A stretch of DNA of 64,000 bases from a phage. Shown piece by piece: positions 1 through 64,000 of this stretch. The notes beneath the pieces were generated by a model, which was not told where the DNA came from, did no database searches, and was given only the letters and a program-made list of their open reading frames with translations. The DNA is taken from sequence record PZ534534.1. The stretch is one strand, 5' to 3'. Positions within the stretch are counted from its first letter, which is position 1, and each line of letters begins with the position of its first letter. The translations under genes and the position numbers were made by a program.

Positions 1-554
1 AAAAGATTGCAAAACGTTATCAGAATGAAGAACAGATGGAGAAAACTTTCAAGTGGAAGCCAGGTTTCCAGCGTAATCATTCTAACGCTCGTGATCGTAA
101 GCATCCGGATAAGTGGTTAACACCGCCAAATGATGGCATTCAGGTTGGTGATGAGAAGGAGCTGTCACCTGGAAAAGATGGCAACTACATTCGAACTAAG
201 GAAGCAGGTCCAAAGGATGACAGCTATCTTGTAGATAAGGTTCTTGACGGTGTTGATGTAGGTGTTGACACTGCACGAAACCTTTTTCTTGGTTGGTATC
301 GCACAGGGTTTTTCGACATCAAGGCTATTCGTCGTGTTTGTGATATTAAAAAGTCTGCCTACGATGATGATTCCCTACATCGCACTCTGAGACAATACTC
401 AGAGAGATACGGTCATCCAGTTATCACTCTTGACGATATTAACGAAGTGATGTATCATGTAGAGGTTGTTGCAGGCAGGTTCGGTGATGCATATCTCGGT
501 ATTCTTTCTGCAAAGGATGAGGTAATGTTAAATAAGATTTACTATGAACGCTGA
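1..554 (+). CDS. hypothetical protein, possibly 5'-partial
   Basis: ORF track 36..554; the reading frame stays open back to window position 3, so the true start may lie upstream of the window. Confidence 0.35.
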   Translation, partial: KIAKRYQNEEQMEKTFKWKPGFQRNHSNARDRKHPDKWLTPPNDGIQVGDEKELSPGKDGNYIRTKEAGPKDDSYLVDKVLDGVDVGVDTARNLFLGWYRTGFFDIKAIRRVCDIKKSAYDDDSLHRTLRQYSERYGHPVITLDDINEVMYHVEVVAGRFGDAYLGILSAKDEVMLNKIYYER

Positions 555-753
555 GGGGCTATTAATGAATAATCCGGTAGCAAAGAACTGTAATAAATTC
601 AACAAGTCTGCGATTCACACTGACAGGAAAAAGAGTTGGTTTCCTGACATTGACGAGGAGCTTGAGAGTTACTTTGAAGATTTAGTCACCAATGCAGAGG
701 AGGTTGCGATTAAAGAATACGCAGACAGGCGAGATAAGGCCGGAATCTGTTGA
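544..753 (+). CDS. hypothetical small protein
   Basis: 69-aa ORF with GAGGGG Shine-Dalgarno about 8 nt upstream; overlaps the previous stop. Confidence 0.4.
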   Translation: MNAEGLLMNNPVAKNCNKFNKSAIHTDRKKSWFPDIDEELESYFEDLVTNAEEVAIKEYADRRDKAGIC

Positions 754-778
754 CAAAAATAATGTTACCTGATAAGAT
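750..778 (+). promoter_or_regulatory. sigma70-like promoter (TTGACA-17-TAAGAT)
   Basis: Consensus -35 with 17-nt spacer, read directly from sequence. Confidence 0.5.
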
Positions 779-829
779 CTGCAATATGATGTGATACAAT
801 TTTAACTTACGAGGTCTACAGGTAATGCT

Positions 830-1072
830 ATGTTTAAGGTTAAGCTCGTTTTTCGTTCCATGAATGAGGATTATTTAGAAGATGAAGGTGAATTTCGTGC
901 ACTGGATGATGCAATAGATTTTGCCAACGACTTAGCTTGTATGAATACGGGTTATGGGCTATGCTGTTGGGATGGTGGTGTTCAGATCGGTGATAGCAAG
1001 ATCTTCTACTTCTACCCTGAGCCTGATAACAAACAAATTAAGTATGTTTTATTTATTTGTGCTTTACAATGA
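830..1072 (+). CDS. hypothetical small protein
   Basis: 80-aa ORF downstream of promoter at 750. Confidence 0.4.
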   Translation: MFKVKLVFRSMNEDYLEDEGEFRALDDAIDFANDLACMNTGYGLCCWDGGVQIGDSKIFYFYPEPDNKQIKYVLFICALQ

Positions 1073-1359
1073 GGTTGTTTTCGTGTATCATGATGAATAT
1101 CCAATTTAAAGATGAATTTGATGGCTTTATCTCCGGATGCTTTGAAACAGGGTTCGGAGAAGACTGAGTTCCCCTTAGAGGGCTTGATAGTGCACCACAC
1201 TTAAAATGGTAGGGGCAGCCAGCACATGACGATGTGACCCCAGCCAACCTGTAATAAGGTCGAGCCAAAGTGCGGTAATGGGCTCTGGTAACCCACTTGT
1301 TGGGTCTTGCTGGTCTAGGACGCTGGACAAGTCGCAGGGAATACCACCCTGCGGCGAAC

Positions 1360-1388
1360 TTGACAATCAGTATTTGCTATGATAAAAT
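1360..1388 (+). promoter_or_regulatory. sigma70-like promoter (TTGACA-17-TAAAAT)
   Basis: Perfect -35, 17-nt spacer, TAAAAT -10, about 28 nt upstream of the ATG at 1417. Confidence 0.6.
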
Positions 1389-1416
1389 CCACCTATCACG
1401 TGATAATGGAGGAAAC

Positions 1417-1755
1417 ATGGCGGATACAACTAAAAAGCGTCGCCGTAGAGGCAGACCTCTGAAAGAGGAGTCCAACGCCATTCAGCTAGAGAAGAACATC
1501 CTTGATATGAAGGAATCTTTTATAGCGATGGTTCCAGAAGCTCACAAAGTTTTAAGAGAGCTGATGTTGGACCCGAAAACCAAACAAAATATTCGTCAAA
1601 GCATTGCAGAGTATGTTCTTGATAAGGCAGACCGAATGCAGGAAGAATATGATGAGATGTTCGGTGAAGAGGAAGAGGTGGTAGTAGAAGAGGCTGAAAA
1701 ACCAGCACCTTTTATGCCATTTACCACAGAAATACAGCCTGTTGGCAATAGTTAA
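1417..1755 (+). CDS. hypothetical protein with basic N-terminus and acidic C-terminus
   Basis: ATG at 1417 preceded by GGAGGA; N-terminus KKRRRRGRP; the ORF-track start at 1297 lacks an RBS. Confidence 0.5.
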   Translation: MADTTKKRRRRGRPLKEESNAIQLEKNILDMKESFIAMVPEAHKVLRELMLDPKTKQNIRQSIAEYVLDKADRMQEEYDEMFGEEEEVVVEEAEKPAPFMPFTTEIQPVGNS

Positions 1756-1764
1756 AATATTTTC

Positions 1765-1793
1765 TTGACAAACTTTGCTTAACAGTGTAATAT
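1765..1793 (+). promoter_or_regulatory. sigma70-like promoter upstream of tRNA cluster (TTGACA-17-TAATAT)
   Basis: Consensus hexamers with 17-nt spacer about 60 nt before the first tRNA. Confidence 0.6.
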
Positions 1794-1851
1794 TGTAAAC
1801 ATGGTCTCCCACCTTTTCTGGCGGCTAAGGTGTAAAAGAAAGCCACCCAGT

Positions 1852-1926
1852 GCCCTGTTAGCTTAGTGGATAAAGCAGCGGCCTTCTAAGCCGTTGACAC
1901 TGGTTCGAGTCCAGTACGGGGTGCCA
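1852..1926 (+). tRNA. tRNA-Arg (anticodon TCT)
   Basis: Cloverleaf folded by hand: acceptor GCCCTGT/ACGGGGT, anticodon loop CTTCTAA, T-loop TTCGAGT, CCA encoded. Confidence 0.8.
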
Positions 1927-1930
1927 AATT

Positions 1931-2017
1931 GGGGAGTTATCCCGTAGAGGTAGCGGTGTAGACTGTAAATCTATTGTCATTGCGACTCGGGTGGTTCGAC
2001 TCCACCACTCCCCACCA
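1931..2017 (+). tRNA. tRNA-Tyr (anticodon GTA), long variable arm
   Basis: Acceptor GGGGAGT/ACTCCCC, anticodon loop CTGTAAA, variable arm and T-arm GGTGG-TTCGACT-CCACC; layout matches bacterial tRNA-Tyr. Confidence 0.8.
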
Positions 2018-2131
2018 AATTTACATTTTTAAATGCATAAATCATACAGATAATGGCATTGATATTTATCGTCGTTTATACTAGTCACTAACTGCTCGAA
2101 AATCAGTGTCATTATCAGTATTGTTTATAAA

Positions 2132-2222
2132 TGAGGGTAGGGAGCAATGGTGCTCAAGCGGTCTTGAAAACCGTCCCGTTGAGGATGACTCGATGATGGT
2201 TCGATTCCATTACCCTCAGCCA
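2132..2222 (+). tRNA. tRNA-Ser (anticodon TGA), long variable arm
   Basis: Acceptor TGAGGGT/ACCCTCA, anticodon loop CTTGAAA, long variable arm, T-loop TTCGATT, discriminator G plus CCA. Confidence 0.7.
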
Positions 2223-2320
2223 TATTGTTGACCTTGTAATTAAGCGAAAGCCGGAAGCAGAACCGGATTATCAAATGTTACAGTCGTCATCGCCGACTAG
2301 CAACATGGTCAACATACTGA

Positions 2321-2417
2321 GCTAGGTAAGCCCTTTGGCAAGGGCGAGGATTTTTAATCCTGAAAATAGACGAGGTAGTCGTTGAATACATAGGTGGTTC
2401 GATTCCATCACCTAGCA
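2321..2417 (+). tRNA. atypical tRNA-like gene, anticodon loop TTTTTAA (UUU, Lys-like) with about 30-nt variable region
   Basis: Perfect 7-bp acceptor GCTAGGT/ACCTAGC, D-arm GCCC-TTTGGCAA-GGGC, T-arm GGTGG-TTCGATT-CCATC; anticodon arm imperfect; CCA not encoded. Confidence 0.45.
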
Positions 2418-2424
2418 CCTTTTT

Positions 2425-2500
2425 GCTGATGTAGCACAATTGGTAGTGCAATTGATTTGTAATCAATAGGTTGCAGGTTCGAGTCCTGCTATCAGCACCA
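2425..2500 (+). tRNA. tRNA-Thr (anticodon TGT)
   Basis: Acceptor GCTGATG/TATCAGC, anticodon stem ATTGA/TCAAT, loop TTTGTAA, T-arm GCAGG-TTCGAGT-CCTGC, CCA encoded. Confidence 0.8.
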
Positions 2501-2501
2501 T

Positions 2502-2576
2502 GGCCCTGTAGCTGGAAGGTTCAAGCAAGCGACTCATAATCGCCAGACGGTGGTTCAATTCCACCCAGGGCCACCA
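2502..2576 (+). tRNA. tRNA with CAT anticodon (Met, fMet or Ile-lysidine)
   Basis: Acceptor GGCCCTG/CAGGGCC, anticodon loop CTCATAA, T-arm GGTGG-TTCAATT-CCACC, CCA encoded. Confidence 0.8.
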
Positions 2577-2587
2577 AATAATAAATA

Positions 2588-2664
2588 CTCCGCGTAGCTC
2601 AGCTTGGTAGAGCGCCTGATTTGGGATCAGGAGGTCGAGTGTTCGAATCACTCCGTGGAGACCA
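2588..2664 (+). tRNA. tRNA-Pro (anticodon TGG)
   Basis: Acceptor CTCCGCG/CGTGGAG, D-arm TAGCTCAGCTTGGTAGAGC, anticodon stem CCTGA/TCAGG, loop TTTGGGA, T-loop TTCGAAT, CCA encoded. Confidence 0.85.
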
Positions 2665-2710
2665 CTTTCAGTTATACTTTAAACATATACAAACAAAAGG
2701 AACCTTTAAA

Positions 2711-2980
2711 ATGTATACACTTAAAATTGTAGAGCGTGTAAATCCAACCCATACTGTAGATTTTCGTGACGATTTCAATCCTCTGGCTGTAAATCTTCGA
2801 GAGTCATATCATGAACTCAGCTGCGATGCAGTGGTGGTCTTTTTTGAAGACAACTCTGAAGGGGCAGTAGCTTGTGTTGTTGATAGTGAGCAGAAGTTTT
2901 ATATTTACAGAGATGTAGATGCATACTTGATGAATGAAAATGCAGTTACTGTTAGAATCATCCACCGAGTGCCTCGATAA
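2711..2980 (+). CDS. hypothetical protein
   Basis: ORF track 2621..2980 overlaps tRNA-Pro; internal ATG at 2711 with AAAGGA RBS taken as start. Confidence 0.45.
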   Translation: MYTLKIVERVNPTHTVDFRDDFNPLAVNLRESYHELSCDAVVVFFEDNSEGAVACVVDSEQKFYIYRDVDAYLMNENAVTVRIIHRVPR

Positions 2981-3032
2981 GTATTAGTCTCCTTTTAGTT
3001 AGTTTCGATCTATTTAGGTTACTCAATTTTAA

Positions 3033-3067
3033 CCCGCCCCGTTAGCTGCATAGCTGCGGGGTTTTTT
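3033..3067 (+). terminator. rho-independent terminator
   Basis: GC-rich hairpin (CCCGCCCC...GCGGGG) followed by TTTTTT. Confidence 0.55.
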
Positions 3068-3085
3068 CGTTTCTGGAGCCTTAAA

Positions 3086-3484
3086 ATGATTTCAGTTTTA
3101 ACATGGCTGAGTAGGTATAAAGGGATCATAAAAGGTTTAGTTTTTGCAGCTGCGATAGGTACAGCTTATCTTGGGGCCGTGTATTGGTTTAACTCCAAGC
3201 TTAATGATGCCTACCAGGAGGGTGTGTCAGCAACAGAGTTAAAGTGGGAACGGATCCTTGATCAGCAACAAAAGCAGGCCGACAAGATTAAAATGGGCCA
3301 CGCAGAGGAGGTTAAAAACCTTGAAAAATCTCTTTCTGATCTGCAGGATAAATTAAATATAGCTGAGAGGGCAGGTAAAGAAAAGCAGATTATTTACCTC
3401 CAATCACCTGAGGGTAAGAAGTCAACACTCCCTGATCAGCTTATAGATATTTATAATGAGAGTATTAATCAGGAGGGTCGATGA
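3086..3484 (+). CDS. inner-membrane spanin (i-spanin, Rz-like)
   Basis: N-terminal TM helix (GLVFAAAIGTAYLGAVYWF) followed by charged coiled-coil region; overlaps the lipoprotein gene by 4 nt. Confidence 0.65.
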   Translation: MISVLTWLSRYKGIIKGLVFAAAIGTAYLGAVYWFNSKLNDAYQEGVSATELKWERILDQQQKQADKIKMGHAEEVKNLEKSLSDLQDKLNIAERAGKEKQIIYLQSPEGKKSTLPDQLIDIYNESINQEGR

Positions 3485-3768
3485 GAGTTGCTGCACTGTT
3501 TATTGTGTGCTTGTTATTATGTGGGTGTGCAACCAGCGTTGAGAGAGAATACAAGATTGACCCTCCTGATGTAGGAAGGTTGATTGTTAAACCCCCGGAA
3601 GGTGCCATGAAACCACCTGCTAAAGCTATGCCTTTGAAGAAAGGTGCGCCAGATGCAGTGAATTCTGGCATTATGAGGGATAATAATCTGTCTTGTAGCA
3701 ATGATAGAGCTAAATTGATCATTTTGCAAGACTATATTAGAACACTGTTTCCAAAGGAGAGAGGTTAA
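3481..3768 (+). CDS. outer-membrane lipoprotein spanin (o-spanin, Rz1-like)
   Basis: Signal peptide with lipobox-like LLLCGC, Pro-rich 95-aa product; classic spanin gene pair arrangement. Confidence 0.65.
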   Translation: MRVAALFIVCLLLCGCATSVEREYKIDPPDVGRLIVKPPEGAMKPPAKAMPLKKGAPDAVNSGIMRDNNLSCSNDRAKLIILQDYIRTLFPKERG

Positions 3769-4193
3769 TGTCTAAGATTTACGGACCGTGTTCTGAAAAG
3801 CAGAAGATGATCCTTGAAAACGATGCAGATATTTTGGTAATCGGCGGTGCCGCAGGGTCTGGCAAGTCGTTCCTCTTGCAATTGATGCCACTTAAAATTA
3901 TTGATGACCCCCACAGCTCTGTGGTTATGTTCCGAAGAACAACCCCACAGTTGGAAGGTGAGGGTGGACTATGGCCTAAAGCAGTAGCTATTTATAGTGA
4001 TCTGCCTGAAAACATTAAGCCAAAGTTCAGAGAGAAGGATCATAAGTTCATTTTTCCACGGTTTGATCCGAACACCGGCAAGTGGGATAGAAGCAAAAAG
4101 GGAGCTGTTGTAAAATACTGCCACATGGAGTATGTACAAGATAAGCTTAACCATCAAGGGCTTGAGTATACCATGGTTTGCTTCGATGAGGGT
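3768..4193 (+). CDS. terL: terminase large subunit, exon 1 (ATPase Walker A GGAAGSGKS, Walker B MVCFDE)
   Basis: Walker A/B motifs typical of terminase ATPase domain; ORF ends with in-frame stop immediately after the predicted 5' splice site (GAGGGT|TAATT). Confidence 0.8.
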
Positions 4194-5076
4194 TAATTTG
4201 TAGCTCTCGTAAAACCTCCCTAATTGCGGGGAAATCTTTATTATTGACACCACCAACCTGTCATGGTAACATGATAGAGGCTTCGAAGAGAGATCGAAGG
4301 TATGGTAACAGTGTGTTAATTTAGATAATCCGCAGCGAAGCATCCGAGAGGATGAACGTTCAACGACTAGTCGAAAGACGTAGAATCAAGCGATTCGAAA
4401 CGGGAGGGTGAATGTGTAATACTAAAAAATGTATGGATTGCCAAAGAGTTCTACCTATTGATGATTTCTTTTTATCATCTAAGAGCAAGGATGGATACTC
4501 AGGTACATGCAAGGAATGCTATATGTACTACAGGAAGGGTGGATCTCGTAAAAACAAAAATATGGTTAAGAGAGATGACGCAGCATTGTTTATTCAAGAC
4601 TTGCTGAAGAAAGGTGAACTTTTTGAATGCAAATCTTGTCATGAAAGTATGCTCGCTGATAGTTTTTACACAAAACGTGACTATGGTAAAGTATATCTGG
4701 TTACGAACAGGTGTAAGATGTGTGAAAAGTTTTATCAGATTGAGAAGAAATTTCACATAACAAAAGATGAATACTATCGTCTACTCTCAGATCAAGATCA
4801 TAAGTGTGCCATTTGTAGAATATCCCTTGATGAGTATAGGACGCAAGGGTATAGAGATTTCTTTTGTGTTGATCATGACCATAAAACTGGTGCTGTAAGA
4901 GGGTTGCTTTGTGATAAATGCAACAGAGCTTTAGGTTTCTTCCAAGAGGATGAGGAAACTATTCTTAGAGCGGCAGAGTATTTACACATTCATAAGATAT
5001 AGTCTGGTCTGCATGGAGACATGCAGCTGCCTGAAAATGGCGGGGCAAGACTAGCGACCTTGCCCGAACATAAACG
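4194..5076 (+). mobile_element. group I intron 1 (td-like) in terminase gene, carrying an HNH endonuclease ORF
   Basis: Begins TAATTT after exon-terminal U; 3' core CTGCATGGAGACATGCAGCTG...GGCGGGGCAAGACTAGCGACCTTGCCCGAACATAAACG closely parallels the T4 td intron core as recalled from memory; exon reading frames are restored across it. Confidence 0.7.
4412..5002 (+). CDS. intron-encoded homing endonuclease, endonuclease VII-like HNH zinc-finger type
   Basis: Motif CAIC...VDHDHKTGAVRGLLCDKCNRALG matches the recombination endonuclease VII / HNH pattern; several CxxC pairs; own RBS GGGAGGG. Confidence 0.8.
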   Translation: MCNTKKCMDCQRVLPIDDFFLSSKSKDGYSGTCKECYMYYRKGGSRKNKNMVKRDDAALFIQDLLKKGELFECKSCHESMLADSFYTKRDYGKVYLVTNRCKMCEKFYQIEKKFHITKDEYYRLLSDQDHKCAICRISLDEYRTQGYRDFFCVDHDHKTGAVRGLLCDKCNRALGFFQEDEETILRAAEYLHIHKI

Positions 5077-5393
5077 ACACAATTCGAATGGGAGCAGATA
5101 GACTATCTGATGTCTCGTCTGCGATCTCAGTCAAAGTATCCATCAAGAATGGTTATCAGCTGTAACCCCGATTCAGAACACATGCTTGCCAAACTGGTTA
5201 GATGGTGGTTGGACGATGAAGGGTATCCAGATCCGGAGAAATGCGGTAAGAAAAGATATTTTATCCGACGCGACGGTGAATTTATCTGGGGAGACTCTAA
5301 AGAAGAGTTGATAGAGAAATACACCACGGTTAACGGACTGGGTGTTGAGATCAAGCCAAGACCGTTGTCATTCTCGTTTATAGGCGCAACCAT
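5077..5393 (+). CDS. terL: terminase large subunit, exon 2
   Basis: In-frame continuation (TQFEWEQIDYLMSRL...SFSFIGATI) with no RBS at the internal ATG (5110); boundaries inferred from frame conservation and td-like intron ends. Confidence 0.65.
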
Positions 5394-6372
5394 TAAATGA
5401 TAGTGGCTTCGTGCAGAAATGCACGTCGAATAACTTCGTTAATTGCTGGGAAATCCGATTGCTAAACGGACAATCAGCAGCTATAATTACCCTTCCGAAC
5501 CTGTAGTAGGGAGATGTTTGAAATGAAAAATTTAGGCTTTTTAGGCTACAATCATTATTGTGCTACATACGATGGCAGAATTTACAGTCTGTATTCTAAT
5601 AAATTCCTCCATCCTAATGTGCAGAAAAAGACTGGCTATGCTATGGTAACTTTGTGCGAGGACGGTAAAAAGTTCCAAGTGCTCGTTCACAGAGTGATTG
5701 CTATGACTTTTGTTGATAATGACAATCCCAGCGTGAAAACTCAAGTAAACCACCTAGATGGTAATAAGTTGAATAACGCCGCATGGAACCTTGAGTGGAC
5801 AACGCCTGAGGAAAACACACATCACGCTCATGAAATGGGACTTAAAAAGGACTATGTCAATAAATACAGGTCCCTGGATGATGCCACTGCTCTTGAAATA
5901 TGTAGGCTGTTAGAACAAGGCGCAAGGGTAAAAGACATTTGTGAAATGTTCGGTGTCAATCAACCACTTGTAAGTGGTATAAAGAATGGCTCAGTATACC
6001 CAGATATTTCTAAAGAGTTTAACTTTAGAAAAGTGCCAACCTCTAATCGGATAAGTGAGCACAAGATAATAGGTATCTGCGAGGATCTTAGTGATAAGGT
6101 CTTGTGTGTCAATAAAATAGCTAAGAAGTGGGGAGTAAGTTTTAGTGTTGTTAAAGGAATAAAAGACCGTAAGACTTACACCTATATTTCAAACAATTAC
6201 GATTGGTAATGTAGTTCAACGACTATCCCGAGAGGGAGTAGGGCGCAAGCTTATGGCGCTCGAAAAGCGAAGCACCCTGAAATGGGTGGTGATATAGTCT
6301 ACTCTGCATGGTAACATGCAGCAGCACGTAAAGGTGCGGAAGGTGGTGTTGCGACCACCTTTGAATATAAGG
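5394..6372 (+). mobile_element. group I intron 2 (td-like) in terminase gene, carrying an HNH endonuclease ORF
   Basis: 3' core ACGACTATCCC...GGGAGTAGGG...GATATAGTCTACTCTGCATGGTAACATGCAGCAG plus P9-like hairpin AAGGTGGTgttgcgACCACCTT; the exon-3 frame opens only 2 nt before the predicted 3' splice site. Confidence 0.7.
5514..6209 (+). CDS. intron-encoded HNH homing endonuclease with C-terminal HTH
   Basis: Motifs VHRVIAMTFV...VNHLDGNKLNN...NLEWTTPEEN are the canonical HNH endonuclease signature seen in phage homing endonucleases. Confidence 0.85.
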   Translation: MFEMKNLGFLGYNHYCATYDGRIYSLYSNKFLHPNVQKKTGYAMVTLCEDGKKFQVLVHRVIAMTFVDNDNPSVKTQVNHLDGNKLNNAAWNLEWTTPEENTHHAHEMGLKKDYVNKYRSLDDATALEICRLLEQGARVKDICEMFGVNQPLVSGIKNGSVYPDISKEFNFRKVPTSNRISEHKIIGICEDLSDKVLCVNKIAKKWGVSFSVVKGIKDRKTYTYISNNYDW

Positions 6373-7177
6373 ATTCGATAATCCTGTCTGCCTGAGAGAT
6401 AACCCAGAATACCTTGCTTTCCTTGAAGGTCTACCAGAGCTGGAAAAAGCTCAGCTTCTCCATGGTAACTGGTTTGCAAAGCCTGAGGGTGCAAACTATT
6501 TTCAAAGATCTTTCCTTCGTGATGCCGATAGAGTACCTCTTGGGTCAGTATCTTGCAGGGCATGGGATAAGGCAGGAACCGAGAGAACTTCCGGTAATAA
6601 ATTTCCTGACTTTACTGCCAGTATTAAGGTAAGTAAAGATAGCGACGGCTTTTATTACCTGTCCGGTGATTATTGTCCTGAGAACGTGGATGACGGGAGG
6701 TATTCCACAGGTCTGGAAGGCAAGTTCTGTAAAAAGGCTGGTGAACGAGATGTGATCATCAGGAAACAGGCGCAGTTCGATGGTGATGATTGCATAATCG
6801 TCTTCTCTGTGGACCCAGGGCAGGCAGGTAAGAGTGAGTTCTTAACCTCCTCCAGATCCTTGCTTGCCGAAGGGTTCAGGGTTGAAGAAGACCCAATGCC
6901 TTCCAACAAGTCTAAACTGACAAGGTTCTCACCTTTTGCCAATCTTGCCCAACAAGGAATGGTGAGGATTGTAAAATCCAGTTTCCATCCTGATACTCTG
7001 GAAGCATTTCTGACTGAACTTGAAAAATTCAACGGGGAAAGATCAACATTTAACAGAAAAGACGACTGGGCCGACTGCGTAGCTTCTGCGATTAATTTCC
7101 TGGAGAAAGAGGAGGTAGCACTTCCTTGTGTGATTCCATCAATCTCATCACCTTCTATGTTCAAGCGTTTTATCTAA
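6373..7177 (+). CDS. terL: terminase large subunit, exon 3 (nuclease domain)
   Basis: DNPEYLAFLEG...LHGNWF... motif block typical of the terminase C-terminal nuclease domain; frame matches exons 1+2 for a total of about 515 aa. Confidence 0.75.
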
Positions 7178-7180
7178 GTG

Positions 7181-7209
7181 TTGCCAATCTTAATTAGATG
7201 TGGTACAAT
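7181..7209 (+). promoter_or_regulatory. sigma70-like promoter (TTGCCA-17-TACAAT)
   Basis: Hexamers with 17-nt spacer upstream of the portal gene. Confidence 0.5.
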
Positions 7210-7277
7210 AAAGTAATTGGAGATACTAGCCCTCTGACGAGGGCTATTTTGTTATACTGTTTTGAGGGGTAAAGCTT

Positions 7278-8834
7278 GTGTCCAAAAAGAACCGCAGGAA
7301 ACACAACGCCACAGCCAAAACTGTGAATAAATCTGGGAACGCAGGCGCACCAACTCATAATGTTCGTATGAGTGAGATCGGTTCTGGCGCACTTTCCCAA
7401 ATTATGGCAGAATCGCAATCTATGATGGTTGAGGAATTGCGTTGGCCTCAGCTGATTGCCACAGTGGAGACTATGAAATGTGATTCCACAGTTGCTACTG
7501 CCTTAGATACAAAATATGTTTTCATCACGAAAGCATTCAATGATTTTAAGATCCTTTATAATGTTAAAAGTGAAGACTCTAAGAAAGCTGCCGAGCTTAT
7601 AGAGTATTCTTTGCGTAATTTGGCAAACCAACAAACTCTTCGAGATATTGCAAGAAGCGCAGCTACCTTTAACGAGTATGGTTTTTCACTGTTTGAGAAA
7701 GTATACCGCAGAGAGAAAGAAGGTAAATATGCCGGGATGCTTCTTATTGATAAAATTGCATTCCGACCTCAGGCCAGCCTGTCCAGATCAGAGCCGTTTG
7801 TTTTTGACAAGAATAGTAGAACACTGACAGGTATTTATCAGTCACCTAATGCATTTCTAAACACTCAGAATGCACGCTGGGCTGGACCTCTTGCTGCAAT
7901 GCCTTCAAAAGGCTTTAATGAGCCTGAAATTTTCATCCCTGCTAAAAAGCTTATGCTCATGACCCTGTCAGGAACAGAATCTAACCCTGCAGGTGTGTCA
8001 CCGATGATAGGTTGCTACAGATCTTTCCGTGAGAAAGTTCTGATTGAAAACCTTGAGGTTGTTGGCTGTTCCAAAGACCTTGGTGGCGTGCTTGAGCTGA
8101 AAATTCCTTCCAATATTTTGAACAAGGCCAGCATTGACCCGAATTCAATGGAAGGGAGAATGGTTGCAGACCTTATGCTTGACGCAGCAAACGCCCATAG
8201 TGGTGAGCAAAGTTTCTTTATACTTCCGTCTGATAGAGATAAGTCTGGTAAAGAGCTTTACTCCATGACCCTGAAGGGGGTTGATGGTATGGGTAAGCAG
8301 TATTCGACTAAAGATTTGATTGATGCCCGTAAGAAGGCGATTCTTGACCGTTTCGGTGCTGGCTTTATTAACCTCGGTAACGATAACGTTGGATCCTTCT
8401 CTCTGTCTGAGTCAAAACAGTCTATCCATGGTCATTTTGTTCAGCGTGATATAGATATTATCACTGAAGCCTTCAATAAGGATCTTATTCCACAGCTTCT
8501 GGCATTGAATGGTATCATCCTTGAAGATGATGATATGCCTAAACTGAAACCTGGTCTGATTGAAGAGGTGGACATGGAGAGCTTCTCCAAATTTGTCCAG
8601 AGGATCGGTGCTGTAGGTTACTTGCCAAAAACTCCTGCAGTAATTAATAAGATTCTTGAAGTAGGCGGGTTTGATGAAAGATTTGACGAGGACATGGATC
8701 AGGAAGAGCTGATGAAGCTCTTGGGCCAGGACATCAGTAGGGCTGGTGATGGAATGGCTGCAGGATCCACTGGTAACGGCACTTCTAAGATGTCATCAAC
8801 CAGAGATAATTCCATATCCAACATGGAAAATTAA
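7278..8834 (+). CDS. portal protein (putative)
   Basis: 518-aa protein immediately downstream of the terminase, conserved portal position and size; GTG start with GAGGGG RBS. Confidence 0.65.
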   Translation: MSKKNRRKHNATAKTVNKSGNAGAPTHNVRMSEIGSGALSQIMAESQSMMVEELRWPQLIATVETMKCDSTVATALDTKYVFITKAFNDFKILYNVKSEDSKKAAELIEYSLRNLANQQTLRDIARSAATFNEYGFSLFEKVYRREKEGKYAGMLLIDKIAFRPQASLSRSEPFVFDKNSRTLTGIYQSPNAFLNTQNARWAGPLAAMPSKGFNEPEIFIPAKKLMLMTLSGTESNPAGVSPMIGCYRSFREKVLIENLEVVGCSKDLGGVLELKIPSNILNKASIDPNSMEGRMVADLMLDAANAHSGEQSFFILPSDRDKSGKELYSMTLKGVDGMGKQYSTKDLIDARKKAILDRFGAGFINLGNDNVGSFSLSESKQSIHGHFVQRDIDIITEAFNKDLIPQLLALNGIILEDDDMPKLKPGLIEEVDMESFSKFVQRIGAVGYLPKTPAVINKILEVGGFDERFDEDMDQEELMKLLGQDISRAGDGMAAGSTGNGTSKMSSTRDNSISNMEN

Positions 8835-8901
8835 AAATTATCAACACAGGGGGTTGCAAAACCTCCTTTGGCGTGATAAAATAATCCACATGGGGAATAA
8901 G

Positions 8902-9321
8902 ATGCCACAGGAAGAAATGATTTCCTACGAAATCATCTACGAGCCTGACACTAAAGATGCTCACGGTGAGTGGATGAGTAAAGACACCATCAAAAAGGCT
9001 AAAGATAACTGGGACGCAGCATACGCCGCAGGCCTAGTTTCTGAAAACCTTTTTCACTTGACCTCTACAGATGCTTTCACTATTGAAAAGACGTGGATTC
9101 AAGAAGAGTTTGATGTTGTAGTAATTGGCACTGAGCAGGTCATCAAGGCTGGCTCTTGGGTTGCTAAAGTTAAATACAATAATCCTGAACTATGGGAAGC
9201 TAAGAAGGCTGGCATTGTTGGTGGCCTAAGCATTCAGGCAACAGGTAATGTTGATGAAGAAACTGGTGAAATTACCAACGTAAACTTCGGAATCAGTGTT
9301 GTAGAAGAGGGCAATGAATAA
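8902..9321 (+). CDS. hypothetical head morphogenesis protein
   Basis: About 139-aa ORF between portal and scaffold; start codon uncertain (ORF track 8746). Confidence 0.35.
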   Translation: MPQEEMISYEIIYEPDTKDAHGEWMSKDTIKKAKDNWDAAYAAGLVSENLFHLTSTDAFTIEKTWIQEEFDVVVIGTEQVIKAGSWVAKVKYNNPELWEAKKAGIVGGLSIQATGNVDEETGEITNVNFGISVVEEGNE

Positions 9322-10298
9322 TGTCTGAAAAAACGATTACTATTAAAGAGAAGGGGATTGCCCTGTGCCATAAGGCGCAAGGCTATAGCGCTAACAACAG
9401 ACCTGTATCTCTTTTAATGAAGAGTGATCTTAAGCCTGAGCAGTTAACAGACGACATTGTTAAGGCACTTCGCCAAGTTACTGTGGAGCTTAGTTTTGAA
9501 GAATACCTGCGTCGTTTCTTCGATATGTGGTATGATGATGCTAAAGCACTTGCACACATGCTTGGTTTTGAGATTGAAGAGGAGGCTTGGGCTAAAGAGC
9601 ATCCTGATTGGGAATGGGCGCAAGCTGACGCAGAGTCTTGTATTGCATGGCTGGAAGAGCGTTGTGATAACGTGACCATTCATAAAGCTGCAAAAGAAGG
9701 CAAGCAGCTTAGTGTGGTAGATCAATACAGCCTGTTAAAAACACAACAGATTTTTGAACAAGTAACCGCTGATCTCTTCGATAAAGAAGGGAACCTGATC
9801 AAGGCGGTACAGGAACCTGCTGAGGTGGATAAAACTACCGAGGTGGATGATGTTGCAAAATCCGCAAATACCGAGGAGAATCCGGTGGACGTAACCAAAA
9901 CTAAAGAGTATCTGGATCTGCTGAAGCAAGTAGAAGAGCTGAAAGCAACCCAGAGTAAAGCTGAAGAAATCATCAAGGCCCAGGTTGAAGTTGAAAAAGC
10001 TAAAATGCTGACTAAGGCTCAAGCTTTAAGCTTTGTTGGTGAAGAAGATCACGCAACCCTGGTTAACTTCATGCTGGAAAAAGCTAACGAACCTATCGTA
10101 GCTATGCTGGAGAAAGCTCAAGCAAAAATTGAAGAGCTGGAAGCAGAGGTGCATAAAACTAAAGAAGAGTTTGCCACCACTGAACATGGTAATGATGGCG
10201 AACCTGTTGTGGATGATATTGCGAAATCCGCAGAAGAAATTCTTGCTGAAAACGTTGCAAAAGCACTTGCTCGTGCACGTGCAGAATCTAACAAATAA
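9321..10298 (+). CDS. scaffolding protein (putative)
   Basis: 325 aa, highly acidic, Ala/Glu/Lys-rich predicted coiled coil, located just upstream of decoration/capsid genes. Confidence 0.5.
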   Translation: MSEKTITIKEKGIALCHKAQGYSANNRPVSLLMKSDLKPEQLTDDIVKALRQVTVELSFEEYLRRFFDMWYDDAKALAHMLGFEIEEEAWAKEHPDWEWAQADAESCIAWLEERCDNVTIHKAAKEGKQLSVVDQYSLLKTQQIFEQVTADLFDKEGNLIKAVQEPAEVDKTTEVDDVAKSANTEENPVDVTKTKEYLDLLKQVEELKATQSKAEEIIKAQVEVEKAKMLTKAQALSFVGEEDHATLVNFMLEKANEPIVAMLEKAQAKIEELEAEVHKTKEEFATTEHGNDGEPVVDDIAKSAEEILAENVAKALARARAESNK

Positions 10299-10318
10299 GA
10301 CATTAACGGGGGAAATAA

Positions 10319-10708
10319 ATGATTACCGCTCAATATTCTGATATCGTGCTCGGCAAAGTTGATTCTAGCGATGCTGGCTACAATTTTAAAGAGATGGAAA
10401 TTACACTGACAGAGCACCACCATGCGGGTACTGTTGTAACAAAAACTGGCACTATCGCTAACGATGATGGCTCAGACGTTTATGGTGTTCTTGTAGACCG
10501 AGCTTTGGTAAAAGATGCAGGAAAAGTTCATCTTGCTGAGCCTCTGCAAACAGGTCAGAAATATAAACTGGTTGTTGCAGTTCACGGTGTTACCTTTGCA
10601 AAAGATAAGCTGCTGGGGTCTAACGGTGAAGCAGCTAAGCAGGCTGTTCTTGAAAAGCTGGAAGCTCTGGGTAACAAAGTTCACGTCCAGACTCTTGGTG
10701 AAGAGTAA
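10319..10708 (+). CDS. head decoration-like protein (putative)
   Basis: 129-aa protein directly before the major capsid gene, lambda D-like position; strong RBS. Confidence 0.35.
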   Translation: MITAQYSDIVLGKVDSSDAGYNFKEMEITLTEHHHAGTVVTKTGTIANDDGSDVYGVLVDRALVKDAGKVHLAEPLQTGQKYKLVVAVHGVTFAKDKLLGSNGEAAKQAVLEKLEALGNKVHVQTLGEE

Positions 10709-10756
10709 GTCCTAAATTGTTCGGGAAAATATTTAAGTTTTACTTTGGAGAAATAA

Positions 10757-11767
10757 ATGATTACTCGTAAAGATGAATTTGGCATTGTTGATTTAGGTGC
10801 TACTCTGGACCTTGTTCCACGTCAATTCCGCCTGATTACTGGTATGGATCTGTTCGAAACCCGTCTCGGCACCTCAACAATTGCTCAGATTGAGCGTGTT
10901 GATGAAGTTGTAACCGACATTCCGGCACGCCGTCGTGGTGGTGAGCGTAACTACGTTGGTAGTGAACGTGCTCAGGTTAAAAACCTGAACATCCCGTTCT
11001 TCCCTCTGGACAAAGGCATCACCGCAGCAGATGTTCAGAACTTCCGTCGTTACTTCACCCCTGATGCTCCGAAAACTGTTCAGGACGTAGTAACCCGCGT
11101 TGTTCGCCGTATCCGTGTTTCTCATGAAGCACTGCGTGAGAAAGCGCTGTTCCAGGCTATTCTGGGTAAATCCTATGCACCTGGTGACACAACCTGTCAG
11201 TATGACTACTACACTCTGTGGGGCGTAGATCAGAAATCTGTAGAAATCGATCCAGCAAAAGCAGATCAGGACCCGATGGAAGTTCTGGAAGACGCTCGTC
11301 TGCATATCGCCCTGCAAGCTGGTGACAACGCTGCTGGCTACCGTATCGTGGCTCTGTGCTCTCCTGAGTTCTTCAGTGCAATCACTCACCACCCTCTGGT
11401 AGAGCTGGCATACACCTACTACGGCTCTGCTCAGGAACCTCTGCGTCGTCGTCTGGGTGCTGGCGGTCAGGACAGCGTTTATCGTGTGTTCGAACATAAA
11501 GGTATCACCTTTATCGAAGATATCTCTGGCAATATTCCTAAGAAAGAAGCTCGCATTCTGCCGATGGGTATTGATCAGATGTTCCAGCTGCACTTTGCTC
11601 CGGCAGACGATGTTAACGAAGCAAATACTCCAGCACAGGAACTGTATATGTGGTATAAACACTCTGCATACCTGCGTGAAGAGAAGATTGAATCTGAAAC
11701 TTCTATGCTGGCAGTTAACACCCGTCCGGAGCTGGTTGTTAAAGTAACTCTGAAAAACGGTGGCTAA
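10757..11767 (+). CDS. major capsid protein (putative, lambda E-like position)
   Basis: 336 aa; gene order portal-scaffold-decoration-capsid; strongly biased high-expression codon usage; followed by a strong terminator. Confidence 0.7.
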   Translation: MITRKDEFGIVDLGATLDLVPRQFRLITGMDLFETRLGTSTIAQIERVDEVVTDIPARRRGGERNYVGSERAQVKNLNIPFFPLDKGITAADVQNFRRYFTPDAPKTVQDVVTRVVRRIRVSHEALREKALFQAILGKSYAPGDTTCQYDYYTLWGVDQKSVEIDPAKADQDPMEVLEDARLHIALQAGDNAAGYRIVALCSPEFFSAITHHPLVELAYTYYGSAQEPLRRRLGAGGQDSVYRVFEHKGITFIEDISGNIPKKEARILPMGIDQMFQLHFAPADDVNEANTPAQELYMWYKHSAYLREEKIESETSMLAVNTRPELVVKVTLKNGG

Positions 11768-11791
11768 TCACTAAGGTGATTCATCCCATAC

Positions 11792-11821
11792 GGGGAGGGG
11801 GTTCTCCCCTCCCCTTTTTAT
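11792..11821 (+). terminator. rho-independent terminator
   Basis: Perfect hairpin GGGGAGGGGgttcTCCCCTCCCC followed by TTTTTATTT. Confidence 0.75.
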
Positions 11822-11847
11822 TTATTAGGGTTTAACAGGAGTGTCCC

Positions 11848-12675
11848 GTGAAGAGAGCCGTATATCCAGTTGAGTATGATCCTCTATTAAGAGTTTTCAA
11901 CAATCAGTTAAGTTTTTATCAATTTTTAGCACAATACAATCCAGAAATCAATGTTGGTTTATCAGCTCTTCTGCCACCAACAGAATTCGTTATTGGCAGT
12001 GTTCACTATCCATGCAGAACGATTGTAGACTTCTTCCAGAAGATTGCAAAACACACAGGCCTGCCAATTGATACTGGTATTTCAACTATCCGTATGGGTG
12101 TTATTCTTCTGTTCTTCACAGAGAACCTTGATGAAAGCACTTTAACACTGCAAAGCGGGGATGTCAATATCACACTAACTCCTTCAGTGTTTAAAGAGGT
12201 AGATGCTGCTTTCCAAGTTTCCGTGGCAGAGGGCCATCTATGGGACCCTGTAGGGATGCCTAAAAAAGTGACCATAAACGATGAGCAATGCAACATTGTT
12301 TATGAAGAAGATACCCAAACTTTCACCATTGAGTGGCCTAAGAAACGTTCTCAGGTTGTAAATCTTGGACTGGTCTCTACGATAGCTCCACCGCCTGAAC
12401 CAGAGCCGGAGCCGCCTGTAGGTCCTACTGAACCTGGTGGTGACGGTGAAGTTACTGTAGCAGATCCGCAAGATGTGACTGTATCCTCTTCCTCATTTGT
12501 AGCCATTGAGAATAAGGATGAAATCCTTAAACAGGCCGCAGCTCTTAACAACGAAGATGACAAAAGTGGTTCAAAAGATGCACTTCAAGCCTTCGCTAAA
12601 GAGTACGGTGTTACCTTAAGTAAGGCAAAAACTTTCCAAAATATGATGAAAGATTTTGAGGCTGCACTGGCATAA
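11848..12675 (+). CDS. hypothetical head/neck structural protein with Pro-rich linker
   Basis: 275 aa, GTG start with AGGAG RBS; PPPEPEPEPP linker. Confidence 0.4.
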   Translation: MKRAVYPVEYDPLLRVFNNQLSFYQFLAQYNPEINVGLSALLPPTEFVIGSVHYPCRTIVDFFQKIAKHTGLPIDTGISTIRMGVILLFFTENLDESTLTLQSGDVNITLTPSVFKEVDAAFQVSVAEGHLWDPVGMPKKVTINDEQCNIVYEEDTQTFTIEWPKKRSQVVNLGLVSTIAPPPEPEPEPPVGPTEPGGDGEVTVADPQDVTVSSSSFVAIENKDEILKQAAALNNEDDKSGSKDALQAFAKEYGVTLSKAKTFQNMMKDFEAALA

Positions 12676-12683
12676 TTTTGTTA

Positions 12684-12718
12684 AGGCCCCTTCCAAATCA
12701 GGAATGGGGCTTTATTTT
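12684..12718 (+). terminator. putative terminator
   Basis: Imperfect hairpin GGCCCCTTCC...GGAATGGGGC followed by TTTATTTTT. Confidence 0.4.
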
Positions 12719-12734
12719 TACGAGGTATTTTCAA

Positions 12735-13355
12735 ATGGCATGGTATGAAGATGAAGAGATTATCCCGTCACCGCCTAACCATGATGGTGTAGTCGATACC
12801 CCAGAAGAACCACCAAAAGAAGATCCTGTACCTCCGGAACCTGATCCAGACCAACCTCTTATTAATATTATGAGGTTGTTACTTGGCAATGTTGATGAGG
12901 AAACCCTCCCTGATGAGGTAATTAAAACATTCCTTGACATGGAGAAGTTGAAACTAAATTATCCGGCAGATCCTGATAAGCTGCCCCTGCTTAAGTACAA
13001 TGTGCTTGTGCAGCTTGTGCGGTGGCTGATGATGCAGGAAGTGTCCAGTGGTAATGCAAGTATAACTTCCCGTCTGGAAAAAATAGGTGATGAGACCATA
13101 GAGATTCGTGGTGGATCTTCCTACGCCCAATGGAAGGATTTCCTTGATTGGCTGCTGGCACACCCAGACTATGTAGATTCTGAGCTAGATGCTTACAGCA
13201 GAATGATTATCATTGGTGGTGTTCGTGTAGACGAAGGAATTCGGGTTAAATTTAATGAAAACAGCAACGGACCGTTCGATGTCCAGGGGATTACACCTAT
13301 CAGTGGTCTAAATAACCAACCTCCTCGCCACCCAAGACGCAAACGCAGTTTTTAA
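12735..13355 (+). CDS. hypothetical structural protein (neck/head completion candidate)
   Basis: ATG at 12735 with GAGG RBS; acidic Pro-rich N-terminus. Confidence 0.4.
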   Translation: MAWYEDEEIIPSPPNHDGVVDTPEEPPKEDPVPPEPDPDQPLINIMRLLLGNVDEETLPDEVIKTFLDMEKLKLNYPADPDKLPLLKYNVLVQLVRWLMMQEVSSGNASITSRLEKIGDETIEIRGGSSYAQWKDFLDWLLAHPDYVDSELDAYSRMIIIGGVRVDEGIRVKFNENSNGPFDVQGITPISGLNNQPPRHPRRKRSF

Positions 13356-13361
13356 AAATTG

Positions 13362-13390
13362 TTGCTTTTGATGTATCTTTGTGGTAAAAT
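13362..13390 (+). promoter_or_regulatory. sigma70-like promoter (TTGCTT-17-TAAAAT, TGGTAAAATA family)
   Basis: -10 TAAAAT preceded by TGG; 17-nt spacer. Confidence 0.45.
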
Positions 13391-13408
13391 ACATTAGTGA
13401 GGGATATA

Positions 13409-13867
13409 ATGCTAAAGGTTAAATGTCAAACAAGGTTCAACCTAAAGCGTTTAGATCGCTTCTACAAAGAACTTGTGAGACTTGAAAGTAAAACAATAAC
13501 CTACGGCTTTTATGACGAACCTCACCCGTCAGGCTTAAATATGGCAACATTGGCAGCCATTCACAACTTCGGTTGGAACGGGCTGCCTGTTCGCAATTTC
13601 ATGGAGACAGCCTTTGCATTTCATAGTACTCAACTACAGACCTTGACAGAAAAATTGTTGAGAGCTATGGCTAGAGGATCAAGTGCAGAGGCTATTCTTA
13701 AGCAGATGGGGGACACAGGGGCCAAAGCTATCCAGTTTGTTATTGAGGCTGGGCAGTTTAGTAATCCTACTGTTAGTGAGCAGTGGGCACAAGAAAAGGG
13801 CTTCAACGAGGCTATGCGGCATTACGATGTGCTGCTTGAATCTGCAACCTTTAAAATCGGACAGTAA
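13409..13867 (+). CDS. hypothetical structural protein
   Basis: ATG at 13409 with GAGGG RBS. Confidence 0.4.
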   Translation: MLKVKCQTRFNLKRLDRFYKELVRLESKTITYGFYDEPHPSGLNMATLAAIHNFGWNGLPVRNFMETAFAFHSTQLQTLTEKLLRAMARGSSAEAILKQMGDTGAKAIQFVIEAGQFSNPTVSEQWAQEKGFNEAMRHYDVLLESATFKIGQ

Positions 13868-13882
13868 AAATAAGGGGGTTGA

Positions 13883-14308
13883 GTGGCAGCAGGTTATAAG
13901 CTGATAGGAAAGAACAGACTAATACCTCGTAAAACATTCAAAGGTCGCCACAGAGTGTATAACAAAACAGTTGGTGGCCCTTTTGCCAACGAGGGGTTAG
14001 AACTTGAGTATGAAGAGTTTGATGTCTTAGAGTGTGTTGTGCAGCCGTTGACAGGAAGGGCAGCTAAAGATTACTCCTCTCAAATAAACCCTGAAGGTGA
14101 CAGACAGTACGAGGCTTTTACAGTTTACTCTTCAACCAAGTTGTATAGTCCGGATGAAGGGACATATGCAATGGCTGATCAAATTCAACTTCCTGACATT
14201 CGTGGTGACTTGAAATGGTTTACCGTTTTAAAATGCGATGCATATGTTACCTCTGGTGGTGGGAGATATAGATTTTTTGTAGTAGAAGAGCCTGAAGGAG
14301 AAAACTGA
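13883..14308 (+). CDS. hypothetical neck/tail completion protein
   Basis: 141 aa; GTG start with AAGGGGG RBS. Confidence 0.4.
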   Translation: MAAGYKLIGKNRLIPRKTFKGRHRVYNKTVGGPFANEGLELEYEEFDVLECVVQPLTGRAAKDYSSQINPEGDRQYEAFTVYSSTKLYSPDEGTYAMADQIQLPDIRGDLKWFTVLKCDAYVTSGGGRYRFFVVEEPEGEN

Positions 14309-14859
14309 TGGAAGCTTTCGAAAAAGTTTTTTCTGATCTTGAAACAACCATTGCTAAGCTCGTCAAGGTTGCCACAGGAAGAACTGTAGTTCTGGCAGAA
14401 AGCTCTACCATACCGAAGCCGGAAGGTGAGTTTGTACTTTTACAAACCTTGGCGATCAATCCCACAACTTGGGAAGATAATGAGTTTCAAGATGCAGAGG
14501 GTAATGCTTACGTCACCCACAGTTACACTGTTACTTATCTGTTAACAGCTTATCGTGGCAGAGCATATGCTGCACTTAGCAGAGTATTGCAAGCAATAAA
14601 CCTTCCAATGTTTTATGACAAGTATTTCCCTCTGGGATCGTGCTTTGCCTACTCTAACAATTCAACAATCTCACCTCAAAGAGTGCCGTTGAATAAGCAG
14701 ACGTATGAAAATAGAGCCACTGTGATGCTGACATTTAACGTAAGGTTTGTTGAAACAGACATTGGGGCTTTTGAGGATCTTCAGGGAATTAAGGCTGAAA
14801 TAACCACACACTTCCCTTCACCCAATTCTGGTAAAGCGGTTACAGACAGTGGTCAGTAA
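14308..14859 (+). CDS. hypothetical tail-associated protein
   Basis: 183 aa, start overlaps the previous stop. Confidence 0.4.
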   Translation: MEAFEKVFSDLETTIAKLVKVATGRTVVLAESSTIPKPEGEFVLLQTLAINPTTWEDNEFQDAEGNAYVTHSYTVTYLLTAYRGRAYAALSRVLQAINLPMFYDKYFPLGSCFAYSNNSTISPQRVPLNKQTYENRATVMLTFNVRFVETDIGAFEDLQGIKAEITTHFPSPNSGKAVTDSGQ

Positions 14860-14931
14860 TCGTTATAATTGTGTAGTGTAATGATTACACTGCGTGTTTG
14901 ATATCCGTGCACAGATATTAAGAGGAAACAA

Positions 14932-16308
14932 ATGCCATATTTAGATAAAGTGGTAGATGTTACAGTTAACCTCGGAACCCAGCCTATTGACACTGTAGGT
15001 TTCGAAACTCCGCTGTTCATCGCTATCCACAACAACTTTACTGAGCGAGCTCGTGTATATGCTGAGCTGGATCAGATGGTGGAAGACGGTTTCGCACAAG
15101 GCTCTGCAGCTTATGAGTTTGCAGCAAAAGCTTTCGGCGGTGTATTCCCTCCGCAGTATGTTATGATCGGCAGACAGGCAAAAGAAAAAACCACTGTAGA
15201 TTTTAAAGGTATTGCTGCCGCAGCTGATACCGATGTCGTAATGACTATTGCAAAAGGTGGCTACAATACTTCTCTGATAGTGCCTATCTCTGGTGGAACA
15301 GGTGCAACTCAGATTGCAGAGTCCATGAAGACTAAAATCGAAGCAGATGATAACTTGGACGATATCACTGTAGCGGCTGAAGACGGTGTTCTCACCATCA
15401 CGGGTGACTGTACTGTTGGTTATCATACTGGTAACTATACAATCAAAAATATCGCCAATGCTGAAAAACCTTCTACAGTAGTTGATAAGATCAATGCTGA
15501 GCGTGACAATTGGTACTTCCTGTGCCATGAAGACCACACCGACATTGAAGCATGTGCGAAGTGGGCTCAGGCTAACTACAAGCTGCATGTCTACTCTACT
15601 GCAGAAGATGTGACTGGCAAAGATAATAACATCGCCACCAAACTGATGGCTGCACAATATGACAGTGTTGGCATGTACGATCCTCGTGCAGATAAGGACT
15701 TCCCGGAGGGTGGTATCATAGGTGCTATGGCATCCAACGATCCGTCTTACGGCGACAGCTTGCACTTAAAACAGATGCCAGGTGTGATTGCACCGTCTCT
15801 GACTTTAACTCAGCGTATGGCTATTTGGGAAAACCACGTTAACTTCTACAGAATGATTAACGGTGTTGGCGCTTTCTGGGAAGGTAAGTGTGCTTCAGGT
15901 CAGTATGCAGACGCTATTCGTTTTGCACACTGGATCAAGTTCAGATCTGAAGAATCTATGTTTGGGTACATGCATCGTCGCTCCAACATGGGTTTAAGCA
16001 TGAAGATGTCTGATGATGATCTTCCGGTTATCAAGTCTGTCCTGATGAACAACCCAATCAACACTGGCATTAAGAATGGTGCGATCCTGACAGGTTTCGA
16101 CGAAGACAATAATGTATTCTACGACCCGATCATCACAGTTCCTAAACGTGCAGAAATCCCAACCAATCAGTTGGCTGCTCGTGTTCTGGAAGGTGTGAAA
16201 GTAGAACTGGTGTATAACAACGCCCTGCACTTCGTCCGTATCCGGATCAACGTCCTTCTGGACAAAGTTGGTTCTAAATCCACCAATGCTGTTGCAATGA
16301 CTGAATAA
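14932..16308 (+). CDS. major tail protein, tail sheath-like (putative)
   Basis: 458 aa, strong RBS, codon-biased; positioned before the tube-like gene, chaperones and tape measure. Confidence 0.5.
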   Translation: MPYLDKVVDVTVNLGTQPIDTVGFETPLFIAIHNNFTERARVYAELDQMVEDGFAQGSAAYEFAAKAFGGVFPPQYVMIGRQAKEKTTVDFKGIAAAADTDVVMTIAKGGYNTSLIVPISGGTGATQIAESMKTKIEADDNLDDITVAAEDGVLTITGDCTVGYHTGNYTIKNIANAEKPSTVVDKINAERDNWYFLCHEDHTDIEACAKWAQANYKLHVYSTAEDVTGKDNNIATKLMAAQYDSVGMYDPRADKDFPEGGIIGAMASNDPSYGDSLHLKQMPGVIAPSLTLTQRMAIWENHVNFYRMINGVGAFWEGKCASGQYADAIRFAHWIKFRSEESMFGYMHRRSNMGLSMKMSDDDLPVIKSVLMNNPINTGIKNGAILTGFDEDNNVFYDPIITVPKRAEIPTNQLAARVLEGVKVELVYNNALHFVRIRINVLLDKVGSKSTNAVAMTE

Positions 16309-16318
16309 GGAAGCCTAG

Positions 16319-16792
16319 ATGGAAACTCAAATTTTAACTCCTTATGCGTATGACCCTAAAAAGGTCAAACTGTATCTGATGCAGCAGCGTGTCACTGGCT
16401 TCGCTGCTGACACCAAGATTGTTGTTTCAAGAAACGAAGACAACATTTATCCTCACGTCGGTGTGGATGGTGAAATGTCTGCGGCTCTGTCCCGTAACCA
16501 ATCCGGTGTTATGACTGTATCTTTGCAGAACACTTCTGTATGGAACGCTTACCTTTCTGACTGGCAGAAACAGGCATCTATTACTGGCCTGGTATTCTTC
16601 CCGGTTCTGCTGGAAGGTAGCCAGGGCCCTGGTATTTCCACAATCGGTTGGATCCAGAAACAGCCTGACCTGACTTACGGAACCGAAGTAGGTCAACTGG
16701 ACTGGGATATCGGTATTCTGGATGCATGGCTCAACCGTGATAACATCACTGGTGCTCTTACTGGCCTCGCAGGTCTTGCAGGTATTATTTAA
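16319..16792 (+). CDS. tail tube-like protein (putative)
   Basis: 157 aa directly after the sheath-like gene and before chaperones; followed by a terminator. Confidence 0.45.
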   Translation: METQILTPYAYDPKKVKLYLMQQRVTGFAADTKIVVSRNEDNIYPHVGVDGEMSAALSRNQSGVMTVSLQNTSVWNAYLSDWQKQASITGLVFFPVLLEGSQGPGISTIGWIQKQPDLTYGTEVGQLDWDIGILDAWLNRDNITGALTGLAGLAGII

Positions 16793-16810
16793 GGGCACAC
16801 TTTAGCATAA

Positions 16811-16837
16811 GCCTCACCTTCGGGTGGGGCTTTTTGC
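16811..16837 (+). terminator. rho-independent terminator
   Basis: Hairpin CCTCACCttcgGGTGGGG followed by CTTTTTGCTTTT. Confidence 0.65.
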
Positions 16838-16882
16838 TTTTATGGTTTTGACACACGTTCTTGAATTGCTTGAAAGGTTAAA

Positions 16883-16911
16883 TTGACAATGCACCATAAT
16901 CATGGTAAAAT
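16883..16911 (+). promoter_or_regulatory. sigma70-like promoter (TTGACA-17-TAAAAT, TGGTAAAATA family)
   Basis: Consensus -35 and -10 with 17-nt spacer upstream of the chaperone gene. Confidence 0.6.
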
Positions 16912-16954
16912 ACACAAATATGGTGCACAACATGACTAATAAGGATGCTATAAA

Positions 16955-17428
16955 ATGGCTATAAACTTTAGACCTACAACAGAGATTGATTTAGCAGGGC
17001 ACAACTTTGTGATCACCCACTGGGGGCCGATGAAAGCAATGAAAAACATGCCTAAAATCGGTAAGATTGTGGCTGTCCCGCTAGGTGCTATCGGTGGATC
17101 TATTCTCTCAGGTGGTCAGAATATGGCAGAGGTCCTTCCTACAGCCCTGGCTTACCTGTTCCAAGAACTTGATGATAACTCCATTGAAGAGCTATTTAAA
17201 ATCTTGTTCGAAGATATTACCGTAGATGGTGTGGATAGGCTTAACCCGGATGTTGTGTTTGCAGGGCATCTGCTGGAGATGATTAAGCTGGCAGGTAAGG
17301 TTCTGGAGGTTAACTACGGCTGTTTTTTCACACAAGACGGTTTAGGAAGCCTTCTGGAGATGTTACAGCAGATGGGTATGATTCAGCAGGTGAACAATCT
17401 GGATCAGACTCCGGAAGAGCAGGAATAA
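16955..17428 (+). CDS. tail assembly chaperone (lambda G-like)
   Basis: 157-aa acidic protein directly upstream of the tape measure gene; contains a slippery heptamer near its 3' end. Confidence 0.6.
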   Translation: MAINFRPTTEIDLAGHNFVITHWGPMKAMKNMPKIGKIVAVPLGAIGGSILSGGQNMAEVLPTALAYLFQELDDNSIEELFKILFEDITVDGVDRLNPDVVFAGHLLEMIKLAGKVLEVNYGCFFTQDGLGSLLEMLQQMGMIQQVNNLDQTPEEQE

Positions 17429-17688
17429 GCAAGGTTGTTGTGAGGGCCAGTGAGTGGGCAGCCAAGAACAGTTCACTAAACTGGTTCGACTTTCTTTGGT
17501 GCAGGGTGCTCAAGAATTTCAAAGGGGAAAATTTTGAATCGCTAAATCTTGCAGATATGGCGTATTTCCTGAAGCTATGTGAGTATCTTGATATCGAAGA
17601 ATTCCTAGATACCGTCCAAAACAGGGAAATGGAGCGGGAGCAGAAGGCTGCCGCAGCTGCTGCGAAAGCTAAGCGCAGGAGAGGATAA
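16955..17688 (+). CDS. tail assembly chaperone frameshift fusion product (lambda GT-like)
   Basis: Downstream ORF (17440..17688) has no independent ATG or RBS, lies in the -1 frame and overlaps the upstream ORF, as in the lambda G/GT paradigm. Confidence 0.5.
17323..17329 (+). promoter_or_regulatory. programmed -1 ribosomal frameshift slippery site (T TTT TTC)
   Basis: X XXY YYZ heptamer in the zero frame of the chaperone gene; the -1 frame is open from 17314 to 17688. Confidence 0.55.
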
Positions 17689-17692
17689 TCTA

Positions 17693-17728
17693 AGGGCCGG
17701 ATTCCTTTTCTGGGATCTGGCCCTTTTT
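17693..17728 (+). terminator. rho-independent terminator
   Basis: Hairpin GGGCCGGAT...ATCTGGCCC followed by TTTTTATT. Confidence 0.6.
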
Positions 17729-17742
17729 ATTATGAGGAAACC

Positions 17743-20079
17743 ATGGCTACAAACAAAATAGTTGCCACAACAGTCAACAAGATTGGCTTTGAGATAGAGA
17801 ACTCCTCCTACAAAAAAGCTGTAGAGAAAATTCGCAGTATTGGGAGGGAGTTCAGGAAACTGGGCGAGGATTTTAACTCAGCCAACCCCATGAGTAGATG
17901 GCAGGCAGTGGCGGTTAAAACTCAGCAGACAATGCAACGTGTTGCCAGACAACAATCTCAAGCAAATGCTAAACTGCACAGGGAGAGCGTTGCTCAGGCT
18001 AAGAAAGAGGCTGCAGTAAAGGCTGCAATAGAGCGTAGGGAGAATGCAAGACGTAGGCAAGCTGTAGGCAATCTTACCGCCAAAAACCCAGAGATGGCTA
18101 GGATGCGTAAGTTCTACCAGCAGCAAGCTAAAGAGGCTAAAAAAGCTGCCAAATCTGCACCAGTATCCTATGGGGGTTATAAGGCACCTAAGGCAAGAGT
18201 TCTTGCTAACGCCAAGTCTTTCAGATATATTCCAGGCAACCCGAACATGGGTGGAGTGGCTTCAGATCCTAATCTTGTGAAAGCCCAGACCGCTGCCATG
18301 AATCGTTATCATAGACAGCTAAGAAGAGACAGTAAAGCTGGTATGGATAATAGGCTTATGTCGGATCGTGAGGCAAGGAGAACCCACCTCTACAACTCCG
18401 CGATAAGACTTTCTGCCAAGTATGGGGCCGGATTCCGTGGAAGCTTGCCAGGATACTCAGAGTTAGAGTCCAGGTTTGCTCGCGGGGAGATGAAGAAGTC
18501 AACCTTTAACGCCCACCTGTCAGCGCTGCAGTCTGGGTTTAAAAGCGCCACCAGCCAAACGCTTACACTAGGCGATGCCATGAGAGACTTACGTAGATCT
18601 GTTATTAATGCAACAGCTGCGTATACAGCTTTTTCTGGATTTGCTGCAGTTAATAGATCCGGTCACATGATGGAGGGGGCAAGTGCTGCTCTTACTGCTG
18701 TTACTGGAGATCCAAACAAAGCTAACAGTGAGGTTGCGTTTGTCCAGCAAGAGGCTATGCGTCTTGGTTTTGATCTCAAATCTGGTCTTCAAGGTTACGC
18801 CCAGATGTCGGTAAACGCCAAAAACCAGATGACAAATCAGGAAGTGCATGAGCTGTTTTCTGCATACTCCCAGTATGCTGCTGCTTATGGTGCCGATGAG
18901 GTAAAATACCAGCGCGGTATTATGGCAATCCAGCAAATGCTCGGTAAAGGGCAAGTAATGTCCGAAGAACTGAAGCAACAACTTGCTGAAGCATTGCCTG
19001 GTGCATACGAACCTTTTATCAAGGCCACCAAAGAGGCTTTTGGTCTTTCTGAACTCTCCATGGATCAGTTCATGGACATGATGAAGAAAGGTGAGGTTAA
19101 AACAGCCAAGATCATGAAGTATGTGGCTAAGTACATGAACGAGGCATCTGCAGCTGGTTATGAAAGAATGCAGAAGTCTAACGTGCTGGCAGAAAACAGA
19201 CTGAAAACCTTCATCGAACTGACTCGTCAGAAACTGTTCACCCGTTGGTCTGACGAACTAACAGAGTTCTATTATACACTGATCCGCACGGGTGAGACTC
19301 TGCAATTTGTGTGGGATGCCTCTGGTGATTTTGTTAGCGGGTTTGTGAGAGGCCTTAACTGGGTAGTTGGTGAACTAAACAACACTATAGTCAAGATCCG
19401 CATGTTTTTCCTTGAATGGGGGATTAAATGGGGGTTCATAACAGCCAAGACGAAGGAATATTCTGAAGAGCTTCATGACACCTTTAGCTATGCTAAATGG
19501 GCAGGGTTTGCTGCTGCCATCATGCTGGTCGTCAACGCCCTAACAAAAGGTTTTGTCATGGCATCTATGCTTGTAAAAACCTTTAAATTCCTTAACTCTC
19601 TAAGGGGTGCAGCTGGAGCAGCGGGTGCCGCTACTACAGAAGGATCTGGTGGTGGAGCTCCGGCAGGAAAAGGTGGAGGTGGCCTCAAGACACCTGGTGG
19701 CAAAGTTGGTCTGCTCGGTAAGCTGGGCATTATCGGTACAATACTAAGCGCCGGGGAATTATTTAATGACCGTTACAACCCACTAAGTGAAAGAAATCAG
19801 CAGCTGGATACTATCAGCGATATGATTCGCAAAGATATCATATCGGGAGGTAACGGGTTTGTTAATCCTTTGGACACCTTACCGGGCGGGACTCTTCCGT
19901 TGCCGGGTGGCCCTGGTTTTGCTTCTCAATTAAGAACTATGGAAATGCTACCTTTAGAGATCAGTGATGGGAAAATCACGATTTCAATAGATGAGGGTGA
20001 GTTTAACAAAATATTTGATGCAAAACTTGAGTGGGAGAACAATAAAGATATCAACTTCATGTCTACCGACCTTTGGTAA
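17743..20079 (+). CDS. tail tape measure protein
   Basis: 778 aa, basic Ala/Gln-rich coiled coil N-terminus, conserved tape-measure core block (QQMLGKGQVMSEELKQQLAEALPGAYEPF), Gly-rich C-terminal region. Confidence 0.85.
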   Translation: MATNKIVATTVNKIGFEIENSSYKKAVEKIRSIGREFRKLGEDFNSANPMSRWQAVAVKTQQTMQRVARQQSQANAKLHRESVAQAKKEAAVKAAIERRENARRRQAVGNLTAKNPEMARMRKFYQQQAKEAKKAAKSAPVSYGGYKAPKARVLANAKSFRYIPGNPNMGGVASDPNLVKAQTAAMNRYHRQLRRDSKAGMDNRLMSDREARRTHLYNSAIRLSAKYGAGFRGSLPGYSELESRFARGEMKKSTFNAHLSALQSGFKSATSQTLTLGDAMRDLRRSVINATAAYTAFSGFAAVNRSGHMMEGASAALTAVTGDPNKANSEVAFVQQEAMRLGFDLKSGLQGYAQMSVNAKNQMTNQEVHELFSAYSQYAAAYGADEVKYQRGIMAIQQMLGKGQVMSEELKQQLAEALPGAYEPFIKATKEAFGLSELSMDQFMDMMKKGEVKTAKIMKYVAKYMNEASAAGYERMQKSNVLAENRLKTFIELTRQKLFTRWSDELTEFYYTLIRTGETLQFVWDASGDFVSGFVRGLNWVVGELNNTIVKIRMFFLEWGIKWGFITAKTKEYSEELHDTFSYAKWAGFAAAIMLVVNALTKGFVMASMLVKTFKFLNSLRGAAGAAGAATTEGSGGGAPAGKGGGGLKTPGGKVGLLGKLGIIGTILSAGELFNDRYNPLSERNQQLDTISDMIRKDIISGGNGFVNPLDTLPGGTLPLPGGPGFASQLRTMEMLPLEISDGKITISIDEGEFNKIFDAKLEWENNKDINFMSTDLW

Positions 20080-20087
20080 TAAACTGT

Positions 20088-20112
20088 GCAGGGGGGGCTC
20101 CGGCCCCCTTTA
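20088..20112 (+). terminator. rho-independent terminator
   Basis: Hairpin GGGGGgctccggCCCCC followed by TTTATTTTAT. Confidence 0.6.
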
Positions 20113-20123
20113 TTTTATCGGTG

Positions 20124-20152
20124 TTGTAAAAACGGCTATTTTATGATACAAT
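20124..20152 (+). promoter_or_regulatory. sigma70-like promoter (TTGTAA-17-TACAAT)
   Basis: Hexamers with 17-nt spacer upstream of the first post-tape-measure gene. Confidence 0.45.
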
Positions 20153-20185
20153 ATCTAGATGGTATCGGAGTGTCCTGGAGAGGTT

Positions 20186-21070
20186 ATGCCAAGCAATATA
20201 GTTGATGAAAAAGACCTGTACAAGCCTCAAGAGGTTAAATCTCCAAAGGCTGAAAAGGCAGAGCAGCAAACTGAAAGCGATGTAAAGTACACTATGTTTG
20301 TCAGCGGTCTTAACTATGGTGGTCGCAATACGGAGATGAAGGGTAAAAACTTTACTAACGATCTTGCCATTATCTTCGACCAGGTTGAGAACTATTCTTT
20401 CAAACATTCTGTTGATAAAACTAGTTTTGCAGTGGAAGATAAGTCTACCCTGTCAGACCACGCTGTAATTAAAGATGGTGTATTTTCTTTTACTGGTAGG
20501 GTAAATACATCACCACATATAATCTATGAGCAAAACTACATTGACAGGAATACTGACTCTAAAAACCCTGCAGCATCTATGCGACCGGGCGCTGCACTGG
20601 AGGCTTTGACTGAGATCATTAATAAGCGCCAATTGGTTTCTTTGGTTACCGAGGAAAGACTCCTTGAGAACTACATTATAACCAGCCTTTCTGCCAGCAA
20701 GTCTGTTGGTGAAGGTGCTGCAATGGTTTTTGATGTAGAACTTACAGAGTTCCGCACATTCTACTTGAACAAGGTTGTTAATGCAACTGTATACAGCAAT
20801 CCTAAGAAAGTAGGCAAGACCCAACAAAAAGGTGCTGTCAACGACTGTAAGAATGGTAGTAACGTAGGTAACAAGAGGGACACAGGAGCATTCGCAGACA
20901 CTGCATCCACAAATGCTGCAGAGGAGTGGCAGCCATACAAATCCATGATGTGGACAGATGAAAACGGTGTTACCCAATCGGCTGCGGATTGGTATTATCA
21001 GGAATATGGAAGACCTTCTACCATAGTCCCATCTGAGCAGGGGAACTACAACAAAGTTAACGGGAAATAA
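20186..21070 (+). CDS. hypothetical baseplate/distal tail protein
   Basis: ATG at 20186 with GGAGAGG RBS (ORF track start 20159); first gene after the tape measure. Confidence 0.4.
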   Translation: MPSNIVDEKDLYKPQEVKSPKAEKAEQQTESDVKYTMFVSGLNYGGRNTEMKGKNFTNDLAIIFDQVENYSFKHSVDKTSFAVEDKSTLSDHAVIKDGVFSFTGRVNTSPHIIYEQNYIDRNTDSKNPAASMRPGAALEALTEIINKRQLVSLVTEERLLENYIITSLSASKSVGEGAAMVFDVELTEFRTFYLNKVVNATVYSNPKKVGKTQQKGAVNDCKNGSNVGNKRDTGAFADTASTNAAEEWQPYKSMMWTDENGVTQSAADWYYQEYGRPSTIVPSEQGNYNKVNGK

Positions 21071-21082
21071 GGGGAGCGTATA

Positions 21083-21463
21083 ATGGAGCTTAAAGATTGG
21101 TGCATAATCACCTTTGTGTGGGACATTGACGGCTTTCCTGATCAAACCATGCGTGTTGTTTTAGACAACGAAACGTATGAAATGCGTATGCAATGGAATG
21201 AGAGGGATGAGTCCTGGTGGTTATCTCTTGGTCCGGTAGGTGACAGCCCTTTAGTAACCAGAAAAGTAACAGCTTGTCAAGATATTTTAGACGGACTGCA
21301 TTACCGAGATGATTTACCGAAAGGTAGACTGATGGCGCTGTCGTTTAAAGACGATCAATATTGGGGCAGGGTTGGAAGATATAACCTTGGGGCGAGATCT
21401 GAGCTACAACTTGTATACGGCACCCCGGTTGATCTTTACAAGGAACAGCAAGGGTTAGAATAA
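21083..21463 (+). CDS. hypothetical baseplate protein
   Basis: 126 aa, tightly packed with flanking baseplate genes. Confidence 0.4.
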   Translation: MELKDWCIITFVWDIDGFPDQTMRVVLDNETYEMRMQWNERDESWWLSLGPVGDSPLVTRKVTACQDILDGLHYRDDLPKGRLMALSFKDDQYWGRVGRYNLGARSELQLVYGTPVDLYKEQQGLE

Positions 21464-22467
21464 TGGCGGAGTACAGACGTAGAACATGGCGATTATTGTT
21501 TGGTCGTCCTGTAGAACATGGCGGTAAATCAAAAACCAATATCCCAAAATCTGTTGAAAAGAAAGGGGAGAGTGATTCCGGAGTTTATGAAGTTAGCTCT
21601 GACACTGGTGCTGCCAATATAGAGTTTGACATACAAAAGGATAATACCAAAGAGCCAAACAAAGGTTATGTGACAGTTTACAACCTGTCTGACGATACAG
21701 TTAACTATCTGGATATGCATCAGGCTGATGCCCTTGCAGTTATGTTTGAAGCTGGATATGATGATGAGAACCAGTTAATATTCTCCGGAACTGTAGAGTT
21801 TGTTGAAGACAGATGGGAAGGTCCGACCAGAAAAACTAAGTTCATCTTTGGAGATGGTACTGAGAACATTATTAAGTGCCAAAGCACAAGATCTTATCAG
21901 AAAGGTACACCTCTGAACTCTGTGCTTAATGACCTGCTGAAGGATATGAACTTGCCAAAAGGTAGGGTTGTGGGTTTTGGAAACCAGACTTTGCAATACT
22001 CTATGGCTTTCTCTGGAAACACTGCAGAGAACCTCCGCAGGTTTGCAAGGCTGACCAACTCCACATTTAGCGTTCAGGATGGAGCTTTGTATTGGACCAA
22101 GGTTGGAAAAAGGTTCAAAGACTCTGTGTTTGAAATAAGTGCAGAGTCTGGGATGCACGGATCGCCTACCCCTAAAAACCCAGAACCTGCTAAAAAACGA
22201 AAAGCTAAAGCTGCTGCCAAAGGCGGTTCGACATCTAAAAAGAAAAAGAAAAACCCGAGAGAGGATGTTGGCCTTACTGTAACCACATGCCTTAACGGAG
22301 CTATCCTCCCAGAGTCCACTATTTATCTTAAAAGCAAGCAATATACAGGATTCTATAAGGTGATCACGGTGCATCATAAGGGCACCATAGAAGGAGGTGA
22401 TTACACTACAGAGCTTGGCCTTGGGGAAACAGTGGGTGGAGTTGTTGACAAAACTGAGGAGGTATAA
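21463..22467 (+). CDS. baseplate hub-like protein (putative)
   Basis: 334 aa, position upstream of the spike gene; Lys-rich internal linker. Confidence 0.35.
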   Translation: MAEYRRRTWRLLFGRPVEHGGKSKTNIPKSVEKKGESDSGVYEVSSDTGAANIEFDIQKDNTKEPNKGYVTVYNLSDDTVNYLDMHQADALAVMFEAGYDDENQLIFSGTVEFVEDRWEGPTRKTKFIFGDGTENIIKCQSTRSYQKGTPLNSVLNDLLKDMNLPKGRVVGFGNQTLQYSMAFSGNTAENLRRFARLTNSTFSVQDGALYWTKVGKRFKDSVFEISAESGMHGSPTPKNPEPAKKRKAKAAAKGGSTSKKKKKNPREDVGLTVTTCLNGAILPESTIYLKSKQYTGFYKVITVHHKGTIEGGDYTTELGLGETVGGVVDKTEEV

Positions 22468-23144
22468 TGGCAATAAATAGGAAAGATGCTGCTGTAAGAT
22501 CCTTCATAGAAAAAATAATGAGGGACTACCACACCAGTATCAGGGCCAGAGTTGTCAGTGTAGACTACAGTATCCCTTCTGCATCTGTGCAGCCAATAGC
22601 TGAAACCACGTTTGATGACGGAGATGTGGAGAGATACCCCCTTATCTATGACGTTCCAATTCAGGTGATGTCTGCAAACAGCGGAAAGGCAAGGTTAACA
22701 CTTCCTATTAAGGCCGGAGATGTTGTAGGATTGCAGTTTTCAGAGAGGAATGAAAACAATAACGACGATCAACAAACTCACGGCCTGTTTCCAGGGTGGG
22801 CAATCACCTCCGTTCATTCAGACTCAAACGCTTTACAGATCGATCCTGATAACGTAGAGTTATGGAATGATAGGGTTTATTTTAAACTGACACCTTCTGG
22901 CGATTTTGAGCTTCAGACACCGGGTGGAACATTACGGTGCGACAGCAGCGGGGAGTTTTCTTTCACTAACGGTGCTGCCAATTTGCGAGCTGCTGTGGAT
23001 GGAAATATCAGAATGAATGGTGCCACAATAGACCCATCTGGTAGAATTATAACTGCTGCTGGCGTGGATTTGGATTCATTCTATGCAGAATATAAAGGTC
23101 ATACCCACTCTTGCCCTGATGGCGAGACAAGTGGACCGCACTAA
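22467..23144 (+). CDS. baseplate central spike protein (P2 gpV / Mu gp45-like, putative)
   Basis: 225 aa; beta-rich spike-like sequence ending in a His/Cys-rich apex motif (YKGHTHSCPDGETSGPH). Confidence 0.5.
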   Translation: MAINRKDAAVRSFIEKIMRDYHTSIRARVVSVDYSIPSASVQPIAETTFDDGDVERYPLIYDVPIQVMSANSGKARLTLPIKAGDVVGLQFSERNENNNDDQQTHGLFPGWAITSVHSDSNALQIDPDNVELWNDRVYFKLTPSGDFELQTPGGTLRCDSSGEFSFTNGAANLRAAVDGNIRMNGATIDPSGRIITAAGVDLDSFYAEYKGHTHSCPDGETSGPH

Positions 23145-23156
23145 TAGAGGGCTTTC

Positions 23157-23873
23157 ATGGCTACGCTTTATAGTGATATATTGATGGACCCACAGACAGG
23201 CGATTTGGCGATAGACAAAGGTCTTGAGTTGATAGATTCAAACCAGGTAAGTCTGCGCCAGCGCTTGTGGATGAGATTTAATACGTGGAAGGGGAGCTGG
23301 TACTTTGACGAGCTGTTTGGCTTCCCTTATATGGACTTTCTCAGCAAGAAGGTCATGAAGACTGTTCTTGATAACAAGATTATGGAAGTGGCAAGACAAG
23401 AGCCGGATGTGCTAAACATCATAAACTTCCAATCCACCATGGATAGAAGATCGAGAACATACCAAGCGTTCTTTGAGGTTGTTACCAAAGAGAACGAGAT
23501 TGTAAGGCTGGCTTTTGTAGGTCTTGATCAGTTCACCTACCCACAGCCTGATTCTGGGACAACCTCCCTCTGTGATGATGAGGGTTGGATTAAGTGGGCT
23601 AATAAACTGTACTATCTGATCAACTTCAGATTGCCTAGAACCGGAGATGCCACATGGTGGAACCAGTATGCTGGTCCTGAGATGGAAAACCCGATCCCTG
23701 TAGGCTCTCTGTTGACTCAGGATAAAGATCTGCTGATGACTGAGGCAGAACAAACCATTAACCGCAATACCTGGACGCTTGCTCCAGATGAGCGCGAATA
23801 CTCTGGTGTTATTGCTACCTCCAATGATGAGGCTATTGCCAACCAGTCTGGTCGTGCTATTGATGTTAACTAA
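23157..23873 (+). CDS. hypothetical baseplate protein
   Basis: 238 aa in baseplate gene run. Confidence 0.35.
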   Translation: MATLYSDILMDPQTGDLAIDKGLELIDSNQVSLRQRLWMRFNTWKGSWYFDELFGFPYMDFLSKKVMKTVLDNKIMEVARQEPDVLNIINFQSTMDRRSRTYQAFFEVVTKENEIVRLAFVGLDQFTYPQPDSGTTSLCDDEGWIKWANKLYYLINFRLPRTGDATWWNQYAGPEMENPIPVGSLLTQDKDLLMTEAEQTINRNTWTLAPDEREYSGVIATSNDEAIANQSGRAIDVN

Positions 23874-23882
23874 GGAGAAATC

Positions 23883-24551
23883 ATGGCTGTAGCTTATCCT
23901 ACAATACCAATTCCAGATCTTGAAGATGCAGAAACAGTCCTGAGTGATGACTTCTTGGTTGTCAACCAGACTGATGGGACAAGAAAGGCTAAGATTGACG
24001 ATGTTGTCAACGATCTTAGCATCACTAAGATAGTCTATTTCACAGAGGGTGGTTATCTTAAGAGCAAGAAGGACTTTGCTTATGATCCAGAAACTAAGCG
24101 CTACTACACGTGGAACGGGGATTATCCTAAAATAATCCTCCCAGACTCCACTGTAGAGGGTGCTGGGGGTGTGTCTGCAAATGCCTGGTCTGTTTTTGGT
24201 GAGCTTGCTGCAACTTCTTCTGGCAGAATAGTTGATTACGGATCTATCGGTGGTCAGCTTGATATGGATCTTGAAGTTGCGGATACCTTTAAGGTTCGAC
24301 TAACTTCAAATACCACAATCTCTTTTGAAAATCAAACAGAAGGTCTTGAAGGGGTGGCGAGGACTATAACCGTATGCATTACTCAGACCTCTGGCGGCAA
24401 CAAAGTCTATTGGCCTGGTAATGTTAAATGGTCCTACGGAAGAGATCCTATCCTAACATTTACAGCTGGTGCAACAGATATTTTCAAGTTGGAAACCTAC
24501 GACAACGGGTTAACTTGGTACGGGGCACTGATTATCGCAGGAGCTATCTAA
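23883..24551 (+). CDS. receptor-binding protein with conserved N-terminal particle-anchor domain
   Basis: N-terminal 100 aa share a recognisable pattern with the N-terminus of the 27186 fibre (F.EGG.L....DFAY.......Y.W.G..P...P). Confidence 0.5.
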   Translation: MAVAYPTIPIPDLEDAETVLSDDFLVVNQTDGTRKAKIDDVVNDLSITKIVYFTEGGYLKSKKDFAYDPETKRYYTWNGDYPKIILPDSTVEGAGGVSANAWSVFGELAATSSGRIVDYGSIGGQLDMDLEVADTFKVRLTSNTTISFENQTEGLEGVARTITVCITQTSGGNKVYWPGNVKWSYGRDPILTFTAGATDIFKLETYDNGLTWYGALIIAGAI

Positions 24552-24552
24552 G

Positions 24553-27150
24553 ATGCGTATTCAACACAACATTGATAACGTATTTCAGATGATTGAGGGG
24601 CACAGGAAGTGCCTCGATAACAACACAGGTATTACCAACACACCTACACAAAATAAGCTAGTAAACCCTGATGGTCTTATAGCTGCAGGGTGGGCAGGTA
24701 ATAAGATAAATAACGATTGGGCAATGCATGAGTCCCAAGCTGTGTTGATTCTGGGATACATTGAAGCATACAGGGCATCGAAAAGCGATTTCTATCTGGA
24801 TAGGGCAAAAGATGCTTGGGAAGCTTACAATAGTCATCTTCTGGGTGCATATGCCGTAGAAAGTAAAATGCAAAGATTGTCCCACTACCCTCTATCCACA
24901 GATGGGGTTCCATCACACGGTGGGTTTAAAGATGTGGTGGTGTCTTTTACCAACGGTAGAGGAAAAATCCCAGCTGGATCTCCGACATGGGGGGAATACC
25001 TGGACAAGGCATTCCAAGCGTATAACGGTGTGTTAGGAAGAAACACTGTAGACTCTGATGTTTACGGTGGCACAGATGCTAACCCAGATTGGACAACATC
25101 CGGATTAAGTTGGTGGGTTGAGTGGTACATAGCATGGGATGGTAACCGCTATTGGGCTAACGGTAGCATAGCCGACAGTGGTCATACGTCTGTAGAGTTC
25201 GGCACAATCCAATTACAAGATAAGGGTGTTACAGGCAGCCACAAGGTGACCTATTGTGTAAGATTACCTCAGGAGCAGGGTGGATCGGTGATACCTGCAG
25301 GATCCCCTGTAATTGTAAATCCTATAAACGTGGTTGCAGATAATCAGGCCCCAGAGTTGGACGGGGAAGAAATGTGGTGTGACGCTTGTTATCAACTCTA
25401 CACCTTGACAGGTGAGGAAAAGTATTACACCGCGTTTGAACAGTCTTACAACAAACTGCTTAATTTCAGTGATATAAACGCCTACGACAAATTGTTTAGA
25501 AAGACCACGTTGATTAAGGCACCGTTTACAGATGGTACTTGTCTTGTTGCAGGAACAGTTCCTGTCATGAGCAGGGACAGTGACGGGTATATCAATTTTA
25601 GAATGAACGCACGCCAGCCTTGCGAAATAATCCAAAAAGGGACTACATACAAAATAGGCAGAGATGCTGAAATTGTTATGAATTTCGGAGGAGAGGGGGT
25701 TCTGTTCCAGCCACATTTCATCCTTAATGATGGCAACAATAACAAAAAACAGTACAGGATAGGGGTTCCTTTTGGAAGGGCAGAGGTAACAGAAATAGTT
25801 GCCAAGGTTACCGATTTCGTAGAGGTGGTTGGTAAAGACGGTAATCCGTATCTCTTACCTAAAGAGGAAAACATTGCCGTAAGCGGTGGTGCTAGTGTTA
25901 GTATGCAGTATGATACCGACATTTACAACCACTCTGACAACTTCACCCGTTGTAATATAGCAAGAGGTAAAGTAACTTTCAATTTTGGAAGAGAGATTTC
26001 TTTAAACTCAGTAACTTATCGATCAGATGATGAGATGGTAAGGGTCAAATTTCTTGACAAAGACAGGTGGTTATGGTATGCTGATCTATATGCCACCAAT
26101 GGACAATGGATAACAGAAACTCTTACTCTAGGAGATTTCAAACTAGATCCGACACAACCTCATCACACCGAAGAAGAGATTAAACCTTTCTTTGCTAATC
26201 CTAAGGGACTAACCTCTGTAGATTTCAGTCTAAGCGACAGGCAGATAGGTAATGGCTTGTTTGATCTGTATTGCGTCAACACGCTGCCGCAATTCTATAT
26301 TGCAGATAGGGATGCTTATCTAATCTGGTTTAGCGTGTGGATGGCAAGCAAGACAGAATCAACCGCTAAGGTTGGCGATTGCTATGTCAGAAACTACAAG
26401 CAAGGTGCATACAGGCACACACCGGGTGTGTTCCCTGCCGGAAAGGTGATAGATAAGGAAAACTATCTCTTAGAGGAAAAGCCAAATTGGCCCTACCCTG
26501 GCATGCAATACCCAGCAGTCTACTGCATGGGTGCAGAAAACATAGATCGCCATAGATTGTCAAATACAATAGGCTTTCTGTATGACGCTCAAGTCTGGTA
26601 TAATAATACATTTAGGACAGAGGGTCCAGTTGCCTCACGTTATGTATGGCAGAGAGGCAATGAAGGGTTGACTGGTTGGTGGGAGATGGTAGATAACTCT
26701 AAGCTCCAGTCAAGATCTTTTGTTGCTGCGTGCCGCACAATATATGAGCTCAAGAAACATAAAGAACCTGTTGATGAAAGACTGTTCCTGTTCTGCCAGA
26801 AATGGGCATGGTTCCTCAACAGATTCCAGTCATCTCATTCAGGAAATCTGCCTACAGACTTTAACACCTCTGGGGGATACTCTTATCAAGACAGAGGGGA
26901 CAGGATGTGGGTGGTAGGTGAATGGCTTGCAGGTTGCTGCTGGCTAGGTCTGTGCGGGTATTCAGAGACAATACCTCAAATAGATATTGTTGTAGAAGCC
27001 TGTGTGAAGCTACTGCAAAAGCACCACTTCATTAATGGGGATAATATTTTAAACGGCTGCTGGGCAGTTTCTGATCCGGTTGGCTATCACTCTGGCGAAA
27101 TCCTTCGCGGTCTGGGTCTTTATGCTCAATACCGTGGATTGTACCTTTAA
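24553..27150 (+). CDS. large tail-associated protein, putative polysaccharide depolymerase (tailspike-like)
   Basis: 865 aa immediately following the anchor-domain protein; Trp/Tyr-rich sequence suggestive of a carbohydrate-active fold; function inferred, not demonstrated. Confidence 0.4.
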   Translation: MRIQHNIDNVFQMIEGHRKCLDNNTGITNTPTQNKLVNPDGLIAAGWAGNKINNDWAMHESQAVLILGYIEAYRASKSDFYLDRAKDAWEAYNSHLLGAYAVESKMQRLSHYPLSTDGVPSHGGFKDVVVSFTNGRGKIPAGSPTWGEYLDKAFQAYNGVLGRNTVDSDVYGGTDANPDWTTSGLSWWVEWYIAWDGNRYWANGSIADSGHTSVEFGTIQLQDKGVTGSHKVTYCVRLPQEQGGSVIPAGSPVIVNPINVVADNQAPELDGEEMWCDACYQLYTLTGEEKYYTAFEQSYNKLLNFSDINAYDKLFRKTTLIKAPFTDGTCLVAGTVPVMSRDSDGYINFRMNARQPCEIIQKGTTYKIGRDAEIVMNFGGEGVLFQPHFILNDGNNNKKQYRIGVPFGRAEVTEIVAKVTDFVEVVGKDGNPYLLPKEENIAVSGGASVSMQYDTDIYNHSDNFTRCNIARGKVTFNFGREISLNSVTYRSDDEMVRVKFLDKDRWLWYADLYATNGQWITETLTLGDFKLDPTQPHHTEEEIKPFFANPKGLTSVDFSLSDRQIGNGLFDLYCVNTLPQFYIADRDAYLIWFSVWMASKTESTAKVGDCYVRNYKQGAYRHTPGVFPAGKVIDKENYLLEEKPNWPYPGMQYPAVYCMGAENIDRHRLSNTIGFLYDAQVWYNNTFRTEGPVASRYVWQRGNEGLTGWWEMVDNSKLQSRSFVAACRTIYELKKHKEPVDERLFLFCQKWAWFLNRFQSSHSGNLPTDFNTSGGYSYQDRGDRMWVVGEWLAGCCWLGLCGYSETIPQIDIVVEACVKLLQKHHFINGDNILNGCWAVSDPVGYHSGEILRGLGLYAQYRGLYL

Positions 27151-27154
27151 CATA

Positions 27155-27175
27155 GGGGGCTGTTTGCCCCCTTTC
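27155..27175 (+). terminator. rho-independent terminator
   Basis: Hairpin GGGGGCtgtttGCCCCC followed by TTT. Confidence 0.55.
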
Positions 27176-27185
27176 AGGAGAAAGA

Positions 27186-30100
27186 ATGGCTGATATTAAA
27201 GTTGTCAGAATTGAATCTCTTCCTGCCACTACCGCAGTGACAGAGGATGATTACCTGGTTGTTCAACAACCAGACCTGACTCGTCGTGTAAAAATTGGCG
27301 ATGTTGTCCATGTGGATGGGACTGTTTCTCATGTAATCTCCTTTAAGGAAGGTGGTAAGTTAAACGGCCCAATGGATTTTGCCTACTTCGAAGAGGAAGA
27401 CCTCTACCTGCGTTGGAAAGGCGAATTTCCACACACTGTTCCTGCACTGTCTTCACCGTACGCTGATGGTGGGATTACTGACGCTGCATGGATGGTATAT
27501 ACTGACCCGTCCCTAAGGGAGGAGCTGGAATCTACCATTGGCGCATCTATGATCATGACAGCCGAAGGGCAGTCTGTCCAGGATGTAATGGATGTTACTG
27601 TTCAGACAGCTAACGATGCTAAAGCACTTGCACAGCGTGTAGATTTTGGTACAGTGCACACTGTAGGCGATGTTATTCACCTTGATAACTTTGTTGGCCC
27701 TGCAGTTATTGAAGAGGGAAGAACTACCAACTACCCTTCTGTAGCAGCTGGTGAAAAATTTCTGAACGGTGTGGTATCTCGTCGTGATACTACAACTGTT
27801 GATGGTATTTTCCGTGGCGCTACCACCGGAGCTATGTACACCATTGCAGTAACCAACGGTGTAGCAACAACAAAAAGAATAGCACTTCGTGATGAATTTA
27901 AACGCCTAGAGACAAATAACCCAACAAGAACAGTTATCCGTGCTGGAGATGATTTAAATACGGCAGGGTACTTGCAGCTTGATGCAACAGGCCGTTGGGG
28001 TATGTGGAACCAACAAACAGCTTCGTGGCAACCTCTTGCTATAGAGCAAGGCGGCACAGGGGCTAGAGATGCCGCTGGAGTCCGTATCAATATCGGTGCT
28101 TTCTATAAGCAGCGTGCTGCGCTTGATGCAAATTTCAATATCAATAATTTGACTGGTAATCAGGATGGTATATACTACCAGCCGATGACTGCTAATGCAA
28201 CTGAGGCAAATGGTTACCCTGCAGGTTCTGGTGCTGGTCACTTGATTGTTTGGCAGAACAATGCTAACGGCGGTACAGGGTGTCGTCAGGAATACTATCC
28301 ATTCTCTAACGTAGATGTTTGGTATTTGAGAACCTATCAGGCCAACACAAATCAGTGGACTGCATGGCAGCCGATGGTCAGACCTCGTAACGATGATACC
28401 TTCAGATCTCATATTGGCCTTGGTAAAAACAACTCGCCAGCCTTCGGGCACCTTTACTTAGCTCAATACTCGGGAGATGTTAAATCGGCCTCAGGTATTC
28501 TCCATGGAGATAAATATAATACTGACGGTGTCCTTGAGCATGGATATAGGATCTATTCTGAGGTAAGAAACGACAATAAGGCTTGGTTGACAATCCACCT
28601 GCACAAAGGTGCAAAAGGATCTGAAACTCATAGATATTTAGGTTTACGCGAAGACGGCGTGTTAGACTGCCCTAAATACATGCAGGTTGGGGATCTTACT
28701 GGTCAGCTGACAAACTGGGGACTTGGAGAGTGGATTCGTAGTTCAGGAGCAGAAAGAGGCTTCTGGGGGTCCAAGAAAGCCGCCAAGATGGTCGTCTGGG
28801 ATGGTGGGATGGATGAGTCCGGTAACGGCACTCTGGAATGGGGTGTTTATAACAACCGGAAGGCCAAGTGGGAACCTTTATCTCACGCCGCAGGTGGCAC
28901 TGGGGCTACAACCCTGGCAGATGCTCAGAATCTGTTCAAAGTTCCTATAGCTGCGGGTGTCAAAGATTTCTTAACACTGCCAAGAACTGCAGGGATGGAA
29001 GATGGGAAATACTACCCAATCATCGTTAGAACAGATCCGTACTATGCTCCAGCAACTGGTACTGATATTACCATAGTTACCAGATCGTCATCCGGCAGTG
29101 ACCCTATGAACTGCGCTACTCTGCAGTGCCATTACAGAACTGGGGGCTGGACAGACAGAGGAGACTCTTTCTACGGGGTAGTAAATTTCTACCAGAATGA
29201 AAAAGCACTTCTTGGGATGGTTGCTCCAACAAGGGGTAAACAAGAGTATGTTGCTTTCTATGTAGAGGCTCGTGCTTTCCCTGTCAGCGTATACGCAAGT
29301 AGAAATGTTGTAGAAGTGTTTACCAGAGAGCAAGATTACCAGGTCGGAGCTGTAACAGACAATCAGGACGGTGTTAAGTTTGTTGCGCCTCTCCAGTCAG
29401 CAGATTTGAATCTTGCTGTTCTTGGAGATAACAATACCAACACCAGACCTATTGTTGACTTCAAAGGTACCTCTGGGTTCTACACTGGCGGCGGCACACA
29501 GTGGCACTATATAGGCACTGCTGAACGCTATGCGGTGATGAGCAAAATGAACATGCCTAAAGTCGAACTATGGGCTGACGGTATTGACTATTTGTGCTAT
29601 GGCAGCCCTAGAAAGGCGTTATTCTCTAATGCAGGATTCCAGTGTGCATCAGATGGAACAGAGGATCTAACTAACGGTACGTTTACCTCTAAATGCGGTA
29701 ATGGTGCTGGCCTCAAAGGTCAGGCAGAGTTCAGATCTACCCCAGAAGCTGGTCAAGTTATTGTTCGCGATGTTGTGGGCACAGCTCACAGATTCTACAA
29801 TTTCAACAAAGACGGTACTTTCTCGGCCCCTGGTGGTTTTGTATGTCATACTGGTGGAGACTGGAACAACCAGTTTGGGTCTAATAACCCGTCAAAAATA
29901 ATGGCGGGTAATGTTAACGGACCAGAAGGCTCGATGGTTGTTGGTGGACTGTCTGTGGCGTTCTCTGGAAACTATGCTTTCCAAATGGCTGGACGCCTTG
30001 ATCAGTTATACACCAGATCTATCGAGGGTGGTAACCATAGAGCGTGGAACAAGGTCATACAACACAGAGGGCAAGGTCTGGGGATTAATGACCTTAACGA

Positions 30101-30986
30101 CTACAAAGGGGATAGGGAAGGTTTTTATCATCAGGAGGCCAATGCTCAAGCCACACCTGATAGAAACTACCCATGCTCCCGGGCAGGTACGCTTATCGTG
30201 TACAGGAACTACGCCAATGTTCCAGAGAGTTGCGTACAGGAGTATATATCATATCTTGGGGAAAAATTCCTGCGTTATGGAACAACAATAGGTAGTGTTT
30301 TCACATGGGGACCTTGGCAGCAGCTTGGTGGTAAGGGAATTACTCTTAAAACCGCAGGTTCCAATCTTGACCCAGAGTTCATGATACATACAGGTGGTGG
30401 GACCGATGTTACCAACACTTCCAACATGCCTTCTAATACAGGCAGAATGTACTACTGGGGTAATGGCGCAGACAGGAAGAACGTGCTTGAGTTTCAGATA
30501 AACGACAACGCTACATCTGCCAGTTGGGTATGGCATTGTGGTGCTAAGACAGATGAGGCCAAGTCAAGGTACTTTGCTGTCAACGGCGTAGTAGAGTGCA
30601 CCGCTGTCAGCCAGAGCTCTGACCGTGACCTGAAGGATAACATAGAGGTTATTCCTAACGCGTTGGAAGCTATCCGTAAGATGAAAGGCTATACCTACAC
30701 TCTAAAAGAGAATGGTATGCCTCACGCGGGGGTAATTGCTCAAGAGGTTATGGAAGCATTGCCTGAAGCGGTTGGTTCTTTCGTGAAAAGGAAAGAGGTT
30801 CCTGGTCCTACTCAAGATGGTATTCCTCTGATGACCGAGGAAAGATTCTATAATGTTGACTATGCGGCTGTAACAGGATTGCTTGTTCAGGTTTGCAGAG
30901 AACAAGATGATAAAATAACCGCCCTTGAGGAGCAGGTTAAAAAATTGACAGAGGTTGTTACTGGGTTGCAAGAGAAACTGAAGTAA
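27186..30986 (+). CDS. long tail fibre with C-terminal intramolecular chaperone (peptidase S74) domain
   Basis: C-terminal block SDRDLKDNIEV...GYTYTLK...GVIAQEV is the hallmark of the self-cleaving chaperone domain of endosialidases and T5 L-shaped fibres; N-terminal anchor domain shared with the 23883 protein. Confidence 0.8.
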   Translation: MADIKVVRIESLPATTAVTEDDYLVVQQPDLTRRVKIGDVVHVDGTVSHVISFKEGGKLNGPMDFAYFEEEDLYLRWKGEFPHTVPALSSPYADGGITDAAWMVYTDPSLREELESTIGASMIMTAEGQSVQDVMDVTVQTANDAKALAQRVDFGTVHTVGDVIHLDNFVGPAVIEEGRTTNYPSVAAGEKFLNGVVSRRDTTTVDGIFRGATTGAMYTIAVTNGVATTKRIALRDEFKRLETNNPTRTVIRAGDDLNTAGYLQLDATGRWGMWNQQTASWQPLAIEQGGTGARDAAGVRINIGAFYKQRAALDANFNINNLTGNQDGIYYQPMTANATEANGYPAGSGAGHLIVWQNNANGGTGCRQEYYPFSNVDVWYLRTYQANTNQWTAWQPMVRPRNDDTFRSHIGLGKNNSPAFGHLYLAQYSGDVKSASGILHGDKYNTDGVLEHGYRIYSEVRNDNKAWLTIHLHKGAKGSETHRYLGLREDGVLDCPKYMQVGDLTGQLTNWGLGEWIRSSGAERGFWGSKKAAKMVVWDGGMDESGNGTLEWGVYNNRKAKWEPLSHAAGGTGATTLADAQNLFKVPIAAGVKDFLTLPRTAGMEDGKYYPIIVRTDPYYAPATGTDITIVTRSSSGSDPMNCATLQCHYRTGGWTDRGDSFYGVVNFYQNEKALLGMVAPTRGKQEYVAFYVEARAFPVSVYASRNVVEVFTREQDYQVGAVTDNQDGVKFVAPLQSADLNLAVLGDNNTNTRPIVDFKGTSGFYTGGGTQWHYIGTAERYAVMSKMNMPKVELWADGIDYLCYGSPRKALFSNAGFQCASDGTEDLTNGTFTSKCGNGAGLKGQAEFRSTPEAGQVIVRDVVGTAHRFYNFNKDGTFSAPGGFVCHTGGDWNNQFGSNNPSKIMAGNVNGPEGSMVVGGLSVAFSGNYAFQMAGRLDQLYTRSIEGGNHRAWNKVIQHRGQGLGINDLNDYKGDREGFYHQEANAQATPDRNYPCSRAGTLIVYRNYANVPESCVQEYISYLGEKFLRYGTTIGSVFTWGPWQQLGGKGITLKTAGSNLDPEFMIHTGGGTDVTNTSNMPSNTGRMYYWGNGADRKNVLEFQINDNATSASWVWHCGAKTDEAKSRYFAVNGVVECTAVSQSSDRDLKDNIEVIPNALEAIRKMKGYTYTLKENGMPHAGVIAQEVMEALPEAVGSFVKRKEVPGPTQDGIPLMTEERFYNVDYAAVTGLLVQVCREQDDKITALEEQVKKLTEVVTGLQEKLK

Positions 30987-30993
30987 CTGTTTT

Positions 30994-31019
30994 GCCCTCG
31001 CTTCGGCGGGGGCTTTTTG
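30994..31019 (+). terminator. rho-independent terminator (CGCTTCGGCG family)
   Basis: Hairpin CCCTCGCttcgGCGGGGG with UUCG-type loop followed by CTTTTTGTTTG. Confidence 0.65.
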
Positions 31020-31025
31020 TTTGTA

Positions 31026-31054
31026 TTGCGTATTAACTTAAAATCTGGTAAAAT
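31026..31054 (+). promoter_or_regulatory. sigma70-like promoter (TTGCGT-17-TAAAAT, TGGTAAAATA family)
   Basis: -10 TAAAAT preceded by TGG; -35 weaker. Confidence 0.4.
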
Positions 31055-31085
31055 AGCTATCATGATTGTTTAACCCGGAGGCACA

Positions 31086-31676
31086 ATGTTTTTATGGGAA
31101 AGGCCTAGATATCTTCCAGATATTAGATTGGAGCTGCTGGCAGATATTGTTACGTTTAAAAGTCCATTTACAGGTAAAACGCAAAAAGTAACCTATGCCA
31201 CACCTAACTGGAAAGGCACTTTGACGGTCTCCAATATCAGCGAGTCACAGTTGCTAGAGCTTAAGAGCTTTGTTGATCAGGTGTATAAAGATGGAAACAT
31301 CTTTCTTATTAAAACTTACGGTCACTCAGTAACAACTAATGAGCCAATCGCCCTTGGGCCTACTGGTAACGACGATTTTTTGAAGACGGTCGGATGGGAG
31401 CCAAACAGAGACATAGCTAGAGCTGGGGATAAAATATCTGTCAATGATGAATTGAAAGTGGTAACAGCTCCAGTGCGTAGTGATGGTGTTGGGTCTGCTG
31501 TTATAGGCATATCTCCAAGACTTAGAAAGCCTATTGCCGCAGGGGACACCATGAAGATAATAACTCAATCTCCGAAGGGTAGGTTTCATATCAGAGATAT
31601 TTATAAAATTAAGCAAAAAGTCGATGCTATGCAAAAAGGTGATAATATAGTTATCAACTTCTTTGAGGATTTCTAA
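31086..31676 (+). CDS. minor tail protein (tail-tip complex, first gene of J-type module)
   Basis: 196 aa, first of three small genes preceding the J-like gene. Confidence 0.45.
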   Translation: MFLWERPRYLPDIRLELLADIVTFKSPFTGKTQKVTYATPNWKGTLTVSNISESQLLELKSFVDQVYKDGNIFLIKTYGHSVTTNEPIALGPTGNDDFLKTVGWEPNRDIARAGDKISVNDELKVVTAPVRSDGVGSAVIGISPRLRKPIAAGDTMKIITQSPKGRFHIRDIYKIKQKVDAMQKGDNIVINFFEDF

Positions 31677-31677
31677 G

Positions 31678-32229
31678 ATGATCAGAGCGCCATTAGATAA
31701 TTTATTTCTTGAAAAGCTGGAGCTTGATGGTGTTGAGATCTTAATTGCTGCAAAGCTGGAGCTACCGACAGGAACTGTCAGGGTGTGCTCAGGCACTGGT
31801 GTTGTAGTAATTGAGGGGCAACATTTTATAGGGATAGGTGGATCAGCAACGTTAACTGCTGTGTCTGAGAAAGATGCCACCAACTTCGGATCTGTGGTAG
31901 CGACATTGAACGGGTTTGATCCTAAGTATGTGGGTGATCTGCTGAAGACGGAGTATTCTGGTTGTCGTGCCACGTTGTACATTACCGCTATGGAGAATGG
32001 TCTGCCTGTTACAACTAATGGCTTGTTTGACGGCCTTATAACAGATATGGCTATTCAGACAGGCGAGAATAGTGCTTTGTCCATATCCATCTCCTCCATC
32101 TTCAACAGCTGGTTAAGAGGTTTTCCTTATCGGTACACGGAGGAAAGCCACAGCTCAAGAAACGATAACGACAGATTTTTTAAATATGTGGATCAGGTGG
32201 CGAGCCGCCCGATCATTTGGGAGGTTTAA
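31678..32229 (+). CDS. minor tail protein (lambda L-like position)
   Basis: ATG at 31678 with GAGGAT RBS (ORF-track TTG start at 31663). Confidence 0.45.
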   Translation: MIRAPLDNLFLEKLELDGVEILIAAKLELPTGTVRVCSGTGVVVIEGQHFIGIGGSATLTAVSEKDATNFGSVVATLNGFDPKYVGDLLKTEYSGCRATLYITAMENGLPVTTNGLFDGLITDMAIQTGENSALSISISSIFNSWLRGFPYRYTEESHSSRNDNDRFFKYVDQVASRPIIWEV

Positions 32230-32654
32230 TGAGCACACATCCTCGTTTAGTGGATTGGCAAGAAAGATTGTGGAAAGTGTTTGACGAAGAGGCCACCATA
32301 CCTTTTGAATGGGGATTCCACGATTGTTGCACCTTTGCGGCTAAGTGTGTTGATGCCCAATACGGAACAGATTTTCTTTCTAACTTTGAAGGAACGTATA
32401 AAACAGAGTTGGAAAGCAAAAGATGGTGCATGCTTCGTTTCAAAACCACACACCTGCCTACTATTTTTGATCTCTTTATGACTCGGCTGGATACTCCTAA
32501 ACAGGCTCAGCGTGGAGATATTGTCATTTTCGAAGGTCTGAACGGGCTCACCGCTGGTGTGTTCTGGAACAACCAGATTTGGGCTAAAGGTGATAAAGGG
32601 GTCTTTATGTTCGACATGAAAGATTCTATCGTTGTTGATGTCTGGAGGTATTAA
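32229..32654 (+). CDS. minor tail protein, putative NlpC/P60-like (lambda K-like position)
   Basis: ATG at 32229 with GGGAGG RBS; conserved Cys/His (FHDCCTFAAKC) consistent with a papain-like peptidase domain. Confidence 0.45.
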   Translation: MSTHPRLVDWQERLWKVFDEEATIPFEWGFHDCCTFAAKCVDAQYGTDFLSNFEGTYKTELESKRWCMLRFKTTHLPTIFDLFMTRLDTPKQAQRGDIVIFEGLNGLTAGVFWNNQIWAKGDKGVFMFDMKDSIVVDVWRY

Positions 32655-35600
32655 TGCCAATTGCAATGATTGATAACATCGTTGCTTCTGCAAGATCTTC
32701 AAGTTATGACTGGAACGCATCCAAGGCAGCTCTGGCTGACAGCCTGAACACTGTTACCACCAGAACTCTGGATAAGATTTTCGAGGGAAACAAATCTTAC
32801 AGAAGTCAGCAAGATAGACAAAAGCTTCTCAGATCTTCTGCTGCACCTTGCTCTGTAGTGTATGGGAAGACACGTACATCTGGATTGCTTGCGTTTTTGG
32901 AGCAGGACAGGGACAGAACCCTTCATTGTGCTATTGTTCTTGCCAATCACCCTCTGGAAGGTATAGAAGATATACTTATCGACGGTAATCCTATTTCTTC
33001 GTATGGGGATTTGGTATCGTGGGAGCTACATAACGATAGAAAAACCTCTGATCCTTTCATGGGCACACACTGCCCATCGTGGTCACCGGACATGATAGGT
33101 AGAGGGATCAGTTGGCTACGGGTCAGCTTTAGGTTTGACCCTAACAAGTTTCCTTTTGGGTTGCCAAACGTCACACTCGTCAAGGTTGGTAAAAAATGCT
33201 ATGATCCTCGCACTAGTAAAGAGGTGTATACCAATAACGCTGCCTTGGTGATTCTGGACTATTTAAGAACGTACCTTAAATGTCCTGACGAAACCATCAA
33301 CTGGGAGTCCTTCAAGGAGGCTGCCAACATATGCGACGAGGCTGTAAGAAACGCAGACGGAACCAGCGAGCGTCGTTACACAATTAATGGCGAGTTCGAT
33401 ATGGATGAGGCCCCAGCAAGTATTATGGCAGAAATGCTGAAAGCTTGTGGCGCAGATCTCAGCTATGTAGCTGGTAAGTATGGTTTGCTGGTTGGTGCAT
33501 ACTATGGCCCGGCAACAATGACACTGAGTGAGGATTGTGTCTGTGGTGAGGTCAAGATCTACCCGGAAGCCTCATTTGACAAAAGATCCAACACAATAAC
33601 CGGCAGATTCACTAGTCCGACCAAAGGGTATTCTGAAACAGATTTTCCATCAGTGTTTGTCCCAGAGTGGATAGAGAAGGATGGAGAAAGAAAGATAATC
33701 GATATAGACTATCGCTTTGTTACCAGCCCTTATCAAGCTCAGCGTGTTTCTGCAATCTTCTTAAGACGCGCGAGAGCTGGCAGGATTATTGAAGTCACCT
33801 GCAATATGCGAGGTTTTAAATTTAAACCTGGTCGTTACGTTACAATGAACCTTCCAAGTATAGGTATAGTGGGCCAAGAAATGAGGGTTCTTGAATGGGA
33901 GTTTACCAAAAAGGGTGGTGTCAAGGTAAAACTTCGTCAAGATGCTAAAGAGTGGAATGATGCCACAGGGCAACTTCCGGATTCTGGCAATGTAGATATT
34001 CCGATATCTCCATCTGGTGTAGCTCAACCGCAAAACTTCAGATACTCCGTTCTCCAAGCTGGGGAAGTAACTCACGGTGTTTTGGCTTGGGACAACGTTG
34101 GGACTTACGCTCAAAATATTGTGCAGGTAAGAAAGAACGGAGAGATTGTTTGGACAGCACAGACAGTTGAGCAGTTTGTCAGAGTAGAAGGTTTGACCAA
34201 AGGGTCATACACAGCAACCGTGGTTGCAACATCTTATAAAGGTGGTGTATCTCCAGAAGCGTATTGTGAGTTTAACATTCAGGCACCTGAAGCTCCGGTT
34301 TCTGTAGAGGTTAAGCAAGGATACTTTGCTATCACCTTGATTCCGCATAGTAGGGATTTAGCAAGTGTTAGCACCCAGTATGACTTTTGGACATCCGGTA
34401 TGACAAGGTTGCCAGACACCAGTGATGCAACCGTTACTTCAAACGCCACCCGTATGGGTGTTGGTTCAACTTGGACATCTGAAGGTCTGCAGAACGATAA
34501 GGTTTATTATTGGTATATTCGAACCACAAACGCTTTTGGTAGTTCTCAGTTTGTAGAATGCGCTGCACGCTGCTACACCTCTATTGAGGATTTGATGCCT
34601 CAGATAGATGCTGAATTCAAAAAGACAGAAACTTATAAAGAGTTGATGAGCACTTTGGATTCCTCTATTGAAGAGGTTGAAAATCGTGTCACAGAACTTA
34701 ACAGGTACATGGATGGTAGGGTAGATGAAGCGTTCCAGCAACTTGGGGACAGAATAGGTGCGGTAGTTACAGAAACAACTCAGAAGTTTGAAGATGTCAA
34801 TGGTAACATTACAGCGCTGGATAGGAAACTTGTTGCTGCACAGAACAAATTCACCAACGATCTGAACACTGAAAGTGGCAGACTGGCATCTCTAATCGAG
34901 ACAACCAATAAAGCAACTACTGATCTTCTGAACAAAAAGACAGAGGCTTTAGATGAGAAATTGGTTGCCGCCAAAGGTGAGCTGGTAGAGCAGATAGGGG
35001 GAGTTGAGAGCGGGTATTTAGCCGGAGATAAAACTCTGGATGGTAAGATCAATACTCAGAGAACAGAACTTGACGCAAGCATCTTGAGCACTAACCAAGC
35101 CACTGTAGATCTTTTGAACAGGACATCTGAAACTCTGGATCAAAAGATTAGTCAGACAAACGCGACGGTATCTAAAAACTATACCACCCTTGACGGCAAG
35201 ATAACTACCGCAAAAACTGACCTCAACACCTTGATTGCCAATACCAACAAGGCCACCACTGACTTGTTGAATCAGAAAACATCTGCACTGTCAGAGCAAA
35301 TAACTTCTGCACGTGGGGAGATCTCTACCAACAAGCAAGCGATTGATGCTTTGGATGGAAAACTGACCTCCACAAAAACAGCGCTGGATGCTACAATTTC
35401 CGATACCAACAAAGCCACTGTGGACCTTATCAACGGCACAGCGTCAGCTATTCGTCAAGAACTTGCTGTCGCTAAGCAGGAGATCATCAATGATGTTGGG
35501 GATGTATCTGAGCTTAGGGCTGCAGTAGCTACAACATCTAAGGCTGTAACCGACTTAGAGGGTAAAGTAAATGCTCAATGGGGCACAAAAATACAGGTAG

Positions 35601-36493
35601 ACTCCGCAGGGAATAAATATGTTGCAGGTATCCAGTTGGGGATGGAAGGGTCTGGGGGCCAAGTTCAATCCTACTTCATGGTTAGTGCAAACAACTTTGC
35701 GGTATACAACCCCGGAAATGGAACAGCAACCCTTGCTTTCGCAATCAAGAACAACCAAGCGTTCTTGAAAGACGCTTTTATAGAGAATGGCACGATCTCT
35801 TCTGCCAAGATCGCACAAGAAATTTCGTCAAACAACTACGATGGCAACGGGTACCATAAATACGGTTGGTATATTAACAAGAACGGGCACGCCCAATTTA
35901 TGGATGTATGGGTGAAAGGCAACATCAACGCCAGTTCTGGTAACTTCACAGGGGCAGTTAACGCCACCAGTGGTACCTTCCGTGGGGATGTTTATGCCAA
36001 TAACGGTAGCTTTAGGGGCACCATAGATGCAACCGGAGGTACCTTCCGTGGGCGTGTAGAGGCTTCTGTTATTCGTGCTAACCAGTTCGAAGGTGCAATA
36101 GTTGCACACAAGACCTACGGTGACTGTCCTCCAGTATACAACTCTCAGCAGCAGGTTTGCCGTTGGAGATGGAGATACGTGGATAACGTTCAAGGACAAG
36201 GTAAGAACGTAACATTCTTCTTTAAGCTTAACGGAACTCTAGGAGGCTCCCAGTTGAATGTGTGGATAGCGGGGCACCAGTTGCTCGCTGGCAAGAAGTA
36301 TGGTAACGACAACGATGGTATGTGTGCAGTCGGGATAACAGGGCTGGGTGAACAGACCATAGACATTATTGTTGAAATTTACACACGCTGGTCCACCTCA
36401 GCTATAACAGGTGTTACAATATCCTGTCCTACTGTGATAGTAAGTCGTTCAAACTCTAGCTTCCAGGGACCTTGGAACGAGTCTCACGACTAA
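32654..36493 (+). CDS. host specificity / central tail fibre protein (lambda J-like)
   Basis: 1279 aa; blocks GYFAITLIPH, YYWYIRTTNAFGSSQFVE and WGTKIQVDSAGNKYVAGIQLGMEG...SANNFAVYNP match lambda J blocks recalled from memory; long heptad-like repeat region. Confidence 0.8.
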   Translation: MPIAMIDNIVASARSSSYDWNASKAALADSLNTVTTRTLDKIFEGNKSYRSQQDRQKLLRSSAAPCSVVYGKTRTSGLLAFLEQDRDRTLHCAIVLANHPLEGIEDILIDGNPISSYGDLVSWELHNDRKTSDPFMGTHCPSWSPDMIGRGISWLRVSFRFDPNKFPFGLPNVTLVKVGKKCYDPRTSKEVYTNNAALVILDYLRTYLKCPDETINWESFKEAANICDEAVRNADGTSERRYTINGEFDMDEAPASIMAEMLKACGADLSYVAGKYGLLVGAYYGPATMTLSEDCVCGEVKIYPEASFDKRSNTITGRFTSPTKGYSETDFPSVFVPEWIEKDGERKIIDIDYRFVTSPYQAQRVSAIFLRRARAGRIIEVTCNMRGFKFKPGRYVTMNLPSIGIVGQEMRVLEWEFTKKGGVKVKLRQDAKEWNDATGQLPDSGNVDIPISPSGVAQPQNFRYSVLQAGEVTHGVLAWDNVGTYAQNIVQVRKNGEIVWTAQTVEQFVRVEGLTKGSYTATVVATSYKGGVSPEAYCEFNIQAPEAPVSVEVKQGYFAITLIPHSRDLASVSTQYDFWTSGMTRLPDTSDATVTSNATRMGVGSTWTSEGLQNDKVYYWYIRTTNAFGSSQFVECAARCYTSIEDLMPQIDAEFKKTETYKELMSTLDSSIEEVENRVTELNRYMDGRVDEAFQQLGDRIGAVVTETTQKFEDVNGNITALDRKLVAAQNKFTNDLNTESGRLASLIETTNKATTDLLNKKTEALDEKLVAAKGELVEQIGGVESGYLAGDKTLDGKINTQRTELDASILSTNQATVDLLNRTSETLDQKISQTNATVSKNYTTLDGKITTAKTDLNTLIANTNKATTDLLNQKTSALSEQITSARGEISTNKQAIDALDGKLTSTKTALDATISDTNKATVDLINGTASAIRQELAVAKQEIINDVGDVSELRAAVATTSKAVTDLEGKVNAQWGTKIQVDSAGNKYVAGIQLGMEGSGGQVQSYFMVSANNFAVYNPGNGTATLAFAIKNNQAFLKDAFIENGTISSAKIAQEISSNNYDGNGYHKYGWYINKNGHAQFMDVWVKGNINASSGNFTGAVNATSGTFRGDVYANNGSFRGTIDATGGTFRGRVEASVIRANQFEGAIVAHKTYGDCPPVYNSQQQVCRWRWRYVDNVQGQGKNVTFFFKLNGTLGGSQLNVWIAGHQLLAGKKYGNDNDGMCAVGITGLGEQTIDIIVEIYTRWSTSAITGVTISCPTVIVSRSNSSFQGPWNESHD

Positions 36494-36502
36494 CCTTTAA
36501 AG

Positions 36503-36528
36503 CCCCGCTTCGGCGGGGTTTATTTTTA
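36503..36528 (+). terminator. rho-independent terminator (CGCTTCGGCG family)
   Basis: Perfect hairpin CCCCGCttcgGCGGGG followed by TTTATTTTTAT. Confidence 0.75.
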
Positions 36529-36536
36529 TGCTCAGA

Positions 36537-36565
36537 TTGACTATTGTTACAAAATTTGGTAAAAT
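36537..36565 (+). promoter_or_regulatory. sigma70-like promoter (TTGACT-17-TAAAAT, TGGTAAAATA family)
   Basis: Near-consensus hexamers, 17-nt spacer. Confidence 0.55.
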
Positions 36566-36598
36566 ACCTTGTAGAGATTTTCATACCGGAGGAGTGAC

Positions 36599-38089
36599 GT
36601 GGCTAAGTATGGATTGACAGAGGCTGGTTTCGTTATACCAACCCTAAATGACCTAATCGTTGAAACTAAGCAAAGCCTGATCCGTGCTTTTGGCGAAAAC
36701 TTCAACGTACAGAGTAACTCCGTTGCAGATAAGCTGACCACTATCTTCAACGAGCGAGAGTATCAACTTATTCTTATGGCAGCATCTGTATACGCATCAC
36801 AGACGCTGTATGGGGCAGAAGGTATTTACCTAGATGAGCTTCTTGGAAGACAAGGTATTTACCGAAGAGGCCGTTCTAAATCATCAGGTACCTGCCAGTT
36901 GACAATCAACACAACTGTGCCGTACAATATGATTTATGATTCCAAAACTTATACGCTGGACAGTGGCAACTTTGTTCTTAGCAACGATGTGCAAGTAGCA
37001 GGGAATCTTATTGCTCACAGAATAAATGCCCCAGACCTAAGGATTGGTAAATACAACTTTCAAATTACCAACCAGACAGATGGAAGTATCAAAACAAAAA
37101 GTCTGGTTTTAACAGATAAGTCTCTGGACTCTTCTGATCTGCCAAGCTTTTACGGAGAGATTAAGCAGTTCATTGTCGATAATACAACCCTGTTGAACGA
37201 CGATTTGATTCAGATAGATATGTTGACAGGAACGTTGTGGATAGGGTACAATTCGAATCTTGATCAAGTTGGACTTAATAGTAGAGTAGATTTCAGAGTA
37301 TCCCCGATTGTAGGGGAAAGAACTATCACACTGGATGTTATCGCTAACGAGGCGGGTGAGTTGTCAAGAGAGGCAGAAACCGTGACAACAATGTCACCTA
37401 CTCCCAGTGGATTTATCAAGCTTACCAACCGAGAAAGATTCAATGAGGGCAGGGATGTTGAGAAAGACTCAGAGTATCGCTTAAGAGCTTCCAGCACAAA
37501 ACAGTTAACATCTAAGGCTACCCGTCCTGCAATCCTTAGCGCTGTAAGCGAGGTGAAAGGTGTTGAGAAAGTGAGAGTGTTCTCCAATAACACCGATAAA
37601 ACTGATGCTAAAGGTATACCCCCTTACAAGTTCCAAGTGGTTGTGTTTGGTGGTGCAACGGAAGACATTTGCCAAGCACTTTACCAAACTATAGCCTGTA
37701 CGAACAGGACTTATGGTAATATTTTCTACGATGTCACTACATCTGACGGTCAAACTGAAAGAATTTATTACTCCAAGGCAAACACCTACCGCCTAGATGT
37801 AAGAATTACCTACTCCGGTGCTGCGCTTTCTACAACCGAAAAAGATGCCATTATAGAGGCTCTTTTGCAGGTTGTTAACGGACTGGATGTTGCAGATACG
37901 TTGTATAATATCCAATTGGTAGGTGCTGCATCTGCTGCTGTGTCAATAGGCAGATTTAATAGGCTGGTAATTCAAGTTAAATCCGTAGGAGCTTCTGATG
38001 AAGCTTACACTACAAACGATATTGTTGCGAACATGACCGAGGTGTTTGACCTCGACGAAAGTAATATAACTTTCCAACAAACTATTTAA
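36599..38089 (+). CDS. baseplate J-like protein (Mu gp47 / P2 gpJ family, putative)
   Basis: 496 aa; N-terminal block ...LYGAEGIYLDELLGRQGIYRRGRSKSSG... resembles the conserved baseplate-J signature; GTG start with GGAGGAG RBS. Confidence 0.6.
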   Translation: MAKYGLTEAGFVIPTLNDLIVETKQSLIRAFGENFNVQSNSVADKLTTIFNEREYQLILMAASVYASQTLYGAEGIYLDELLGRQGIYRRGRSKSSGTCQLTINTTVPYNMIYDSKTYTLDSGNFVLSNDVQVAGNLIAHRINAPDLRIGKYNFQITNQTDGSIKTKSLVLTDKSLDSSDLPSFYGEIKQFIVDNTTLLNDDLIQIDMLTGTLWIGYNSNLDQVGLNSRVDFRVSPIVGERTITLDVIANEAGELSREAETVTTMSPTPSGFIKLTNRERFNEGRDVEKDSEYRLRASSTKQLTSKATRPAILSAVSEVKGVEKVRVFSNNTDKTDAKGIPPYKFQVVVFGGATEDICQALYQTIACTNRTYGNIFYDVTTSDGQTERIYYSKANTYRLDVRITYSGAALSTTEKDAIIEALLQVVNGLDVADTLYNIQLVGAASAAVSIGRFNRLVIQVKSVGASDEAYTTNDIVANMTEVFDLDESNITFQQTI

Positions 38090-38100
38090 GGCGGCGAGAT

Positions 38101-38787
38101 ATGGCAGAGATTAAGTCGGATGTTAACCACATCCACACTCTGCCAGATTTTGTTCAGGGAGGTCTTGACTACCTGCCTGGAGATTTTCTGGCTGAGAAGG
38201 TTAATTTAGTCACATTCTTAACCGTATACCTTAAAAGGTTGGAGGATGTTGATAAGATGCTGGTAGGTTTGGCTGAAGGAAGATTGCTTAACAATGCCAG
38301 CGGAAGATACCTTGACGAAGTTGGTAATCAACTTGGTATTCTTAGGAATGGACTTTCAGATGCTGATTTTCGTGCCACACTAATTATTCAGCAGGCCGCA
38401 GCATCAAGGGGCGGGACTCGCGAAGATGTCATCTCCACCTTGCGACAATTGTTCGGAAGAGACAATTTCGATACGTGGAAAGGAGACAACTTCAGGTTTG
38501 ACATAAATATTAGAAAAACTTGCTTTGACATATTGCAGTCTATCGATCAGATCTTAGATATGCTACCATTACCTTGTCATTTGCGTCTTACAGAATCGCA
38601 AGGGCAAGCTTTTGGTTTTGAAGGGGACTCTACAGCTCTTGGCTTCGGATCAGTGTGGGAAGAAAACCAATTCGGAGTTGGTGGGCTGGCTACTTTGCTG
38701 TATGTTCCTGACGTAAGACCTGATTGGGACACCACAACCATTTATTGTGAAAGTATTACAGTAAACGCAACTAGACAGGAGGGTTAA
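38101..38787 (+). CDS. baseplate wedge protein (P2 gpI / Mu gp48-like, putative)
   Basis: 228 aa immediately after baseplate J-like gene, conserved gene order. Confidence 0.45.
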   Translation: MAEIKSDVNHIHTLPDFVQGGLDYLPGDFLAEKVNLVTFLTVYLKRLEDVDKMLVGLAEGRLLNNASGRYLDEVGNQLGILRNGLSDADFRATLIIQQAAASRGGTREDVISTLRQLFGRDNFDTWKGDNFRFDINIRKTCFDILQSIDQILDMLPLPCHLRLTESQGQAFGFEGDSTALGFGSVWEENQFGVGGLATLLYVPDVRPDWDTTTIYCESITVNATRQEG

Positions 38788-40859
38788 TGGCAACAGCTAT
38801 TTTTAAACCTTACCGTGATTACTCTACAATGGCTGCACGGTTTCATTACCGCACAGTTCAGGATACTGCCGTTCCTGGTAGGGATTATAATCATGTTGAG
38901 GGTGATGTAACTATCCCAATTGGGGCAACCAGTATTGAGATCCCAGTGGAAATTGTTGACAAATTACCCAACAGGTTGCCAAGAAGCTTCTTTATGGAGT
39001 TTTCATCAAAATCTCAAGGGGTGATGATTGGAACACAAAGGGCGAAATGTACAATAGTTTCAGATGAGAATCTTGACAGGATATCTTGGGATACTGTTGA
39101 GGAGAGAATGTTTCACCCAAGGTATTGGGTTACAACTACTCAGCAGACTGAAAGTACCTGTATTGTTGCAGATAACAACTGTTGTATTAACCGTTTAGTG
39201 TCAAGAACATATGGAGGTATGGCTGGGTGCATTTGGGAAACAGTTGACAAGTATGACCATTTCGGTATTGGGTTTGATGATCACTATGAGATGAGAAACA
39301 CCAAGCTTTGGTTCAGAATGTCAATAACCAATGCCAGCAACTTCTCCACCCCTGAAAAGATGATTATGACTGTAGACCTTGTTGATGGCACAATCATCTA
39401 TGTTCCTTTAGCTCAATATGCTGTCAGCATCTCAGAGGATAAGAATGTTGCAGAGATTCATATTGATTTCGAGGACTGCGTCGGGATGGATCAGAACAAC
39501 AACATGATGGGTGTTGATCCTCGACAGGTGAGAAGGATTTTAATACCGCTTATGCCTAAAGACTGGGTAAGTAATAGCACAGACCCGAGAACGGAAAATG
39601 TAGAGTGTGAGTTGCGCCTAGATCTGCTCCAGCCAGACACAGGCTGGAAAATGATGCAACTTAACAATATTCAGGTTAAAGAGCACGACGTTGGGATCTG
39701 CACCGCATATGACGATATGTGGAACGTATCTCCTTTAAGGGTGTTGAACAATATCAAGCGTCTGGGCTATACCGGAACCATAAACCATTATGTTGGTATG
39801 AGTCATTATTATGACTACACATGGTCAGGAACCCAATGGTCTATAAACAGAACAGGGGCGCTAAACGCTGCAGCTTATAAATGGCATGATGATTTTATGT
39901 ACAATGCCAAACGACATAACTTCGACGTTATGCAATCTGTAAGTTTTGAGCTTTTCAGCGATGCCTGCCCGTTGGAATGGACCCAAAGAGACTGGAACGA
40001 TAACTACGCTAAAACAGGGTATACACCCTGTAGCTACCTCCTGTCTCCAACCATTGAAGAGGGTATGAATTTCCTTACTGCAGTATTTAAGAATTTTGCA
40101 TCAGCCGCTATGAGAAACAACCTGCCAGTGATTATGCAGGTTGGTGAACCGTGGTGGTGGTACAATACCGATACTCGTAGACCTTGTATTTATGATTACC
40201 CTACAAAGCAGGCGTTTTATGATGAGACAGGTGAGTATGCATTAGATATTGGGACTATTGACGATCCTAAAACTGGCGGTGTTTACGACAAGTATGTAGC
40301 ATTTTGTCGTGGTAAGCTTGGCGCTCGTATTGCGGCCATTTCAAAGGCAATAAAGGCACACGCTGCATCAGCTCAGATGACAGCTCTGCTGTTTTTCCCA
40401 ACCATTATGGAAACAGAGCTTACGCAAAAGCTGAACCTTGCTGACCAATATAAAAAAGAAGCAGGTGCTCTTGATTTCTTCTGCACCGAGTGCTACGATT
40501 GGGTGATGCAGGGAGGTATTGAAAAGGCAAAAGAGTCTGTAAACATACCTATCGTTAAGTTAGGTTGGCAACCGTCTGAAATACAATACCTTGCAGGGTT
40601 CGTTCCTAGTAAAGAGCTTGCTCCGGTATATGGCTACGACCCAACCAGGAATTACCAAGAATTTTTATGGAGATGTATCTGCGGAAACATGGCAACCATA
40701 GAGTATAGATACCCTGAGGTAAAACAGTATGTGTGGGCATACCCGCAAGTAATGTCTGACAGCATCACTGTTACAGCCAGAGATTCTACCGTGCTTCATA
40801 TGGGGCAGGTTGCTCTGAAAGGGTATGTAGAAGATGTTGTCCCTCCAGACTTCTCATAA
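38787..40859 (+). CDS. tail fibre/spike protein with N-terminal Calx-beta-like domain and putative glycosidase-like C-terminal domain
   Basis: N-terminal pattern DYNHVEGDVTIPIGATSIEIPVEIVDKLPN resembles Calx-beta; Trp-rich C-terminal region (QVGEPWWWYNTD). Confidence 0.4.
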   Translation: MATAIFKPYRDYSTMAARFHYRTVQDTAVPGRDYNHVEGDVTIPIGATSIEIPVEIVDKLPNRLPRSFFMEFSSKSQGVMIGTQRAKCTIVSDENLDRISWDTVEERMFHPRYWVTTTQQTESTCIVADNNCCINRLVSRTYGGMAGCIWETVDKYDHFGIGFDDHYEMRNTKLWFRMSITNASNFSTPEKMIMTVDLVDGTIIYVPLAQYAVSISEDKNVAEIHIDFEDCVGMDQNNNMMGVDPRQVRRILIPLMPKDWVSNSTDPRTENVECELRLDLLQPDTGWKMMQLNNIQVKEHDVGICTAYDDMWNVSPLRVLNNIKRLGYTGTINHYVGMSHYYDYTWSGTQWSINRTGALNAAAYKWHDDFMYNAKRHNFDVMQSVSFELFSDACPLEWTQRDWNDNYAKTGYTPCSYLLSPTIEEGMNFLTAVFKNFASAAMRNNLPVIMQVGEPWWWYNTDTRRPCIYDYPTKQAFYDETGEYALDIGTIDDPKTGGVYDKYVAFCRGKLGARIAAISKAIKAHAASAQMTALLFFPTIMETELTQKLNLADQYKKEAGALDFFCTECYDWVMQGGIEKAKESVNIPIVKLGWQPSEIQYLAGFVPSKELAPVYGYDPTRNYQEFLWRCICGNMATIEYRYPEVKQYVWAYPQVMSDSITVTARDSTVLHMGQVALKGYVEDVVPPDFS

Positions 40860-40871
40860 TCAGGAGATAAA

Positions 40872-41912
40872 ATGTCAAAACCTAGTTTTCCATTAGAGAT
40901 TTGGGCAGAGGAGGATCAGGTTCTGCCTAACACCCACAGACAGAACAGGCTACGCCCGATTGATGATTTGTGGAGAAAAGGTTGGGATCTTGGTCAAAAG
41001 CCATCCTGTGAAGAACTTAACTATATTTTCAATATGCTCGGAACTTGGGCAAAATACATTGCTGACGAGCAGATCCCCGCTCAAGAAGGCCGTTATCTGG
41101 TACGTGATAATAACTTGAGCGATCTTTTGAACATCCCTGTTGCCCGTAGAAACCTTGGGATTATCACTAAGGAAGAGGCAGACGCCAGGTATGTAAAAGT
41201 TACAGGTGATACAATGACAGGCCCCTTGGGGTTGCAACGTATCAACTTTAAAGCTGCCGAGACAGATAAGGCTTGGATAGAGACAACTATTGGCCCAGAT
41301 AAGACAACTCTCGACTTTGGGTTAAGTGATAATACCGGGTCGTTTGATGATGGTGGTACATCTACAGTAGATGCGTTTCGTTGGAGATTCCAGCCAACTC
41401 AGCCGGATATTAATCCAGAGTTCACTTTGATGTACCTTAACGCGATCACGGCTAATCGTGCGCTGTTGAAAGTGGTAGGCAATGTTGAAGTTGTCGATAA
41501 CATGAGGTGCAATAACCTTACTATCAGCAATACAGCAACATTCACCAACTGTAATGTGGCTAGTCAGTTGACGGCTGGGTCAGTATATGTTAATGGTGGT
41601 GCAAGTTGTGACAGTATGGTTGTAAGAAGCCAGCACTGTGTTGTCGGTAACAGAAATGTGGTGCGCTCCGTGAATGGAGTGACGGCTAACGGTAACGGTG
41701 ATGTAACGATCACTATCCCGCAGACAGGTGTGCAAGACATCAGAATCGGTGCAAGACTTGTGGACGGCGTTTCTGAATCTCCAATCCGCAACGGCTACGT
41801 TGTCACAGGCTGGCATTTCGGTGACAAAAAAGAGATGCGTGGTTCAACCTACTGGGCAGGACCTTTACAAAAACTTGTAAATGGTCAATGGATCACTGTT
41901 AATTATGCATAG
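40872..41912 (+). CDS. tail fibre protein (paralogue A)
   Basis: 346 aa; paralogous to 42927..43970 (same N-terminal PLEIWA.EDQVL and C-terminal QKLVNGQWIT..YA ends); followed by a Tfa chaperone gene. Confidence 0.6.
   Translation: MSKPSFPLEIWAEEDQVLPNTHRQNRLRPIDDLWRKGWDLGQKPSCEELNYIFNMLGTWAKYIADEQIPAQEGRYLVRDNNLSDLLNIPVARRNLGIITKEEADARYVKVTGDTMTGPLGLQRINFKAAETDKAWIETTIGPDKTTLDFGLSDNTGSFDDGGTSTVDAFRWRFQPTQPDINPEFTLMYLNAITANRALLKVVGNVEVVDNMRCNNLTISNTATFTNCNVASQLTAGSVYVNGGASCDSMVVRSQHCVVGNRNVVRSVNGVTANGNGDVTITIPQTGVQDIRIGARLVDGVSESPIRNGYVVTGWHFGDKKEMRGSTYWAGPLQKLVNGQWITVNYA
41868..41897 (+). repeat. 30-bp direct repeat copy 1 (3' end of fibre paralogue A)
   Basis: CAAAAACTTGTAAATGGTCAATGGATCACT identical to 43926..43955. 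Confidence 0.9.
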
Positions 41913-41926
41913 ATCGGAGGACTAGC

Positions 41927-42511
41927 ATGAAAATACTTCAAGAGTTTAAACTTTACCAACCGGGATCTGGCGAATACTACTCCAACAAGGAAACCAAGGA
42001 GCTGACCCCTCAAGAGGTCGAGGATTACACCGCATACACTGGGTATTTTTTACGTAATGATGATGGTGATTGGTATGTGCAGTCACGAACATTACGACAA
42101 GAAAATCCAGGGTGTATCTTCCTACTTGTTGACGAGAAGGGAATTCTTAAGACATCTACAGAAGAACCTGATGCCTTATGGCCTGCTCCAGGTCTTCGTG
42201 TGGTTATCGCCAAAAAAGAAGAGGTACCAGAAAACATTATGCTTCACCACGACGCTTTGCGTTTAGTTGGTGATGAATTTGTCACAGACAATGAATTCTT
42301 TGTTCAACAGGCAGAGGGTGTCATAGAGACAGAACTTGCTTGGGCTACTGCTAGAATTGGTGCCTATCAAGACATGATTGACCTTGAATATGATCTTACT
42401 GATGACCAGAAACGTAACATCAGAGATTTGAAAATGTACAGGGTAAAACTTCTTGAAATAGATACATCTAAAGCCCCTGACATTTTCTTCCCGGAGCGAC
42501 CTACCCTCTAA
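41927..42511 (+). CDS. tail fibre assembly protein (Tfa chaperone)
   Basis: C-terminal block DQKRNIRDLKMYRVKLLEIDTSKAPDIFFPERP matches the conserved Tfa C-terminal signature (W..YR..L..vD.s.AP.I.WP..P). Confidence 0.7.
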   Translation: MKILQEFKLYQPGSGEYYSNKETKELTPQEVEDYTAYTGYFLRNDDGDWYVQSRTLRQENPGCIFLLVDEKGILKTSTEEPDALWPAPGLRVVIAKKEEVPENIMLHHDALRLVGDEFVTDNEFFVQQAEGVIETELAWATARIGAYQDMIDLEYDLTDDQKRNIRDLKMYRVKLLEIDTSKAPDIFFPERPTL

Positions 42512-42522
42512 GAGGAGGTGTT

Positions 42523-42837
42523 GTGGAGTTGGATTTGGCGGCATTGTACGGTATCTGCATGGGTACCGTTGTCCCGATCTGTGTATGGGCTTTCAACCAG
42601 TGGCACACCAAATGGAAAGGCATTTCCAAGAGGTTGGATGAGCTGGAGAAAGACCTCATCTTAGTGAAAAACAGTATGGTTACAAAAGATAGACTTGATT
42701 CCGTTATCGAGACTCGGTTAAGCAAGCTAGAGGCCGATATTAACGACCTTAAGCAGGATGTCAGGACAGATGTCTCCGGCATCCGAGCTGATGTACAAAA
42801 GATTTTGCACATGCTCGTAGAGCATAGTAAAAGGTAA
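42523..42837 (+). CDS. small membrane protein (single TM helix plus coiled coil) embedded in the fibre locus
   Basis: GTG start with AAGAGGAGG RBS; TM segment LAALYGICMGTVVPICVWAF; own terminator downstream. Confidence 0.5.
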   Translation: MELDLAALYGICMGTVVPICVWAFNQWHTKWKGISKRLDELEKDLILVKNSMVTKDRLDSVIETRLSKLEADINDLKQDVRTDVSGIRADVQKILHMLVEHSKR

Positions 42838-42846
42838 ACAAAGGTC

Positions 42847-42880
42847 AGAACGGAAAGGACTCCGTTCTTGCATTTTGTTC
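42847..42880 (+). terminator. rho-independent terminator
   Basis: Hairpin AGAACGGAaaggacTCCGTTCT followed by TGCATTTTGTTC. Confidence 0.55.
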
Positions 42881-42896
42881 TCTAAAGTGTTAAAAT
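42868..42896 (+). promoter_or_regulatory. sigma70-like promoter (TTGCAT-17-TAAAAT) for the second fibre cassette
   Basis: Hexamers with 17-nt spacer; overlaps the terminator tail. Confidence 0.45.
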
Positions 42897-42926
42897 AGTC
42901 CTAAGGAATTTTCTCAGGAGAACGTG

Positions 42927-43970
42927 ATGACTAAACCAGTTATCCCTCTTGATATTTGGGCCAATCAGGATGTTGTGCTTGAAAATACGGGAGAGTTGAA
43001 TAAATCTCAACCAAAAAAAGAAGAGAGATTGAAAGGTTGGGATATGACACAAAGAATGGCATGTGAAGTTGTTAACTTTGAACTTCACATGCTTTCTGCG
43101 TGGTTGAAGCATTTAACAGAAGATGTTGTCCCAGGATGGGATAATAGATTCTTAAGGGTCACTAATAATCTAGCAGACGTTCCAGACAAAGCTGCTGCAC
43201 GTCAAGTTCTCAATGTATACTCACCTGAAGAAATGGACGATCTATATGTTGACAAGTCTGGAGACATAATGACTCAGACTCAAACTTTAGGTCTTCAAAG
43301 AATCGAGTTTGCATCTGCGTCAACAGACAGTGCGGCAATATATACCACCATAACTCCAGACAAGACGACGATGGATTTCTGGATTATGGACAACATCGGT
43401 GGTGCTGACGGCACAGACCTTGATGATCCTTCTCACCAAATAGATGGGTTCCGTTGGAGATTTCAACCTTCTGGTGGGCAGCCTGTGTTTTCAGCTATGA
43501 AGCTCAATGCTATAACTGCCAACCGTGCAAGACTGGCTATCCAAGGAAATCTTGAATGCAACGATGCAAAAAGTTCCTCTGCAAATGCCAATGCGGTCAC
43601 GATACCAAGAGCCACTGTTAATGGACAACAATCCTGCGGAAGCGCTCAAATAGGTGGAAGAGTTGATTGTAACGATGAAACCGTCAGGGGCCAATATGCA
43701 ACAGTTGGTGGAAGAAACGTGGTCCGCAGGGTAAATGGTAACGGCGCAGACAGTAGCGGTAACCTTACTATCCCTATGCCTAGCAGAGGGGTTGATGATG
43801 TAAGGATAGCAAACCGTTTTAAAACCACCTACAGAGAGTCAAGAGTCTACCCTGGACATGTGATGTGCTCTGGTAACTACGCTTATAAACACCCTTATCA
43901 AGGTGATTACTGGACAGGTGCTATCCAAAAACTTGTAAATGGTCAATGGATCACTATATCTTATGCTTAA
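42927..43970 (+). CDS. tail fibre protein (paralogue B)
   Basis: 348 aa; ATG at 42927 with AGGAGAA RBS; paralogous to 40872..41912. Confidence 0.6.
   Translation: MTKPVIPLDIWANQDVVLENTGELNKSQPKKEERLKGWDMTQRMACEVVNFELHMLSAWLKHLTEDVVPGWDNRFLRVTNNLADVPDKAAARQVLNVYSPEEMDDLYVDKSGDIMTQTQTLGLQRIEFASASTDSAAIYTTITPDKTTMDFWIMDNIGGADGTDLDDPSHQIDGFRWRFQPSGGQPVFSAMKLNAITANRARLAIQGNLECNDAKSSSANANAVTIPRATVNGQQSCGSAQIGGRVDCNDETVRGQYATVGGRNVVRRVNGNGADSSGNLTIPMPSRGVDDVRIANRFKTTYRESRVYPGHVMCSGNYAYKHPYQGDYWTGAIQKLVNGQWITISYA
43926..43955 (+). repeat. 30-bp direct repeat copy 2 (3' end of fibre paralogue B)
   Basis: Identical to 41868..41897. Confidence 0.9.
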
Positions 43971-43981
43971 AAAGAGGGTAA

Positions 43982-44248
43982 ATGAAACTAACTCAGTTTT
44001 TATGGGGACTGGTTGCGGCATCTGATGACCCTACGAAAGTGTCCCAATCTAAGCTATGGTCGAACATAGGCATGGCGGTGATGACTGGGGGGTTTATTCA
44101 TATGGGGGATAATGATACGCTTCCTGAATGGTATGCGTGGATATACGCGCCTTCAGTAGCTTGCCCCCAGCTTATTAGCAAATTCATCTCGCTCCGGTGG
44201 GGTTGCCAGCACCCTGACCACGTTAAAAACGAAGAGCAAAAAGCTTAA
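43982..44248 (+). CDS. hypothetical small protein downstream of fibre paralogue B
   Basis: 88 aa with hydrophobic N-terminal segment; occupies the position where a fibre chaperone would be expected but lacks the Tfa signature. Confidence 0.35.
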   Translation: MKLTQFLWGLVAASDDPTKVSQSKLWSNIGMAVMTGGFIHMGDNDTLPEWYAWIYAPSVACPQLISKFISLRWGCQHPDHVKNEEQKA

Positions 44249-44257
44249 GGAGAAATC

Positions 44258-46003
44258 ATGGCGCAAGACATGACAAGCTTTGAGCAGGCGGTAGATCAAG
44301 TAATTGTTGATTCTGAACGTTTGCACCTGATTGTCAACGGTAACGCTGTGGATGAAGTTGTCGTAGAGGATGGGACCACCATCCCTACGGTACGAAAAGC
44401 CATGCTTGACACCCTTTATTTTAAAACGCCACCGATCCCTTGGGCGTATGGTGCATCCACAACAGTTTTTAACCAGCTGTACGAGTTTAAAGGGGACACA
44501 GGCCCTCAGTGGTGGTACGCTCCCGCAGCATCAAAATCTAACCCGGTTAGAATGCCAGCAGATCCTTCACAATCTCCAAACTGGAGATTATATACCGATT
44601 CTGCAGTAATGGCAAAATACTACGCAAAACTTAACAGTCCGAGGTTCGAAGGTGACCCGCGAGTACCTACGCCTCCAATGGACGACAAATCCGAGTCTAT
44701 AGCAAACACAGAGTTTGTTGTTGACTATGTGGATAGCATATTTGAAGCCATGGAGGGAATGAAAGTTACTGTAGGATCTTTGGTGGTAAAAGGTCTTACA
44801 GAACTTGCTAACACTATAGTTGGTGGCACACTCACCTTACATGGGCCTGTTAATGGAGCAGATTCTACTGCACGCTTCAGGAACCTAATCCTCACGGCAA
44901 ATACTTCTACACTTACTTTTGCGTGGAGTGATCCTAAGCATGCAGACTGGAGAAGCACAGAGCTGCAACCTCATGAAGTGTCCACCCACAGGGTTATAGC
45001 TGACACTATAACTTCTGGGAAACCAGTGGCTAATAATAACGATGTGCATTTTGATGGTCTAGGTAATAACTTTTTTGACTACGTGTACATTCGTGGTAAT
45101 GCCATGAAGGCAGCAACCGAACCGACATTGCAGGTAGATGGAACCACCAGGGTTAAGAACCTTGAGGTGACAGGCACTGTTACAGGGATAACCTACTCTG
45201 TCGATGGCACCATGATTTACCCTAGCTATATTGAAAGCACGGGGGACGCATTAATAAATGGTGATTTAGAAGTTGGCGGATCTGTAGTTATTCGAGGTAC
45301 AGCCTCTATCCAAAACATAGCTCTGAATACCCTAAGAGTCAATGAGCGTGCAACTTTTGAAGGGGAAGGGCTTACAGCCAACAAAGGTGTAATTACCGAG
45401 CTGACAACCACTACTTTAACTGCAACAACTGCAAACTCTGAAAACTGCAACGTTACCAGAAACTTGCAGGTAAATGGAGATGTTAGTTTAAACGCAGCAG
45501 GGACGGGCACCACCTACCTTCACAACCTTGAAATATCCGGCACAGTGACTGGGTGGCTGCCAGACTTCTCTAATGTCAACTTTGTTTGTAATGGCATTAA
45601 CTCCAGTGGCAAGATAACCACCTCTCAAGAAATTGAGGCGGGTAAAACCATTACTGCCCCTACTTTCCACGCAGGAAAGGTAGATTTTGATTTAGAGGAG
45701 GTTGACGCGTCCAGTGGGACATGGACACCTAACGGGCAGGCCAGTATGTATGTTGTCCACGCGAAAGGGGATTTTACAATAGGACAATGGCCTGGTACAT
45801 CAGCGGAAGATAAACCTTATCCATTCACTGCGGTTATCTATGTCATTCAGGATGCTGTAGGTCACAACGTGACTTTGCACGATAAGTATGCTATCCTGTC
45901 GGCAACGCCTGTTATTAATAACAAGGCTAATAGTGTTACCTTGCTGCAATTAACATATTGTGGTGTTGGTGATATCGTAGACGTAGTAATTGCACAACGT
46001 TAA
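44258..46003 (+). CDS. tail fibre/tailspike protein
   Basis: 581 aa, Thr/Gly/Asn-rich beta-rich sequence with repeated ...TG.V.G... segments typical of fibre shafts. Confidence 0.5.
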   Translation: MAQDMTSFEQAVDQVIVDSERLHLIVNGNAVDEVVVEDGTTIPTVRKAMLDTLYFKTPPIPWAYGASTTVFNQLYEFKGDTGPQWWYAPAASKSNPVRMPADPSQSPNWRLYTDSAVMAKYYAKLNSPRFEGDPRVPTPPMDDKSESIANTEFVVDYVDSIFEAMEGMKVTVGSLVVKGLTELANTIVGGTLTLHGPVNGADSTARFRNLILTANTSTLTFAWSDPKHADWRSTELQPHEVSTHRVIADTITSGKPVANNNDVHFDGLGNNFFDYVYIRGNAMKAATEPTLQVDGTTRVKNLEVTGTVTGITYSVDGTMIYPSYIESTGDALINGDLEVGGSVVIRGTASIQNIALNTLRVNERATFEGEGLTANKGVITELTTTTLTATTANSENCNVTRNLQVNGDVSLNAAGTGTTYLHNLEISGTVTGWLPDFSNVNFVCNGINSSGKITTSQEIEAGKTITAPTFHAGKVDFDLEEVDASSGTWTPNGQASMYVVHAKGDFTIGQWPGTSAEDKPYPFTAVIYVIQDAVGHNVTLHDKYAILSATPVINNKANSVTLLQLTYCGVGDIVDVVIAQR

Positions 46004-46012
46004 TATATATCT

Positions 46013-46040
46013 AACCGCTCCTGACGGGGCGGTTTTCTTA
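46013..46040 (+). terminator. putative terminator
   Basis: Hairpin AACCGCtcctgacgggGCGGTT followed by TTCTTATCT. Confidence 0.4.
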
Positions 46041-46053
46041 TCTGGAGAACACA

Positions 46054-49000
46054 ATGCTTCCAATCCCTTTGCTAAAACTTGGTCGTCATTTCCTCGATAA
46101 GAGGGGTGGAATTAAGGAACTTGCTGTTCTGTCATACCCAATAGACAACAGTGATGGTACAAGCAACACAGTATCCTATGTAAATAGCTTAGCTATACTT
46201 TTTGATGATGGTCAGCTTAATATTACTGGCTATAATAGGTTCGGAGAGTGTCGGACTGGAGATCTTGATACAATAAACTATCCTAATGAGGCAGCTTGGA
46301 ACGTAGACCATGTTTGGAGAGCTGACCGTGCATTTGTAATCCGCACATTCGATAATAAATTTTTCTATATTGGTTGCACAGCTGGTCTTATCGGATCGGA
46401 GGCAGCAGGTGGAAACGATGTTTGTGTCAGAGAGTGGACACCTTTGCCGGAACAGATCGTAACAGGGTTGCATTTGGACACCCATCCTGAGAGACTTGTT
46501 GAAGTAATGGGTGGCGTAAACAATACCGTGTGGGTAATTGCTGCACCAGAGGCTGATGGTATGCTTCACCTGTACGGCTCTGGCAATAATACTTACGGCT
46601 CTCTTCATGTTGACAAAAGTCAACACGCTACTCCAGTTAAGATCGGTGAAACATCTGAAAGTCCAGAGACAGGTCCTTGGAAAAATCCAAGAATTAATTG
46701 TGAAGTTCATGACAACTCGGTTATTTTTGGTGGTCCTAACGGATTCTGGATTGCAGGTTACGACTTTCTGAGAAATAACAGTAGAAACGACCTTGTTTGG
46801 CCTCCTGTGCAGATTACTCGTAACGATTTGAGGGGCATTCCTGCAGATGAGGAGTGGAAAGGGTTTATGTGTGGTCCTAACGGGGCAGTAATTGCTACAC
46901 AGAGGATGCATAGACCCGATGACCAGCAGCTTGTTAACGTATTTTATGGTCAAAACATTTGGGGAGATGATACATGGCGGGAACTGAATATCACCTACAC
47001 CCATGAGGTAATGATGGCTCGTGGGTACGGCACAAGTGGCATTTTCTTCAATAATGGCACTAAGCAGTATCGTGGGTTCTCTCGCAACTTATGTAATGAT
47101 ATTGGTGCACAATCTGCAAACAATAGTCCTAGGGCCGATTTTATCCACTATCAAGCTCTTGCTACAGCTAAATATGTTGAGCAACGCCTGCCAGTCAGCT
47201 GGACAGAGAGTGTTTATTTCCAAGGCATCCACAGAGAAGGTTTCTTAGGTACCTTTACTGTTGTTAATGGTAAACTTTGGTGGTCAGGTATCCCAAGGGG
47301 AAGTTTTACAGGATCTAATAACCTCTTTGGCGGCAGACTTAACAGCCAAGGGTTCACAGAGATTCCGGAGAATTGGTATAAAAATGTCCCGGTAGACAGT
47401 TGGGGTGTTGAGGATATTTTCGACGTTAACGGTGTTAGCAGCGTTAGCAATATTTACATTGGTGACACGGTCAAGATGAAATTGAAGCCTCAGCCAGAGG
47501 GGGCTACGTTCATTATTGACAAGATTGAACTGGTAAATGCTGCAGGCACGGTTGTTACAGATGCAAATTACCAATTCTCCACCAACTGGAACCACGGAGG
47601 GGCCAATGAAGTTGTTGTCACCCAGTATAACAGAAATGTTAACAGACGTGGCCTGTACTCTGTAAAAATAACCTATCATGACAAGCATGGCACAGGCAGA
47701 ACCCATACGACAAGGACTTTGAACTGGAACACCATAGTTCCTGCGTACCCGTCTGATGGTAAATGGCATACTGTCGGTAGAAACAAACAGTTCCATGTTA
47801 ATGATACTGTATACTTTGGGCTGAATGGGACCCAGCCTGCAGTAGAAGGGGATACATCGTATATGGTCAGACTCCACAGAATGGATGCTGGATCAGTCAC
47901 TTATGATGTGACCCAAGAGATCTACGATCAAAGACGCGCCACGTATGACAATATTGTGAAAACACAAGCCTTGTGGGAGTTCAATCCTAATGGCAAGGGT
48001 GGTAAAATGTTGCAGGTTAATGAGCAGAACGGAACGTCGTTGACTGTTCACGAACACCCAGACCCTTGGCCTGATCCTGGAAAACCTCACCCAGGAGCTC
48101 GTACACTGAAAATTGTCAGCCATGATGCAGGGTATTTCGGAATACGCTGGGAAGCTACAGTAAGATATGTCGACGGGACAACAAACAACATAGGGATTAC
48201 ACTTGGCGGCACTAGTGAAGATAACTCGCTGAAAATTGCCTACACGCCCAGAGGTATCTCTATTGATAATATGGATGTTGTTCGCAATGGTTACGGCGAT
48301 GTGAATGTCAAAGTTACTCTTGGCGAACATCTTGGTGGGGAAAGGATCATCATGTATGCCTTTGATCATGATCCACGCACCAATGGAACTTATGCAAATC
48401 AGGCATGGAGTTACCTGATAAATGCACCTGAGCCGAATACTAAAGAGTTCTACTATGGTATGAAGCGAGATGTGTGCAAGAAAACAGGAACACATGACTG
48501 GATTGCTATCTGCGTTAAAGATGAGCGCACAGCTTGGGATGAGCCTGTTAACAGATGGTTCATAGGTATTCCTACCAGAAGTGATAAGTATGTCGCAGAA
48601 TATATTGTATGCATGGGCGGTACCAACCTAAACATGTGTTGGAACGAAGATGTAAACAAATACTCTGATTATGACTATATGAGGGATTACTCTTGTAATT
48701 TGTGGTTTAACCAAACTACAGGTTACCCTCCAAGACAGGCGAGAGTAAACCCTGCAATCTTCACAGACACGCAGGTTTTCTTGACAAAACAGGCCAACGA
48801 GGTCCAGACCTTCAAGAACAAATACGACCCTAATAAGTGGTTCTATAACTGCTATGGGGCATTTTTCTGGGGACCTGGAGAATTACCTGGTGGTGGCTCT
48901 TGTTTTGAGGCTGCAACTTACGCCAGTGACAGATTTATGGGCCAGGTCAAGAAATACAAGATAATTCCAGGGCCTGAAACTTTAGGCAACGCTGTCGACC

Positions 49001-51681
49001 CCTATATCATCATGAGTGATCTAAGATCGAACATGGATGGAACATCCATATCTATGCAAGTTCCGGTAACAAACGGATACAAGCGTGTTGTGATGATCAT
49101 TAAGTGCGATCTGATAGGTAAGCAAGTTCTTGCAGAGAACGGAACTTCCACCCACCTATTTGAGACTGCTCTGCACTATCAGTTTGCTGATTCACCTTTT
49201 GCAGGGGATAAGAGAATATCTGACACAGACGCTGTGCGATGCAAGAAATTTATGCTAGGTGGTGGGTGGTGGTGGTATGAATTTGACTTAACAGACAAAT
49301 TCACCGACACGTCTAAAGTAGTGACGGGGCTTCGTCTAGACCTTGGCGAAAACATGCACAAAAGTGTTTGTGATGGCACCTACGGTGACCCAACAATCTA
49401 CTTAAAGTATGTCTCTTTTGAGCACCCAGAGGATGTTGTTTATGGTCCAAAACTGAGACTGTTTGGCAATTGGATTGCTAAAGACAGGGTAGGTATGGGC
49501 AAGAAGGTAAGAGGCTTCTTAATAGATGCCGGTACAGAGGACATGCTAGTCAATGCAGTGTGGCCTGAATTACCTGGGACTCAGTGGAACAACTCAGCCA
49601 AATCTATAAACTGGTTCAATATCCACAGGGCTATGTGGACAACCAACTGTTACCTGTGGAAAGAGCTGAATGACGGCGCTTTCGGGTTCACAGGCGGCAG
49701 AAGAATGGCAATCATTTGCTGGACAACGTTGCAAAGATGTTATGACCATGACTACGAGATTGGAGGTAGGGCATGGAAAAATATTAGGGATAGAATCATA
49801 ACCAACTTTGCAGATCCTAACGGTGGTGGAGCGTATGGCTTCGACTGCAGCAGGCTCATCCATTTGAACGGATCCTCTGCCTACAAGAAAGAAGGTTACT
49901 CTGGGTCTATGATAGAATGGGGCCTGGTGAAAGATGCTCGCGTGCTGATGGGTCAACAACTTGCTGCTGCAATAGGTCCTAATGCAGTGCAATCTGTTAA
50001 ACCTGCGTGGTTTGATATCCCATTGTGGTCATCCGGTACACCAGGAACTGCTGCAATCAACCCTACCACGGGGGATCTGGAAATCTCTTGGGAGGACTTG
50101 AAGCAGGTTGGAGGCTGGGATAAAACAGGGTATCAGGTCCAGTGGTGGAGGGCTGATGGATCTTTAGCCGCTGATGAGTTTGTTAAGGACAATTTCTACA
50201 CCATGTCCTCTGCAAAAGCACAGGAATTGTTCGGTCAGGCAACTCCGTCAACGATCACCATGTCTATGTGCTGTAAAGACAACAGGACTGGAGCTTTGGG
50301 GCCAAGGGTTGCTAAAGTTTTCTCAGGTATTAAATGGAATCTACCTGTCCAAAGTATTTCATGGAAGCAAATAGGTGATAACAAGCTGCTGGTTACCCCT
50401 GCCTGTCAGTTCAACGCAACTCTTAACGTTGATCCTGCTGTTGCGGCAAACTCAGCTAAAGCTTCTGACTTCTCTGTGTCTAACACTGCTATGGCAGATG
50501 TGAGGAAGATTGACACGCTGAACGCCAGAATTACCTGTAAAAACACTTATGGCACATTCCAAATCATCAACAACTTCACAGATGCTGATTCTAAGGTAGT
50601 GAGGACAGCAAGCCAGACTCTGAGTTTAGGAACTCTGGCCTATGCGGCACTGATCACCGAACAGTCGGCAACACTCCAAGGAGGCGGTGTAGGCAAGTCC
50701 ATTGCAACACCTGTGTGGAAGCCAAATGAGTGGGTTGTGTTTGATTTGACTGTGGACTTCTCCAGCGATAATAACTGGACATGGGTAAGGAATTGTTTGT
50801 CACAGTTGATGGGCGGTCCAAGCTCCGTTAGTGATAGTCACGACTCTACTGACCCGAGTGTGTTCCAGGTAGGTAAAACTCACCCAGAGACTGGAGAAAC
50901 GTTGCCTGACAGGAAGTATGCGTTGGTTTGCATCTCTTACGGGAAGGCAGATGTCACATTCTCAGGGACACACACTTATAACGGAACTTACAACTTCTCA
51001 AGGAAGTATAGTCTCAAAGCAGGGAACATTATAGACGAGGTCGGTGTGCTGTATAATCCGGGCAACGGCATAGGGATTGTGGGCGGTAAACTGCAGATGC
51101 AGGAACCTTCTATCACCCCTTCCAACGTATCCGGGATTAGAAAGACTTGGGAAAGTAGTAATACCAACATTGCAACAGTGGATGCCACCACAGGGCTGGT
51201 AACATTTAAAGCTACTGGGAATGTCACCATAAAGTTTGTAGTTAGAGATGATGCAGGCCGCAAAACGTCTTCAACATCGTTTACTGTCAGACAGATGGCA
51301 CCTCAGTGGTTTATTTGGGAAGGAAATCCTCTTGACGGGGCTTACCCTAGACCTGCAGGAACGTCCAATATGAGGGTCTTTACCGGTCCGGTCATGAACA
51401 ATCCGACCACAACCACCAACCCTACATTTTTTGGTGCTTACATACCTGAAATTATTGGCCTACCAAGGAACCAGATACAACTGCTTTTCGGAGCAGGTGT
51501 TGATGGTCTAGCCACTTTTGGGTACAGTGACAACATTGATGCAGCCAGAAGCTCGGGTTGGATTGGATTTAAGTTTCAGTGGAACCCTGGTGGTAGAACA
51601 TTAGGTGTTGCAAGCATAGGTGTTATGCTACCTGGTAACCAGCAATACCATCTCGAAGCTTATACAAACTTCCCTAGTTAA
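46054..51681 (+). CDS. giant tail-associated protein (1875 aa) with RCC1-like repeats and Ig-like (Big_2-like) domain
   Basis: N-terminal repeats of GxNxxGxxG type (GYNRFGECRTGD, GSGNNTYGSLH); C-terminal segment NIATVDATTGLVTFKATGNVTIKFVV resembles bacterial Ig-like domain group 2. Confidence 0.55.
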   Translation: MLPIPLLKLGRHFLDKRGGIKELAVLSYPIDNSDGTSNTVSYVNSLAILFDDGQLNITGYNRFGECRTGDLDTINYPNEAAWNVDHVWRADRAFVIRTFDNKFFYIGCTAGLIGSEAAGGNDVCVREWTPLPEQIVTGLHLDTHPERLVEVMGGVNNTVWVIAAPEADGMLHLYGSGNNTYGSLHVDKSQHATPVKIGETSESPETGPWKNPRINCEVHDNSVIFGGPNGFWIAGYDFLRNNSRNDLVWPPVQITRNDLRGIPADEEWKGFMCGPNGAVIATQRMHRPDDQQLVNVFYGQNIWGDDTWRELNITYTHEVMMARGYGTSGIFFNNGTKQYRGFSRNLCNDIGAQSANNSPRADFIHYQALATAKYVEQRLPVSWTESVYFQGIHREGFLGTFTVVNGKLWWSGIPRGSFTGSNNLFGGRLNSQGFTEIPENWYKNVPVDSWGVEDIFDVNGVSSVSNIYIGDTVKMKLKPQPEGATFIIDKIELVNAAGTVVTDANYQFSTNWNHGGANEVVVTQYNRNVNRRGLYSVKITYHDKHGTGRTHTTRTLNWNTIVPAYPSDGKWHTVGRNKQFHVNDTVYFGLNGTQPAVEGDTSYMVRLHRMDAGSVTYDVTQEIYDQRRATYDNIVKTQALWEFNPNGKGGKMLQVNEQNGTSLTVHEHPDPWPDPGKPHPGARTLKIVSHDAGYFGIRWEATVRYVDGTTNNIGITLGGTSEDNSLKIAYTPRGISIDNMDVVRNGYGDVNVKVTLGEHLGGERIIMYAFDHDPRTNGTYANQAWSYLINAPEPNTKEFYYGMKRDVCKKTGTHDWIAICVKDERTAWDEPVNRWFIGIPTRSDKYVAEYIVCMGGTNLNMCWNEDVNKYSDYDYMRDYSCNLWFNQTTGYPPRQARVNPAIFTDTQVFLTKQANEVQTFKNKYDPNKWFYNCYGAFFWGPGELPGGGSCFEAATYASDRFMGQVKKYKIIPGPETLGNAVDPYIIMSDLRSNMDGTSISMQVPVTNGYKRVVMIIKCDLIGKQVLAENGTSTHLFETALHYQFADSPFAGDKRISDTDAVRCKKFMLGGGWWWYEFDLTDKFTDTSKVVTGLRLDLGENMHKSVCDGTYGDPTIYLKYVSFEHPEDVVYGPKLRLFGNWIAKDRVGMGKKVRGFLIDAGTEDMLVNAVWPELPGTQWNNSAKSINWFNIHRAMWTTNCYLWKELNDGAFGFTGGRRMAIICWTTLQRCYDHDYEIGGRAWKNIRDRIITNFADPNGGGAYGFDCSRLIHLNGSSAYKKEGYSGSMIEWGLVKDARVLMGQQLAAAIGPNAVQSVKPAWFDIPLWSSGTPGTAAINPTTGDLEISWEDLKQVGGWDKTGYQVQWWRADGSLAADEFVKDNFYTMSSAKAQELFGQATPSTITMSMCCKDNRTGALGPRVAKVFSGIKWNLPVQSISWKQIGDNKLLVTPACQFNATLNVDPAVAANSAKASDFSVSNTAMADVRKIDTLNARITCKNTYGTFQIINNFTDADSKVVRTASQTLSLGTLAYAALITEQSATLQGGGVGKSIATPVWKPNEWVVFDLTVDFSSDNNWTWVRNCLSQLMGGPSSVSDSHDSTDPSVFQVGKTHPETGETLPDRKYALVCISYGKADVTFSGTHTYNGTYNFSRKYSLKAGNIIDEVGVLYNPGNGIGIVGGKLQMQEPSITPSNVSGIRKTWESSNTNIATVDATTGLVTFKATGNVTIKFVVRDDAGRKTSSTSFTVRQMAPQWFIWEGNPLDGAYPRPAGTSNMRVFTGPVMNNPTTTTNPTFFGAYIPEIIGLPRNQIQLLFGAGVDGLATFGYSDNIDAARSSGWIGFKFQWNPGGRTLGVASIGVMLPGNQQYHLEAYTNFPS

Positions 51682-51691
51682 CAGGAGGCAA

Positions 51692-51726
51692 ATAAAAAGG
51701 GGCCAGACGGCCCCTTTCTTTTTATA
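51692..51726. terminator. bidirectional rho-independent terminator between convergent transcription units
   Basis: Perfect hairpin GGGGCCagacGGCCCC flanked by an A-run upstream and a T-run downstream. Confidence 0.75.
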
Positions 51727-51727
51727 A

Positions 51728-51928
51728 TTAGTAATATTCCCAACACGACCCATCTTCAGACGGCTGGACACGCTTACCTTCATGATCGACATAGGTGTAA
51801 CCACAGCCTTCACAGATAACAGGGGCCGCATAACCTTCCTTCCACTGGTCCTCTGTGATCAGTCCTTTCAGATCTCCGCAGTCACGACCAAACAACTCTT
51901 CAGAACAATCTTTGCAAAAATCAGCCAT
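51728..51928 (-). CDS. small Cys-rich zinc-ribbon protein
   Basis: 66 aa with two CxxC pairs (CKDC...CEGC). Confidence 0.45.
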   Translation of the reverse strand: MADFCKDCSEELFGRDCGDLKGLITEDQWKEGYAAPVICEGCGYTYVDHEGKRVQPSEDGSCWEYY

Positions 51929-51931
51929 TTC

Positions 51932-52378
51932 TCAGTCCTCGCATTTAACAAATTTTTCTACAGATCCACCAAGCACAGCTTGTTGTTTAATGGCACTTTC
52001 TTCATCATAGTGGATAGATTTATGTTCCGTACCTCCAAACTTACCTGTGTGGAAGGTGTGCACCCAAATCTCTTTAGGAAGGGATTTATTCTCTTCCTCC
52101 ACCAACTCCCACATACCCCACAAGTGATCTGCGATATCTCTGATGAAATATCCCTCACCGAGGTTTGTATTCACACTATAAGCTGATTCGTGATCTCCGC
52201 AAATATAACGGAAGGCAGTGTACTCTTTACCTGGTGTGAAGTGAGTGTCCATTAGTATAGCTGTTAAAGAATAAGGGTCTCGAAAGCCTAAGAACTTTAG
52301 TTTAACAATTTCGACATTTACATCCGCAAGATTATCCATGACGATCTCCTCTGTTCGGTTGGTGAGATAATCATACAT
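51932..52378 (-). CDS. hypothetical protein
   Basis: 148-aa ORF contiguous with neighbouring minus-strand genes. Confidence 0.45.
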   Translation of the reverse strand: MYDYLTNRTEEIVMDNLADVNVEIVKLKFLGFRDPYSLTAILMDTHFTPGKEYTAFRYICGDHESAYSVNTNLGEGYFIRDIADHLWGMWELVEEENKSLPKEIWVHTFHTGKFGGTEHKSIHYDEESAIKQQAVLGGSVEKFVKCED

Positions 52379-52503
52379 AGATCTGGTGTTGGTGTCAAGT
52401 TTAATTTTAAGCGATTCTGGGGGGGTATTTTGTTCAGGAGGGTAATCACACAGGGTAGGGCAATTTATGAAGGCACAGGCCTCGTTTGAGGCCTTAAAAT
52501 AGG

Positions 52504-52884
52504 TTATGACGCTTTGACGTAGCGCTCTGACAAAGCTGGGAAGCCAAAAGCAGTACCTATACTACCGTATGCTACCCACCATTGAAGTTCATCGTGACAC
52601 CATTTTCCGATCAGGAAGGTGCTGGGGTAGCGGGTCAGTATTTTGGCATAAGCTTTAGGGTCTGCATCCTCTGGGATAATGATACTTGGAACATCTTTGT
52701 TATGACCACAGCAGCAGTTTAGAGTTTTCAATCCTGCCGCCCATAGACTCATGATAGGCTTAGCCATGCACTTATCAAGGCACACACGTTTTTTGCCGTC
52801 ACGGAGCTTTTTAGGCACATCAACGATAACATTTTGATGCTTGGCACCTTTCACTTTCCAATTATAGGATTTACACTTGCACAT
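52504..52884 (-). CDS. hypothetical Cys-rich protein
   Basis: 126 aa, multiple Cys clusters (CKCK, CCCGHN). Confidence 0.45.
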   Translation of the reverse strand: MCKCKSYNWKVKGAKHQNVIVDVPKKLRDGKKRVCLDKCMAKPIMSLWAAGLKTLNCCCGHNKDVPSIIIPEDADPKAYAKILTRYPSTFLIGKWCHDELQWWVAYGSIGTAFGFPALSERYVKAS

Positions 52885-52914
52885 TTAATCAGTCTCCATC
52901 TAGAAAGCAATACT

Positions 52915-53061
52915 TTACTTAAAATCTTTGTCACCTATTACGATTGCACGAATCCACTCATTGTGATGTTCAATGGCGGTAAGGTGTAACATAATGCAGT
53001 GATTGTCATTACCAAACACGGTGCGGTAAGCTTTAGCAGCACCATGATATAACTTCCACAT
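52915..53061 (-). CDS. small hypothetical ORF (48 aa), not in supplied ORF track
   Basis: Hand-translated from the minus strand in a 197-nt gap between same-strand genes. Confidence 0.25.
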   Translation of the reverse strand: MWKLYHGAAKAYRTVFGNDNHCIMLHLTAIEHHNEWIRAIVIGDKDFK

Positions 53062-53081
53062 CAGGTAATGATATCTTCGCC

Positions 53082-53561
53082 TCATGGCTCTTTCTCCGGT
53101 TCAGGATCTGGGTAATCTTCAATAATAAAGGGCCATCCGTTCCGCTTAGCCTCAGACTTGTACTCAATCTCCTTCATTGCAAACTCTAACTGATTCTTAG
53201 CCGGAATACATGCCGGAGAATCATCAATCCAGATATCTGGGTAGATATCAAACTGCGCCAAGTAGGCTGCCTTCTGCACACCGCCTGTGTAGAACACACC
53301 AACATCGAGCTCCTTGCGCCAATACTCAATGTCTACATTGTCTTGAGTAATGAATCGGAAAGTCACAAGGTAGACTGTCCACCCCTCCTTCTTCAGATCC
53401 CTGATCAGGCGGGAGAAGATGAAAGGGCTCGCATTAAACGTTCCATCAAAGTCGATGGCAATGATGTGTGTGCCGTGGCGAGTCTCGTATGGATTGCTTG
53501 TGGTAAGATTACTGTAGTTAAAAGGAACTTCTTCCCCGCAGTAGCTGTAGTCCATATTCAC
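53082..53561 (-). CDS. HAD-superfamily phosphatase-like protein (putative nucleotidase)
   Basis: Motif IAIDFDGTF matches HAD motif I (DxDGT). Confidence 0.5.
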   Translation of the reverse strand: MNMDYSYCGEEVPFNYSNLTTSNPYETRHGTHIIAIDFDGTFNASPFIFSRLIRDLKKEGWTVYLVTFRFITQDNVDIEYWRKELDVGVFYTGGVQKAAYLAQFDIYPDIWIDDSPACIPAKNQLEFAMKEIEYKSEAKRNGWPFIIEDYPDPEPEKEP

Positions 53562-53833
53562 ACCTTCTCGTTGATAAATTTACGGGCGGTTTGGTGGGTT
53601 GTTTCTGCTGTCTTCAGAATGATATTAATTTTATTGTCAAGATCATTCATCTCTGCAGTTAGTTCAGGAATCTCTCCGGCATGCATAGTGAAATCATACA
53701 TAGACATGCCCAGAATCTCATTGATGCGACGGTTGCATTCTGCAGCACGCTGGTTCATTTTCCAAGCTAACACCAAAGCCTCCTGCGTAGCCTCTAGTGC
53801 AAAATCTAATACGTCGGCCTCTTCTTTCGTCAT
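53558..53833 (-). CDS. hypothetical protein
   Basis: 91-aa ORF, 4-nt overlap with downstream gene. Confidence 0.4.
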   Translation of the reverse strand: MTKEEADVLDFALEATQEALVLAWKMNQRAAECNRRINEILGMSMYDFTMHAGEIPELTAEMNDLDNKINIILKTAETTHQTARKFINEKV

Positions 53834-53892
53834 CTCAGTCTCTCCTGTTGTATTGTTGTTGGTAGGTGCATGAATACCTTATAACTCACCTT

Positions 53893-54423
53893 TTATTCAA
53901 ACTGTAATAGCAAGTCCACTACCGCGCTAGGTCTGTCAACAAATTCCCCAGGTCCACATGCCCACAGAGGGTATCCGTCTACATACCGCCAAATCCAACC
54001 TGCGGTGTGGAGTTCGAGCAGGGCAGTGCCGTCCTTACTGTCAACCACTCTTTCCCACAGTGTCGGGCAGCGAAGCTTGAGGACCGGATCACCTCCCTTA
54101 TACCCGTCCATGTAGATACCCATTGCAAAGTTCAGCATCATCTTTTTGTGCACTGATCTCTTACTGAGGGTGCTCATCACTTCCTCTTTGTGAATGTTTG
54201 TAAGCTTCTCTTTGGCTACCCGCAGATCGTTGCAACCATTGTTCAGCAGATCTTCCAGACACTTGATCCGAAGGTCGTGAATGTCTTTGTCGTGTACCGT
54301 TGGCACAGGGTCGTAGCGGTATAGCACTGTTGATACAAGGTTGCTCGGGTGTGGGTCTGACAGCAACCCATACCCAATGTCTCTGTCAAGCTTTCCTGTG
54401 TTGTAAGCCACATTGACCGCCAT
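53893..54423 (-). CDS. hypothetical protein
   Basis: 176-aa ORF in minus-strand operon. Confidence 0.4.
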   Translation of the reverse strand: MAVNVAYNTGKLDRDIGYGLLSDPHPSNLVSTVLYRYDPVPTVHDKDIHDLRIKCLEDLLNNGCNDLRVAKEKLTNIHKEEVMSTLSKRSVHKKMMLNFAMGIYMDGYKGGDPVLKLRCPTLWERVVDSKDGTALLELHTAGWIWRYVDGYPLWACGPGEFVDRPSAVVDLLLQFE

Positions 54424-54425
54424 GA

Positions 54426-54671
54426 CTATAGCTCCACTAGCAAAGTGCTTTCAAAGTGCCGTTCATGCAGACCGTTGTAAGGGACCACTTCCACAACACC
54501 ATCACGGACATACGGGGCCATCATAGTGGTATAATCTCCAAACGGGTTGGTATTGTCACTAACCACAACCACCTTCTGCCCTTCCTTGGCAGAGTGCCAA
54601 ATAGATCTGCACTTCATCAGGTGTTCTAGAGCTCCAGGTAAAATTTTGTTACGTTCTTTACGGGTCTTCAT
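54426..54671 (-). CDS. hypothetical protein
   Basis: 81-aa ORF. Confidence 0.4.
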   Translation of the reverse strand: MKTRKERNKILPGALEHLMKCRSIWHSAKEGQKVVVVSDNTNPFGDYTTMMAPYVRDGVVEVVPYNGLHERHFESTLLVEL

Positions 54672-55117
54672 AACAGGTATAGCTCCTTATGAAAGTGGTC
54701 TTTTAATTTCTCACTGAGAAACTTCTTGATACCTTCCTCTAAAGTGTTTTCGATGTAGTCCAGCTTAACTGCTTCGATGGACATATCATAGATTGCCAGC
54801 TCTAAGCTGTCAAGTCCCATCATAGCATGAACCATAAGATTTTCATCTTCAGATACATTCAGGGGACTTCCTATAACATCTGTAGGTAGGATAGTTTCCC
54901 AATTATTCTGAGCGGTAGTTCTCCCGCCATCTACTTTACGGCGCAGTTCGAATGTGTTCTTAGTGTAGAACACTTCATAAGAAACGATACGACTGTCACT
55001 CTCATAATAGACGAAGTTCAGGTAGGATCCTAGCCGCAGTCGGCAAACTTCCACCCCAAACCATTGTTTCTTATAAGAATTCAGGCTAATGCTGTCGCAT
55101 TCACGTTTGCTCAACAC
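54668..55117 (-). CDS. hypothetical protein
   Basis: 149-aa ORF. Confidence 0.4.
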   Translation of the reverse strand: MLSKRECDSISLNSYKKQWFGVEVCRLRLGSYLNFVYYESDSRIVSYEVFYTKNTFELRRKVDGGRTTAQNNWETILPTDVIGSPLNVSEDENLMVHAMMGLDSLELAIYDMSIEAVKLDYIENTLEEGIKKFLSEKLKDHFHKELYLL

Positions 55118-55133
55118 GGTTATCTCCTTTTTG

Positions 55134-55367
55134 TTAATCTTCGTAAATCAGGATTTCTGCTTTAGGTTTTCGTGCTTTCAGGTCCAGCTCTATCCAGTGC
55201 ACCATAGCTGTTTCAAGAAAAACAGCCTGTATGCATCCGTCTTCAGCGTGCCCTACCAGCATAACAAGATCTTCACCTTCATCATCTGCATCACGAACAT
55301 ACAAAATCTCTCCAGATTCAAAGTCTTTCACAACCTGATTGCTGGATAATTTACGAATTTTTGCCAT
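55134..55367 (-). CDS. hypothetical acidic small protein
   Basis: 77-aa ORF. Confidence 0.4.
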   Translation of the reverse strand: MAKIRKLSSNQVVKDFESGEILYVRDADDEGEDLVMLVGHAEDGCIQAVFLETAMVHWIELDLKARKPKAEILIYED

Positions 55368-55368
55368 A

Positions 55369-55632
55369 TCAGAAACCCTCTAAAAAGCTCTTGTAGAAAA
55401 TAATCTCAGTATCCACACCAGTCACAATCTTGTCGTTCCTGATTTCATCTGTAAGATAGGTGTCAAAACGCAGCACCTGTGTGGTATTGTCACACATCCA
55501 CTCGGCTGTGACCATGGCAAAAATCTTAGCATCTTCATTATCCGGTGTGAATGTTACCACCTCACCGCATTTAAACTTTTCGATAGGTTGCGTGTTAGCT
55601 TTTGGTTCTGCAATAGTGATTTTTGTAGTCAT
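55369..55632 (-). CDS. hypothetical protein
   Basis: 87-aa ORF. Confidence 0.4.
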   Translation of the reverse strand: MTTKITIAEPKANTQPIEKFKCGEVVTFTPDNEDAKIFAMVTAEWMCDNTTQVLRFDTYLTDEIRNDKIVTGVDTEIIFYKSFLEGF

Positions 55633-55898
55633 TACTCTTCCTTCATAGTTTCACCAAATACTTCGATACGAGCGTCAAGCTCTGTTGCTTTCAGCTCCCC
55701 AACAAAATCTTTCAGTTCTTTCTCGTCAAGATCGTATGCCCACACACAAGATGAGCATGCAGATTTCACGATTAGCAGTGTAGATACACGGCCTGACTCT
55801 GTAATCATGCTCACAATGGTTCCTACAGGGAACGTGTTGATAGCTTTTTTAACTGGGCGTTCAGCTTTAATTACTACCTCTGTTGCCATAAATACCAT
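55632..55898 (-). CDS. hypothetical protein
   Basis: 88-aa ORF; the antisense + strand ORF 55588..55956 is Ser-rich and judged spurious. Confidence 0.4.
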   Translation of the reverse strand: MVFMATEVVIKAERPVKKAINTFPVGTIVSMITESGRVSTLLIVKSACSSCVWAYDLDEKELKDFVGELKATELDARIEVFGETMKEE

Positions 55899-55904
55899 CC
55901 TCTC

Positions 55905-57386
55905 TTACTTAGCGTACTCGATTAATTCCACAGTTTTCCCAAAGCTCGGGATATAATTTTTATTATACCCTTCGGTGAGAACCCATAAAGTATCGTACTT
56001 TTTCCACTTGTTGTCAACAGCCTTTTGTTCAAAGTTATGCTCAAAGTAGAGGTCGGTAAGGACGATGACATCTTTTGCATTCGGTATGTTAGCATCCAGA
56101 TACTCGAACACGCAGGCGGCTGTTGTGCCCCATGTTGAGTGGACCTCATAGTTAATCATCTCATCGATGTTACCGCGAGTGTATACTTTAACCTCTCCAA
56201 CCTCCGTTGACCAACAGAACATAGTAACCTTAAACTCTTTATACAAATTGCACAACCCGGTGATCTCATTGAACATTTTCTTTAAAGTTCTTTGTGAGAT
56301 CGACCCAGAAACGTCTAAAGCCACTACAATATCTATAGTGTTTTCCGGATTACGACCAGGAACAATAACGTGTTGATTCTTGTTTATAGCTCCAACTTTT
56401 CGCATTGTGGTGGTCAAAGACCCAGATCGGCGACCAGGTTTTCTGTAGGTTAACTCAGCCTTTCTTTTAGATAACATACGTTGCTTAATAATATCTATAT
56501 AATTGATTACAGGCTTGCCTCTGTTTTTGACAAACTCGCGCACCGCCTCGGGGCAACGACCTCCTGAAGCTTGCATTGCTGCTTCCAACATGTCACCAGA
56601 GTCCTGCATGGCCTGATCTTTGTCAGATTGACTGATTACTGGTTGCGGCTGATCATACCCCATAGCCTTTCCAAGATCATCACTAGTGCCACCGTTCCCG
56701 CTCATGTGATCATCGGTTTGTCGTTTATCTCCTTGGGAGTTCTCACCTTTACCGTTCTTACTTTTACCGCCATTCTGATCTCTTTGTTTATCAAGAACTG
56801 CATAGACGTTCTCAGCAATCCATCCATGAAACCTCATGTCGCAGTAGCAATTAGCTAAGAAGCCAAAAGGCTTACCTTTTACGAACTCAGTGCTTTTCCC
56901 CTTCGGGAAGAAAACACAAGGAGGCTTGCTAAAGTCAACCACAAGACCTGTGTTGATAACGTGATCACAAGCAATATTGAACAGTTCCGGCTCAAAGCTT
57001 TTACCACGGACCAGATGATCACAGATAATATGCCCCACCTCATGTGACAGAAGAAAGGCCACCTCTTTCACAGATTTTGGGGAATAGAAAACCTCAGCCA
57101 TCTCAAACTGCTTGTCAGTCAGAGATGCTTTAAGAATGGTTTTACGCTCATCCGCCAACCCCATAATGAACTCAGGGCTGTAGTAGATGCGTTTATGGTC
57201 GGTTGCCATGGTGGAGCACCATGTGTGGTTTTCTACGAACTGCAACCCTGACAGTAGTGTGCCATAAAACGGCAGCTTTTCAAGGAGATACATACGTGCA
57301 GCCTGCAACATTCTCAGGGCATCATCTTTCTGCGAGGCAATGATTTCTGAACTTCTGCTATCCATTAAAACTCCAGAAGGGGCCAT
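55905..57386 (-). CDS. vWA-domain protein with N-terminal HExxH metallopeptidase-like domain
   Basis: HEVGH zinc-binding motif followed later by a vWA MIDAS motif (VVALDVSGS); family normally partnered with MoxR-type AAA+ ATPases. Confidence 0.7.
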   Translation of the reverse strand: MAPSGVLMDSRSSEIIASQKDDALRMLQAARMYLLEKLPFYGTLLSGLQFVENHTWCSTMATDHKRIYYSPEFIMGLADERKTILKASLTDKQFEMAEVFYSPKSVKEVAFLLSHEVGHIICDHLVRGKSFEPELFNIACDHVINTGLVVDFSKPPCVFFPKGKSTEFVKGKPFGFLANCYCDMRFHGWIAENVYAVLDKQRDQNGGKSKNGKGENSQGDKRQTDDHMSGNGGTSDDLGKAMGYDQPQPVISQSDKDQAMQDSGDMLEAAMQASGGRCPEAVREFVKNRGKPVINYIDIIKQRMLSKRKAELTYRKPGRRSGSLTTTMRKVGAINKNQHVIVPGRNPENTIDIVVALDVSGSISQRTLKKMFNEITGLCNLYKEFKVTMFCWSTEVGEVKVYTRGNIDEMINYEVHSTWGTTAACVFEYLDANIPNAKDVIVLTDLYFEHNFEQKAVDNKWKKYDTLWVLTEGYNKNYIPSFGKTVELIEYAK

Positions 57387-57398
57387 TGGCCCCTGTCA

Positions 57399-58439
57399 TT
57401 ATTTAACGTGTTTGAAAATACCTGCCAACTCGGTCATTGTCATGCGGGTGGTCTTCATAAGATCTGTCATAGCTTTCTCCATAATTGGAGATACTACCAT
57501 AAAGTTTCCTTTAGTGAAACCTTTATTCCAGTCGGTCACCAACAGGGGTTTAAGTCCAGCTCCAAGACGTTCACCAGTTAAAGCACAGCATTTGCGAATA
57601 TACGAACTCTTAAATTGGCTGAATGACAGATCAACTTTCATACCTACATCGTAGAACGTTTGACAATAGAAAGTGTAAGCTTTGGCAATCTCAACATCAT
57701 CAGGTAGTGCAGGAACCTCTTCTGTAAGCTCCTCTTCGACCTCCTGAGTCTCTTTTTCCTCTTCATGCACCTGTTGCGTCATTTCTTCAATCTCTTCTGT
57801 GATAGGCTCGTTTACAATGTCGGAAATGTGCTTCTTGGGTGCACGATAAGTAACTTTAGACATCGGTAGCATATCTTCCTCCTCTTCTTCGTCAAAGAGT
57901 GCTAGTTTATCCTCTTCCGTTCCATATTGCAAGATGAAATCTTCAAAAGTATAATCACCTTTCAATTTCTCCATACGCTCTTCGCTCAGGTGGAGCATCA
58001 TCTGCTGGACAATTTTTCGATCAGTTTCGTCTTTAATCAAGACTGCAGTCTTTTTATCTACCAGACAGTCCTTTAGAGAGTTGCATCTCAATCCCACCAC
58101 ACAACAGTTATCAGCCGCATAAGGACCTTCATCATCTATCCGCTCCAGAGATGGGTAGAAAGGATTCCCCAGCCCGTTTTCATCTGTGTGCATGTCAAAA
58201 GGTATAAGGGTATAGTCGCATACTCCATCTCCTAAAAGTTTTTTACCAAATAGGAGGTATTCTTCCCATGACAGGTCGAACTCTATATCTCGTTTCCGTG
58301 CGTTATTCTGTTTGCGTCTATATTTTTTGAGCAAGCGCTCTAACTCTTCTGGTGTATAATATTTTTCAAGATTCATGAGTCGTCTCTCGTGCTCTGTAAG
58401 TGAAGAAATCGTATCAATTGTCTCAACAGATGTCAACAT
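57399..58439 (-). CDS. hypothetical protein with N-terminal His-Me finger (HNH-like) nuclease-like motif and acidic linker
   Basis: Pattern CDYT...SLERIDDEGPY..NC.....CN..K resembles an HNH nuclease core; poly-Glu linker; ATG at 58439 (ORF-track TTG at 58442). Confidence 0.45.
   Translation of the reverse strand: MLTSVETIDTISSLTEHERRLMNLEKYYTPEELERLLKKYRRKQNNARKRDIEFDLSWEEYLLFGKKLLGDGVCDYTLIPFDMHTDENGLGNPFYPSLERIDDEGPYAADNCCVVGLRCNSLKDCLVDKKTAVLIKDETDRKIVQQMMLHLSEERMEKLKGDYTFEDFILQYGTEEDKLALFDEEEEEDMLPMSKVTYRAPKKHISDIVNEPITEEIEEMTQQVHEEEKETQEVEEELTEEVPALPDDVEIAKAYTFYCQTFYDVGMKVDLSFSQFKSSYIRKCCALTGERLGAGLKPLLVTDWNKGFTKGNFMVVSPIMEKAMTDLMKTTRMTMTELAGIFKHVK
57840..57868. repeat. 29-bp inverted repeat, left arm (inside minus-strand gene)
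   Basis: Exact reverse complement of 59702..59730. Confidence 0.9.
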
Positions 58440-58450
58440 CAAAAACGTGT

Positions 58451-58479
58451 TGACTTTACTCTAACTCCACAATATAGTG
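58451..58479 (+). promoter_or_regulatory. sigma70-like promoter (TTGACT-17-TATAGT) in divergent intergenic region
   Basis: Hexamers with 17-nt spacer about 40 nt upstream of the ATG at 58519. Confidence 0.55.
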
Positions 58480-58518
58480 CACCCATTCGAAAGAAAACTA
58501 ACATAGGAGCACTTACTT

Positions 58519-59418
58519 ATGGCAAATCTTAACAGTTTTAGTACGCGGTGGAAACAGGACATAACAACCAATCTTTCAGCTGGGGACATCCTTTCTGCAA
58601 TTTACGAGGCTTTAGATGATAAAGCTACTTCAAAAGCGGTTTGTACCAACCCATTAATTCCTATAGTGATGAAGGTTATTGAGCGTAGATTGGTATCTGG
58701 GTCTGATAAGTGGACATATTTAGATAATGAAGGACACACCTATTCCAATGGGTATGTCGATATAAAAGTAGAATACGCGGTATCATACCGCCGGAGCGGT
58801 TCTGTAACTTTCAACTTCTCTGGAGGTTTTCGATCTCTGGCTACCTCACCTTTTGTTTCCTCAGAGGAGAAGTATGAGCTGCCATTTCTTTGGATGATGG
58901 CTAACGCGACAGGAAAAACCCCCGTTAGCATCCGAGTAAAATACAACTACAACGGATCTAGTAAGATCTATGCCGAAAGTGTCTCAGCAAGTTTTTATTT
59001 TGTGATGGGGGATGGAATCCTCAAACATATAAAGATGTGCGATATGCATGATGTTATAAATGAAGTGACTGATAAGAATGTTCTAGTGAAAGACCTCAAC
59101 AATTTTTATACACCTGGAGACTATTACGTCAGCCGTCCGCTGTGCATCTTTAATGCCGCACACCCTCTAGGTGAGTATTTGATCGCCAATAGCGATATTG
59201 CCAATAACCGCTTCGAGGTAGCAAGAGTTCAGAATGAGGTATTGACATCTTGCAAGAGCGGTGATAAGTTTACCGAAGAAGAGATGGGTGTTTTAGAAAT
59301 GATGGGATATAAGTGTAGCCTTTGGGTAGATGAGGTGTTTAATGATTGCATCTATGGACAGGATATTTACCCATTAAAGAAGTATACTGATACAAGTTTA
59401 ATTTATGCGAGGGTTTGA
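58519..59418 (+). CDS. hypothetical protein
   Basis: 299-aa ORF, first gene of + strand block. Confidence 0.45.
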   Translation: MANLNSFSTRWKQDITTNLSAGDILSAIYEALDDKATSKAVCTNPLIPIVMKVIERRLVSGSDKWTYLDNEGHTYSNGYVDIKVEYAVSYRRSGSVTFNFSGGFRSLATSPFVSSEEKYELPFLWMMANATGKTPVSIRVKYNYNGSSKIYAESVSASFYFVMGDGILKHIKMCDMHDVINEVTDKNVLVKDLNNFYTPGDYYVSRPLCIFNAAHPLGEYLIANSDIANNRFEVARVQNEVLTSCKSGDKFTEEEMGVLEMMGYKCSLWVDEVFNDCIYGQDIYPLKKYTDTSLIYARV

Positions 59419-59693
59419 CTATGATGAAGGCATGTGGTAATGTATATTACGTCGGTGAACATGTTCAGGCAGACAGTGTGTGGAAATCTATTAAGTCCAC
59501 CACTGACGATGCCTTTCTGAGTGGACTATGTTTCCCCAATCCGGGAGACATCCTCCCTCATCCTGGAGATTTTGTTGTCAACAAGATGGACGGTTATACC
59601 GTGTGCCTGATGGTTGAAAAAATCTTTTTAGACACTAGACACAATCACCGTCTTGTGTTAAAATTTCAAGAATGTAAAATGACAATTGCCTAA
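59415..59693 (+). CDS. hypothetical protein
   Basis: 92-aa ORF overlapping upstream stop by 4 nt. Confidence 0.4.
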   Translation: MTMMKACGNVYYVGEHVQADSVWKSIKSTTDDAFLSGLCFPNPGDILPHPGDFVVNKMDGYTVCLMVEKIFLDTRHNHRLVLKFQECKMTIA

Positions 59694-59701
59694 GGAGACC
59701 T

Positions 59702-59730
59702 TACCGATGTCTAAAGTTACTTATCGTGCA
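59702..59730. repeat. 29-bp inverted repeat, right arm (spans start codon of 59707 gene)
   Basis: TACCGATGTCTAAAGTTACTTATCGTGCA; exact reverse complement of 57840..57868. Confidence 0.9.
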
Positions 59731-60063
59731 GCTATTTACTGCAATGAACACCCAATCAATAATGATGGTCACTGCCTTTTTAAAGAAAATCAATTGGGCT
59801 GTATTGTCCTCCCTGATGAAGGGGAAGGTTATCTGATTGCATTGACAGGGTTTGAACCTAAGGCTCTGGAAGCCAATCTGGACTACCTGGTAGAAGAGGG
59901 TGCTGCAGACCTGGTTGCCAATGGCCTCTCCATAAGCCTTGACGAAGTAGAGCGCTTCATGGGCAATTACCGTGTAGTGCGTGAGTTTACTATCGAGGTG
60001 GAAACTCCCGAGTGGGGTAGCCATGAAACTAATGCCGAAGAAAAAGAAGAGGAGGTAGAATAA
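59707..60063 (+). CDS. hypothetical protein (N-terminus MSKVTYRA)
   Basis: ATG at 59707 preceded by AAGGAG RBS (ORF-track start 59686). Confidence 0.45.
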   Translation: MSKVTYRAAIYCNEHPINNDGHCLFKENQLGCIVLPDEGEGYLIALTGFEPKALEANLDYLVEEGAADLVANGLSISLDEVERFMGNYRVVREFTIEVETPEWGSHETNAEEKEEEVE

Positions 60064-60320
60064 TGAAAGTGCAGATCTTGACTAATGCCGAGAAGATGTT
60101 TATTGAAGATACACCTTTTGAAGCTGGTGAGCTACAGTTCGTTTATTTTGTTGACTTAGATAAGGTGTTTCCTGCACTGAATCTAGGTTTGGATGAAGTT
60201 CCTCATAAGGTTTTGTGCCAAGTTGTTCGTGCCTTAGCGGCAGAGGGGGAGTTCCACACCCTTCAAGATGTCCAGACCTACGGGTATCTTGAACTACAAC
60301 GAGAAGAAGAGGTGGACTGA
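60063..60320 (+). CDS. hypothetical protein
   Basis: 85-aa ORF. Confidence 0.4.
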   Translation: MKVQILTNAEKMFIEDTPFEAGELQFVYFVDLDKVFPALNLGLDEVPHKVLCQVVRALAAEGEFHTLQDVQTYGYLELQREEEVD

Positions 60321-60322
60321 TA

Positions 60323-60703
60323 ATGGCTCAGTGGAAGACAACAGTTGACCTTCATGATCAGTGGTTAGGACGCATCACTGAAGACGGGAAGCTAGTGGAG
60401 TGGGACAATAAGCATGTTAGCGAGTTGGCAAGTATTGTGGCTGGCAAGTTACGCTCCAAGTTCCCTGAACAACTGGATCCTGATAGTTCAAAGTTCGATC
60501 CTGAGTTAGAGGATGTTGTATACTACTTCGACACCGTTGATGACTACGACGCGTGGTTTGCAGCACGGGAGCTTTACCCACAAGGCTCTGCTATGCGCCA
60601 GATGGAAGAAGATTATCCTCCGTGTGAGCAATTCAATAGTGCAATGACTTGCCTCTATGATTGGGCAGATAAGAACCTTGTCTGGATTCGGACTGCATTT
60701 TAG
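60323..60703 (+). CDS. hypothetical protein
   Basis: 126-aa ORF. Confidence 0.4.
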   Translation: MAQWKTTVDLHDQWLGRITEDGKLVEWDNKHVSELASIVAGKLRSKFPEQLDPDSSKFDPELEDVVYYFDTVDDYDAWFAARELYPQGSAMRQMEEDYPPCEQFNSAMTCLYDWADKNLVWIRTAF

Positions 60704-60747
60704 TGGGCAGGAATGGCGGCAAGGATGCTGCTTAAGGAGTAGTAGAG

Positions 60748-61017
60748 ATGTTATACCAGCAATATGAACTTCGTGCAGAAAAAGAGTTAAATTTTGACAA
60801 AGATATTCACAGATATTATTATGGGAAAGTTAGAGGGCAAGCAAGAAAGTGTACTCCAACACTCTTTTATGCCAGCAGACGACTAGCGCCAGAAGAGGCA
60901 ACAGCAGAAAGGGTTGCGTACAACTGGAGAGTCACGTATGATATTGACAGATTCGATGTGATATCTGTTTTGGAAAACTTTGAAAACACTTACACACAAG
61001 TAGAGGACTTTTACTAA
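60748..61017 (+). CDS. hypothetical protein
   Basis: 89-aa ORF. Confidence 0.4.
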   Translation: MLYQQYELRAEKELNFDKDIHRYYYGKVRGQARKCTPTLFYASRRLAPEEATAERVAYNWRVTYDIDRFDVISVLENFENTYTQVEDFY

Positions 61018-62201
61018 TGTCAAGAAACGTATTCGAAAGTGGTCAAATCACTGTCCGTGAGTTGCCAGCTATTATTCAGTTTGCCCAACGTCATAGCCGA
61101 TCTGTCCTAATTTTGGGACCAATGGGTGTGGGTAAAAGCCAGGTGATGAAGCAGATCGCTGATAATATGTTCGGTGAGCGAGATGACAACCTTGTTGACG
61201 TGCGACTGTCAGATAAAGATCCTGCCGACTTATCTGGGCTACCTATCCCTGTAGAAGCGGATGGAACTACACGTACAGTGTTTGCAATTCCAGAATTTTG
61301 GCCTGCGGATCCTGACTGGAGCGGAATTATCTTTCTGGATGAGCTCACTCATGCAGATAACTACCTGCAAAAGGTTGCAATGCAAATTATGCTTGACCAC
61401 AAGTGCGGCACCTATGCATTCCCTAAAGGTTCTGTTTTTGTGGCTGCGGGTAACCGTTCTACAGATGGTGCGGTTCTTTCGGCGCTCGAAGCCCCTCTGG
61501 CTAACCGTTTTATCATTGTAGAGGTTACAAGCAATGCAGAGGTGTTTATTGAGGACTACGCATTCCTCAACGGGGTTCACTCCTCTGTAATTGGGTATCT
61601 GAAAAGAGTTCCATCAGCTATTGATAATTATGAGGCTATGGCTGAGATTAATTGTCCATCTTTTGCCACACCACGATCTTGGGTTGCTGCATCTGACATC
61701 TTGCACGATTTTGACAGCGGTATTATTTCTGACGCTATGGCCCGTGTTCTTCTACAAGGTGCTATTGGTCACACTGCAGCGGTAGAGATCTGGACTTACC
61801 ACACCAAGAAACGTAATTTACCGGAAATCGGTCGGATTATGGCAGGTGGCTGCAAAGAATACGTAGGTCCTAAGCAGCCAGACATTTTGTGGATTCTTGG
61901 ATCTGAAGGTTGTATCGCTATTCGCAATATGATGGAAAATGCAAGTATCTCAGACGAAGATCTTGTCAGCTGCGTGGCAAACTTCCTCGATTTCCTTTGG
62001 GAAAACTTCAAGGACGAGAACCGAGATTTTGTATTCTCAGTCTTTATGGCGATGATGAAACCTAATGCCTTAGGAAATGCCTTGCTTATCGGTAAAGGGC
62101 GTGACAAGATTGTTGCTCAGCTGATCAAAGCATACCCAAACCTGATGAAGATTGTAAAAGAGTTTGGTGAAGAGTTTAGCGCCATTTTGGCTAAAGCTTA
62201 A
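61017..62201 (+). CDS. AAA+ ATPase, MoxR-like
   Basis: Walker A GPMGVGKS and Walker B IIFLDEL with overall MoxR-type layout. Confidence 0.8.
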   Translation: MSRNVFESGQITVRELPAIIQFAQRHSRSVLILGPMGVGKSQVMKQIADNMFGERDDNLVDVRLSDKDPADLSGLPIPVEADGTTRTVFAIPEFWPADPDWSGIIFLDELTHADNYLQKVAMQIMLDHKCGTYAFPKGSVFVAAGNRSTDGAVLSALEAPLANRFIIVEVTSNAEVFIEDYAFLNGVHSSVIGYLKRVPSAIDNYEAMAEINCPSFATPRSWVAASDILHDFDSGIISDAMARVLLQGAIGHTAAVEIWTYHTKKRNLPEIGRIMAGGCKEYVGPKQPDILWILGSEGCIAIRNMMENASISDEDLVSCVANFLDFLWENFKDENRDFVFSVFMAMMKPNALGNALLIGKGRDKIVAQLIKAYPNLMKIVKEFGEEFSAILAKA

Positions 62202-62211
62202 GGGGGGTTGT

Positions 62212-62592
62212 ATGGCTAAAGTAGGTAAGCGGGGAAACTACCTGGTGGTATTGACCGAGGAGCCGGAGAAGGAGTACGAATGCAGCTCCACTTGCGTGAT
62301 CGATATCCGAGAAAAAGATGTAGATGAAGTCTGGTTTAAAATATTGGACGCTTGCGATAGCAGTGATTATTTCTTCATTTATGTCAACGATAAGGCTGGA
62401 TTCTTCCATGACGACGGAGAGTTGCCGTATGAAATCTATGAACTTGTAGAGGCTTGCCATCGTGGAGATGCGGAGTTGTTTGGCCTACGGCTGAAAAGCG
62501 GTAAATTCTTCTATCAAGATGAGTGCATGAATCTTCATAACTTTGTAGAGGGAACTTGCAACGATGGAGAGATTTTGGCACACTACGATTAA
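62212..62592 (+). CDS. hypothetical protein
   Basis: ATG at 62212 with GGGGGG RBS (ORF track 62164). Confidence 0.4.
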   Translation: MAKVGKRGNYLVVLTEEPEKEYECSSTCVIDIREKDVDEVWFKILDACDSSDYFFIYVNDKAGFFHDDGELPYEIYELVEACHRGDAELFGLRLKSGKFFYQDECMNLHNFVEGTCNDGEILAHYD

Positions 62593-62604
62593 TTTCTAAG
62601 ACCT

Positions 62605-62628
62605 CCCCCGCTTCGGCGGGGATTTTCT
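62605..62628 (+). terminator. rho-independent terminator (CGCTTCGGCG family)
   Basis: Hairpin CCCCCGCttcgGCGGGG followed by ATTTTCTATTT. Confidence 0.65.
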
Positions 62629-62641
62629 ATTTGGAGTCATT

Positions 62642-63142
62642 GTGAAAATTAAGATCTTTGCTATTATTTTGAGCGCACTTTTATCGCTGCCTGTTGTTGC
62701 AGCACCAAAACAAAAAGTATATCATACTTGCAAGCCATCAGATACTAAGGAAAACATTCTGGCATGCAATATCTACAGGGAAGCTAGAGGAGATGGCACG
62801 ATGGGTATGCTGGCATCTGGGTTTGCCACACTAAACAGGAAATCCCACCCTAAATACCCAGACACTATAAGAAAGATTGTCTACCAACCTAACCAGTTTT
62901 CGTGGACAAACCACGGCAAAACTTTTAAGGTGACAGAAAAAGATTCATGGGATCACGCTAAAAGTCTTGCAAAGATGCTTCTAAAGGTCTATAATAACAA
63001 CCATGTTGCATACATGGCTATGGACATAACAGGTGGAGCAACACACTACCATACAACCAAAGTACGACCGAAATGGGCAAAAAAGATGCAGAGGACAGCT
63101 CAATTCGGGAGCCATATCTACTACAAGGAGCGCAATAAATGA
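62642..63142 (+). CDS. secreted cell-wall hydrolase, SleB-like (putative endolysin)
   Basis: N-terminal signal peptide (MKIKIFAIILSALLSLPVVAAP); block CNIYREARGDG...ATLNRKSHPKYPDTIRKIVYQPNQFSW matches the SleB-type cell-wall hydrolase signature. Confidence 0.65.
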   Translation: MKIKIFAIILSALLSLPVVAAPKQKVYHTCKPSDTKENILACNIYREARGDGTMGMLASGFATLNRKSHPKYPDTIRKIVYQPNQFSWTNHGKTFKVTEKDSWDHAKSLAKMLLKVYNNNHVAYMAMDITGGATHYHTTKVRPKWAKKMQRTAQFGSHIYYKERNK

Positions 63143-64000
63143 TTGTAAACAGTAATGAAACTAAAGCGGTACTAACCGGGAATATGGAGGTCACCAGGGG
63201 CTCAATTTCTCTGAACAAAGAGACTTTTGGGCTAATCATTAAAGGGATTTACGAAGATAAGGTGCTGGCAAGCTGCCGTGAACCAATCTTCAATGCCGTG
63301 GACTCCCATGTTGAGTCTGGACGGGGTGATGTACCGATCATTATTCACTCTCCTACAGACCTTGAACCATACTTCTTTGTGCAGGACGTTGGATTGGGCA
63401 TGTCAGAAGAGATGGTCCGCAACACTTTCATGAATCTCGGGGAGTCAACCAAGCGCAACAGCAACGCTCTGGTAGGTAATAAAGGTGTTGGTTCAAAGGC
63501 TCCGTTCAGTATGGTGGACACTTTCGATGTTATCAGTGTGCACAATGGTGTTGAAAGCACATATCTATTGTTCTTGGATCAGGGTATCCCAAACGTTACC
63601 AAGATCCGTGAGCGGAAGACTGAAGAGCACAACGGGGTAAAAGTTCAGTTCCATGTTAAGAAAGAGCATGTCCTGAAATATCGCACTGCTATTGCGTCAT
63701 GCCTACGCTATGCAAAGTTTCCGTTTACCGTTACCGACCCTATGACCAGTAAGATGCTGGAAGGTGATAAGGTTGAGGCGCAGTATCACTACGAGAAGGA
63801 TGGTTGGAAAATGACCATCCTGAAAGGTTATACCAGCTCTGATGAGAGCCGTGTGGTGATGGGACACCAACCTTACCGCTCTAAGTTTCTGGAAACATTG
63901 ACAGACTACCCTGCAATCTGTGTAGAGATCCCTATCGGGGATTGCAATATTAACCCTGGGCGCGAATGGACCATAGAGGGGCACGACGATGGTGGATTCC
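63139..64000 (+). CDS. rIIA-like protein with GHKL-type ATPase motifs, 3'-partial (runs off window)
   Basis: Hand-translated ORF absent from ORF track (no stop in window); motifs EPIFNAVDS (N-box), DVGLGM (G1), GNKGVGSKAPF (G2). Confidence 0.5.
   Translation, partial: MIVNSNETKAVLTGNMEVTRGSISLNKETFGLIIKGIYEDKVLASCREPIFNAVDSHVESGRGDVPIIIHSPTDLEPYFFVQDVGLGMSEEMVRNTFMNLGESTKRNSNALVGNKGVGSKAPFSMVDTFDVISVHNGVESTYLLFLDQGIPNVTKIRERKTEEHNGVKVQFHVKKEHVLKYRTAIASCLRYAKFPFTVTDPMTSKMLEGDKVEAQYHYEKDGWKMTILKGYTSSDESRVVMGHQPYRSKFLETLTDYPAICVEIPIGDCNINPGREWTIEGHDDGGF

Follow-up and report, generated by a model that had tools for sequence, protein, structure and literature searches.

Structure of the interrupted terL gene

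The 64,000-nucleotide stretch of phage DNA analysed here (record PZ534534.1; hereafter the window) raises the question of how an essential packaging protein, the large terminase subunit (TerL), is produced from a gene whose reading frame is interrupted twice by long segments that carry endonuclease ORFs. The source of the window is an rV5-like (Vequintavirus) E. coli myophage, and phage HdK5 and other Vequintavirus records show 98.3% identity to it over 3.6 kb. We consider it very probable that terL is a single transcription unit split by two mobile group I introns of the td-like subgroup IA, both of which contain a homing endonuclease gene. This is in essence what a preliminary description of the sequence had proposed (three exons and two td-like introns), and it is borne out by matches to the group I intron model RF00028, helix pairing, covariation, identity to the T4 td intron and natural intron-less alleles. 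The two-intron arrangement itself is already known, being annotated and published for rV5 and its relatives.

All features considered here lie on the plus strand. Exon 1 (3768-4193; amino acids 1-142) is part of an ORF spanning 3768-4196, which contains the Walker A (GGAAGSGKS, residues 26-34) and Walker B (MVCFDE, residues 136-141, followed by G) motifs of the ATPase domain and ends, as initially reported, at an in-frame UAA (4194-4196). The reading frame picks up at 5077 with TQFEWEQIDYLMSRLRS, the first codon being ACA, in exon 2 (5077-5393), which extends from amino acid 143 into codon 248, of which it holds the first two bases. The frame picks up again at 6373 in mid-codon (I-FDNPVCLRDNPEYLAFLEG), in exon 3 (6373-7177), which runs from the third base of codon 248 to amino acid 515 and the stop, and encodes the last part of the ATPase domain (FDNP...DNPEYL) together with the RNaseH-like nuclease domain. 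The preliminary description had placed these resumptions, without ribosome-binding sites, at about 5077 and 6373; alignment to natural alleles makes the junctions exact. Intron 1 is missing from alleles L002 and L009 at exactly 4194-5076, and intron 2 from L001 and L009 at exactly 5394-6372; the end of exon 1 is thus fixed by L002, the boundaries of exon 2 by L002 and L001, and the start of exon 3 by L001. In silico ligation joins GAUGAGGGU to ACACAAUUC at the first junction and GCAACCAU to AUUCGAUAAU at the second.

The spliced CDS of 1548 nt corresponds to one uninterrupted aligned piece in the intron-less terL of many relatives. Comparison of the 515-residue product with intact terminases, suggested at the outset together with a covariance-model search of the intervening segments, shows it to be colinear with the uninterrupted TerL of phage pangalan and identical to it at 515 of 515 positions. 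The two genes differ at 21 nucleotides, all of them synonymous, and 17 of these fall within the six 50-nt bins that flank the two junctions. The Pfam domain Terminase_6N (PF03237) matches residues 25-294 of the spliced product (E=6e-20), crossing both junctions, and Terminase_6C (PF17289) matches residues 394-489 (E=5e-6); a PDB sequence search with the terL product gave no match. The combination typical of T4-type terminases, namely a Walker A/B ATPase and a nuclease domain in one chain, is found only in the spliced product.

The intervening segments as td-like group I introns

Intron 1 (4194-5076; 883 nt) opens with the in-frame UAA and closes with G5076, while intron 2 (5394-6372; 979 nt) contains an in-frame UGA at 5398-5400 and ends with G6372. 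The last base of exon 1, U4193, forms a wobble pair with G4203 inside a fully paired P1 (4188-4195/4201-4208), and the last base of exon 2, U5393, likewise pairs with G5403 inside the fully paired P1 of intron 2 (5390-5395/5401-5406), thereby marking the two 5' splice sites. Beyond P1, the helices of intron 1 are P3 (4215-4220/4402-4407), P4 (4225-4230/4329-4334), P5 (4234-4237/4323-4326, with an extension of about 85 nt), P6 (4341-4345/4350-4354), P7 (4365-4369/5000-5004), P7.1 (4370-4372/4377-4379), P7.2 (4383-4387/4392-4396), P8 (4410-4419/4982-4991), P9 (5008-5015/5020-5027), P9.1 (5029-5031/5039-5041) and P9.2 (5043-5049/5059-5065). Those of intron 2 comprise P2 (5411-5415/5420-5424), P3 (5434-5439/6267-6272), P4 (5444-5449/5474-5479), P5 (5454-5457/5467-5470), P6 (5481-5483 and 5486-5491 with 6205-6210 and 6212-6214), P7 (6221-6225/6295-6299), P7.1 (6226-6229/6234-6237), P7.2 (6241-6246/6256-6261), P8 (6273-6277/6284-6288), P9 (6304-6310/6315-6321), P9.1 (6324-6327/6334-6337) and P9.2 (6340-6347/6354-6361).

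A helix check found P3-P8, P7.1/P7.2 and P9-P9.2 to be fully paired in both introns, with P7.1 and P7.2 situated between P7 and the 3' strand of P3. P7 has the sequence GACUA/UAGUC and is accompanied by the conserved J8/7 sequence GAUAUAGUC. Across eight td-like introns P7 is invariant, whereas P7.1, P8, P9 and P9.2 covary; RNAalifold applied to the same eight recovered P7, P7.1, P8, P9 and P9.2, 20 of the 29 pairs showing compensatory changes.

The covariance-model search returned RF00028 matches in both intervening segments. Intron 1 scored 48.5 bits (E=1.7e-10; positions 4184-5026) and intron 2 gave two partial matches (5384-5635, 19.8 bits; 6083-6321, 35.7 bits, E=1.1e-6). At 48.5 and 35.7 bits, both copies stay slightly below the Rfam gathering score of 50 bits, which is explained by ORF insertions of about 600-700 nt that interrupt the match. 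Natural alleles that lack the ORF and have cores about 99% identical exceed the gathering score with 84-96 bits, as seen in intron 1 of rV5 (84.9 bits) and RudolfGeigy (84 bits) and in intron 2 of RudolfGeigy (95.6 bits, E=7.8e-24). The preliminary description had also noted that both segments end in sequence resembling the T4 td core; identity to the 3' part of the wild-type T4 td intron amounts to 77.9% for intron 1 and 66.9% for intron 2 (P7 to the 3' end), against a mean of about 47% and a maximum of 54% in a shuffle control. BLAST matches of the introns land on the td-intron regions of T-even phages. Taken together with the base-exact presence or absence of both segments in natural alleles, these sequence and pairing features support reading the segments as group I introns of the td-like subgroup IA (P7.1/P7.2), each carrying a homing-endonuclease ORF.

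The predicted intron-encoded endonucleases

Each intron carries one endonuclease ORF, as first described. The accompanying label of free-standing HNH endonucleases does not hold for either, since both are intron-encoded and the term is used otherwise in the field; nor does the first ORF belong to a canonical HNH family. The intron-1 ORF (4412-5002; 196 aa), looped out of P8, encodes an endonuclease VII-type His-Me/HNH protein with a Cys-rich N-terminus. It matches the Pfam domain Endonuclease_7 (PF02945) with E=2e-21 and 76 bits (cut-off 23.6), a family which belongs to the His-Me finger/HNH superfamily although it corresponds to no canonical HNH family model, and its PDB sequence matches are Hpy99I (E=9.6e-6) and T4 endonuclease VII. 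This ORF is closely interlocked with the ribozyme core: the 3' strand of P3 doubles as its Shine-Dalgarno sequence GGGAGG (4402-4407), its AUG falls within the 5' strand of P8, and the 3' strand of P7 opens with its UAG stop (5000-5002). In the window the P8 strands read GAAUGUGUAA/UUACACAUUC, and in rV5 they read AAGCGA/UCGCUU, with pairing kept in both.

The intron-2 ORF encodes an I-HmuI-like HNH protein with a helix-turn-helix, and is looped out of P6, with its UAA stop (6207-6209) in the 3' strand of that helix. It extends from 5514 or 5523 to 6209, giving 231 aa from the first AUG (5514) or 228 aa from the one at 5523. The second AUG is the likely start, as it lies 9 nt past a GGGAG (5509-5513); the HdK5 annotation of this ORF begins at the equivalent position. 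Pfam HNH_3 (PF13392) matches above its cut-off (E=1.7e-6), HTH_23 is also matched, and PDB 1U3E (I-HmuI) matches over residues 8-151 (E=3.6e-11) with the His-Asn-Asn motif aligned.

Distribution and probable mobility

Among approximately 117 terL records from close relatives, the two introns are polymorphic. Intron 1 is present in 53 of the 117 (30 with and 23 without an ORF) and intron 2 in 24 (15 with, nine without), such that absent, ORF-less and ORF-bearing states are all seen at both sites. Both introns are ORF-bearing in seven database records, such as HdK5 and phiWec193/196, and intron 1 with an endonuclease-VII-type ORF also occurs in nomo, rV5_ev168, JES2013 and others. In the ORF-less intron 2 of RudolfGeigy, 21 nt stand in place of window positions 5482-6213. 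Such a mixture is the usual pattern of homing introns. The features of mobile introns are found together here, namely an endonuclease ORF, presence/absence polymorphism and the synonymous differences clustered at the junctions, as would be left by co-conversion.

These observations point to homing at both sites. In a mixed infection, the endonuclease would cut or nick intron-less terL at the conserved DEG/T site in Walker B or at the likewise conserved GATI/FDNP site (the slash marking the insertion point), and repair templated by the intron-carrying genome would bring in both the intron and adjoining exon sequence. The terL gene offers a clean, well-sampled case of the life cycle of homing introns within an essential late gene.

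Predicted splicing and the production of TerL

In the proposed mechanism, each intron, once transcribed, would fold into its P3-P8 catalytic core. A free guanosine would attack behind the U of the P1 wobble pair (U4193 for intron 1, U5393 for intron 2), and the 3'-OH of the released exon would then attack after G5076 or G6372, ligating the exons. The 515-residue TerL would come only from doubly spliced mRNA, with unspliced RNA stopping at UAA 4194 or UGA 5398. Since neither exon 2 nor exon 3 has its own translation start, it is a sound inference that TerL synthesis depends on both splicing events. Splicing in the phage of the window, as in rV5 itself, is predicted from sequence.

A possible refinement of this two-intron explanation, rather than an exclusive alternative to it, is that the introns are real but that the splicing of one or of both is impaired or depends on a protein cofactor, on help from ribosomes or on particular timing, so that the efficiency of splicing would limit or regulate TerL output. 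The above-described overlaps of the intron-1 ORF with P3, P8 and P7 speak for it, as they would make translation and ribozyme folding compete, and indeed be mutually exclusive on any one RNA. On a further reading, which we regard as unlikely, the introns would be more than passengers, and TerL production, and through it the start of packaging, could depend on a translation-versus-splicing switch acting twice in series. Comparable coupling between translation and splicing has been discussed for T4 td/I-TevI, and such a switch would therefore extend a known idea. A further point in favor of impaired splicing comes from Pectobacterium phage CB7, in which one HNH-associated intron did not splice under the conditions used (PMC7344957), indicating that sequence resemblance alone is no guarantee of intron activity. 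However, both cores in the window are complete and covarying, the closing helix is intact in ORF-less and ORF-bearing forms alike, and the phages of the seven records with both introns ORF-bearing are viable plaque-formers. Limitation by splicing efficiency appears unlikely.

It is far less probable that the three exons act as separate cistrons, whose polypeptides assemble without RNA splicing around what would merely be inserted endonuclease genes with non-coding flanks. Several GenBank records, including that of HdK5, do annotate each piece as a CDS of its own, named 'terminase' or 'hypothetical'. Against this, exon 2 begins with ACA and exon 3 in mid-codon, neither a start codon nor a Shine-Dalgarno sequence was found at the 5' end of either, and the split falls inside the Walker-B/ATPase fold. 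Moreover, the intervening DNA has the character of a bona fide group I ribozyme, and intron-less relatives encode the identical protein as a single chain. The notion that terL is a decaying pseudogene broken by selfish insertions, with another enzyme responsible for packaging, seems, on the evidence of terL itself and its position, the least credible, as nothing was found in its favor beyond the interruption itself, whereas the exons encode exactly the amino acids of an intact orthologue, the same interrupted allele recurs in many independently isolated viable phages, and the gene occupies its canonical place.

Relationship to previously described systems

The closest counterpart of the two-intron terL gene is that of rV5 (GenBank DQ832317, 'ORF64ABC'), in which the CDS is joined from three pieces and which is treated by Kropinski et al. 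2013 (Virol J 10:76) in a section entitled 'Introns in terminase'. It shares with the window the gene, both insertion sites, 98-99.5% nucleotide identity and the I-HmuI-like HNH ORF of intron 2, but its intron 1 is the ORF-less 319-nt form, with 18 nt forming a different P8 hairpin in place of window positions 4410-4991. The arrangement entered GenBank with the rV5 record and appeared in print in 2013, so it raises no new question; the practical value of the present analysis lies in the base-exact annotation join(3768..4193, 5077..5393, 6373..7177), given that many deposited relatives, HdK5 among them, list the exons as separate 'hypothetical' or 'terminase-like' proteins.

The T4 td intron (subgroup IA2, I-TevI) resembles both window introns in its P7.1/P7.2, P9, P9.1 and P9.2 core architecture and in the in-frame stop directly after the 5' splice site, and resembles intron 2 in having its ORF looped out of P6. 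In contrast, it resides in the thymidylate synthase gene rather than terL and encodes a GIY-YIG endonuclease rather than the HNH/His-Me types. Intron 1 differs from it further in lacking P2, in its long P5 extension, and in placing the ORF in P8 with overlaps into the core.

An HNH-bearing terminase intron has been described in CB7 (Certrevirus, Vequintavirinae), with splicing demonstrated by RT-PCR and Sanger sequencing (Buttimer et al. 2020, PMC7344957). Its terL is orthologous to that of the window (51-61% amino acid identity), and the intron likewise combines a td-like 3' core and an HNH ORF with insertion in Walker B. Nevertheless, it is the only intron in that gene, encodes a different endonuclease and lies between the D and E codons, 6 nt upstream of site 1, and so represents a different insertion. 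The alignment of the intron-2 ORF with I-HmuI, the HNH nicking endonuclease of the DNA polymerase intron of Bacillus phage SPO1, takes in the HNH motif (…NHLDGNKLNN…NLEW), although the target gene and intron differ and the C-terminal DNA-binding region of the intron-2 ORF has diverged. The first described phage terL group I intron, a single one from an unrelated siphovirus, matches those of the window in concept.

With regard to the surroundings of the gene, terL lies in the canonical position upstream of the portal gene. Downstream of it, at 7227-7246, is a hairpin followed by a T run that resembles an intrinsic terminator, and the rV5 record carries a rho-independent terminator annotation at the corresponding place.

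Organization of the interrupted terminase gene

The gene for a T4-type large terminase (terL) occupies the + strand between 3768 and 7177 as three in-frame pieces, separated by spacers of 883 nt (site 1, 4194-5076) and 979 nt (site 2, 5394-6372). The first exon (3768-4193) lies in an ORF spanning 3768-4196, which contains the Walker A (GGAAGSGKS) and Walker B (MVCFDE) motifs and is closed by a UAA stop from 4194. Reading continues in frame at 5077 (TQFEWEQIDYLMSRLRS…) for the second exon (5077-5393) and at 6373 (…I-FDNPVCLRDNPEYLAFLEG…) for the third (6373-7177), and neither a start codon nor a Shine-Dalgarno sequence is present at these two points. Conceptual joining of the three pieces yields a 1548-nt CDS encoding a 515-aa protein, with ligated junctions GAUGAGGGU/ACACAAUUC and GCAACCAU/AUUCGAUAAU (the slash denoting the junction here and below) and junction-spanning peptides …LNHQGLEYTMVCFDEGTQFEWEQIDYLMSR and …PLSFSFIGATIFDNPVCLR. 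This product matches the Pfam models Terminase_6N (E=6e-20; residues 25-294), which bridges both junctions, and Terminase_6C (E=5e-6); the domain identity is based on Pfam because a sequence search of the spliced protein against PDB returned no match.

The exact junctions are set by natural alleles rather than by modelling. Escherichia phage HdK5 is 98.3% identical to the region over its full length, and such sequence similarity places the phage under study among the rV5-like phages of the genus Vequintavirus. Within this group, rV5_ev168 (L001) lacks 5394-6372, PDX (L002) lacks 4194-5076, and pangalan (L009) lacks both segments, its terL being a single 1548-nt CDS with the sites …GATGAGGGC/ACGCAGTTC… and …GCAACAAT/ATTCGATAAT…; in many relatives the spliced CDS likewise aligns as one unbroken 1548-nt piece. 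The preliminary description had proposed three exons, with the first piece ending at the in-frame stop at 4194 and the frame resuming near 5077 and 6373 without a ribosome-binding site. The three intron-less alleles bear this out and show its junctions to be correct to the base. Its expectation that the spliced product would be colinear with intact terminases also holds, as all 515 residues are identical to those of pangalan TerL. At the nucleotide level the two genes differ at 21 positions, every one of them synonymous, and 17 of these lie in the six 50-nt bins that surround the two junctions (e.g. GGT/ACA CAA in the window vs GGC/ACG CAG in pangalan at site 1, and ACC AT/A vs ACA AT/A at site 2). 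This clustering is the pattern expected of co-conversion, splice-site constraint or endonuclease immunity.

Identity of the intervening segments

At the gathering threshold (50 bits for the group I intron model RF00028), an Rfam search of the whole window reported only tRNAs. We rejected this blank as proof of absence, the matter being settled by an E-value scan together with the ORF-less alleles. Applied to the terL region, the scan recovered intron 1 at 4184-5026 (48.5 bits, E=1.7e-10) and intron 2 as two segments, 6083-6321 (35.7 bits, E=1.1e-6) and 5384-5635 (19.8 bits); a scan of the same kind over all 64 kb yielded no further group I intron. The sub-threshold scores are explained by ORF insertions of 600-700 nt, which depress the score, and the natural ORF-less alleles reach 84.9 (rV5 intron 1), 84.0 (RudolfGeigy intron 1) and 95.6 bits (RudolfGeigy intron 2). 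In both introns all mapped helices (P1, P3 to P9.2 and P7.1/P7.2) are fully paired, the splice-site U (U4193 and U5393) forms a U•G wobble in P1, and the last nucleotide is G (5076 and 6372). P7.1/P7.2 are extra helices typical of subgroup IA. Both spacers are thus group I introns, as had been proposed from the sequence.

Their likeness to the td intron of the T4 thymidylate synthase gene, also part of that proposal, is borne out by identities of 77.9% (intron 1) and 66.9% (intron 2) between their 3' portions and wild-type T4 td; shuffles average about 47% and do not exceed 54%. A plain MAFFT alignment was made of the 3' cores of eight td-like introns (both window introns, rV5 intron 1, AV110 td, one terL intron each from J2-1 and CB7, and two from 18-1-2). 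Its RNAalifold fold recovers P7, P7.1, P8, P9 and P9.2, and 20 of the 29 pairs carry compensatory double changes.

Intron-encoded endonucleases

The intron-1 ORF (4412-5002, +; 196 aa) encodes an Endonuclease_7 domain (Pfam E=2e-21) with PDB matches to Hpy99I and T4 endonuclease VII. It is looped out of P8, and rV5 has 18 nt in place of 4410-4991, giving a different yet paired P8. Its Shine-Dalgarno sequence is the 3' strand of P3 (GGGAGG, 4402-4407), it starts within P8, and its UAG stop (5000-5002) opens the 3' strand of P7; its translation must therefore unfold the catalytic core. The intron-2 ORF (5514-6209, +) matches Pfam HNH_3 and is a homologue of I-HmuI (PDB 1U3E, E=3.6e-11). Its likely start is 5523, 9 nt after GGGAG, which is the start used in HdK5. 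This ORF is looped out of P6, where RudolfGeigy has 21 nt in place of 5482-6213. Both ORFs fall within the broad HNH/His-Me group, which makes the HNH label previously applied to them acceptable, while their description as free-standing was wrong, the genes being intron-encoded.

A promoter-like sequence, TTGCTA-17-TATAAT, lies inside intron 2 at 5459-5487 (+). Its -10 element begins exactly at 5482, the left edge of the 732-nt ORF-bearing insertion that the ORF-less allele lacks, a position suggesting that a promoter of its own might travel with the endonuclease cassette. The region contains 13 sigma-70-like matches vs a shuffle expectation of 9.6 ± 3.0; as this is not above chance, we claim no promoter.

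Distribution among relatives and relation to known systems

Most of the spliced terL is present at 94% identity or more in 117 phage-collection records (GenBank/RefSeq duplicates are included in all counts). Of these, 53 have intron 1 (30 ORF-bearing, 23 in a 319-nt ORF-less form) and 24 have intron 2 (15 ORF-bearing, 9 in a 268-nt ORF-less form); intron 2 is further found, at 78% identity, in four Avunavirus records. A fixed site that is empty in some genomes and filled in others by an intron with or without its ORF displays the stages expected of a homing-intron cycle. Both introns with both ORFs, as in the window, are found in seven records, namely HdK5, phiWec193, phiWec196 and four entries named 'Campylobacter phage'. 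Records MG065644-MG065690 ('Campylobacter phage A142, A141, A140, A13b, C15, …') are unannotated and labelled as Campylobacter jejuni phages; their terL is 98% identical to that of E. coli rV5-like phages and has the same introns, and the host label looks doubtful.

The two-intron arrangement is already known and is ordinary for large virulent phages. In the GenBank record of rV5, terL is entered as 'ORF64ABC', its CDS assembled by joining three pieces, and an HNH homing endonuclease is annotated within the second spacer. Kropinski et al. 2013, in a section entitled 'Introns in terminase', describe three segments, one with a homing endonuclease, and acknowledge David Shub's help in placing the introns (PMC3606486). 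A terL intron is also mentioned in the LL12 genome announcement (PMC6658697), and BASEL-collection records such as RudolfGeigy annotate the three-part join. The sole difference from rV5 is the endonuclease-VII-type ORF in intron 1, a state present in 30 database records. What the present assignment still offers is a correct annotation, the exons being entered as separate proteins in several deposited relatives.

Both introns would be removed from the late terL transcript by guanosine-initiated self-splicing, and the doubly spliced transcript would be the sole mRNA able to encode full-length TerL. Indirect experimental support comes by analogy from Pectobacterium phage CB7, of the same subfamily, whose HNH-bearing terL intron splices, as established by RT-PCR and Sanger sequencing (PMC7344957); its 3' core is td-like, as in the window, but the insertion separates D from E and lies 6 nt upstream of site 1. 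During co-infection the endonucleases may drive homing into intron-less alleles, with the conserved DEG/T (Walker B) and GATI/FDNP sites as probable targets.

terL insertions in more distant phages

Near Walker B, related td-like introns are found at no fewer than three other terL positions: the N/HQG equivalent in Pseudoalteromonas phage J2-1 (L006, 2197-3170), HQG/ in 18-1-2, and D/E in CB7 (L010, 385-1350). The J2-1 intron resembles those of the window in its P1 and rV5-like HNH ORF. The family appears to hop among neighbouring conserved terL sites.

The terL of Escherichia phage 18-1-2 (Avunavirus, OK136180; L008, 571-1917) has an in-frame insertion of ~320 aa within the Walker A P-loop, bordered by IIGGAAG/CLSKDHEVLTPSG and VVVTGN/SGKSYLLQ. 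The insertion starts with Cys, ends in Asn followed by Ser, and contains a LAGLIDADG-like motif (LQVAVMADG); Pfam gave no match for the 448-aa first terL ORF. On these motifs it resembles an intein. As this terL also contains a pair of td-like introns, the first of which follows HQG instead of lying at DEG/T, three selfish elements would reside in one gene.

Neighbouring genes

Between tRNA-Ser and tRNA-Thr lies a 99-nt tRNA-like sequence (2321-2419, +), which ARAGORN reports as 'tRNA-???' with an anticodon of four bases (atcc) and which scores 35.5 bits with the Rfam tRNA model. It is unannotated in rV5, whose record shows only six tRNAs in the cluster. Possible readings are a degenerate tRNA, a frameshift-suppressor-like tRNA and a false call. 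The two genes directly upstream of terL encode an i-spanin (3086-3484, +) and an o-spanin (3481-3768, +). The latter has a lipobox (LLLCGC), its stop codon shares one base with the terL start, and several database records wrongly label it 'putative large terminase subunit'.

Follow-up and report, generated by a model that had tools for sequence, protein, structure and literature searches.

The source of the 64,000-nucleotide stretch of DNA analysed here (PZ534534.1, hereafter the window) is an rV5-like coliphage (Vequintavirus), the region being 98% identical to Vequintavirus genomes. Its terminase large subunit gene, terL, consists of three exons (3768-4193, 5077-5393, and 6373-7177) and two group IA2 introns (4194-5076 and 5394-6372), each of which contains a nuclease ORF. 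The span 4194-6372, to which the original prediction of two intron cores with homing endonucleases referred, is exactly intron 1, exon 2, and intron 2. The features, with the basis of each assignment, are as follows.

3768-4193, plus strand: terL exon 1, with Walker A and Walker B (...MVCFDEG) motifs (ORF list)
4194-5076, plus strand: intron 1, group IA2, 883 nt, ending in omega-G 5076 (RF00028 and intron-less alleles)
4194-4409, plus strand: intron 1 5′ core (covariance-model alignments and segment folds)
4410-4991, plus strand: intron 1 P8/nuclease cassette (comparison with ORF-less alleles)
4412-5002, plus strand: intron 1 ORF, 196 aa (Pfam Endonuclease_7)
4992-5076, plus strand: intron 1 3′ core, with J8/7, S, P9, P9.1, P9.2, and omega-G (folds and comparison)
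5077-5393, plus strand: terL exon 2, 317 nt (comparison with intron-less alleles)
5394-6372, plus strand: intron 2, group IA2, 979 nt, ending in omega-G 6372 (RF00028 and intron-less alleles)
5394-5481, plus strand: intron 2 5′ core, the 88 nt upstream of the ORF, P1-P5 (covariance model and folds)
5482-6213, plus strand: intron 2 P6/nuclease cassette (comparison with ORF-less alleles)
5514-6209 or 5523-6209, plus strand: intron 2 ORF, 231 aa (ATG 5514) or 228 aa (ATG 5523)
6214-6372, plus strand: intron 2 3′ core (RNAalifold on 7 related introns and segment folds)
6373-7177, plus strand: terL exon 3, nuclease/RNaseH-like domain (intron-less alleles and spliced protein)

Comparison with related phages lacking one or both introns, which had been proposed along with the prediction, gives exact boundaries and finds each intron alone, natural alleles missing exactly 4194-5076 or 5394-6372 fixing the junctions to the base. 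Intron 1 is precisely absent from PDX (4192/4193 joined to 5077), C9, YP-6, and intron-less phages, and intron 2 from WalterGehring, nomo, naswa, and intron-less phages. The junctions without introns (marked by a slash) read GAGGGC/ACGCAG at site 1 and GCAACAAT/ATTCGA at site 2. The uninterrupted terL of sibling phages is 1548 nt in length, and a Terminase_6N match covers aa 25-294 of the spliced TerL. An in-frame stop follows each exon, with TAA opening intron 1 and TGA lying two codons into intron 2, while exons 2 and 3 have no start codon or ribosome-binding site of their own at the junctions and exon 3 starts mid-codon (AT/A).

The terL of phage rV5 was published in three parts (NC_011041, ORF64ABC) in 2013 (Kropinski et al., PMC3606486). 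In several GenBank records of this phage group, among them HdK5, phiWec193, nomo, and naswa, terL exons and nuclease genes appear as hypothetical or separate proteins. With the exon/intron coordinates fixed exactly, terL can be annotated as one 515-aa protein.

Ribozyme anatomy of the two introns

Structural comparison over P1-P9, one of the tests suggested for the original prediction, identifies both segments as genuine group I introns of the same subgroup, IA2. At the Rfam gathering threshold only tRNAs were detected in the window, the introns being overlooked because the ORFs interrupt their cores, and they were found by an E-value scan and through ORF-less alleles. The curated gathering score of RF00028 is 50 bits, and the window copies fall below it (48.5 bits for intron 1, 21.4 + 35.7 bits for intron 2) since the model does not reach across the ORF inserts. 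The natural ORF-less alleles, with cores 98-99% identical to those of the window, score above it, with 84.9 bits for the 99%-identical intron 1 of rV5 and 87.5 bits for intron 2 of C9.

In both introns the 5′ splice site carries a U-G pair and the last base is a G. In intron 1, GAGGGU/UA is paired with UAGCUCUC in P1, the last base of exon 1 being the U of the U-G pair, and the intron ends in ...AAACG; in intron 2, CCAU/UA is paired with UAGUGG and the intron ends in ...UAAGG. Subgroup IA2 is defined by P7.1 and P7.2 between P7-5′ and P3-3′, joined by G-U-A (PMC3428280). These are present in both introns, as GUCGAAAGAC-GUA-GAAUCAAGCGAUUC in intron 1 and UCCCGAGAGGGA-GUA-GGGCGC...GCGCUC in intron 2.

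The 5′ core of intron 1 contains, in order, the P1 3′ strand with the IGS, P3-5′ (CCUCCC), the P element (from 4222), an extended P5, the Q element (from 4329), P6 (GAGA loop), the R element (4358-4369), and P7.1-GUA-P7.2. The P3-3′ strand (GGGAGG, 4402-4407) is also the Shine-Dalgarno sequence of the nuclease ORF. P8 is closed by a perfect 10 bp stem of GAAUGUGUAA (4410-4419) and UUACACAUUC (4982-4991), in which the AUG is buried; the 3′ core has the S element GAUAUAGUC at 4996-5004 and the P9 hairpin at 5009-5026 (GAGA loop). Compared with rV5, the window shows one compensatory change (C-G to U-A) in the P5 extension.

The 5′ core of intron 2 consists of the P1 3′ strand, P2 (CGUGCA-GAAA-UGCACG), P3-5′ (CUUCG), the P element, P4, P5, and the Q element AAUCAGCAGC, with the core sequences AATTGCTGGGAA and AATCAGCAGC lying within 5394-5481. 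Its 3′ core has the R element, P7, P7.1-GUA-P7.2, P3-3′ (CGAAG), P8, and the S element (6291-6299), followed by the P9 hairpin (6304-6321, GUAA loop), P9.1, P9.2, and omega-G.

The conserved core helices P3-P8, P7 included, are present with covariation support. When the 3′ halves of all 12 introns were aligned with MAFFT, P7.1/P7.2 and P9.2 came out of register between the intron 1-like and intron 2-like groups, and pairs were therefore counted on the intron 2-like subfamily only. Among 7 relatives in this subfamily, RNAalifold identified compensatory changes in 18 of 36 pairs, located in P7.1, P7.2, P8, P9, P9.1, and P9.2; the P7 pairing of GACUA with UAGUC is invariant across them. From their ribozyme anatomy and boundaries, the introns of this phage are expected to splice, and in CB7, a related phage of the genus Certrevirus, splicing of a terL intron has been shown by RT-PCR (PMC7344957).

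A search of the 64-kb window with the R, S, and P9 motifs found no introns beyond these two. One minus-strand R-like match (2376-2387, 1 mismatch) lies inside a tRNA and was taken as chance. A scan for sigma-70 promoters gave 13 sites, with 9.6 expected, which is not above chance.

The nuclease genes and their placement

The protein encoded in intron 1 possesses two CxxC...CxxC zinc-ribbon repeats and an Endonuclease VII-type His-Me finger domain. Endonuclease_7 (PF02945) matches aa 110-192 with 76.1 bits (cutoff 23.6, E-value 2e-21), the protein is assigned to endonuclease VII in PHROG, and its VDHDHKTGAVRGLLCDKCN segment aligns with T4 endonuclease VII and Hpy99I (PDB matches), the catalytic DHDH...N being aligned. 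The prediction of an endonuclease VII-like ORF is borne out, but its placement just before the 3′ core is too simple: P8 houses the ORF, on the stretch from P3-3′ to the S element, with its final codons and UAG stop overlapping J8/7 and P7-3′. Family membership carries no information on Holliday-junction resolution, and a putative homing role is favoured by the location in an intron. No intron-encoded counterpart in the Endonuclease VII family appears to have been characterised biochemically. No donor of this gene was identified, the best match outside Vequintavirus being a Listeria phage record (40.6% aa identity) and the next (about 30%) free-standing endonuclease VII genes of T7-like phages.

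The intron 2 protein is an I-HmuI-like HNH nuclease with C-terminal HTH modules. It matches HNH_3 (28.0 bits, cutoff 24.8), with HTH_23 just under its cutoff (24.0 against 24.6), phrog_59 (E-value 5e-51), and I-HmuI (1U3E, E-value 3e-11 over aa 11-154) with the HNH motif aligned. Here too the predicted family was correct and the position, 5′ of the entire core, was not: the ORF lies inside P6, and P1-P5 and the Q element are upstream of it, at 5394-5481. The two nucleases, which had been described as unrelated, show no pairwise similarity (E-value 2.5) and belong to different families (Endonuclease_7 vs. HNH_3 with HTH).

Natural ORF-less alleles exist for both introns. In place of the P8 cassette of intron 1, rV5, RudolfGeigy, and naswa have an 18-nt hairpin, AAGCG(A/G)UUGUUGUCGCUU, while in C9 and RudolfGeigy a 21-nt hairpin, CAAGCCUGAAU(G/A)UUCAGGAAG, stands where the P6 cassette of intron 2 would be. 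As in both introns a short hairpin exactly replaces the ORF-bearing stem, gain or loss of the nuclease genes independently of the introns, also part of the original prediction, is supported.

Polymorphism and descent of the introns

Both introns are present or absent at one precise site among near-identical genomes. In a spread sample of 44 vequintaviruses with exons at least 95% identical, 8 of the 9 possible combinations of intron state occur.

Both introns with ORF: 3
Neither intron: 22
Both introns ORF-less: 2
Intron 1 ORF-less, intron 2 with ORF: 1
Intron 1 absent, intron 2 with ORF: 2
Intron 1 with ORF, intron 2 absent: 8
Intron 1 ORF-less, intron 2 absent: 5
Intron 1 absent, intron 2 ORF-less: 1

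Nearly isogenic, culturable E. coli phages in the BASEL collection differ in intron state, for instance Bas51 (intron 1 with ORF, intron 2 absent), Bas52 (both introns ORF-less), and Bas56 (both absent). No paper analysing Vequintavirus intron polymorphism was found in a literature search.

Intron state is perfectly associated with flanking exon bases in a small set of 14 alleles, which are not phylogenetically independent. At position -1 of site 1, intron-bearing alleles have T and those lacking the intron have C or A, and at +3 the respective bases are A and G; at site 2, position -3 is C in alleles with the intron and A in the others. Two of these intron-linked bases, site 1 -1 and site 2 -3, complete the P1 pairing, and selection for this pairing could mimic co-conversion. 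Between the near-identical phages nomo and pangalan, the sole differences are intron 1 and three exon bases next to it, as fits a recent gain or loss.

The ORFs might be regarded as decaying passengers of a late stage of the cycle that mobilise nothing, with the polymorphism reflecting intron loss only. ORF-less forms are indeed common in both introns (approximately 23 of 53 records matching intron 1 at ≥95% identity, by difference) and about half of the genomes are intron-less. However, this explanation is unlikely, given that neither truncation nor an internal stop was seen in any nuclease ORF copy examined and that the catalytic residues align with those of T4 endonuclease VII and I-HmuI; the nomo and pangalan difference also fits recent gain or loss. 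The intron 1 ORF differs from that of HdK5 by 4 synonymous and 2 non-synonymous changes, while dN/dS of the intron 2 ORF is 0.01-0.04 among vequintavirus copies (up to 25 synonymous changes vs. 1 non-synonymous), with intact orthologues in 24-2-1 (82% aa identity) and nepoznato (62%). Both ORFs are intact and, judged by these substitutions, under purifying selection, and the possibility of pseudogenes, raised with the original prediction, is not borne out.

The original prediction further held that one intron had been duplicated within terL and that the local paralogues later gained or swapped different endonuclease genes. The introns lie in the same gene only 317 nt apart, are both of subgroup IA2, and carry nuclease genes that are separable modules. 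The shared sequences noted at the time are also real: CTGCATGG(A/T)(G/A)ACATGCAG is exact at 5009-5026 and 6304-6321 (4 strand-wise matches vs. 0.05 expected) and the ACGACTA... element, GTTCAACGACTA, at 4358 and 6214, to which can be added GATATAGTC, exact at 4996 and 6291. These are however the P9 hairpin, R element, and S element of the whole family, equally exact in introns of T4 td, PA7 RNA polymerase, phiTE nrdA, and nrdD, and do not support local common ancestry. The two 3′ halves are 60% identical, whereas PA7 and td reach 71.5% and 68.6% with intron 1, and phiTE nrdA and navn nrdD approximately 74% with intron 2, each of the two introns ranking 9th among 11 comparators for the other. 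They are thus not each other's closest relatives, as a local paralogous pair would be. In neighbor-joining bootstrapping, 95% support places intron 1 with PA7 and td, and 91% places intron 2 with its terL orthologues from other subfamilies. None of the 500 replicates recovered the two as sisters, so that local duplication finds no support. Their architecture also differs, with intron 1 lacking P2 and having a P5 extension of about 95 nt, and intron 2 having P2 and a short P5. Each occurs alone in many siblings, and intron 2 occurs alone at the same terL site in other subfamilies where TerL is only 35-42% identical. Duplication within terL is considered very improbable.

The idea that the insertions do not splice, TerL being three assembling polypeptides and the ribozyme-like motifs relics, could appeal to the stop after each exon, to the separate CDS annotation in HdK5, nomo, and naswa, and to non-splicing split genes known in phages, such as the Aeh1 NrdA split by mobE (discussed in PMC7344957), but it is scarcely credible in view of exons 2 and 3 without translation starts, exon 3 opening mid-codon, complete ribozyme cores that without the ORF exceed the Rfam cutoff and show compensatory pair changes, and P1-compatible exon bases kept only in intron-bearing alleles.

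The terL gene of this phage is therefore best read, with high confidence, as carrying two mobile group IA2 introns, acquired independently of each other, that would be excised, spread by homing, and control translation of their nucleases in the following way. After transcription, each ribozyme would fold P1-P9.2 and excise itself by guanosine-initiated two-step transesterification, and ligation of exons 1-2-3 would yield an mRNA of 1548 nt encoding a TerL of 515 aa, colinear with the uninterrupted protein in siblings. Intron 1 combines a td/PA7-like core with an Endonuclease VII-family His-Me finger gene inside P8; intron 2 has a core that also occupies this terL site in Avunavirus and Phapecoctavirus, with an I-HmuI-like HNH gene inside P6. 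In mixed infection, each nuclease would presumably nick or cut intron-less terL near the insertion site, and recombinational repair would then copy the intron with a few flanking exon bases. The predicted translation signals are buried in ribozyme helices (for intron 1 the Shine-Dalgarno sequence in the P3-3′ strand and the AUG in the P8 stem, for intron 2 the Shine-Dalgarno sequence in P6a), so that translation and folding are expected to be mutually exclusive.

A broader reading is put forward tentatively, as a possibility. Vequintavirus terL may display, within a single genus, the whole homing cycle at two sites of an essential gene (empty, ORF-less, and with nuclease), the nuclease genes moving as cassettes with their own closing stems, in place of the P8 or P6 hairpin and independently of the intron, and the nucleases may serve as weapons against co-infecting intron-less vequintaviruses, comparable to PhiPA3 gp210. 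The two-intron terL is an ordinary element of an already known kind with a tidy population polymorphism, and little in it is conceptually new biology. Its main value is as a natural experiment for homing, co-conversion, and intron-mediated competition in a packaging gene, and the intron-state variants may also be of use for characterising an Endonuclease VII-type intron nuclease.

Comparison with known systems

The closest published case is rV5 (PMC3606486), with the same gene, the same two sites, and ribozyme cores 98-99% identical to those of the window. Its intron 2 with HNH ORF is 99.5% identical at the nucleotide and 100% at the amino acid level, but its intron 1 is ORF-less, with the 18-nt P8 hairpin instead of 4410-4991. 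The form in the window, both introns with ORF, is shared by HdK5, phiWec193/196, and four ‘Campylobacter phage’ records, where the pieces either lack annotation or are listed as hypothetical proteins.

Intron 1 is of the same subgroup as the T4 td intron and has the same helix set, with R, S, and P9 identical or nearly so, including CUGCAUGG-NNA-CAUGCAG, and its last 79 nt are 82% identical to td, with which it groups together with PA7 (the 95% bootstrap above). The td intron differs in interrupting the thymidylate synthase gene and in carrying the GIY-YIG nuclease I-TevI in P6, whereas that of intron 1 is Endonuclease VII-type and in P8. The RNA polymerase intron of the phiKZ-like phage PA7, the nearest 3′-half relative of intron 1 found, is likewise mobile and interrupts an essential gene (virion or expression), but it lies in another host gene and phage family and appears to be ORF-less. 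The intron HNH nuclease of PhiPA3, gp210, serves as a weapon in co-infection, directed at the other phage (Birkholz et al., 2024, PMC11620839).

The intron 2 ORF belongs to phrog_59 (P59), which is listed for Bastillevirinae intron HNH endonucleases with I-HmuI-type NUMOD domains. Enzymes of the I-HmuI type nick a single strand near the insertion site (PMC3428280), and by analogy the same would be expected of the intron 2 nuclease. It differs from I-HmuI in its target, terL rather than DNA polymerase, and in a C-terminal region of two HTH-like modules.

Introns recur in genes for the terminase large subunit, as in phiAGATE, SIOphi, and LL-H. The terL genes of the Bastillevirinae phages phiAGATE and SIOphi have two or three introns per gene (PMC11878797), and terL intron 1 of phiAGATE shares the R, S, and Q elements exactly, although insertion sites and nuclease families differ from those described here. 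In SIOphi, exon skipping occurs between neighbouring introns (PMC11878797); skipping of the 317-nt exon 2 in the present phage would shift the reading frame.

Location and identity of the terL introns

Across their entire length, positions 3700-7300 of the window share 98% identity with Escherichia phage HdK5 and with further genomes of the rV5-like genus Vequintavirus, and 4194-6372 falls within the large terminase gene, terL, with an o-spanin gene upstream and the portal gene downstream. The gene is divided into three exons:

terL exon 1, 3768-4193
terL exon 2, 5077-5393
terL exon 3, 6373-7177

Natural alleles of sibling phages fix the limits of both introns to the base. Intron 1 (4194-5076) is missing from PDX, YP-6 and C9 and intron 2 (5394-6372) from WalterGehring, nomo and naswa, while pangalan, AlexBoehm, FFH2 and ECP32 are without both and have an uninterrupted terL of 1548 nt, equal to the total of the three window exons. 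When joined, these exons encode a 515-aa protein with a Terminase_6N match (aa 25-294) spanning both junctions. Intron 1 is inserted after the Walker B segment of the terminase ATPase (MVCFDEG|T), and intron 2 after GATI|FDNP. Both have an in-frame stop codon at or near their start and G as their last base. A strong hairpin resembling an intrinsic terminator (TAGCCCTC-TGAC-GAGGGCTA followed by TTTTGTT) is located at 7227-7246, in the interval from terL to the portal gene; rV5 and HdK5 have a corresponding annotated terminator.

The window copies score below the Rfam group I cutoff of 50 bits (intron 1, 48.5; intron 2 halves, 35.7 and 21.4) because their ORFs interrupt the core. ORF-less alleles served as natural controls, with 84.9 bits for intron 1 of rV5 and 87.5 bits for intron 2 of "Campylobacter phage" C9. 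Both introns possess a P1 with a U-G pair at the 5′ splice site, the classical P, Q, R and S elements, a GNRA-loop P9, and P9.1 and P9.2. In both, P7.1 and P7.2 are linked by GUA, a hallmark of subgroup IA2 (PMC3428280). When intron 2 was folded jointly with six of its relatives, RNAalifold predicted P7, P7.1, P7.2, P8, P9, P9.1 and P9.2, with compensatory changes at 18 of 36 pairs. For intron 1, comparison of rV5 and naswa with the window identified a C-G to U-A compensatory change in the P5 extension hairpin CUGUCAUG-GUAA-CAUGAUAG (C-to-T at intron position 69, window 4262; G-to-A at 80, window 4273).

No additional intron motifs were seen in the 64-kb window. A seven-gene tRNA cluster (Arg, Tyr, Ser, Thr, Met, Pro) lies at 1852-2664. 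One of its members, an odd 99-nt "tRNA-???" at 2321-2419 with a 4-base anticodon according to ARAGORN and a weak Rfam score (35.5 bits), bears an R-element-like ATTCAACGACTA on its minus strand (2376-2387), probably by chance.

Nuclease genes and their cassettes

The original prediction of an endonuclease VII-like gene in intron 1 and an HNH endonuclease gene in intron 2 is borne out by domain analysis. ORF 4412-5002 belongs to Pfam Endonuclease_7 (E-value 2e-21), the closest solved structures to its product being Hpy99I and T4 endonuclease VII, whereas ORF 5514/5523-6209 has HNH_3 and HTH domains and matches I-HmuI (1U3E, E-value 3e-11). Pairwise comparison of the two proteins found no similarity; both are members of the His-Me finger superfamily. 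All copies of both ORFs are full length, the intron 2 ORF has a dN/dS of 0.01-0.04 within the genus and is still intact in orthologues that share 82% and 62% aa identity with it, and the intron 1 ORF has four synonymous and two non-synonymous changes relative to HdK5. Judged by their sequences, the nuclease genes are not pseudogenes.

The intron 2 ORF had been placed 5′ of the entire core, which is incorrect, as 5394-5481 upstream of it comprises P1-3′, P2, P3-5′, P4, P5 and the Q element, and the ORF is held in P6. The intron 1 ORF is held in P8. In each intron, ORF-less and ORF-bearing alleles differ by the swap of exactly one helix:

Intron 1, 4410-4991, P8 with ORF cassette, perfect 10-bp closing stem GAAUGUGUAA/UUACACAUUC that includes the AUG
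Intron 2, 5482-6213, P6 with ORF cassette

In their place, ORF-less alleles have an 18-nt hairpin, AAGCG(A/G)UUGUUGUCGCUU, in intron 1 and a 21-nt hairpin, CAAGCCUGAAU(G/A)UUCAGGAAG, in intron 2. With the swapped helices excluded, no more than 1-7 core positions distinguish the alleles, so that the nuclease genes act as cassettes that can be separated from the intron.

The Shine-Dalgarno sequence of the intron 1 ORF is the P3-3′ strand (GGGAGG, 4402-4407) and its stop codon lies within P7-3′, while that of the intron 2 ORF (AGGGAG) is paired in P6a. As these signals form part of ribozyme helices, nuclease translation and ribozyme folding may compete, as is known for T4 introns. A sigma-70-like TTGCTA-17 nt-TATAAT (10/12 matches) lies across the intron 2 core/cassette boundary (5459-5487), just 5′ of the HNH ORF; overall, the sigma-70 scan yielded 13 sites where 9.6 were expected, no excess over chance.

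Relationship between the two introns

The introns share CTGCATGG(A/T)(G/A)ACATGCAG, exact at 5009-5026 and 6304-6321 (0.05 chance matches expected), GTTCAACGACTA (4358 and 6214) and GATATAGTC (4996 and 6291), also exact. It had been proposed from such motifs that one intron arose from the other by local duplication, followed by independent invasion or swapping of the nuclease gene. The motifs are indeed present in both but do not signal duplication, since they are family-wide: CUGCAUGG-NNA-CAUGCAG and the R and S elements are exact in T4 td, the RNA polymerase intron of PA7 (φKZ-like), phiTE nrdA and the nrdD introns of phages navn and arall, and further introns bear covarying versions.

Over the R-to-omega-G half, with 11 comparators per intron, the two introns are 60% identical and each ranks ninth of 11 for the other. 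Intron 1 is closer to PA7 (71.5%) and td (68.6%), and intron 2 to its orthologue in Avunavirus 24-2-1 (85%) and the phiTE nrdA and navn nrdD introns (~74%). Neighbor-joining bootstrap grouped intron 1 with PA7 and td (95%) and the terL intron 2 orthologues together (91%), with introns 1 and 2 as sisters in 0 of 500 replicates. Their architectures also differ, intron 1 having no P2 and a ~95-nt P5 extension and intron 2 having P2 and a short P5. Local duplication is not supported.

In Avunavirus 24-2-1 and in Phapecoctavirus nepoznato, intron 2 is found with its HNH gene at the very same position, GATI|FDNP, although the nepoznato TerL is only 35-42% identical to that of the window. Among the 30 records with the intron 1 nuclease, identity never falls below 98%, and the closest relative beyond them shares 40.6%. 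For these reasons intron 2 seems to be long established, and the intron 1 nuclease to have arrived recently and to be restricted to the genus. The observation originally made is thus partly confirmed and its interpretation partly supported, in that independent nuclease acquisition stands without the intron duplication.

Other elements occur in relatives. In Escherichia phage 24-2-1 (OK181861.1), terL has intron 2 and two further insertions (~154-1116 and ~1411-1649). One, ~960 nt long and in frame, interrupts the Walker A motif (GGAAG...SGKS) and resembles an intein. The other, ~11 codons 5′ of the intron 1 site, is a third group I intron and has no ORF (RF00028, 34 bits). Several selfish elements appear to use terL as a hotspot. 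In Escherichia phage navn (Vequintavirus, MN850642.1 64260-67991) and in phage arall (Justusliebigvirus), intron-like elements split nrdD, the gene for anaerobic ribonucleotide reductase; navn seems to have two of them. Their 3′ halves share 70-74% identity with intron 2 across the complete R-to-omega-G half (77-85% in local BLAST segments).

Intron polymorphism and previous descriptions

Among 44 vequintaviruses drawn evenly from 128 records with exons at least 95% identical, eight of the nine possible intron-state combinations were seen, about half of the sample having neither intron. At 95% identity or above, intron 1 was found in 53 records (at least 80% covered, i.e., with its ORF, in 30) and intron 2 in 30, counts which take in duplicate and near-identical records. 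Exon bases adjacent to the splice sites tracked intron presence perfectly in 14 aligned alleles. At site 1 these are position -1 (T if present, C or A if absent) and +3 (A if present, G if absent), and at site 2 position -3 (C if present, A if absent). The intron-linked bases complete P1 with a U-G pair (site 1, -1) and a C-G pair (site 2, -3). In the terL region, nomo and pangalan match except for intron 1 and three exon bases next to it. The pattern would fit homing accompanied by short co-conversion tracts, selection for the ability to splice, or both. GenBank "Campylobacter phage" records A1xx, C9, C14 and C15 (MG0656xx; UNVERIFIED, host C. jejuni) also have these introns, in a number of states, and their host label looks doubtful given this and their ~98% identity to E. 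coli vequintaviruses across terL.

The element itself is already known. The rV5 terL was published as being in three parts by Kropinski et al. (PMC3606486) and is a three-part join in its RefSeq record, BASEL phage records annotate a spliced terL with a "putative homing endonuclease", and the announcement of LL12 describes an intron in its terL. Multiple terL introns have been described in Bastillevirinae (PMC11878797), and splicing of a terL intron was shown in the related Certrevirus phage CB7 (PMC7344957). Our literature search did not find descriptions of the P-helix assignment, the exact P8/P6 cassette replacement or the polymorphism of intron states and the exon bases linked to it; such details refine what is known rather than define a new kind of system. 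The most useful outcomes of the analysis are correct terL coordinates for annotation and a ready-made near-isogenic phage set for homing and competition work in the spirit of the PhiPA3/PhiKZ study.

Follow-up and report, generated by a model that had tools for sequence, protein, structure and literature searches.

The phage DNA analysed here (the window, 64,000 nt, record PZ534534.1) carried a family of promoter-like sites and hairpins, which, as judged from sequence, are likely to be the late-class promoters and leaky intrinsic terminators of a structural unit of about 45 kb in an rV5-like phage. The window phage was an rV5-like Vequintavirus with 95-98% identity to E. coli phage rV5, for which putative late promoters and rho-independent terminators have been listed (Kropinski et al. 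2013, Virol J 10:76, Additional file 4). The MEME motif TggTAaAAtA was listed there for P056, P051, P040, P036 and P030, which are the five promoter sites of the initial annotation, and also for P064, and the terminator list included t041 and t003. In this way, the promoter motif and two of the three CGCTTCGGCG hairpins (t041 and t003) were already predicted in 2013, and our result on them is a confirmation, not a discovery. P051 in DQ832317 also carries the annotation 'Sigma70-type promoter; P51'. Differently from our analysis, the site at 8854 (P063) and t037 were missing from the rV5 tables, the P048 motif of the MEME alignment was set on the true -35 of that promoter, P055 was listed but is not conserved in the window phage, and neither the cross-genus conservation nor the read-through requirement was described. 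In the searchable open literature the late motif was unreported for other genera, the Certrevirus study reported the early TTGAC class only, and neither experimentally mapped transcript ends nor results of in vitro transcription were found for any member of the subfamily.

Predicted promoters of the structural unit

The structural unit covered about 44.6 kb (7178-51781) on the + strand and ended at a bidirectional terminator near 51700. The five TTGnnn-17-TAAAAT promoters proposed initially (13362, 16883, 31026, 36537 and 42868) all read exactly as described. The TGG reported in front of the -10 was present, but it is properly the TGn of an extended -10; the fifth site has TGT and extra sites have TGA. 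The pattern was refined to TTGnnn-N14-TGnTA(A/C)AAT(A), which has the sigma-70 layout with 17 bp between the two hexamers and TGn extending the -10, and the proposed minimum of five promoters was extended by four more sites (1360, 7181, 8854 and 20124). The nine sites were as follows.

1360-1388, + strand: P074, TTGACA-N14-TGATAAAAT, extended -10, rV5 Table S4A; upstream of ORF74 and the tRNA cluster, outside the range of the initial annotation
7181-7209, + strand: P064, TTGCCA-N14-TGGTACAAT(A), rV5 Table S4C; between the terminase and portal genes, upstream of terminator t064
8854-8882, + strand: P063, TTGCAA-N14-TGATAAAAT(A), PhagePromoter prediction in phage Gotham; between the portal gene and the next head gene; kept in four other lineages
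13362-13391, + strand: P056, TTGCTT-N14-TGGTAAAATA, rV5 Table S4C; kept in four other lineages
16883-16912, + strand: P051, TTGACA-N14-TGGTAAAATA; upstream of the tail chaperone genes
20124-20153, + strand: P048, TTGTAA-N14-TGATACAATA, PhagePromoter prediction at the same place in Gotham; kept in four other lineages
31026-31055, + strand: P040, TTGCGT-N14-TGGTAAAATA, rV5 Table S4C; predicted to drive the ORF40-37 module
36537-36566, + strand: P036, TTGACT-N14-TGGTAAAATA, rV5 Tables S4A and S4C; upstream of the baseplate wedge gene; kept in four other lineages
42868-42897, + strand: P030, TTGCAT-N14-TGTTAAAATA, rV5 Table S4C

The pattern TTGNNN-N14-TGNTA[AC]AAT matched nine times in the window and always on the + strand. 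Eight were observed in the structural unit against 0.09 expected, with none on its minus strand and a maximum of one among 200 dinucleotide shuffles. TTG-N20-TAAAAT had seven matches, all on the + strand (1.06 expected), and TGGTAAAATA had four (0.19 expected). All nine sites were intergenic with a start codon 12-45 nt downstream, and the intergenic gaps made up 1218 of the 44604 nt of the unit. The TTG at -35 with exact 17-bp spacing and the TG were both found in 9/9 sites, and TAAAATA ranked top in an unbiased k-mer count over 15 intergenic gaps, being present in six.

Four other Vequintavirinae lineages kept four of the promoter sites at orthologous positions, with diverged spacers and flanks; protein identities across the compared lineages were 31-85%. 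In the footprint of these four positions in five lineages (20 sites), TG was found in 20/20, each position of TAAAAT in 19-20/20 and the following A in 18/20, while the -35 had TT in 20/20 and G in 15/20. Among the 29 sites examined, the third -10 base was A or C in every one and never the consensus T, and an A directly followed the hexamer in 26.

A generic sigma-70 scan of this DNA was barely above background (46 vs 31 expected; 38 vs 35 expected), so consensus resemblance alone proves little, and this near-background level is what a chance or base-composition effect of AT-rich intergenic DNA would give. Against such an origin stand the eight sites where 0.09 were expected, the empty opposite strand, the intergenic position of every site and the conservation in five lineages; it is hardly credible, and was rejected on the enrichment statistics and the cross-lineage conservation.

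Terminators and read-through

The structural unit contained about 11 hairpin-plus-T terminators in total, most of them with stems other than CGCTTCGGCG; T tracts were present, and the folding energies ranged from -12.8 to -26.1 kcal/mol. The three terminators said to share a hairpin (30994, 36503 and 62605) were all located where proposed and are canonical intrinsic terminators. CGCTTCGGCG had three matches (30999, 36506 and 62609) against 0.01 expected, and all three folded with a cUUCGg loop followed by a T-rich tract, at -13.9 to -16.9 kcal/mol when computed on segments of 35-41 nt. The third hairpin, which had been counted in the late region, sits instead in a separate rightward unit (58519-63142), divided from the structural unit by an opposite-strand block (52504-58442).

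7227-7255, + strand: t064, GCCCTC-tgac-GAGGGC with T-rich tail, -14.0 kcal/mol, rV5 t064ABC
11792-11824, + strand: t060, after the major head protein gene, -21.5 kcal/mol, no promoter downstream
16809-16841, + strand: t052, CTCACC-ttcg-GGTGGG, after the tail tube gene, -17.2 kcal/mol
17692-17735, + strand: t050, 14-bp stem between the chaperone and tape-measure genes, -26.1 kcal/mol, no promoter downstream
20090-20119, + strand: t049, after the tape-measure gene, -17.4 kcal/mol
27154-27175, + strand: hairpin GGGGGC-tgttt-GCCCCC with weak T tract, between ORF42 and the ORF41 fibre gene, -15.1 kcal/mol
30994-31023, + strand: t041, GCCCTCGC-ttcg-GCGGGGGC with TTTTTGTTTG, -16.9 kcal/mol, rV5 t041
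36500-36531, + strand: t037, AAGCCCCGC-ttcg-GCGGGGTTT with ATTTTTAT, -16.5 kcal/mol, terminator annotation in HdK5 and Gotham
42847-42880, + strand: t031, GAACGGA-aaggac-TCCGTTC, -12.8 kcal/mol, T-rich tail overlapping the -35 of P030
46013-46044, + strand: t028, before the 1875-aa ORF27, -14.9 kcal/mol, no promoter downstream
51696-51725, bidirectional: t027/t026, terminator closing the structural unit, -16.6 kcal/mol, rV5 paper
62605-62632, + strand: t003, CCCCCGC-ttcg-GCGGGG with ATTTTCTATTT, rV5 t003, upstream of the cell-wall hydrolase gene

The 16-mer CCCCGCTTCGGCGGGG was found in at least 120 viral contigs without megablast similarity to the window, and a T-rich tail followed it in 98 of 125 viral occurrences. 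The CGCTTCGGCG hairpin is thus generic among unrelated viral contigs, and its common presence is no proof of relatedness.

The promoters were placed directly upstream of structural-gene blocks, in line with the proposed partition of the region. The separate termination of the cassettes did not hold. The gaps after t060, t050 and t028 have no room for a promoter, which leaves ORF59-57 (from 11848), the tape-measure gene (17743) and ORF27 (46054), each located behind one of these terminators, without a promoter of their own. Transcription of these three blocks must therefore read through t060, t050 and t028, which makes these terminators leaky. Obligatory read-through at no fewer than three hairpins, together with the interrupted T tracts of t064, t003 and the 27154 hairpin, would also suit a main role other than transcription termination, with the hairpins serving as processing signals or as barriers that shield mRNA 3' ends. 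We regard this as improbable, in view of the fully canonical form of most hairpins (a GC stem followed directly by 5-8 T in 8-10 nt) and the T-rich tail retained in 98/125 of the unrelated viral occurrences; moreover, barrier and terminator roles are compatible with each other.

Proposed transcription by host RNA polymerase

The host-type character suggested for the promoters agreed with their architecture (TTG at -35, exact 17-bp spacer, TGn and TAAAAT), which was conserved across genera. The unmodified host holoenzyme (E-sigma70) would most likely bind these extended -10 promoters directly, with sigma region 4 on the TTG, region 3 on the TG and region 2 on the -10 hexamer. Transcripts are predicted to start about 7 nt past the -10, near 13397, 16918, 31061, 36572 and 42903, which would give leaders of about 12-37 nt including the ribosome-binding site. 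At each terminator, the GC-rich hairpin and T tract would halt only part of the polymerases, and we propose that, with termination incomplete, the promoter-terminator grid determines how much of each structural protein is made relative to the others. Transcription would then be higher upstream of the terminators (major capsid protein, tube and chaperone) than downstream (tape measure and the large ORF27).

A near-consensus sigma-70 promoter should fire on DNA entry, which is a poor fit with 'late' genes. The full pattern was absent from the 50 kb early/middle part of rV5, which was rich in TTGACA-N15-19-TAnnnT promoters (14 + 14 against about 2 expected), and one extra site was upstream of rV5 ORF215. 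The confinement of the class to structural-gene DNA would suit a distinct late-promoter class in which the TGnTAAAATA sites need a phage-encoded factor, such as an unrecognised late sigma-like protein, a co-activator or a remodeller of host sigma-70, with timed re-targeting as in T4. The A/C at the third -10 base and the A past the hexamer, kept in five lineages, are not obviously required by sigma-70, which leaves room for an additional factor. A gp11 homologue (57399-58442, - strand) has matches in two PHROG families, 'decoy of host sigma70' and 'Srd anti-sigma factor', and no function is assigned to most early proteins. Such a dependence nevertheless appears unlikely. TTG lies exactly 17 bp 5' of the -10 in 9/9 sites and TT is found in 20/20 orthologous sites, where sigma-70 region 4 has its target, whereas a -35 element is lacking in T4 late promoters. 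Their consensus, TATAAATA, was at chance level here, on the antisense strand only, and the inspected part of the RefSeq rV5 record had no phage RNA polymerase or sigma factor annotated. The rV5 authors, who raised the idea of a phage factor themselves, did not find gp33/45/55 homologues (Kropinski et al. 2013). Direct use of the host holoenzyme thus remains the preferred reading.

Fibre genes and possible module exchange

The cassettes had also been linked to a mosaic origin of the receptor-binding modules. One module fits this idea.

31086-36493, + strand: ORF40-37 module, with a lambda-J-like tip protein as its last product and a copy of the duplicated terminator-promoter junction on either side

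The four other Vequintavirinae lineages examined lacked the ORF40-37 module, which within this sampling is confined to the genus Vequintavirus. The t041-P040 and t037-P036 terminator-promoter-RBS junctions gave a local alignment score of 32, compared with 17 for the next best pair and a median of 12, and are clearly paralogous. In addition, homology resumed at 30989 in a C-terminal fibre swap common to Gotham, APECc02 and nomine, 3 nt past the fibre stop codon and 5 nt ahead of the stem of t041, and in Mydovirus KB57 several depolymerase/fibre genes each had their own TGnTAAAAT site. These observations would accord with junctions serving mainly as short homologies for exchange of receptor-binding modules, and so as the source of the mosaic fibre region, in the manner of the composite terminator/promoter cassettes (PeSLs) of T4-like phages (Arbiol et al. 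2010, PMC2839356; Comeau et al. 2014, PMC4122927). This main role is rather unlikely. Among about 10 similarity breakpoints in seven Vequintavirus genomes, one, probably a single event, coincided with a junction and the rest were inside fibre genes; a single junction pair is duplicated, and the remaining junctions were no more similar than their common motifs require. The proposed link fits the ORF40-37 junctions and the 30989 swap, but not most breakpoints.

Discussion

In E. coli extended -10 promoters (TGnTATAAT), contact of the TG with sigma region 3 offsets a weak -35. The predicted promoters described here are alike in having TG one base before a hexamer that matches TATAAT at 5/6 positions, with a 17-bp spacer and a -35 that is only partial. 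Differently, TATAAT itself never occurs in them, the hexamer being always TAAAAT or TACAAT; an A comes next in 26/29 sites, the -35 TTG is retained, and they form a dedicated structural-gene class of a lytic phage.

The middle and late promoters of Thermus phage P23-45 have an extended -10 and are used after phage proteins block -35 recognition. They are likewise a temporal class marked by the extended -10, but lack a -35, whereas the -35 TTG is conserved here and no homologous inhibitor was identified. As to the cause of the putative late timing, a scheme like that of P23-45 may be one way to favour extended -10 promoters late in infection, and is only a lead.

The likeness to T4 late promoters, which depend on gp55/gp33/gp45, was remarked by the rV5 authors (Kropinski et al. 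2013): in both, structural genes are preceded by an A/T-rich stretch of 8-10 bp centred at -10. The sequence differs from TATAAATA, a -35 TTG stands at fixed spacing here, and gp55/33/45 homologues were not reported. PeSLs carry early promoters and are present in many copies in hyperplastic regions, whereas one duplicated pair with late-class promoters was found here and breakpoints were mostly intragenic. As in PeSLs, a short terminator-plus-promoter unit flanks a swappable module, and one swap boundary lies at its edge.

Genome layout

Megablast searches with 13000-17500 and 30000-37000 identified the window as an rV5-like E. coli myovirus of the genus Vequintavirus, and over 120 records of phages were matched at 93-98% identity, among them DQ832317 of the type phage rV5. 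On the rV5 genome, the window covers about 1.2 to 65.2 kb as the reverse complement; it was organized as follows.

Layout of the window
1-52186, + strand, rightward unit with rV5 genes 81 to 27 (tRNAs, terminase, head, tail, baseplate and fibre genes)
about 51700, bidirectional terminator
52504-58442, - strand, leftward block
58519-63142, + strand, second rightward block

Eighteen records named "Campylobacter phage" (MG0656xx), with C. jejuni as the stated host, share 97-98% identity with the present rV5-like phage of E. coli, and their host assignment looks doubtful. The terminase large-subunit gene (3768-7177) was composed of three exons interrupted by group I intron-like RNAs, and the rV5 record annotates it as a three-piece join. 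The RF00028 model matched 4184-5026 with 48.5 bits, slightly below the gathering score of 50, and 6083-6321 with 35.7 bits; an Endonuclease_7 ORF (4412-5002) and an HNH ORF (5514-6209) were carried by the introns. Above threshold, an Rfam scan of the entire window returned only tRNAs, and the hairpins were without any match.

Predicted promoter family of the structural genes

The five promoters proposed in the initial annotation as "at least five" (13362, 16883, 31026, 36537 and 42868) were all present, and they turned out to belong to a larger and more regular family. When all intergenic gaps of the + strand were listed, nine sites were found with the pattern TTGNNN-N14-TGNTA[AC]AAT, usually followed by A, which is the form of sigma-70-like promoters with an extended -10 element.

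Sites with the full pattern
1360, + strand, promoter
7181, + strand, promoter P064
8854, + strand, promoter
13362, + strand, promoter P056
16883, + strand, promoter P051
20124, + strand, promoter P048
31026, + strand, promoter P040
36537, + strand, promoter P036
42868, + strand, promoter P030

All nine lay in intergenic gaps on the coding strand, each with a start codon 12-45 nt downstream, and the spacer between the hexamers was exactly 17 bp in every case. The -10 hexamer was TAAAAT in seven sites and TACAAT in two, both matching TATAAT at 5 of 6 positions, while the -35 element retained TTG in 9/9 sites and matched TTGACA at three to six of its six positions. The TGG described before the -10 corresponds to the TGn that marks extended -10 elements; its TG is shared by TGT and TGA variants and was found one base 5' of the hexamer in all nine sites.

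In the window, TTG-N20-TAAAAT occurred seven times, all on the + strand, against 1.06 expected, and TGGTAAAATA four times against 0.19 expected. Within the structural unit (7178-51781), of which 1218 of 44604 nt are intergenic, the full pattern was matched 8 times against 0.09 expected and at most once in 200 dinucleotide shuffles, and the opposite strand gave no match. TAAAATA also topped an unbiased k-mer count over 15 intergenic gaps and was present in six of them. Chance was therefore excluded by the excess over expectation, the empty opposite strand, the intergenic placement and the k-mer ranking. The observed pattern is real and far from random, and reading it as promoters and terminators was correct. 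Generic consensus scans for sigma-70 promoters and terminators recovered the strongest sites, yet their counts were near the shuffle background (46 vs 31; 38 vs 35), so that such scans alone cannot discriminate.

Shorter words of the same kind were also unevenly distributed. Over 1-52186, TGnTAnAAT was found 23 times in sense (about 6 expected), for instance inside genes at 7748, 30908 and 48000, and 0 times in antisense (about 4.2 expected), a zero reached in just 4-5 of 300 Markov simulations. This strand bias suggests that there may be additional internal sense promoters and that antisense ones are avoided.

Terminators and obligatory read-through

At 12 sites 3' of genes, the transcribed strand had a GC-rich hairpin and, directly after it, a T tract; the energies ranged from -12.8 to -26.1 kcal/mol, and the T tract at 27154 was weak. 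About 11 such sites fell in the structural unit, and just two of these had the CGCTTCGGCG core. The three hairpins with this core were found where they had been reported, against 0.01 matches expected in the window.

Hairpins with the CGCTTCGGCG core
30994, terminator t041
36503, terminator t037
62605, terminator t003

The last of them had been assigned to the late region; it belongs to a different transcription unit and precedes a gene for a cell-wall hydrolase. The shared core was rejected as evidence that the three hairpins form one related family, the hairpin being generic, and only t041 and t037 with their flanks look paralogous. At least 120 IMG/VR contigs, all dissimilar to the window, contained the 16-mer CCCCGCTTCGGCGGGG, and a T-rich tail followed 98 of its 125 occurrences. 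The CGCTTCGGCG core simply forms a cUUCGg tetraloop hairpin of high stability, which has arisen repeatedly by convergence. Another example of this recurrent hairpin was t052 (16809-16841; GCCTCACCTTCGGGTGGGGCTTTTTGC), which closely resembles the early terminator TE of phage T7 (GGCTCACCTTCGGGTGGGCCTTTCTGCG). Just 5' of the tail sheath gene, an inverted repeat with a 12-bp stem (GTGTAGTGTAAtgaTTACACTGCGTG, 14870-14896) was without a proper T tract and may serve in the processing or stability of RNA.

The proposed division of the region into separately terminated cassettes was contradicted by the positions of three starts. ORF59-57 (from 11848), the tape-measure gene (17743) and ORF27 (46054) begin 20-35 nt past a terminator, which leaves no space for a promoter. 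The terminators t060, t050 and t028 must leak, because the transcripts for these genes have to pass them, and read-through is thus obligatory. A different arrangement was observed at 7181-7255, where P064 precedes terminator t064, the hairpin of which starts about 18 nt past the -10. Transcripts from the predicted P064 would reach this terminator after about 30-40 nt, ahead of the portal gene, which recalls a promoter-proximal terminator requiring read-through or antitermination.

Conservation across lineages

Within the genus, the terminator-promoter junctions were almost invariant, which is uninformative because the genomes are too close (95-98%). The structural regions of Seunavirus NINP13076, Mydovirus KB57, Certrevirus CR3 and phage A73 (a record that gives no genus) were compared; against the window, their proteins show 31-85% identity. 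The motif occupied four orthologous positions, two of them following the portal and tape-measure genes and two preceding the neck and baseplate wedge genes. In the resulting 20 sites (four positions in five lineages), TG was kept in 20/20, each base of TAAAAT in 19-20/20 and the next A in 18/20; in the -35 element TT was kept in 20/20 and G in 15/20, and the spacers and flanks had diverged. In the more distant Aeromonas phage PhAER-3 and a Phapecoctavirus the motif showed neither enrichment nor strand bias; therefore, the class is not demonstrably older than Vequintavirinae.

Outside the structural genes, a 50-kb early/middle segment of rV5 (72203-122202) contained 0 full-pattern sites, and promoters of the form TTGACA-N15-19-TAnnnT numbered 14 + 14 there against about 2 expected. 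One further member was recovered in the scan of rV5 88000-137947.

Full-pattern site outside the structural unit
DQ832317 123662-123690 (L136 35663-35691), - strand, TTGTAA-N14-TGCTAAAATA, upstream of ORF215/214 and an endonuclease gene

rV5 ORF215/214 and the endonuclease gene may also be expressed late.

In the gap between the tube and chaperone genes, the window phage has t052 and P051 where the other lineages share a conserved hairpin that shows compensatory changes (GCCACAtggaTGTGGC and GCCTCAaggaTGAGGC).

Tube-chaperone gap hairpin in the comparison sequences
L003 21895-21925
L004 21980-22010
L005 17068-17095
L006 17365-17392

ORF33 (40872-41912) and ORF30 (42927-43970) encode paralogous fibre proteins that both match one and the same gene in other lineages, over the full length in Seunavirus and over the N-terminal part only in CR3, A73 and the two more distant phages. 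This indicates a fibre-gene duplication in Vequintavirus.

Probable recognition of the promoters

The -10 hexamer, the TG, the -35 at fixed spacing and the orientation and position of the sites are those of sigma-70 extended -10 promoters, and the fact that TTG is strictly kept at a fixed distance speaks for direct recognition by the host holoenzyme. The holoenzyme would contact the TTG of the -35, the TG and the 5/6 -10 hexamer, and the grid of promoters and terminators would act as a dosage device through repeated re-initiation and partial termination, giving more transcript for genes 5' of terminators (capsid, sheath/tube, chaperone) than for those 3' of them (tape measure, ORF27). On the sequence features, we regard this combined model as likely.

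To our knowledge, T4 late promoters have no -35 element. TTG is kept here at 17-bp spacing, and the T4 late consensus TATAAATA was rejected, as it was matched only at chance level (3 observed, 2.4 expected), always in antisense and never at the promoter sites. Homologues of gp55, gp33 and gp45, a polymerase or a sigma factor were not annotated in the examined part of the RefSeq rV5 record, and rV5 was described as being without gp45, gp33 and gp55 homologues (Kropinski et al., rV5 genome paper).

The same TTG retention speaks against a phage factor that would help or re-target the polymerase, an idea we consider unlikely. Timing leaves room for such a factor, since a sigma-70 promoter so near to consensus would be expected to fire as soon as infection begins, and so do the non-consensus bases: the third -10 base was never T in the 29 sites examined, and A nearly always followed the hexamer. 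A more specific and still more doubtful proposal is that TGnTAAAATA, with its invariant non-T third base and trailing A, is the recognition element of a putative late-transcription factor found throughout Vequintavirinae, which would re-target or assist host RNA polymerase as a late-gene switch unrelated to T4 gp55/gp33 while the -35 TTG contact is kept. Direct recognition by the host holoenzyme is preferred.

The homologue of rV5 gp11 (57399-58442, - strand) matched the PHROGs "decoy of host sigma70" at 3.7e-15 and "Srd anti-sigma factor" at 1.9e-10. A family labelled HNH endonuclease was its top PHROG match, and it had no Pfam match. This protein could participate in an early-to-late switch. 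Among the early proteins of the window, the Pfam scan found no sigma or anti-sigma domain, and PHROGs gave just the Srd-like match.

Relation to published predictions and significance

As a prediction for the type phage rV5 the finding is on record already, and it is therefore a rediscovery; the rV5 tables and the sequence records list these promoters and terminators. Table S4C of Kropinski et al. contains P056, P051, P040, P036 and P030, exactly the five of the initial annotation, together with P064, P055 and P048, and Table S4D contains t041 (30994) and t003 (62605). P051 carries the GenBank annotation "Sigma70-type promoter", and the record of phage Gotham holds PhagePromoter and ARNold predictions at the same places. 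In the searched literature on Vequintavirinae, rV5-like phages, PVP-SE1 and the motif string, no transcriptome or start-site mapping beyond the 2013 prediction was found. Some corrections to the published list were obtained: its P048 is aligned on the actual -35, and cross-genus alignment placed the true -10 (TGATACAAT) at 20144-20152; its P055 reads TAGTAGAAGA in the window and is probably a false positive; the 8854 site is absent from it.

The additions are modest: conservation across genera, a corrected list of sites and the need for read-through. Their main value is in annotation, as a cleaner and slightly larger list of promoters and terminators for the structural genes of rV5-like phages, which are in wide use as therapy and biocontrol candidates, with a motif conserved in at least five lineages of the subfamily. 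The compact, probably strong predicted promoters could serve as engineering parts; one use would be the expression of exchanged receptor-binding modules from the native P040/t037 junctions. The read-through required at three terminators yields a prediction of how the stoichiometry of the proteins is set, and the conserved non-consensus bases offer a concrete handle on late-gene timing in a lytic phage with only sigma-70-like promoters.

Module boundaries and comparison with known cassettes

The initial annotation had linked the cassettes to a mosaic origin of the receptor-binding modules, and this was partly supported, by one module and one swap edge. ORF40-37 (31086-36493), which ends with a lambda-J-like tip protein (domains Phage_Tail_Tip and Ig_J), was absent from the four other lineages compared. 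The terminator-promoter-RBS junctions flanking it scored 32 against each other, compared with 17 for the next best pair and a median of 12, and the other junction pairs were not notably similar. ORF40-37 looks like a module inserted along with a duplicate of the ancestral junction before the wedge gene, which is found in all lineages. In Gotham, APECc02 and nomine, the C-terminus of the ORF41 fibre was replaced and an extra small gene was present, the replacement ending at 30989, the edge of t041.

Local BLAST against seven relatives gave about 10 breakpoints, of which just this one (30989) was at a junction; the others were inside genes.

Intragenic breakpoints, seven genomes
28876
30173/30217
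30480
34574-35614
34642-35438
46304-47002
47354-50301

Regulatory junctions as the main recombination boundaries were thus mostly unsupported in this comparison. Unlike the PeSL cassettes of T4-like phages (PMC2839356, PMC4122927), the rV5-like structural region has its breakpoints mostly inside genes and a single paralogous junction pair. The resemblance is therefore limited.
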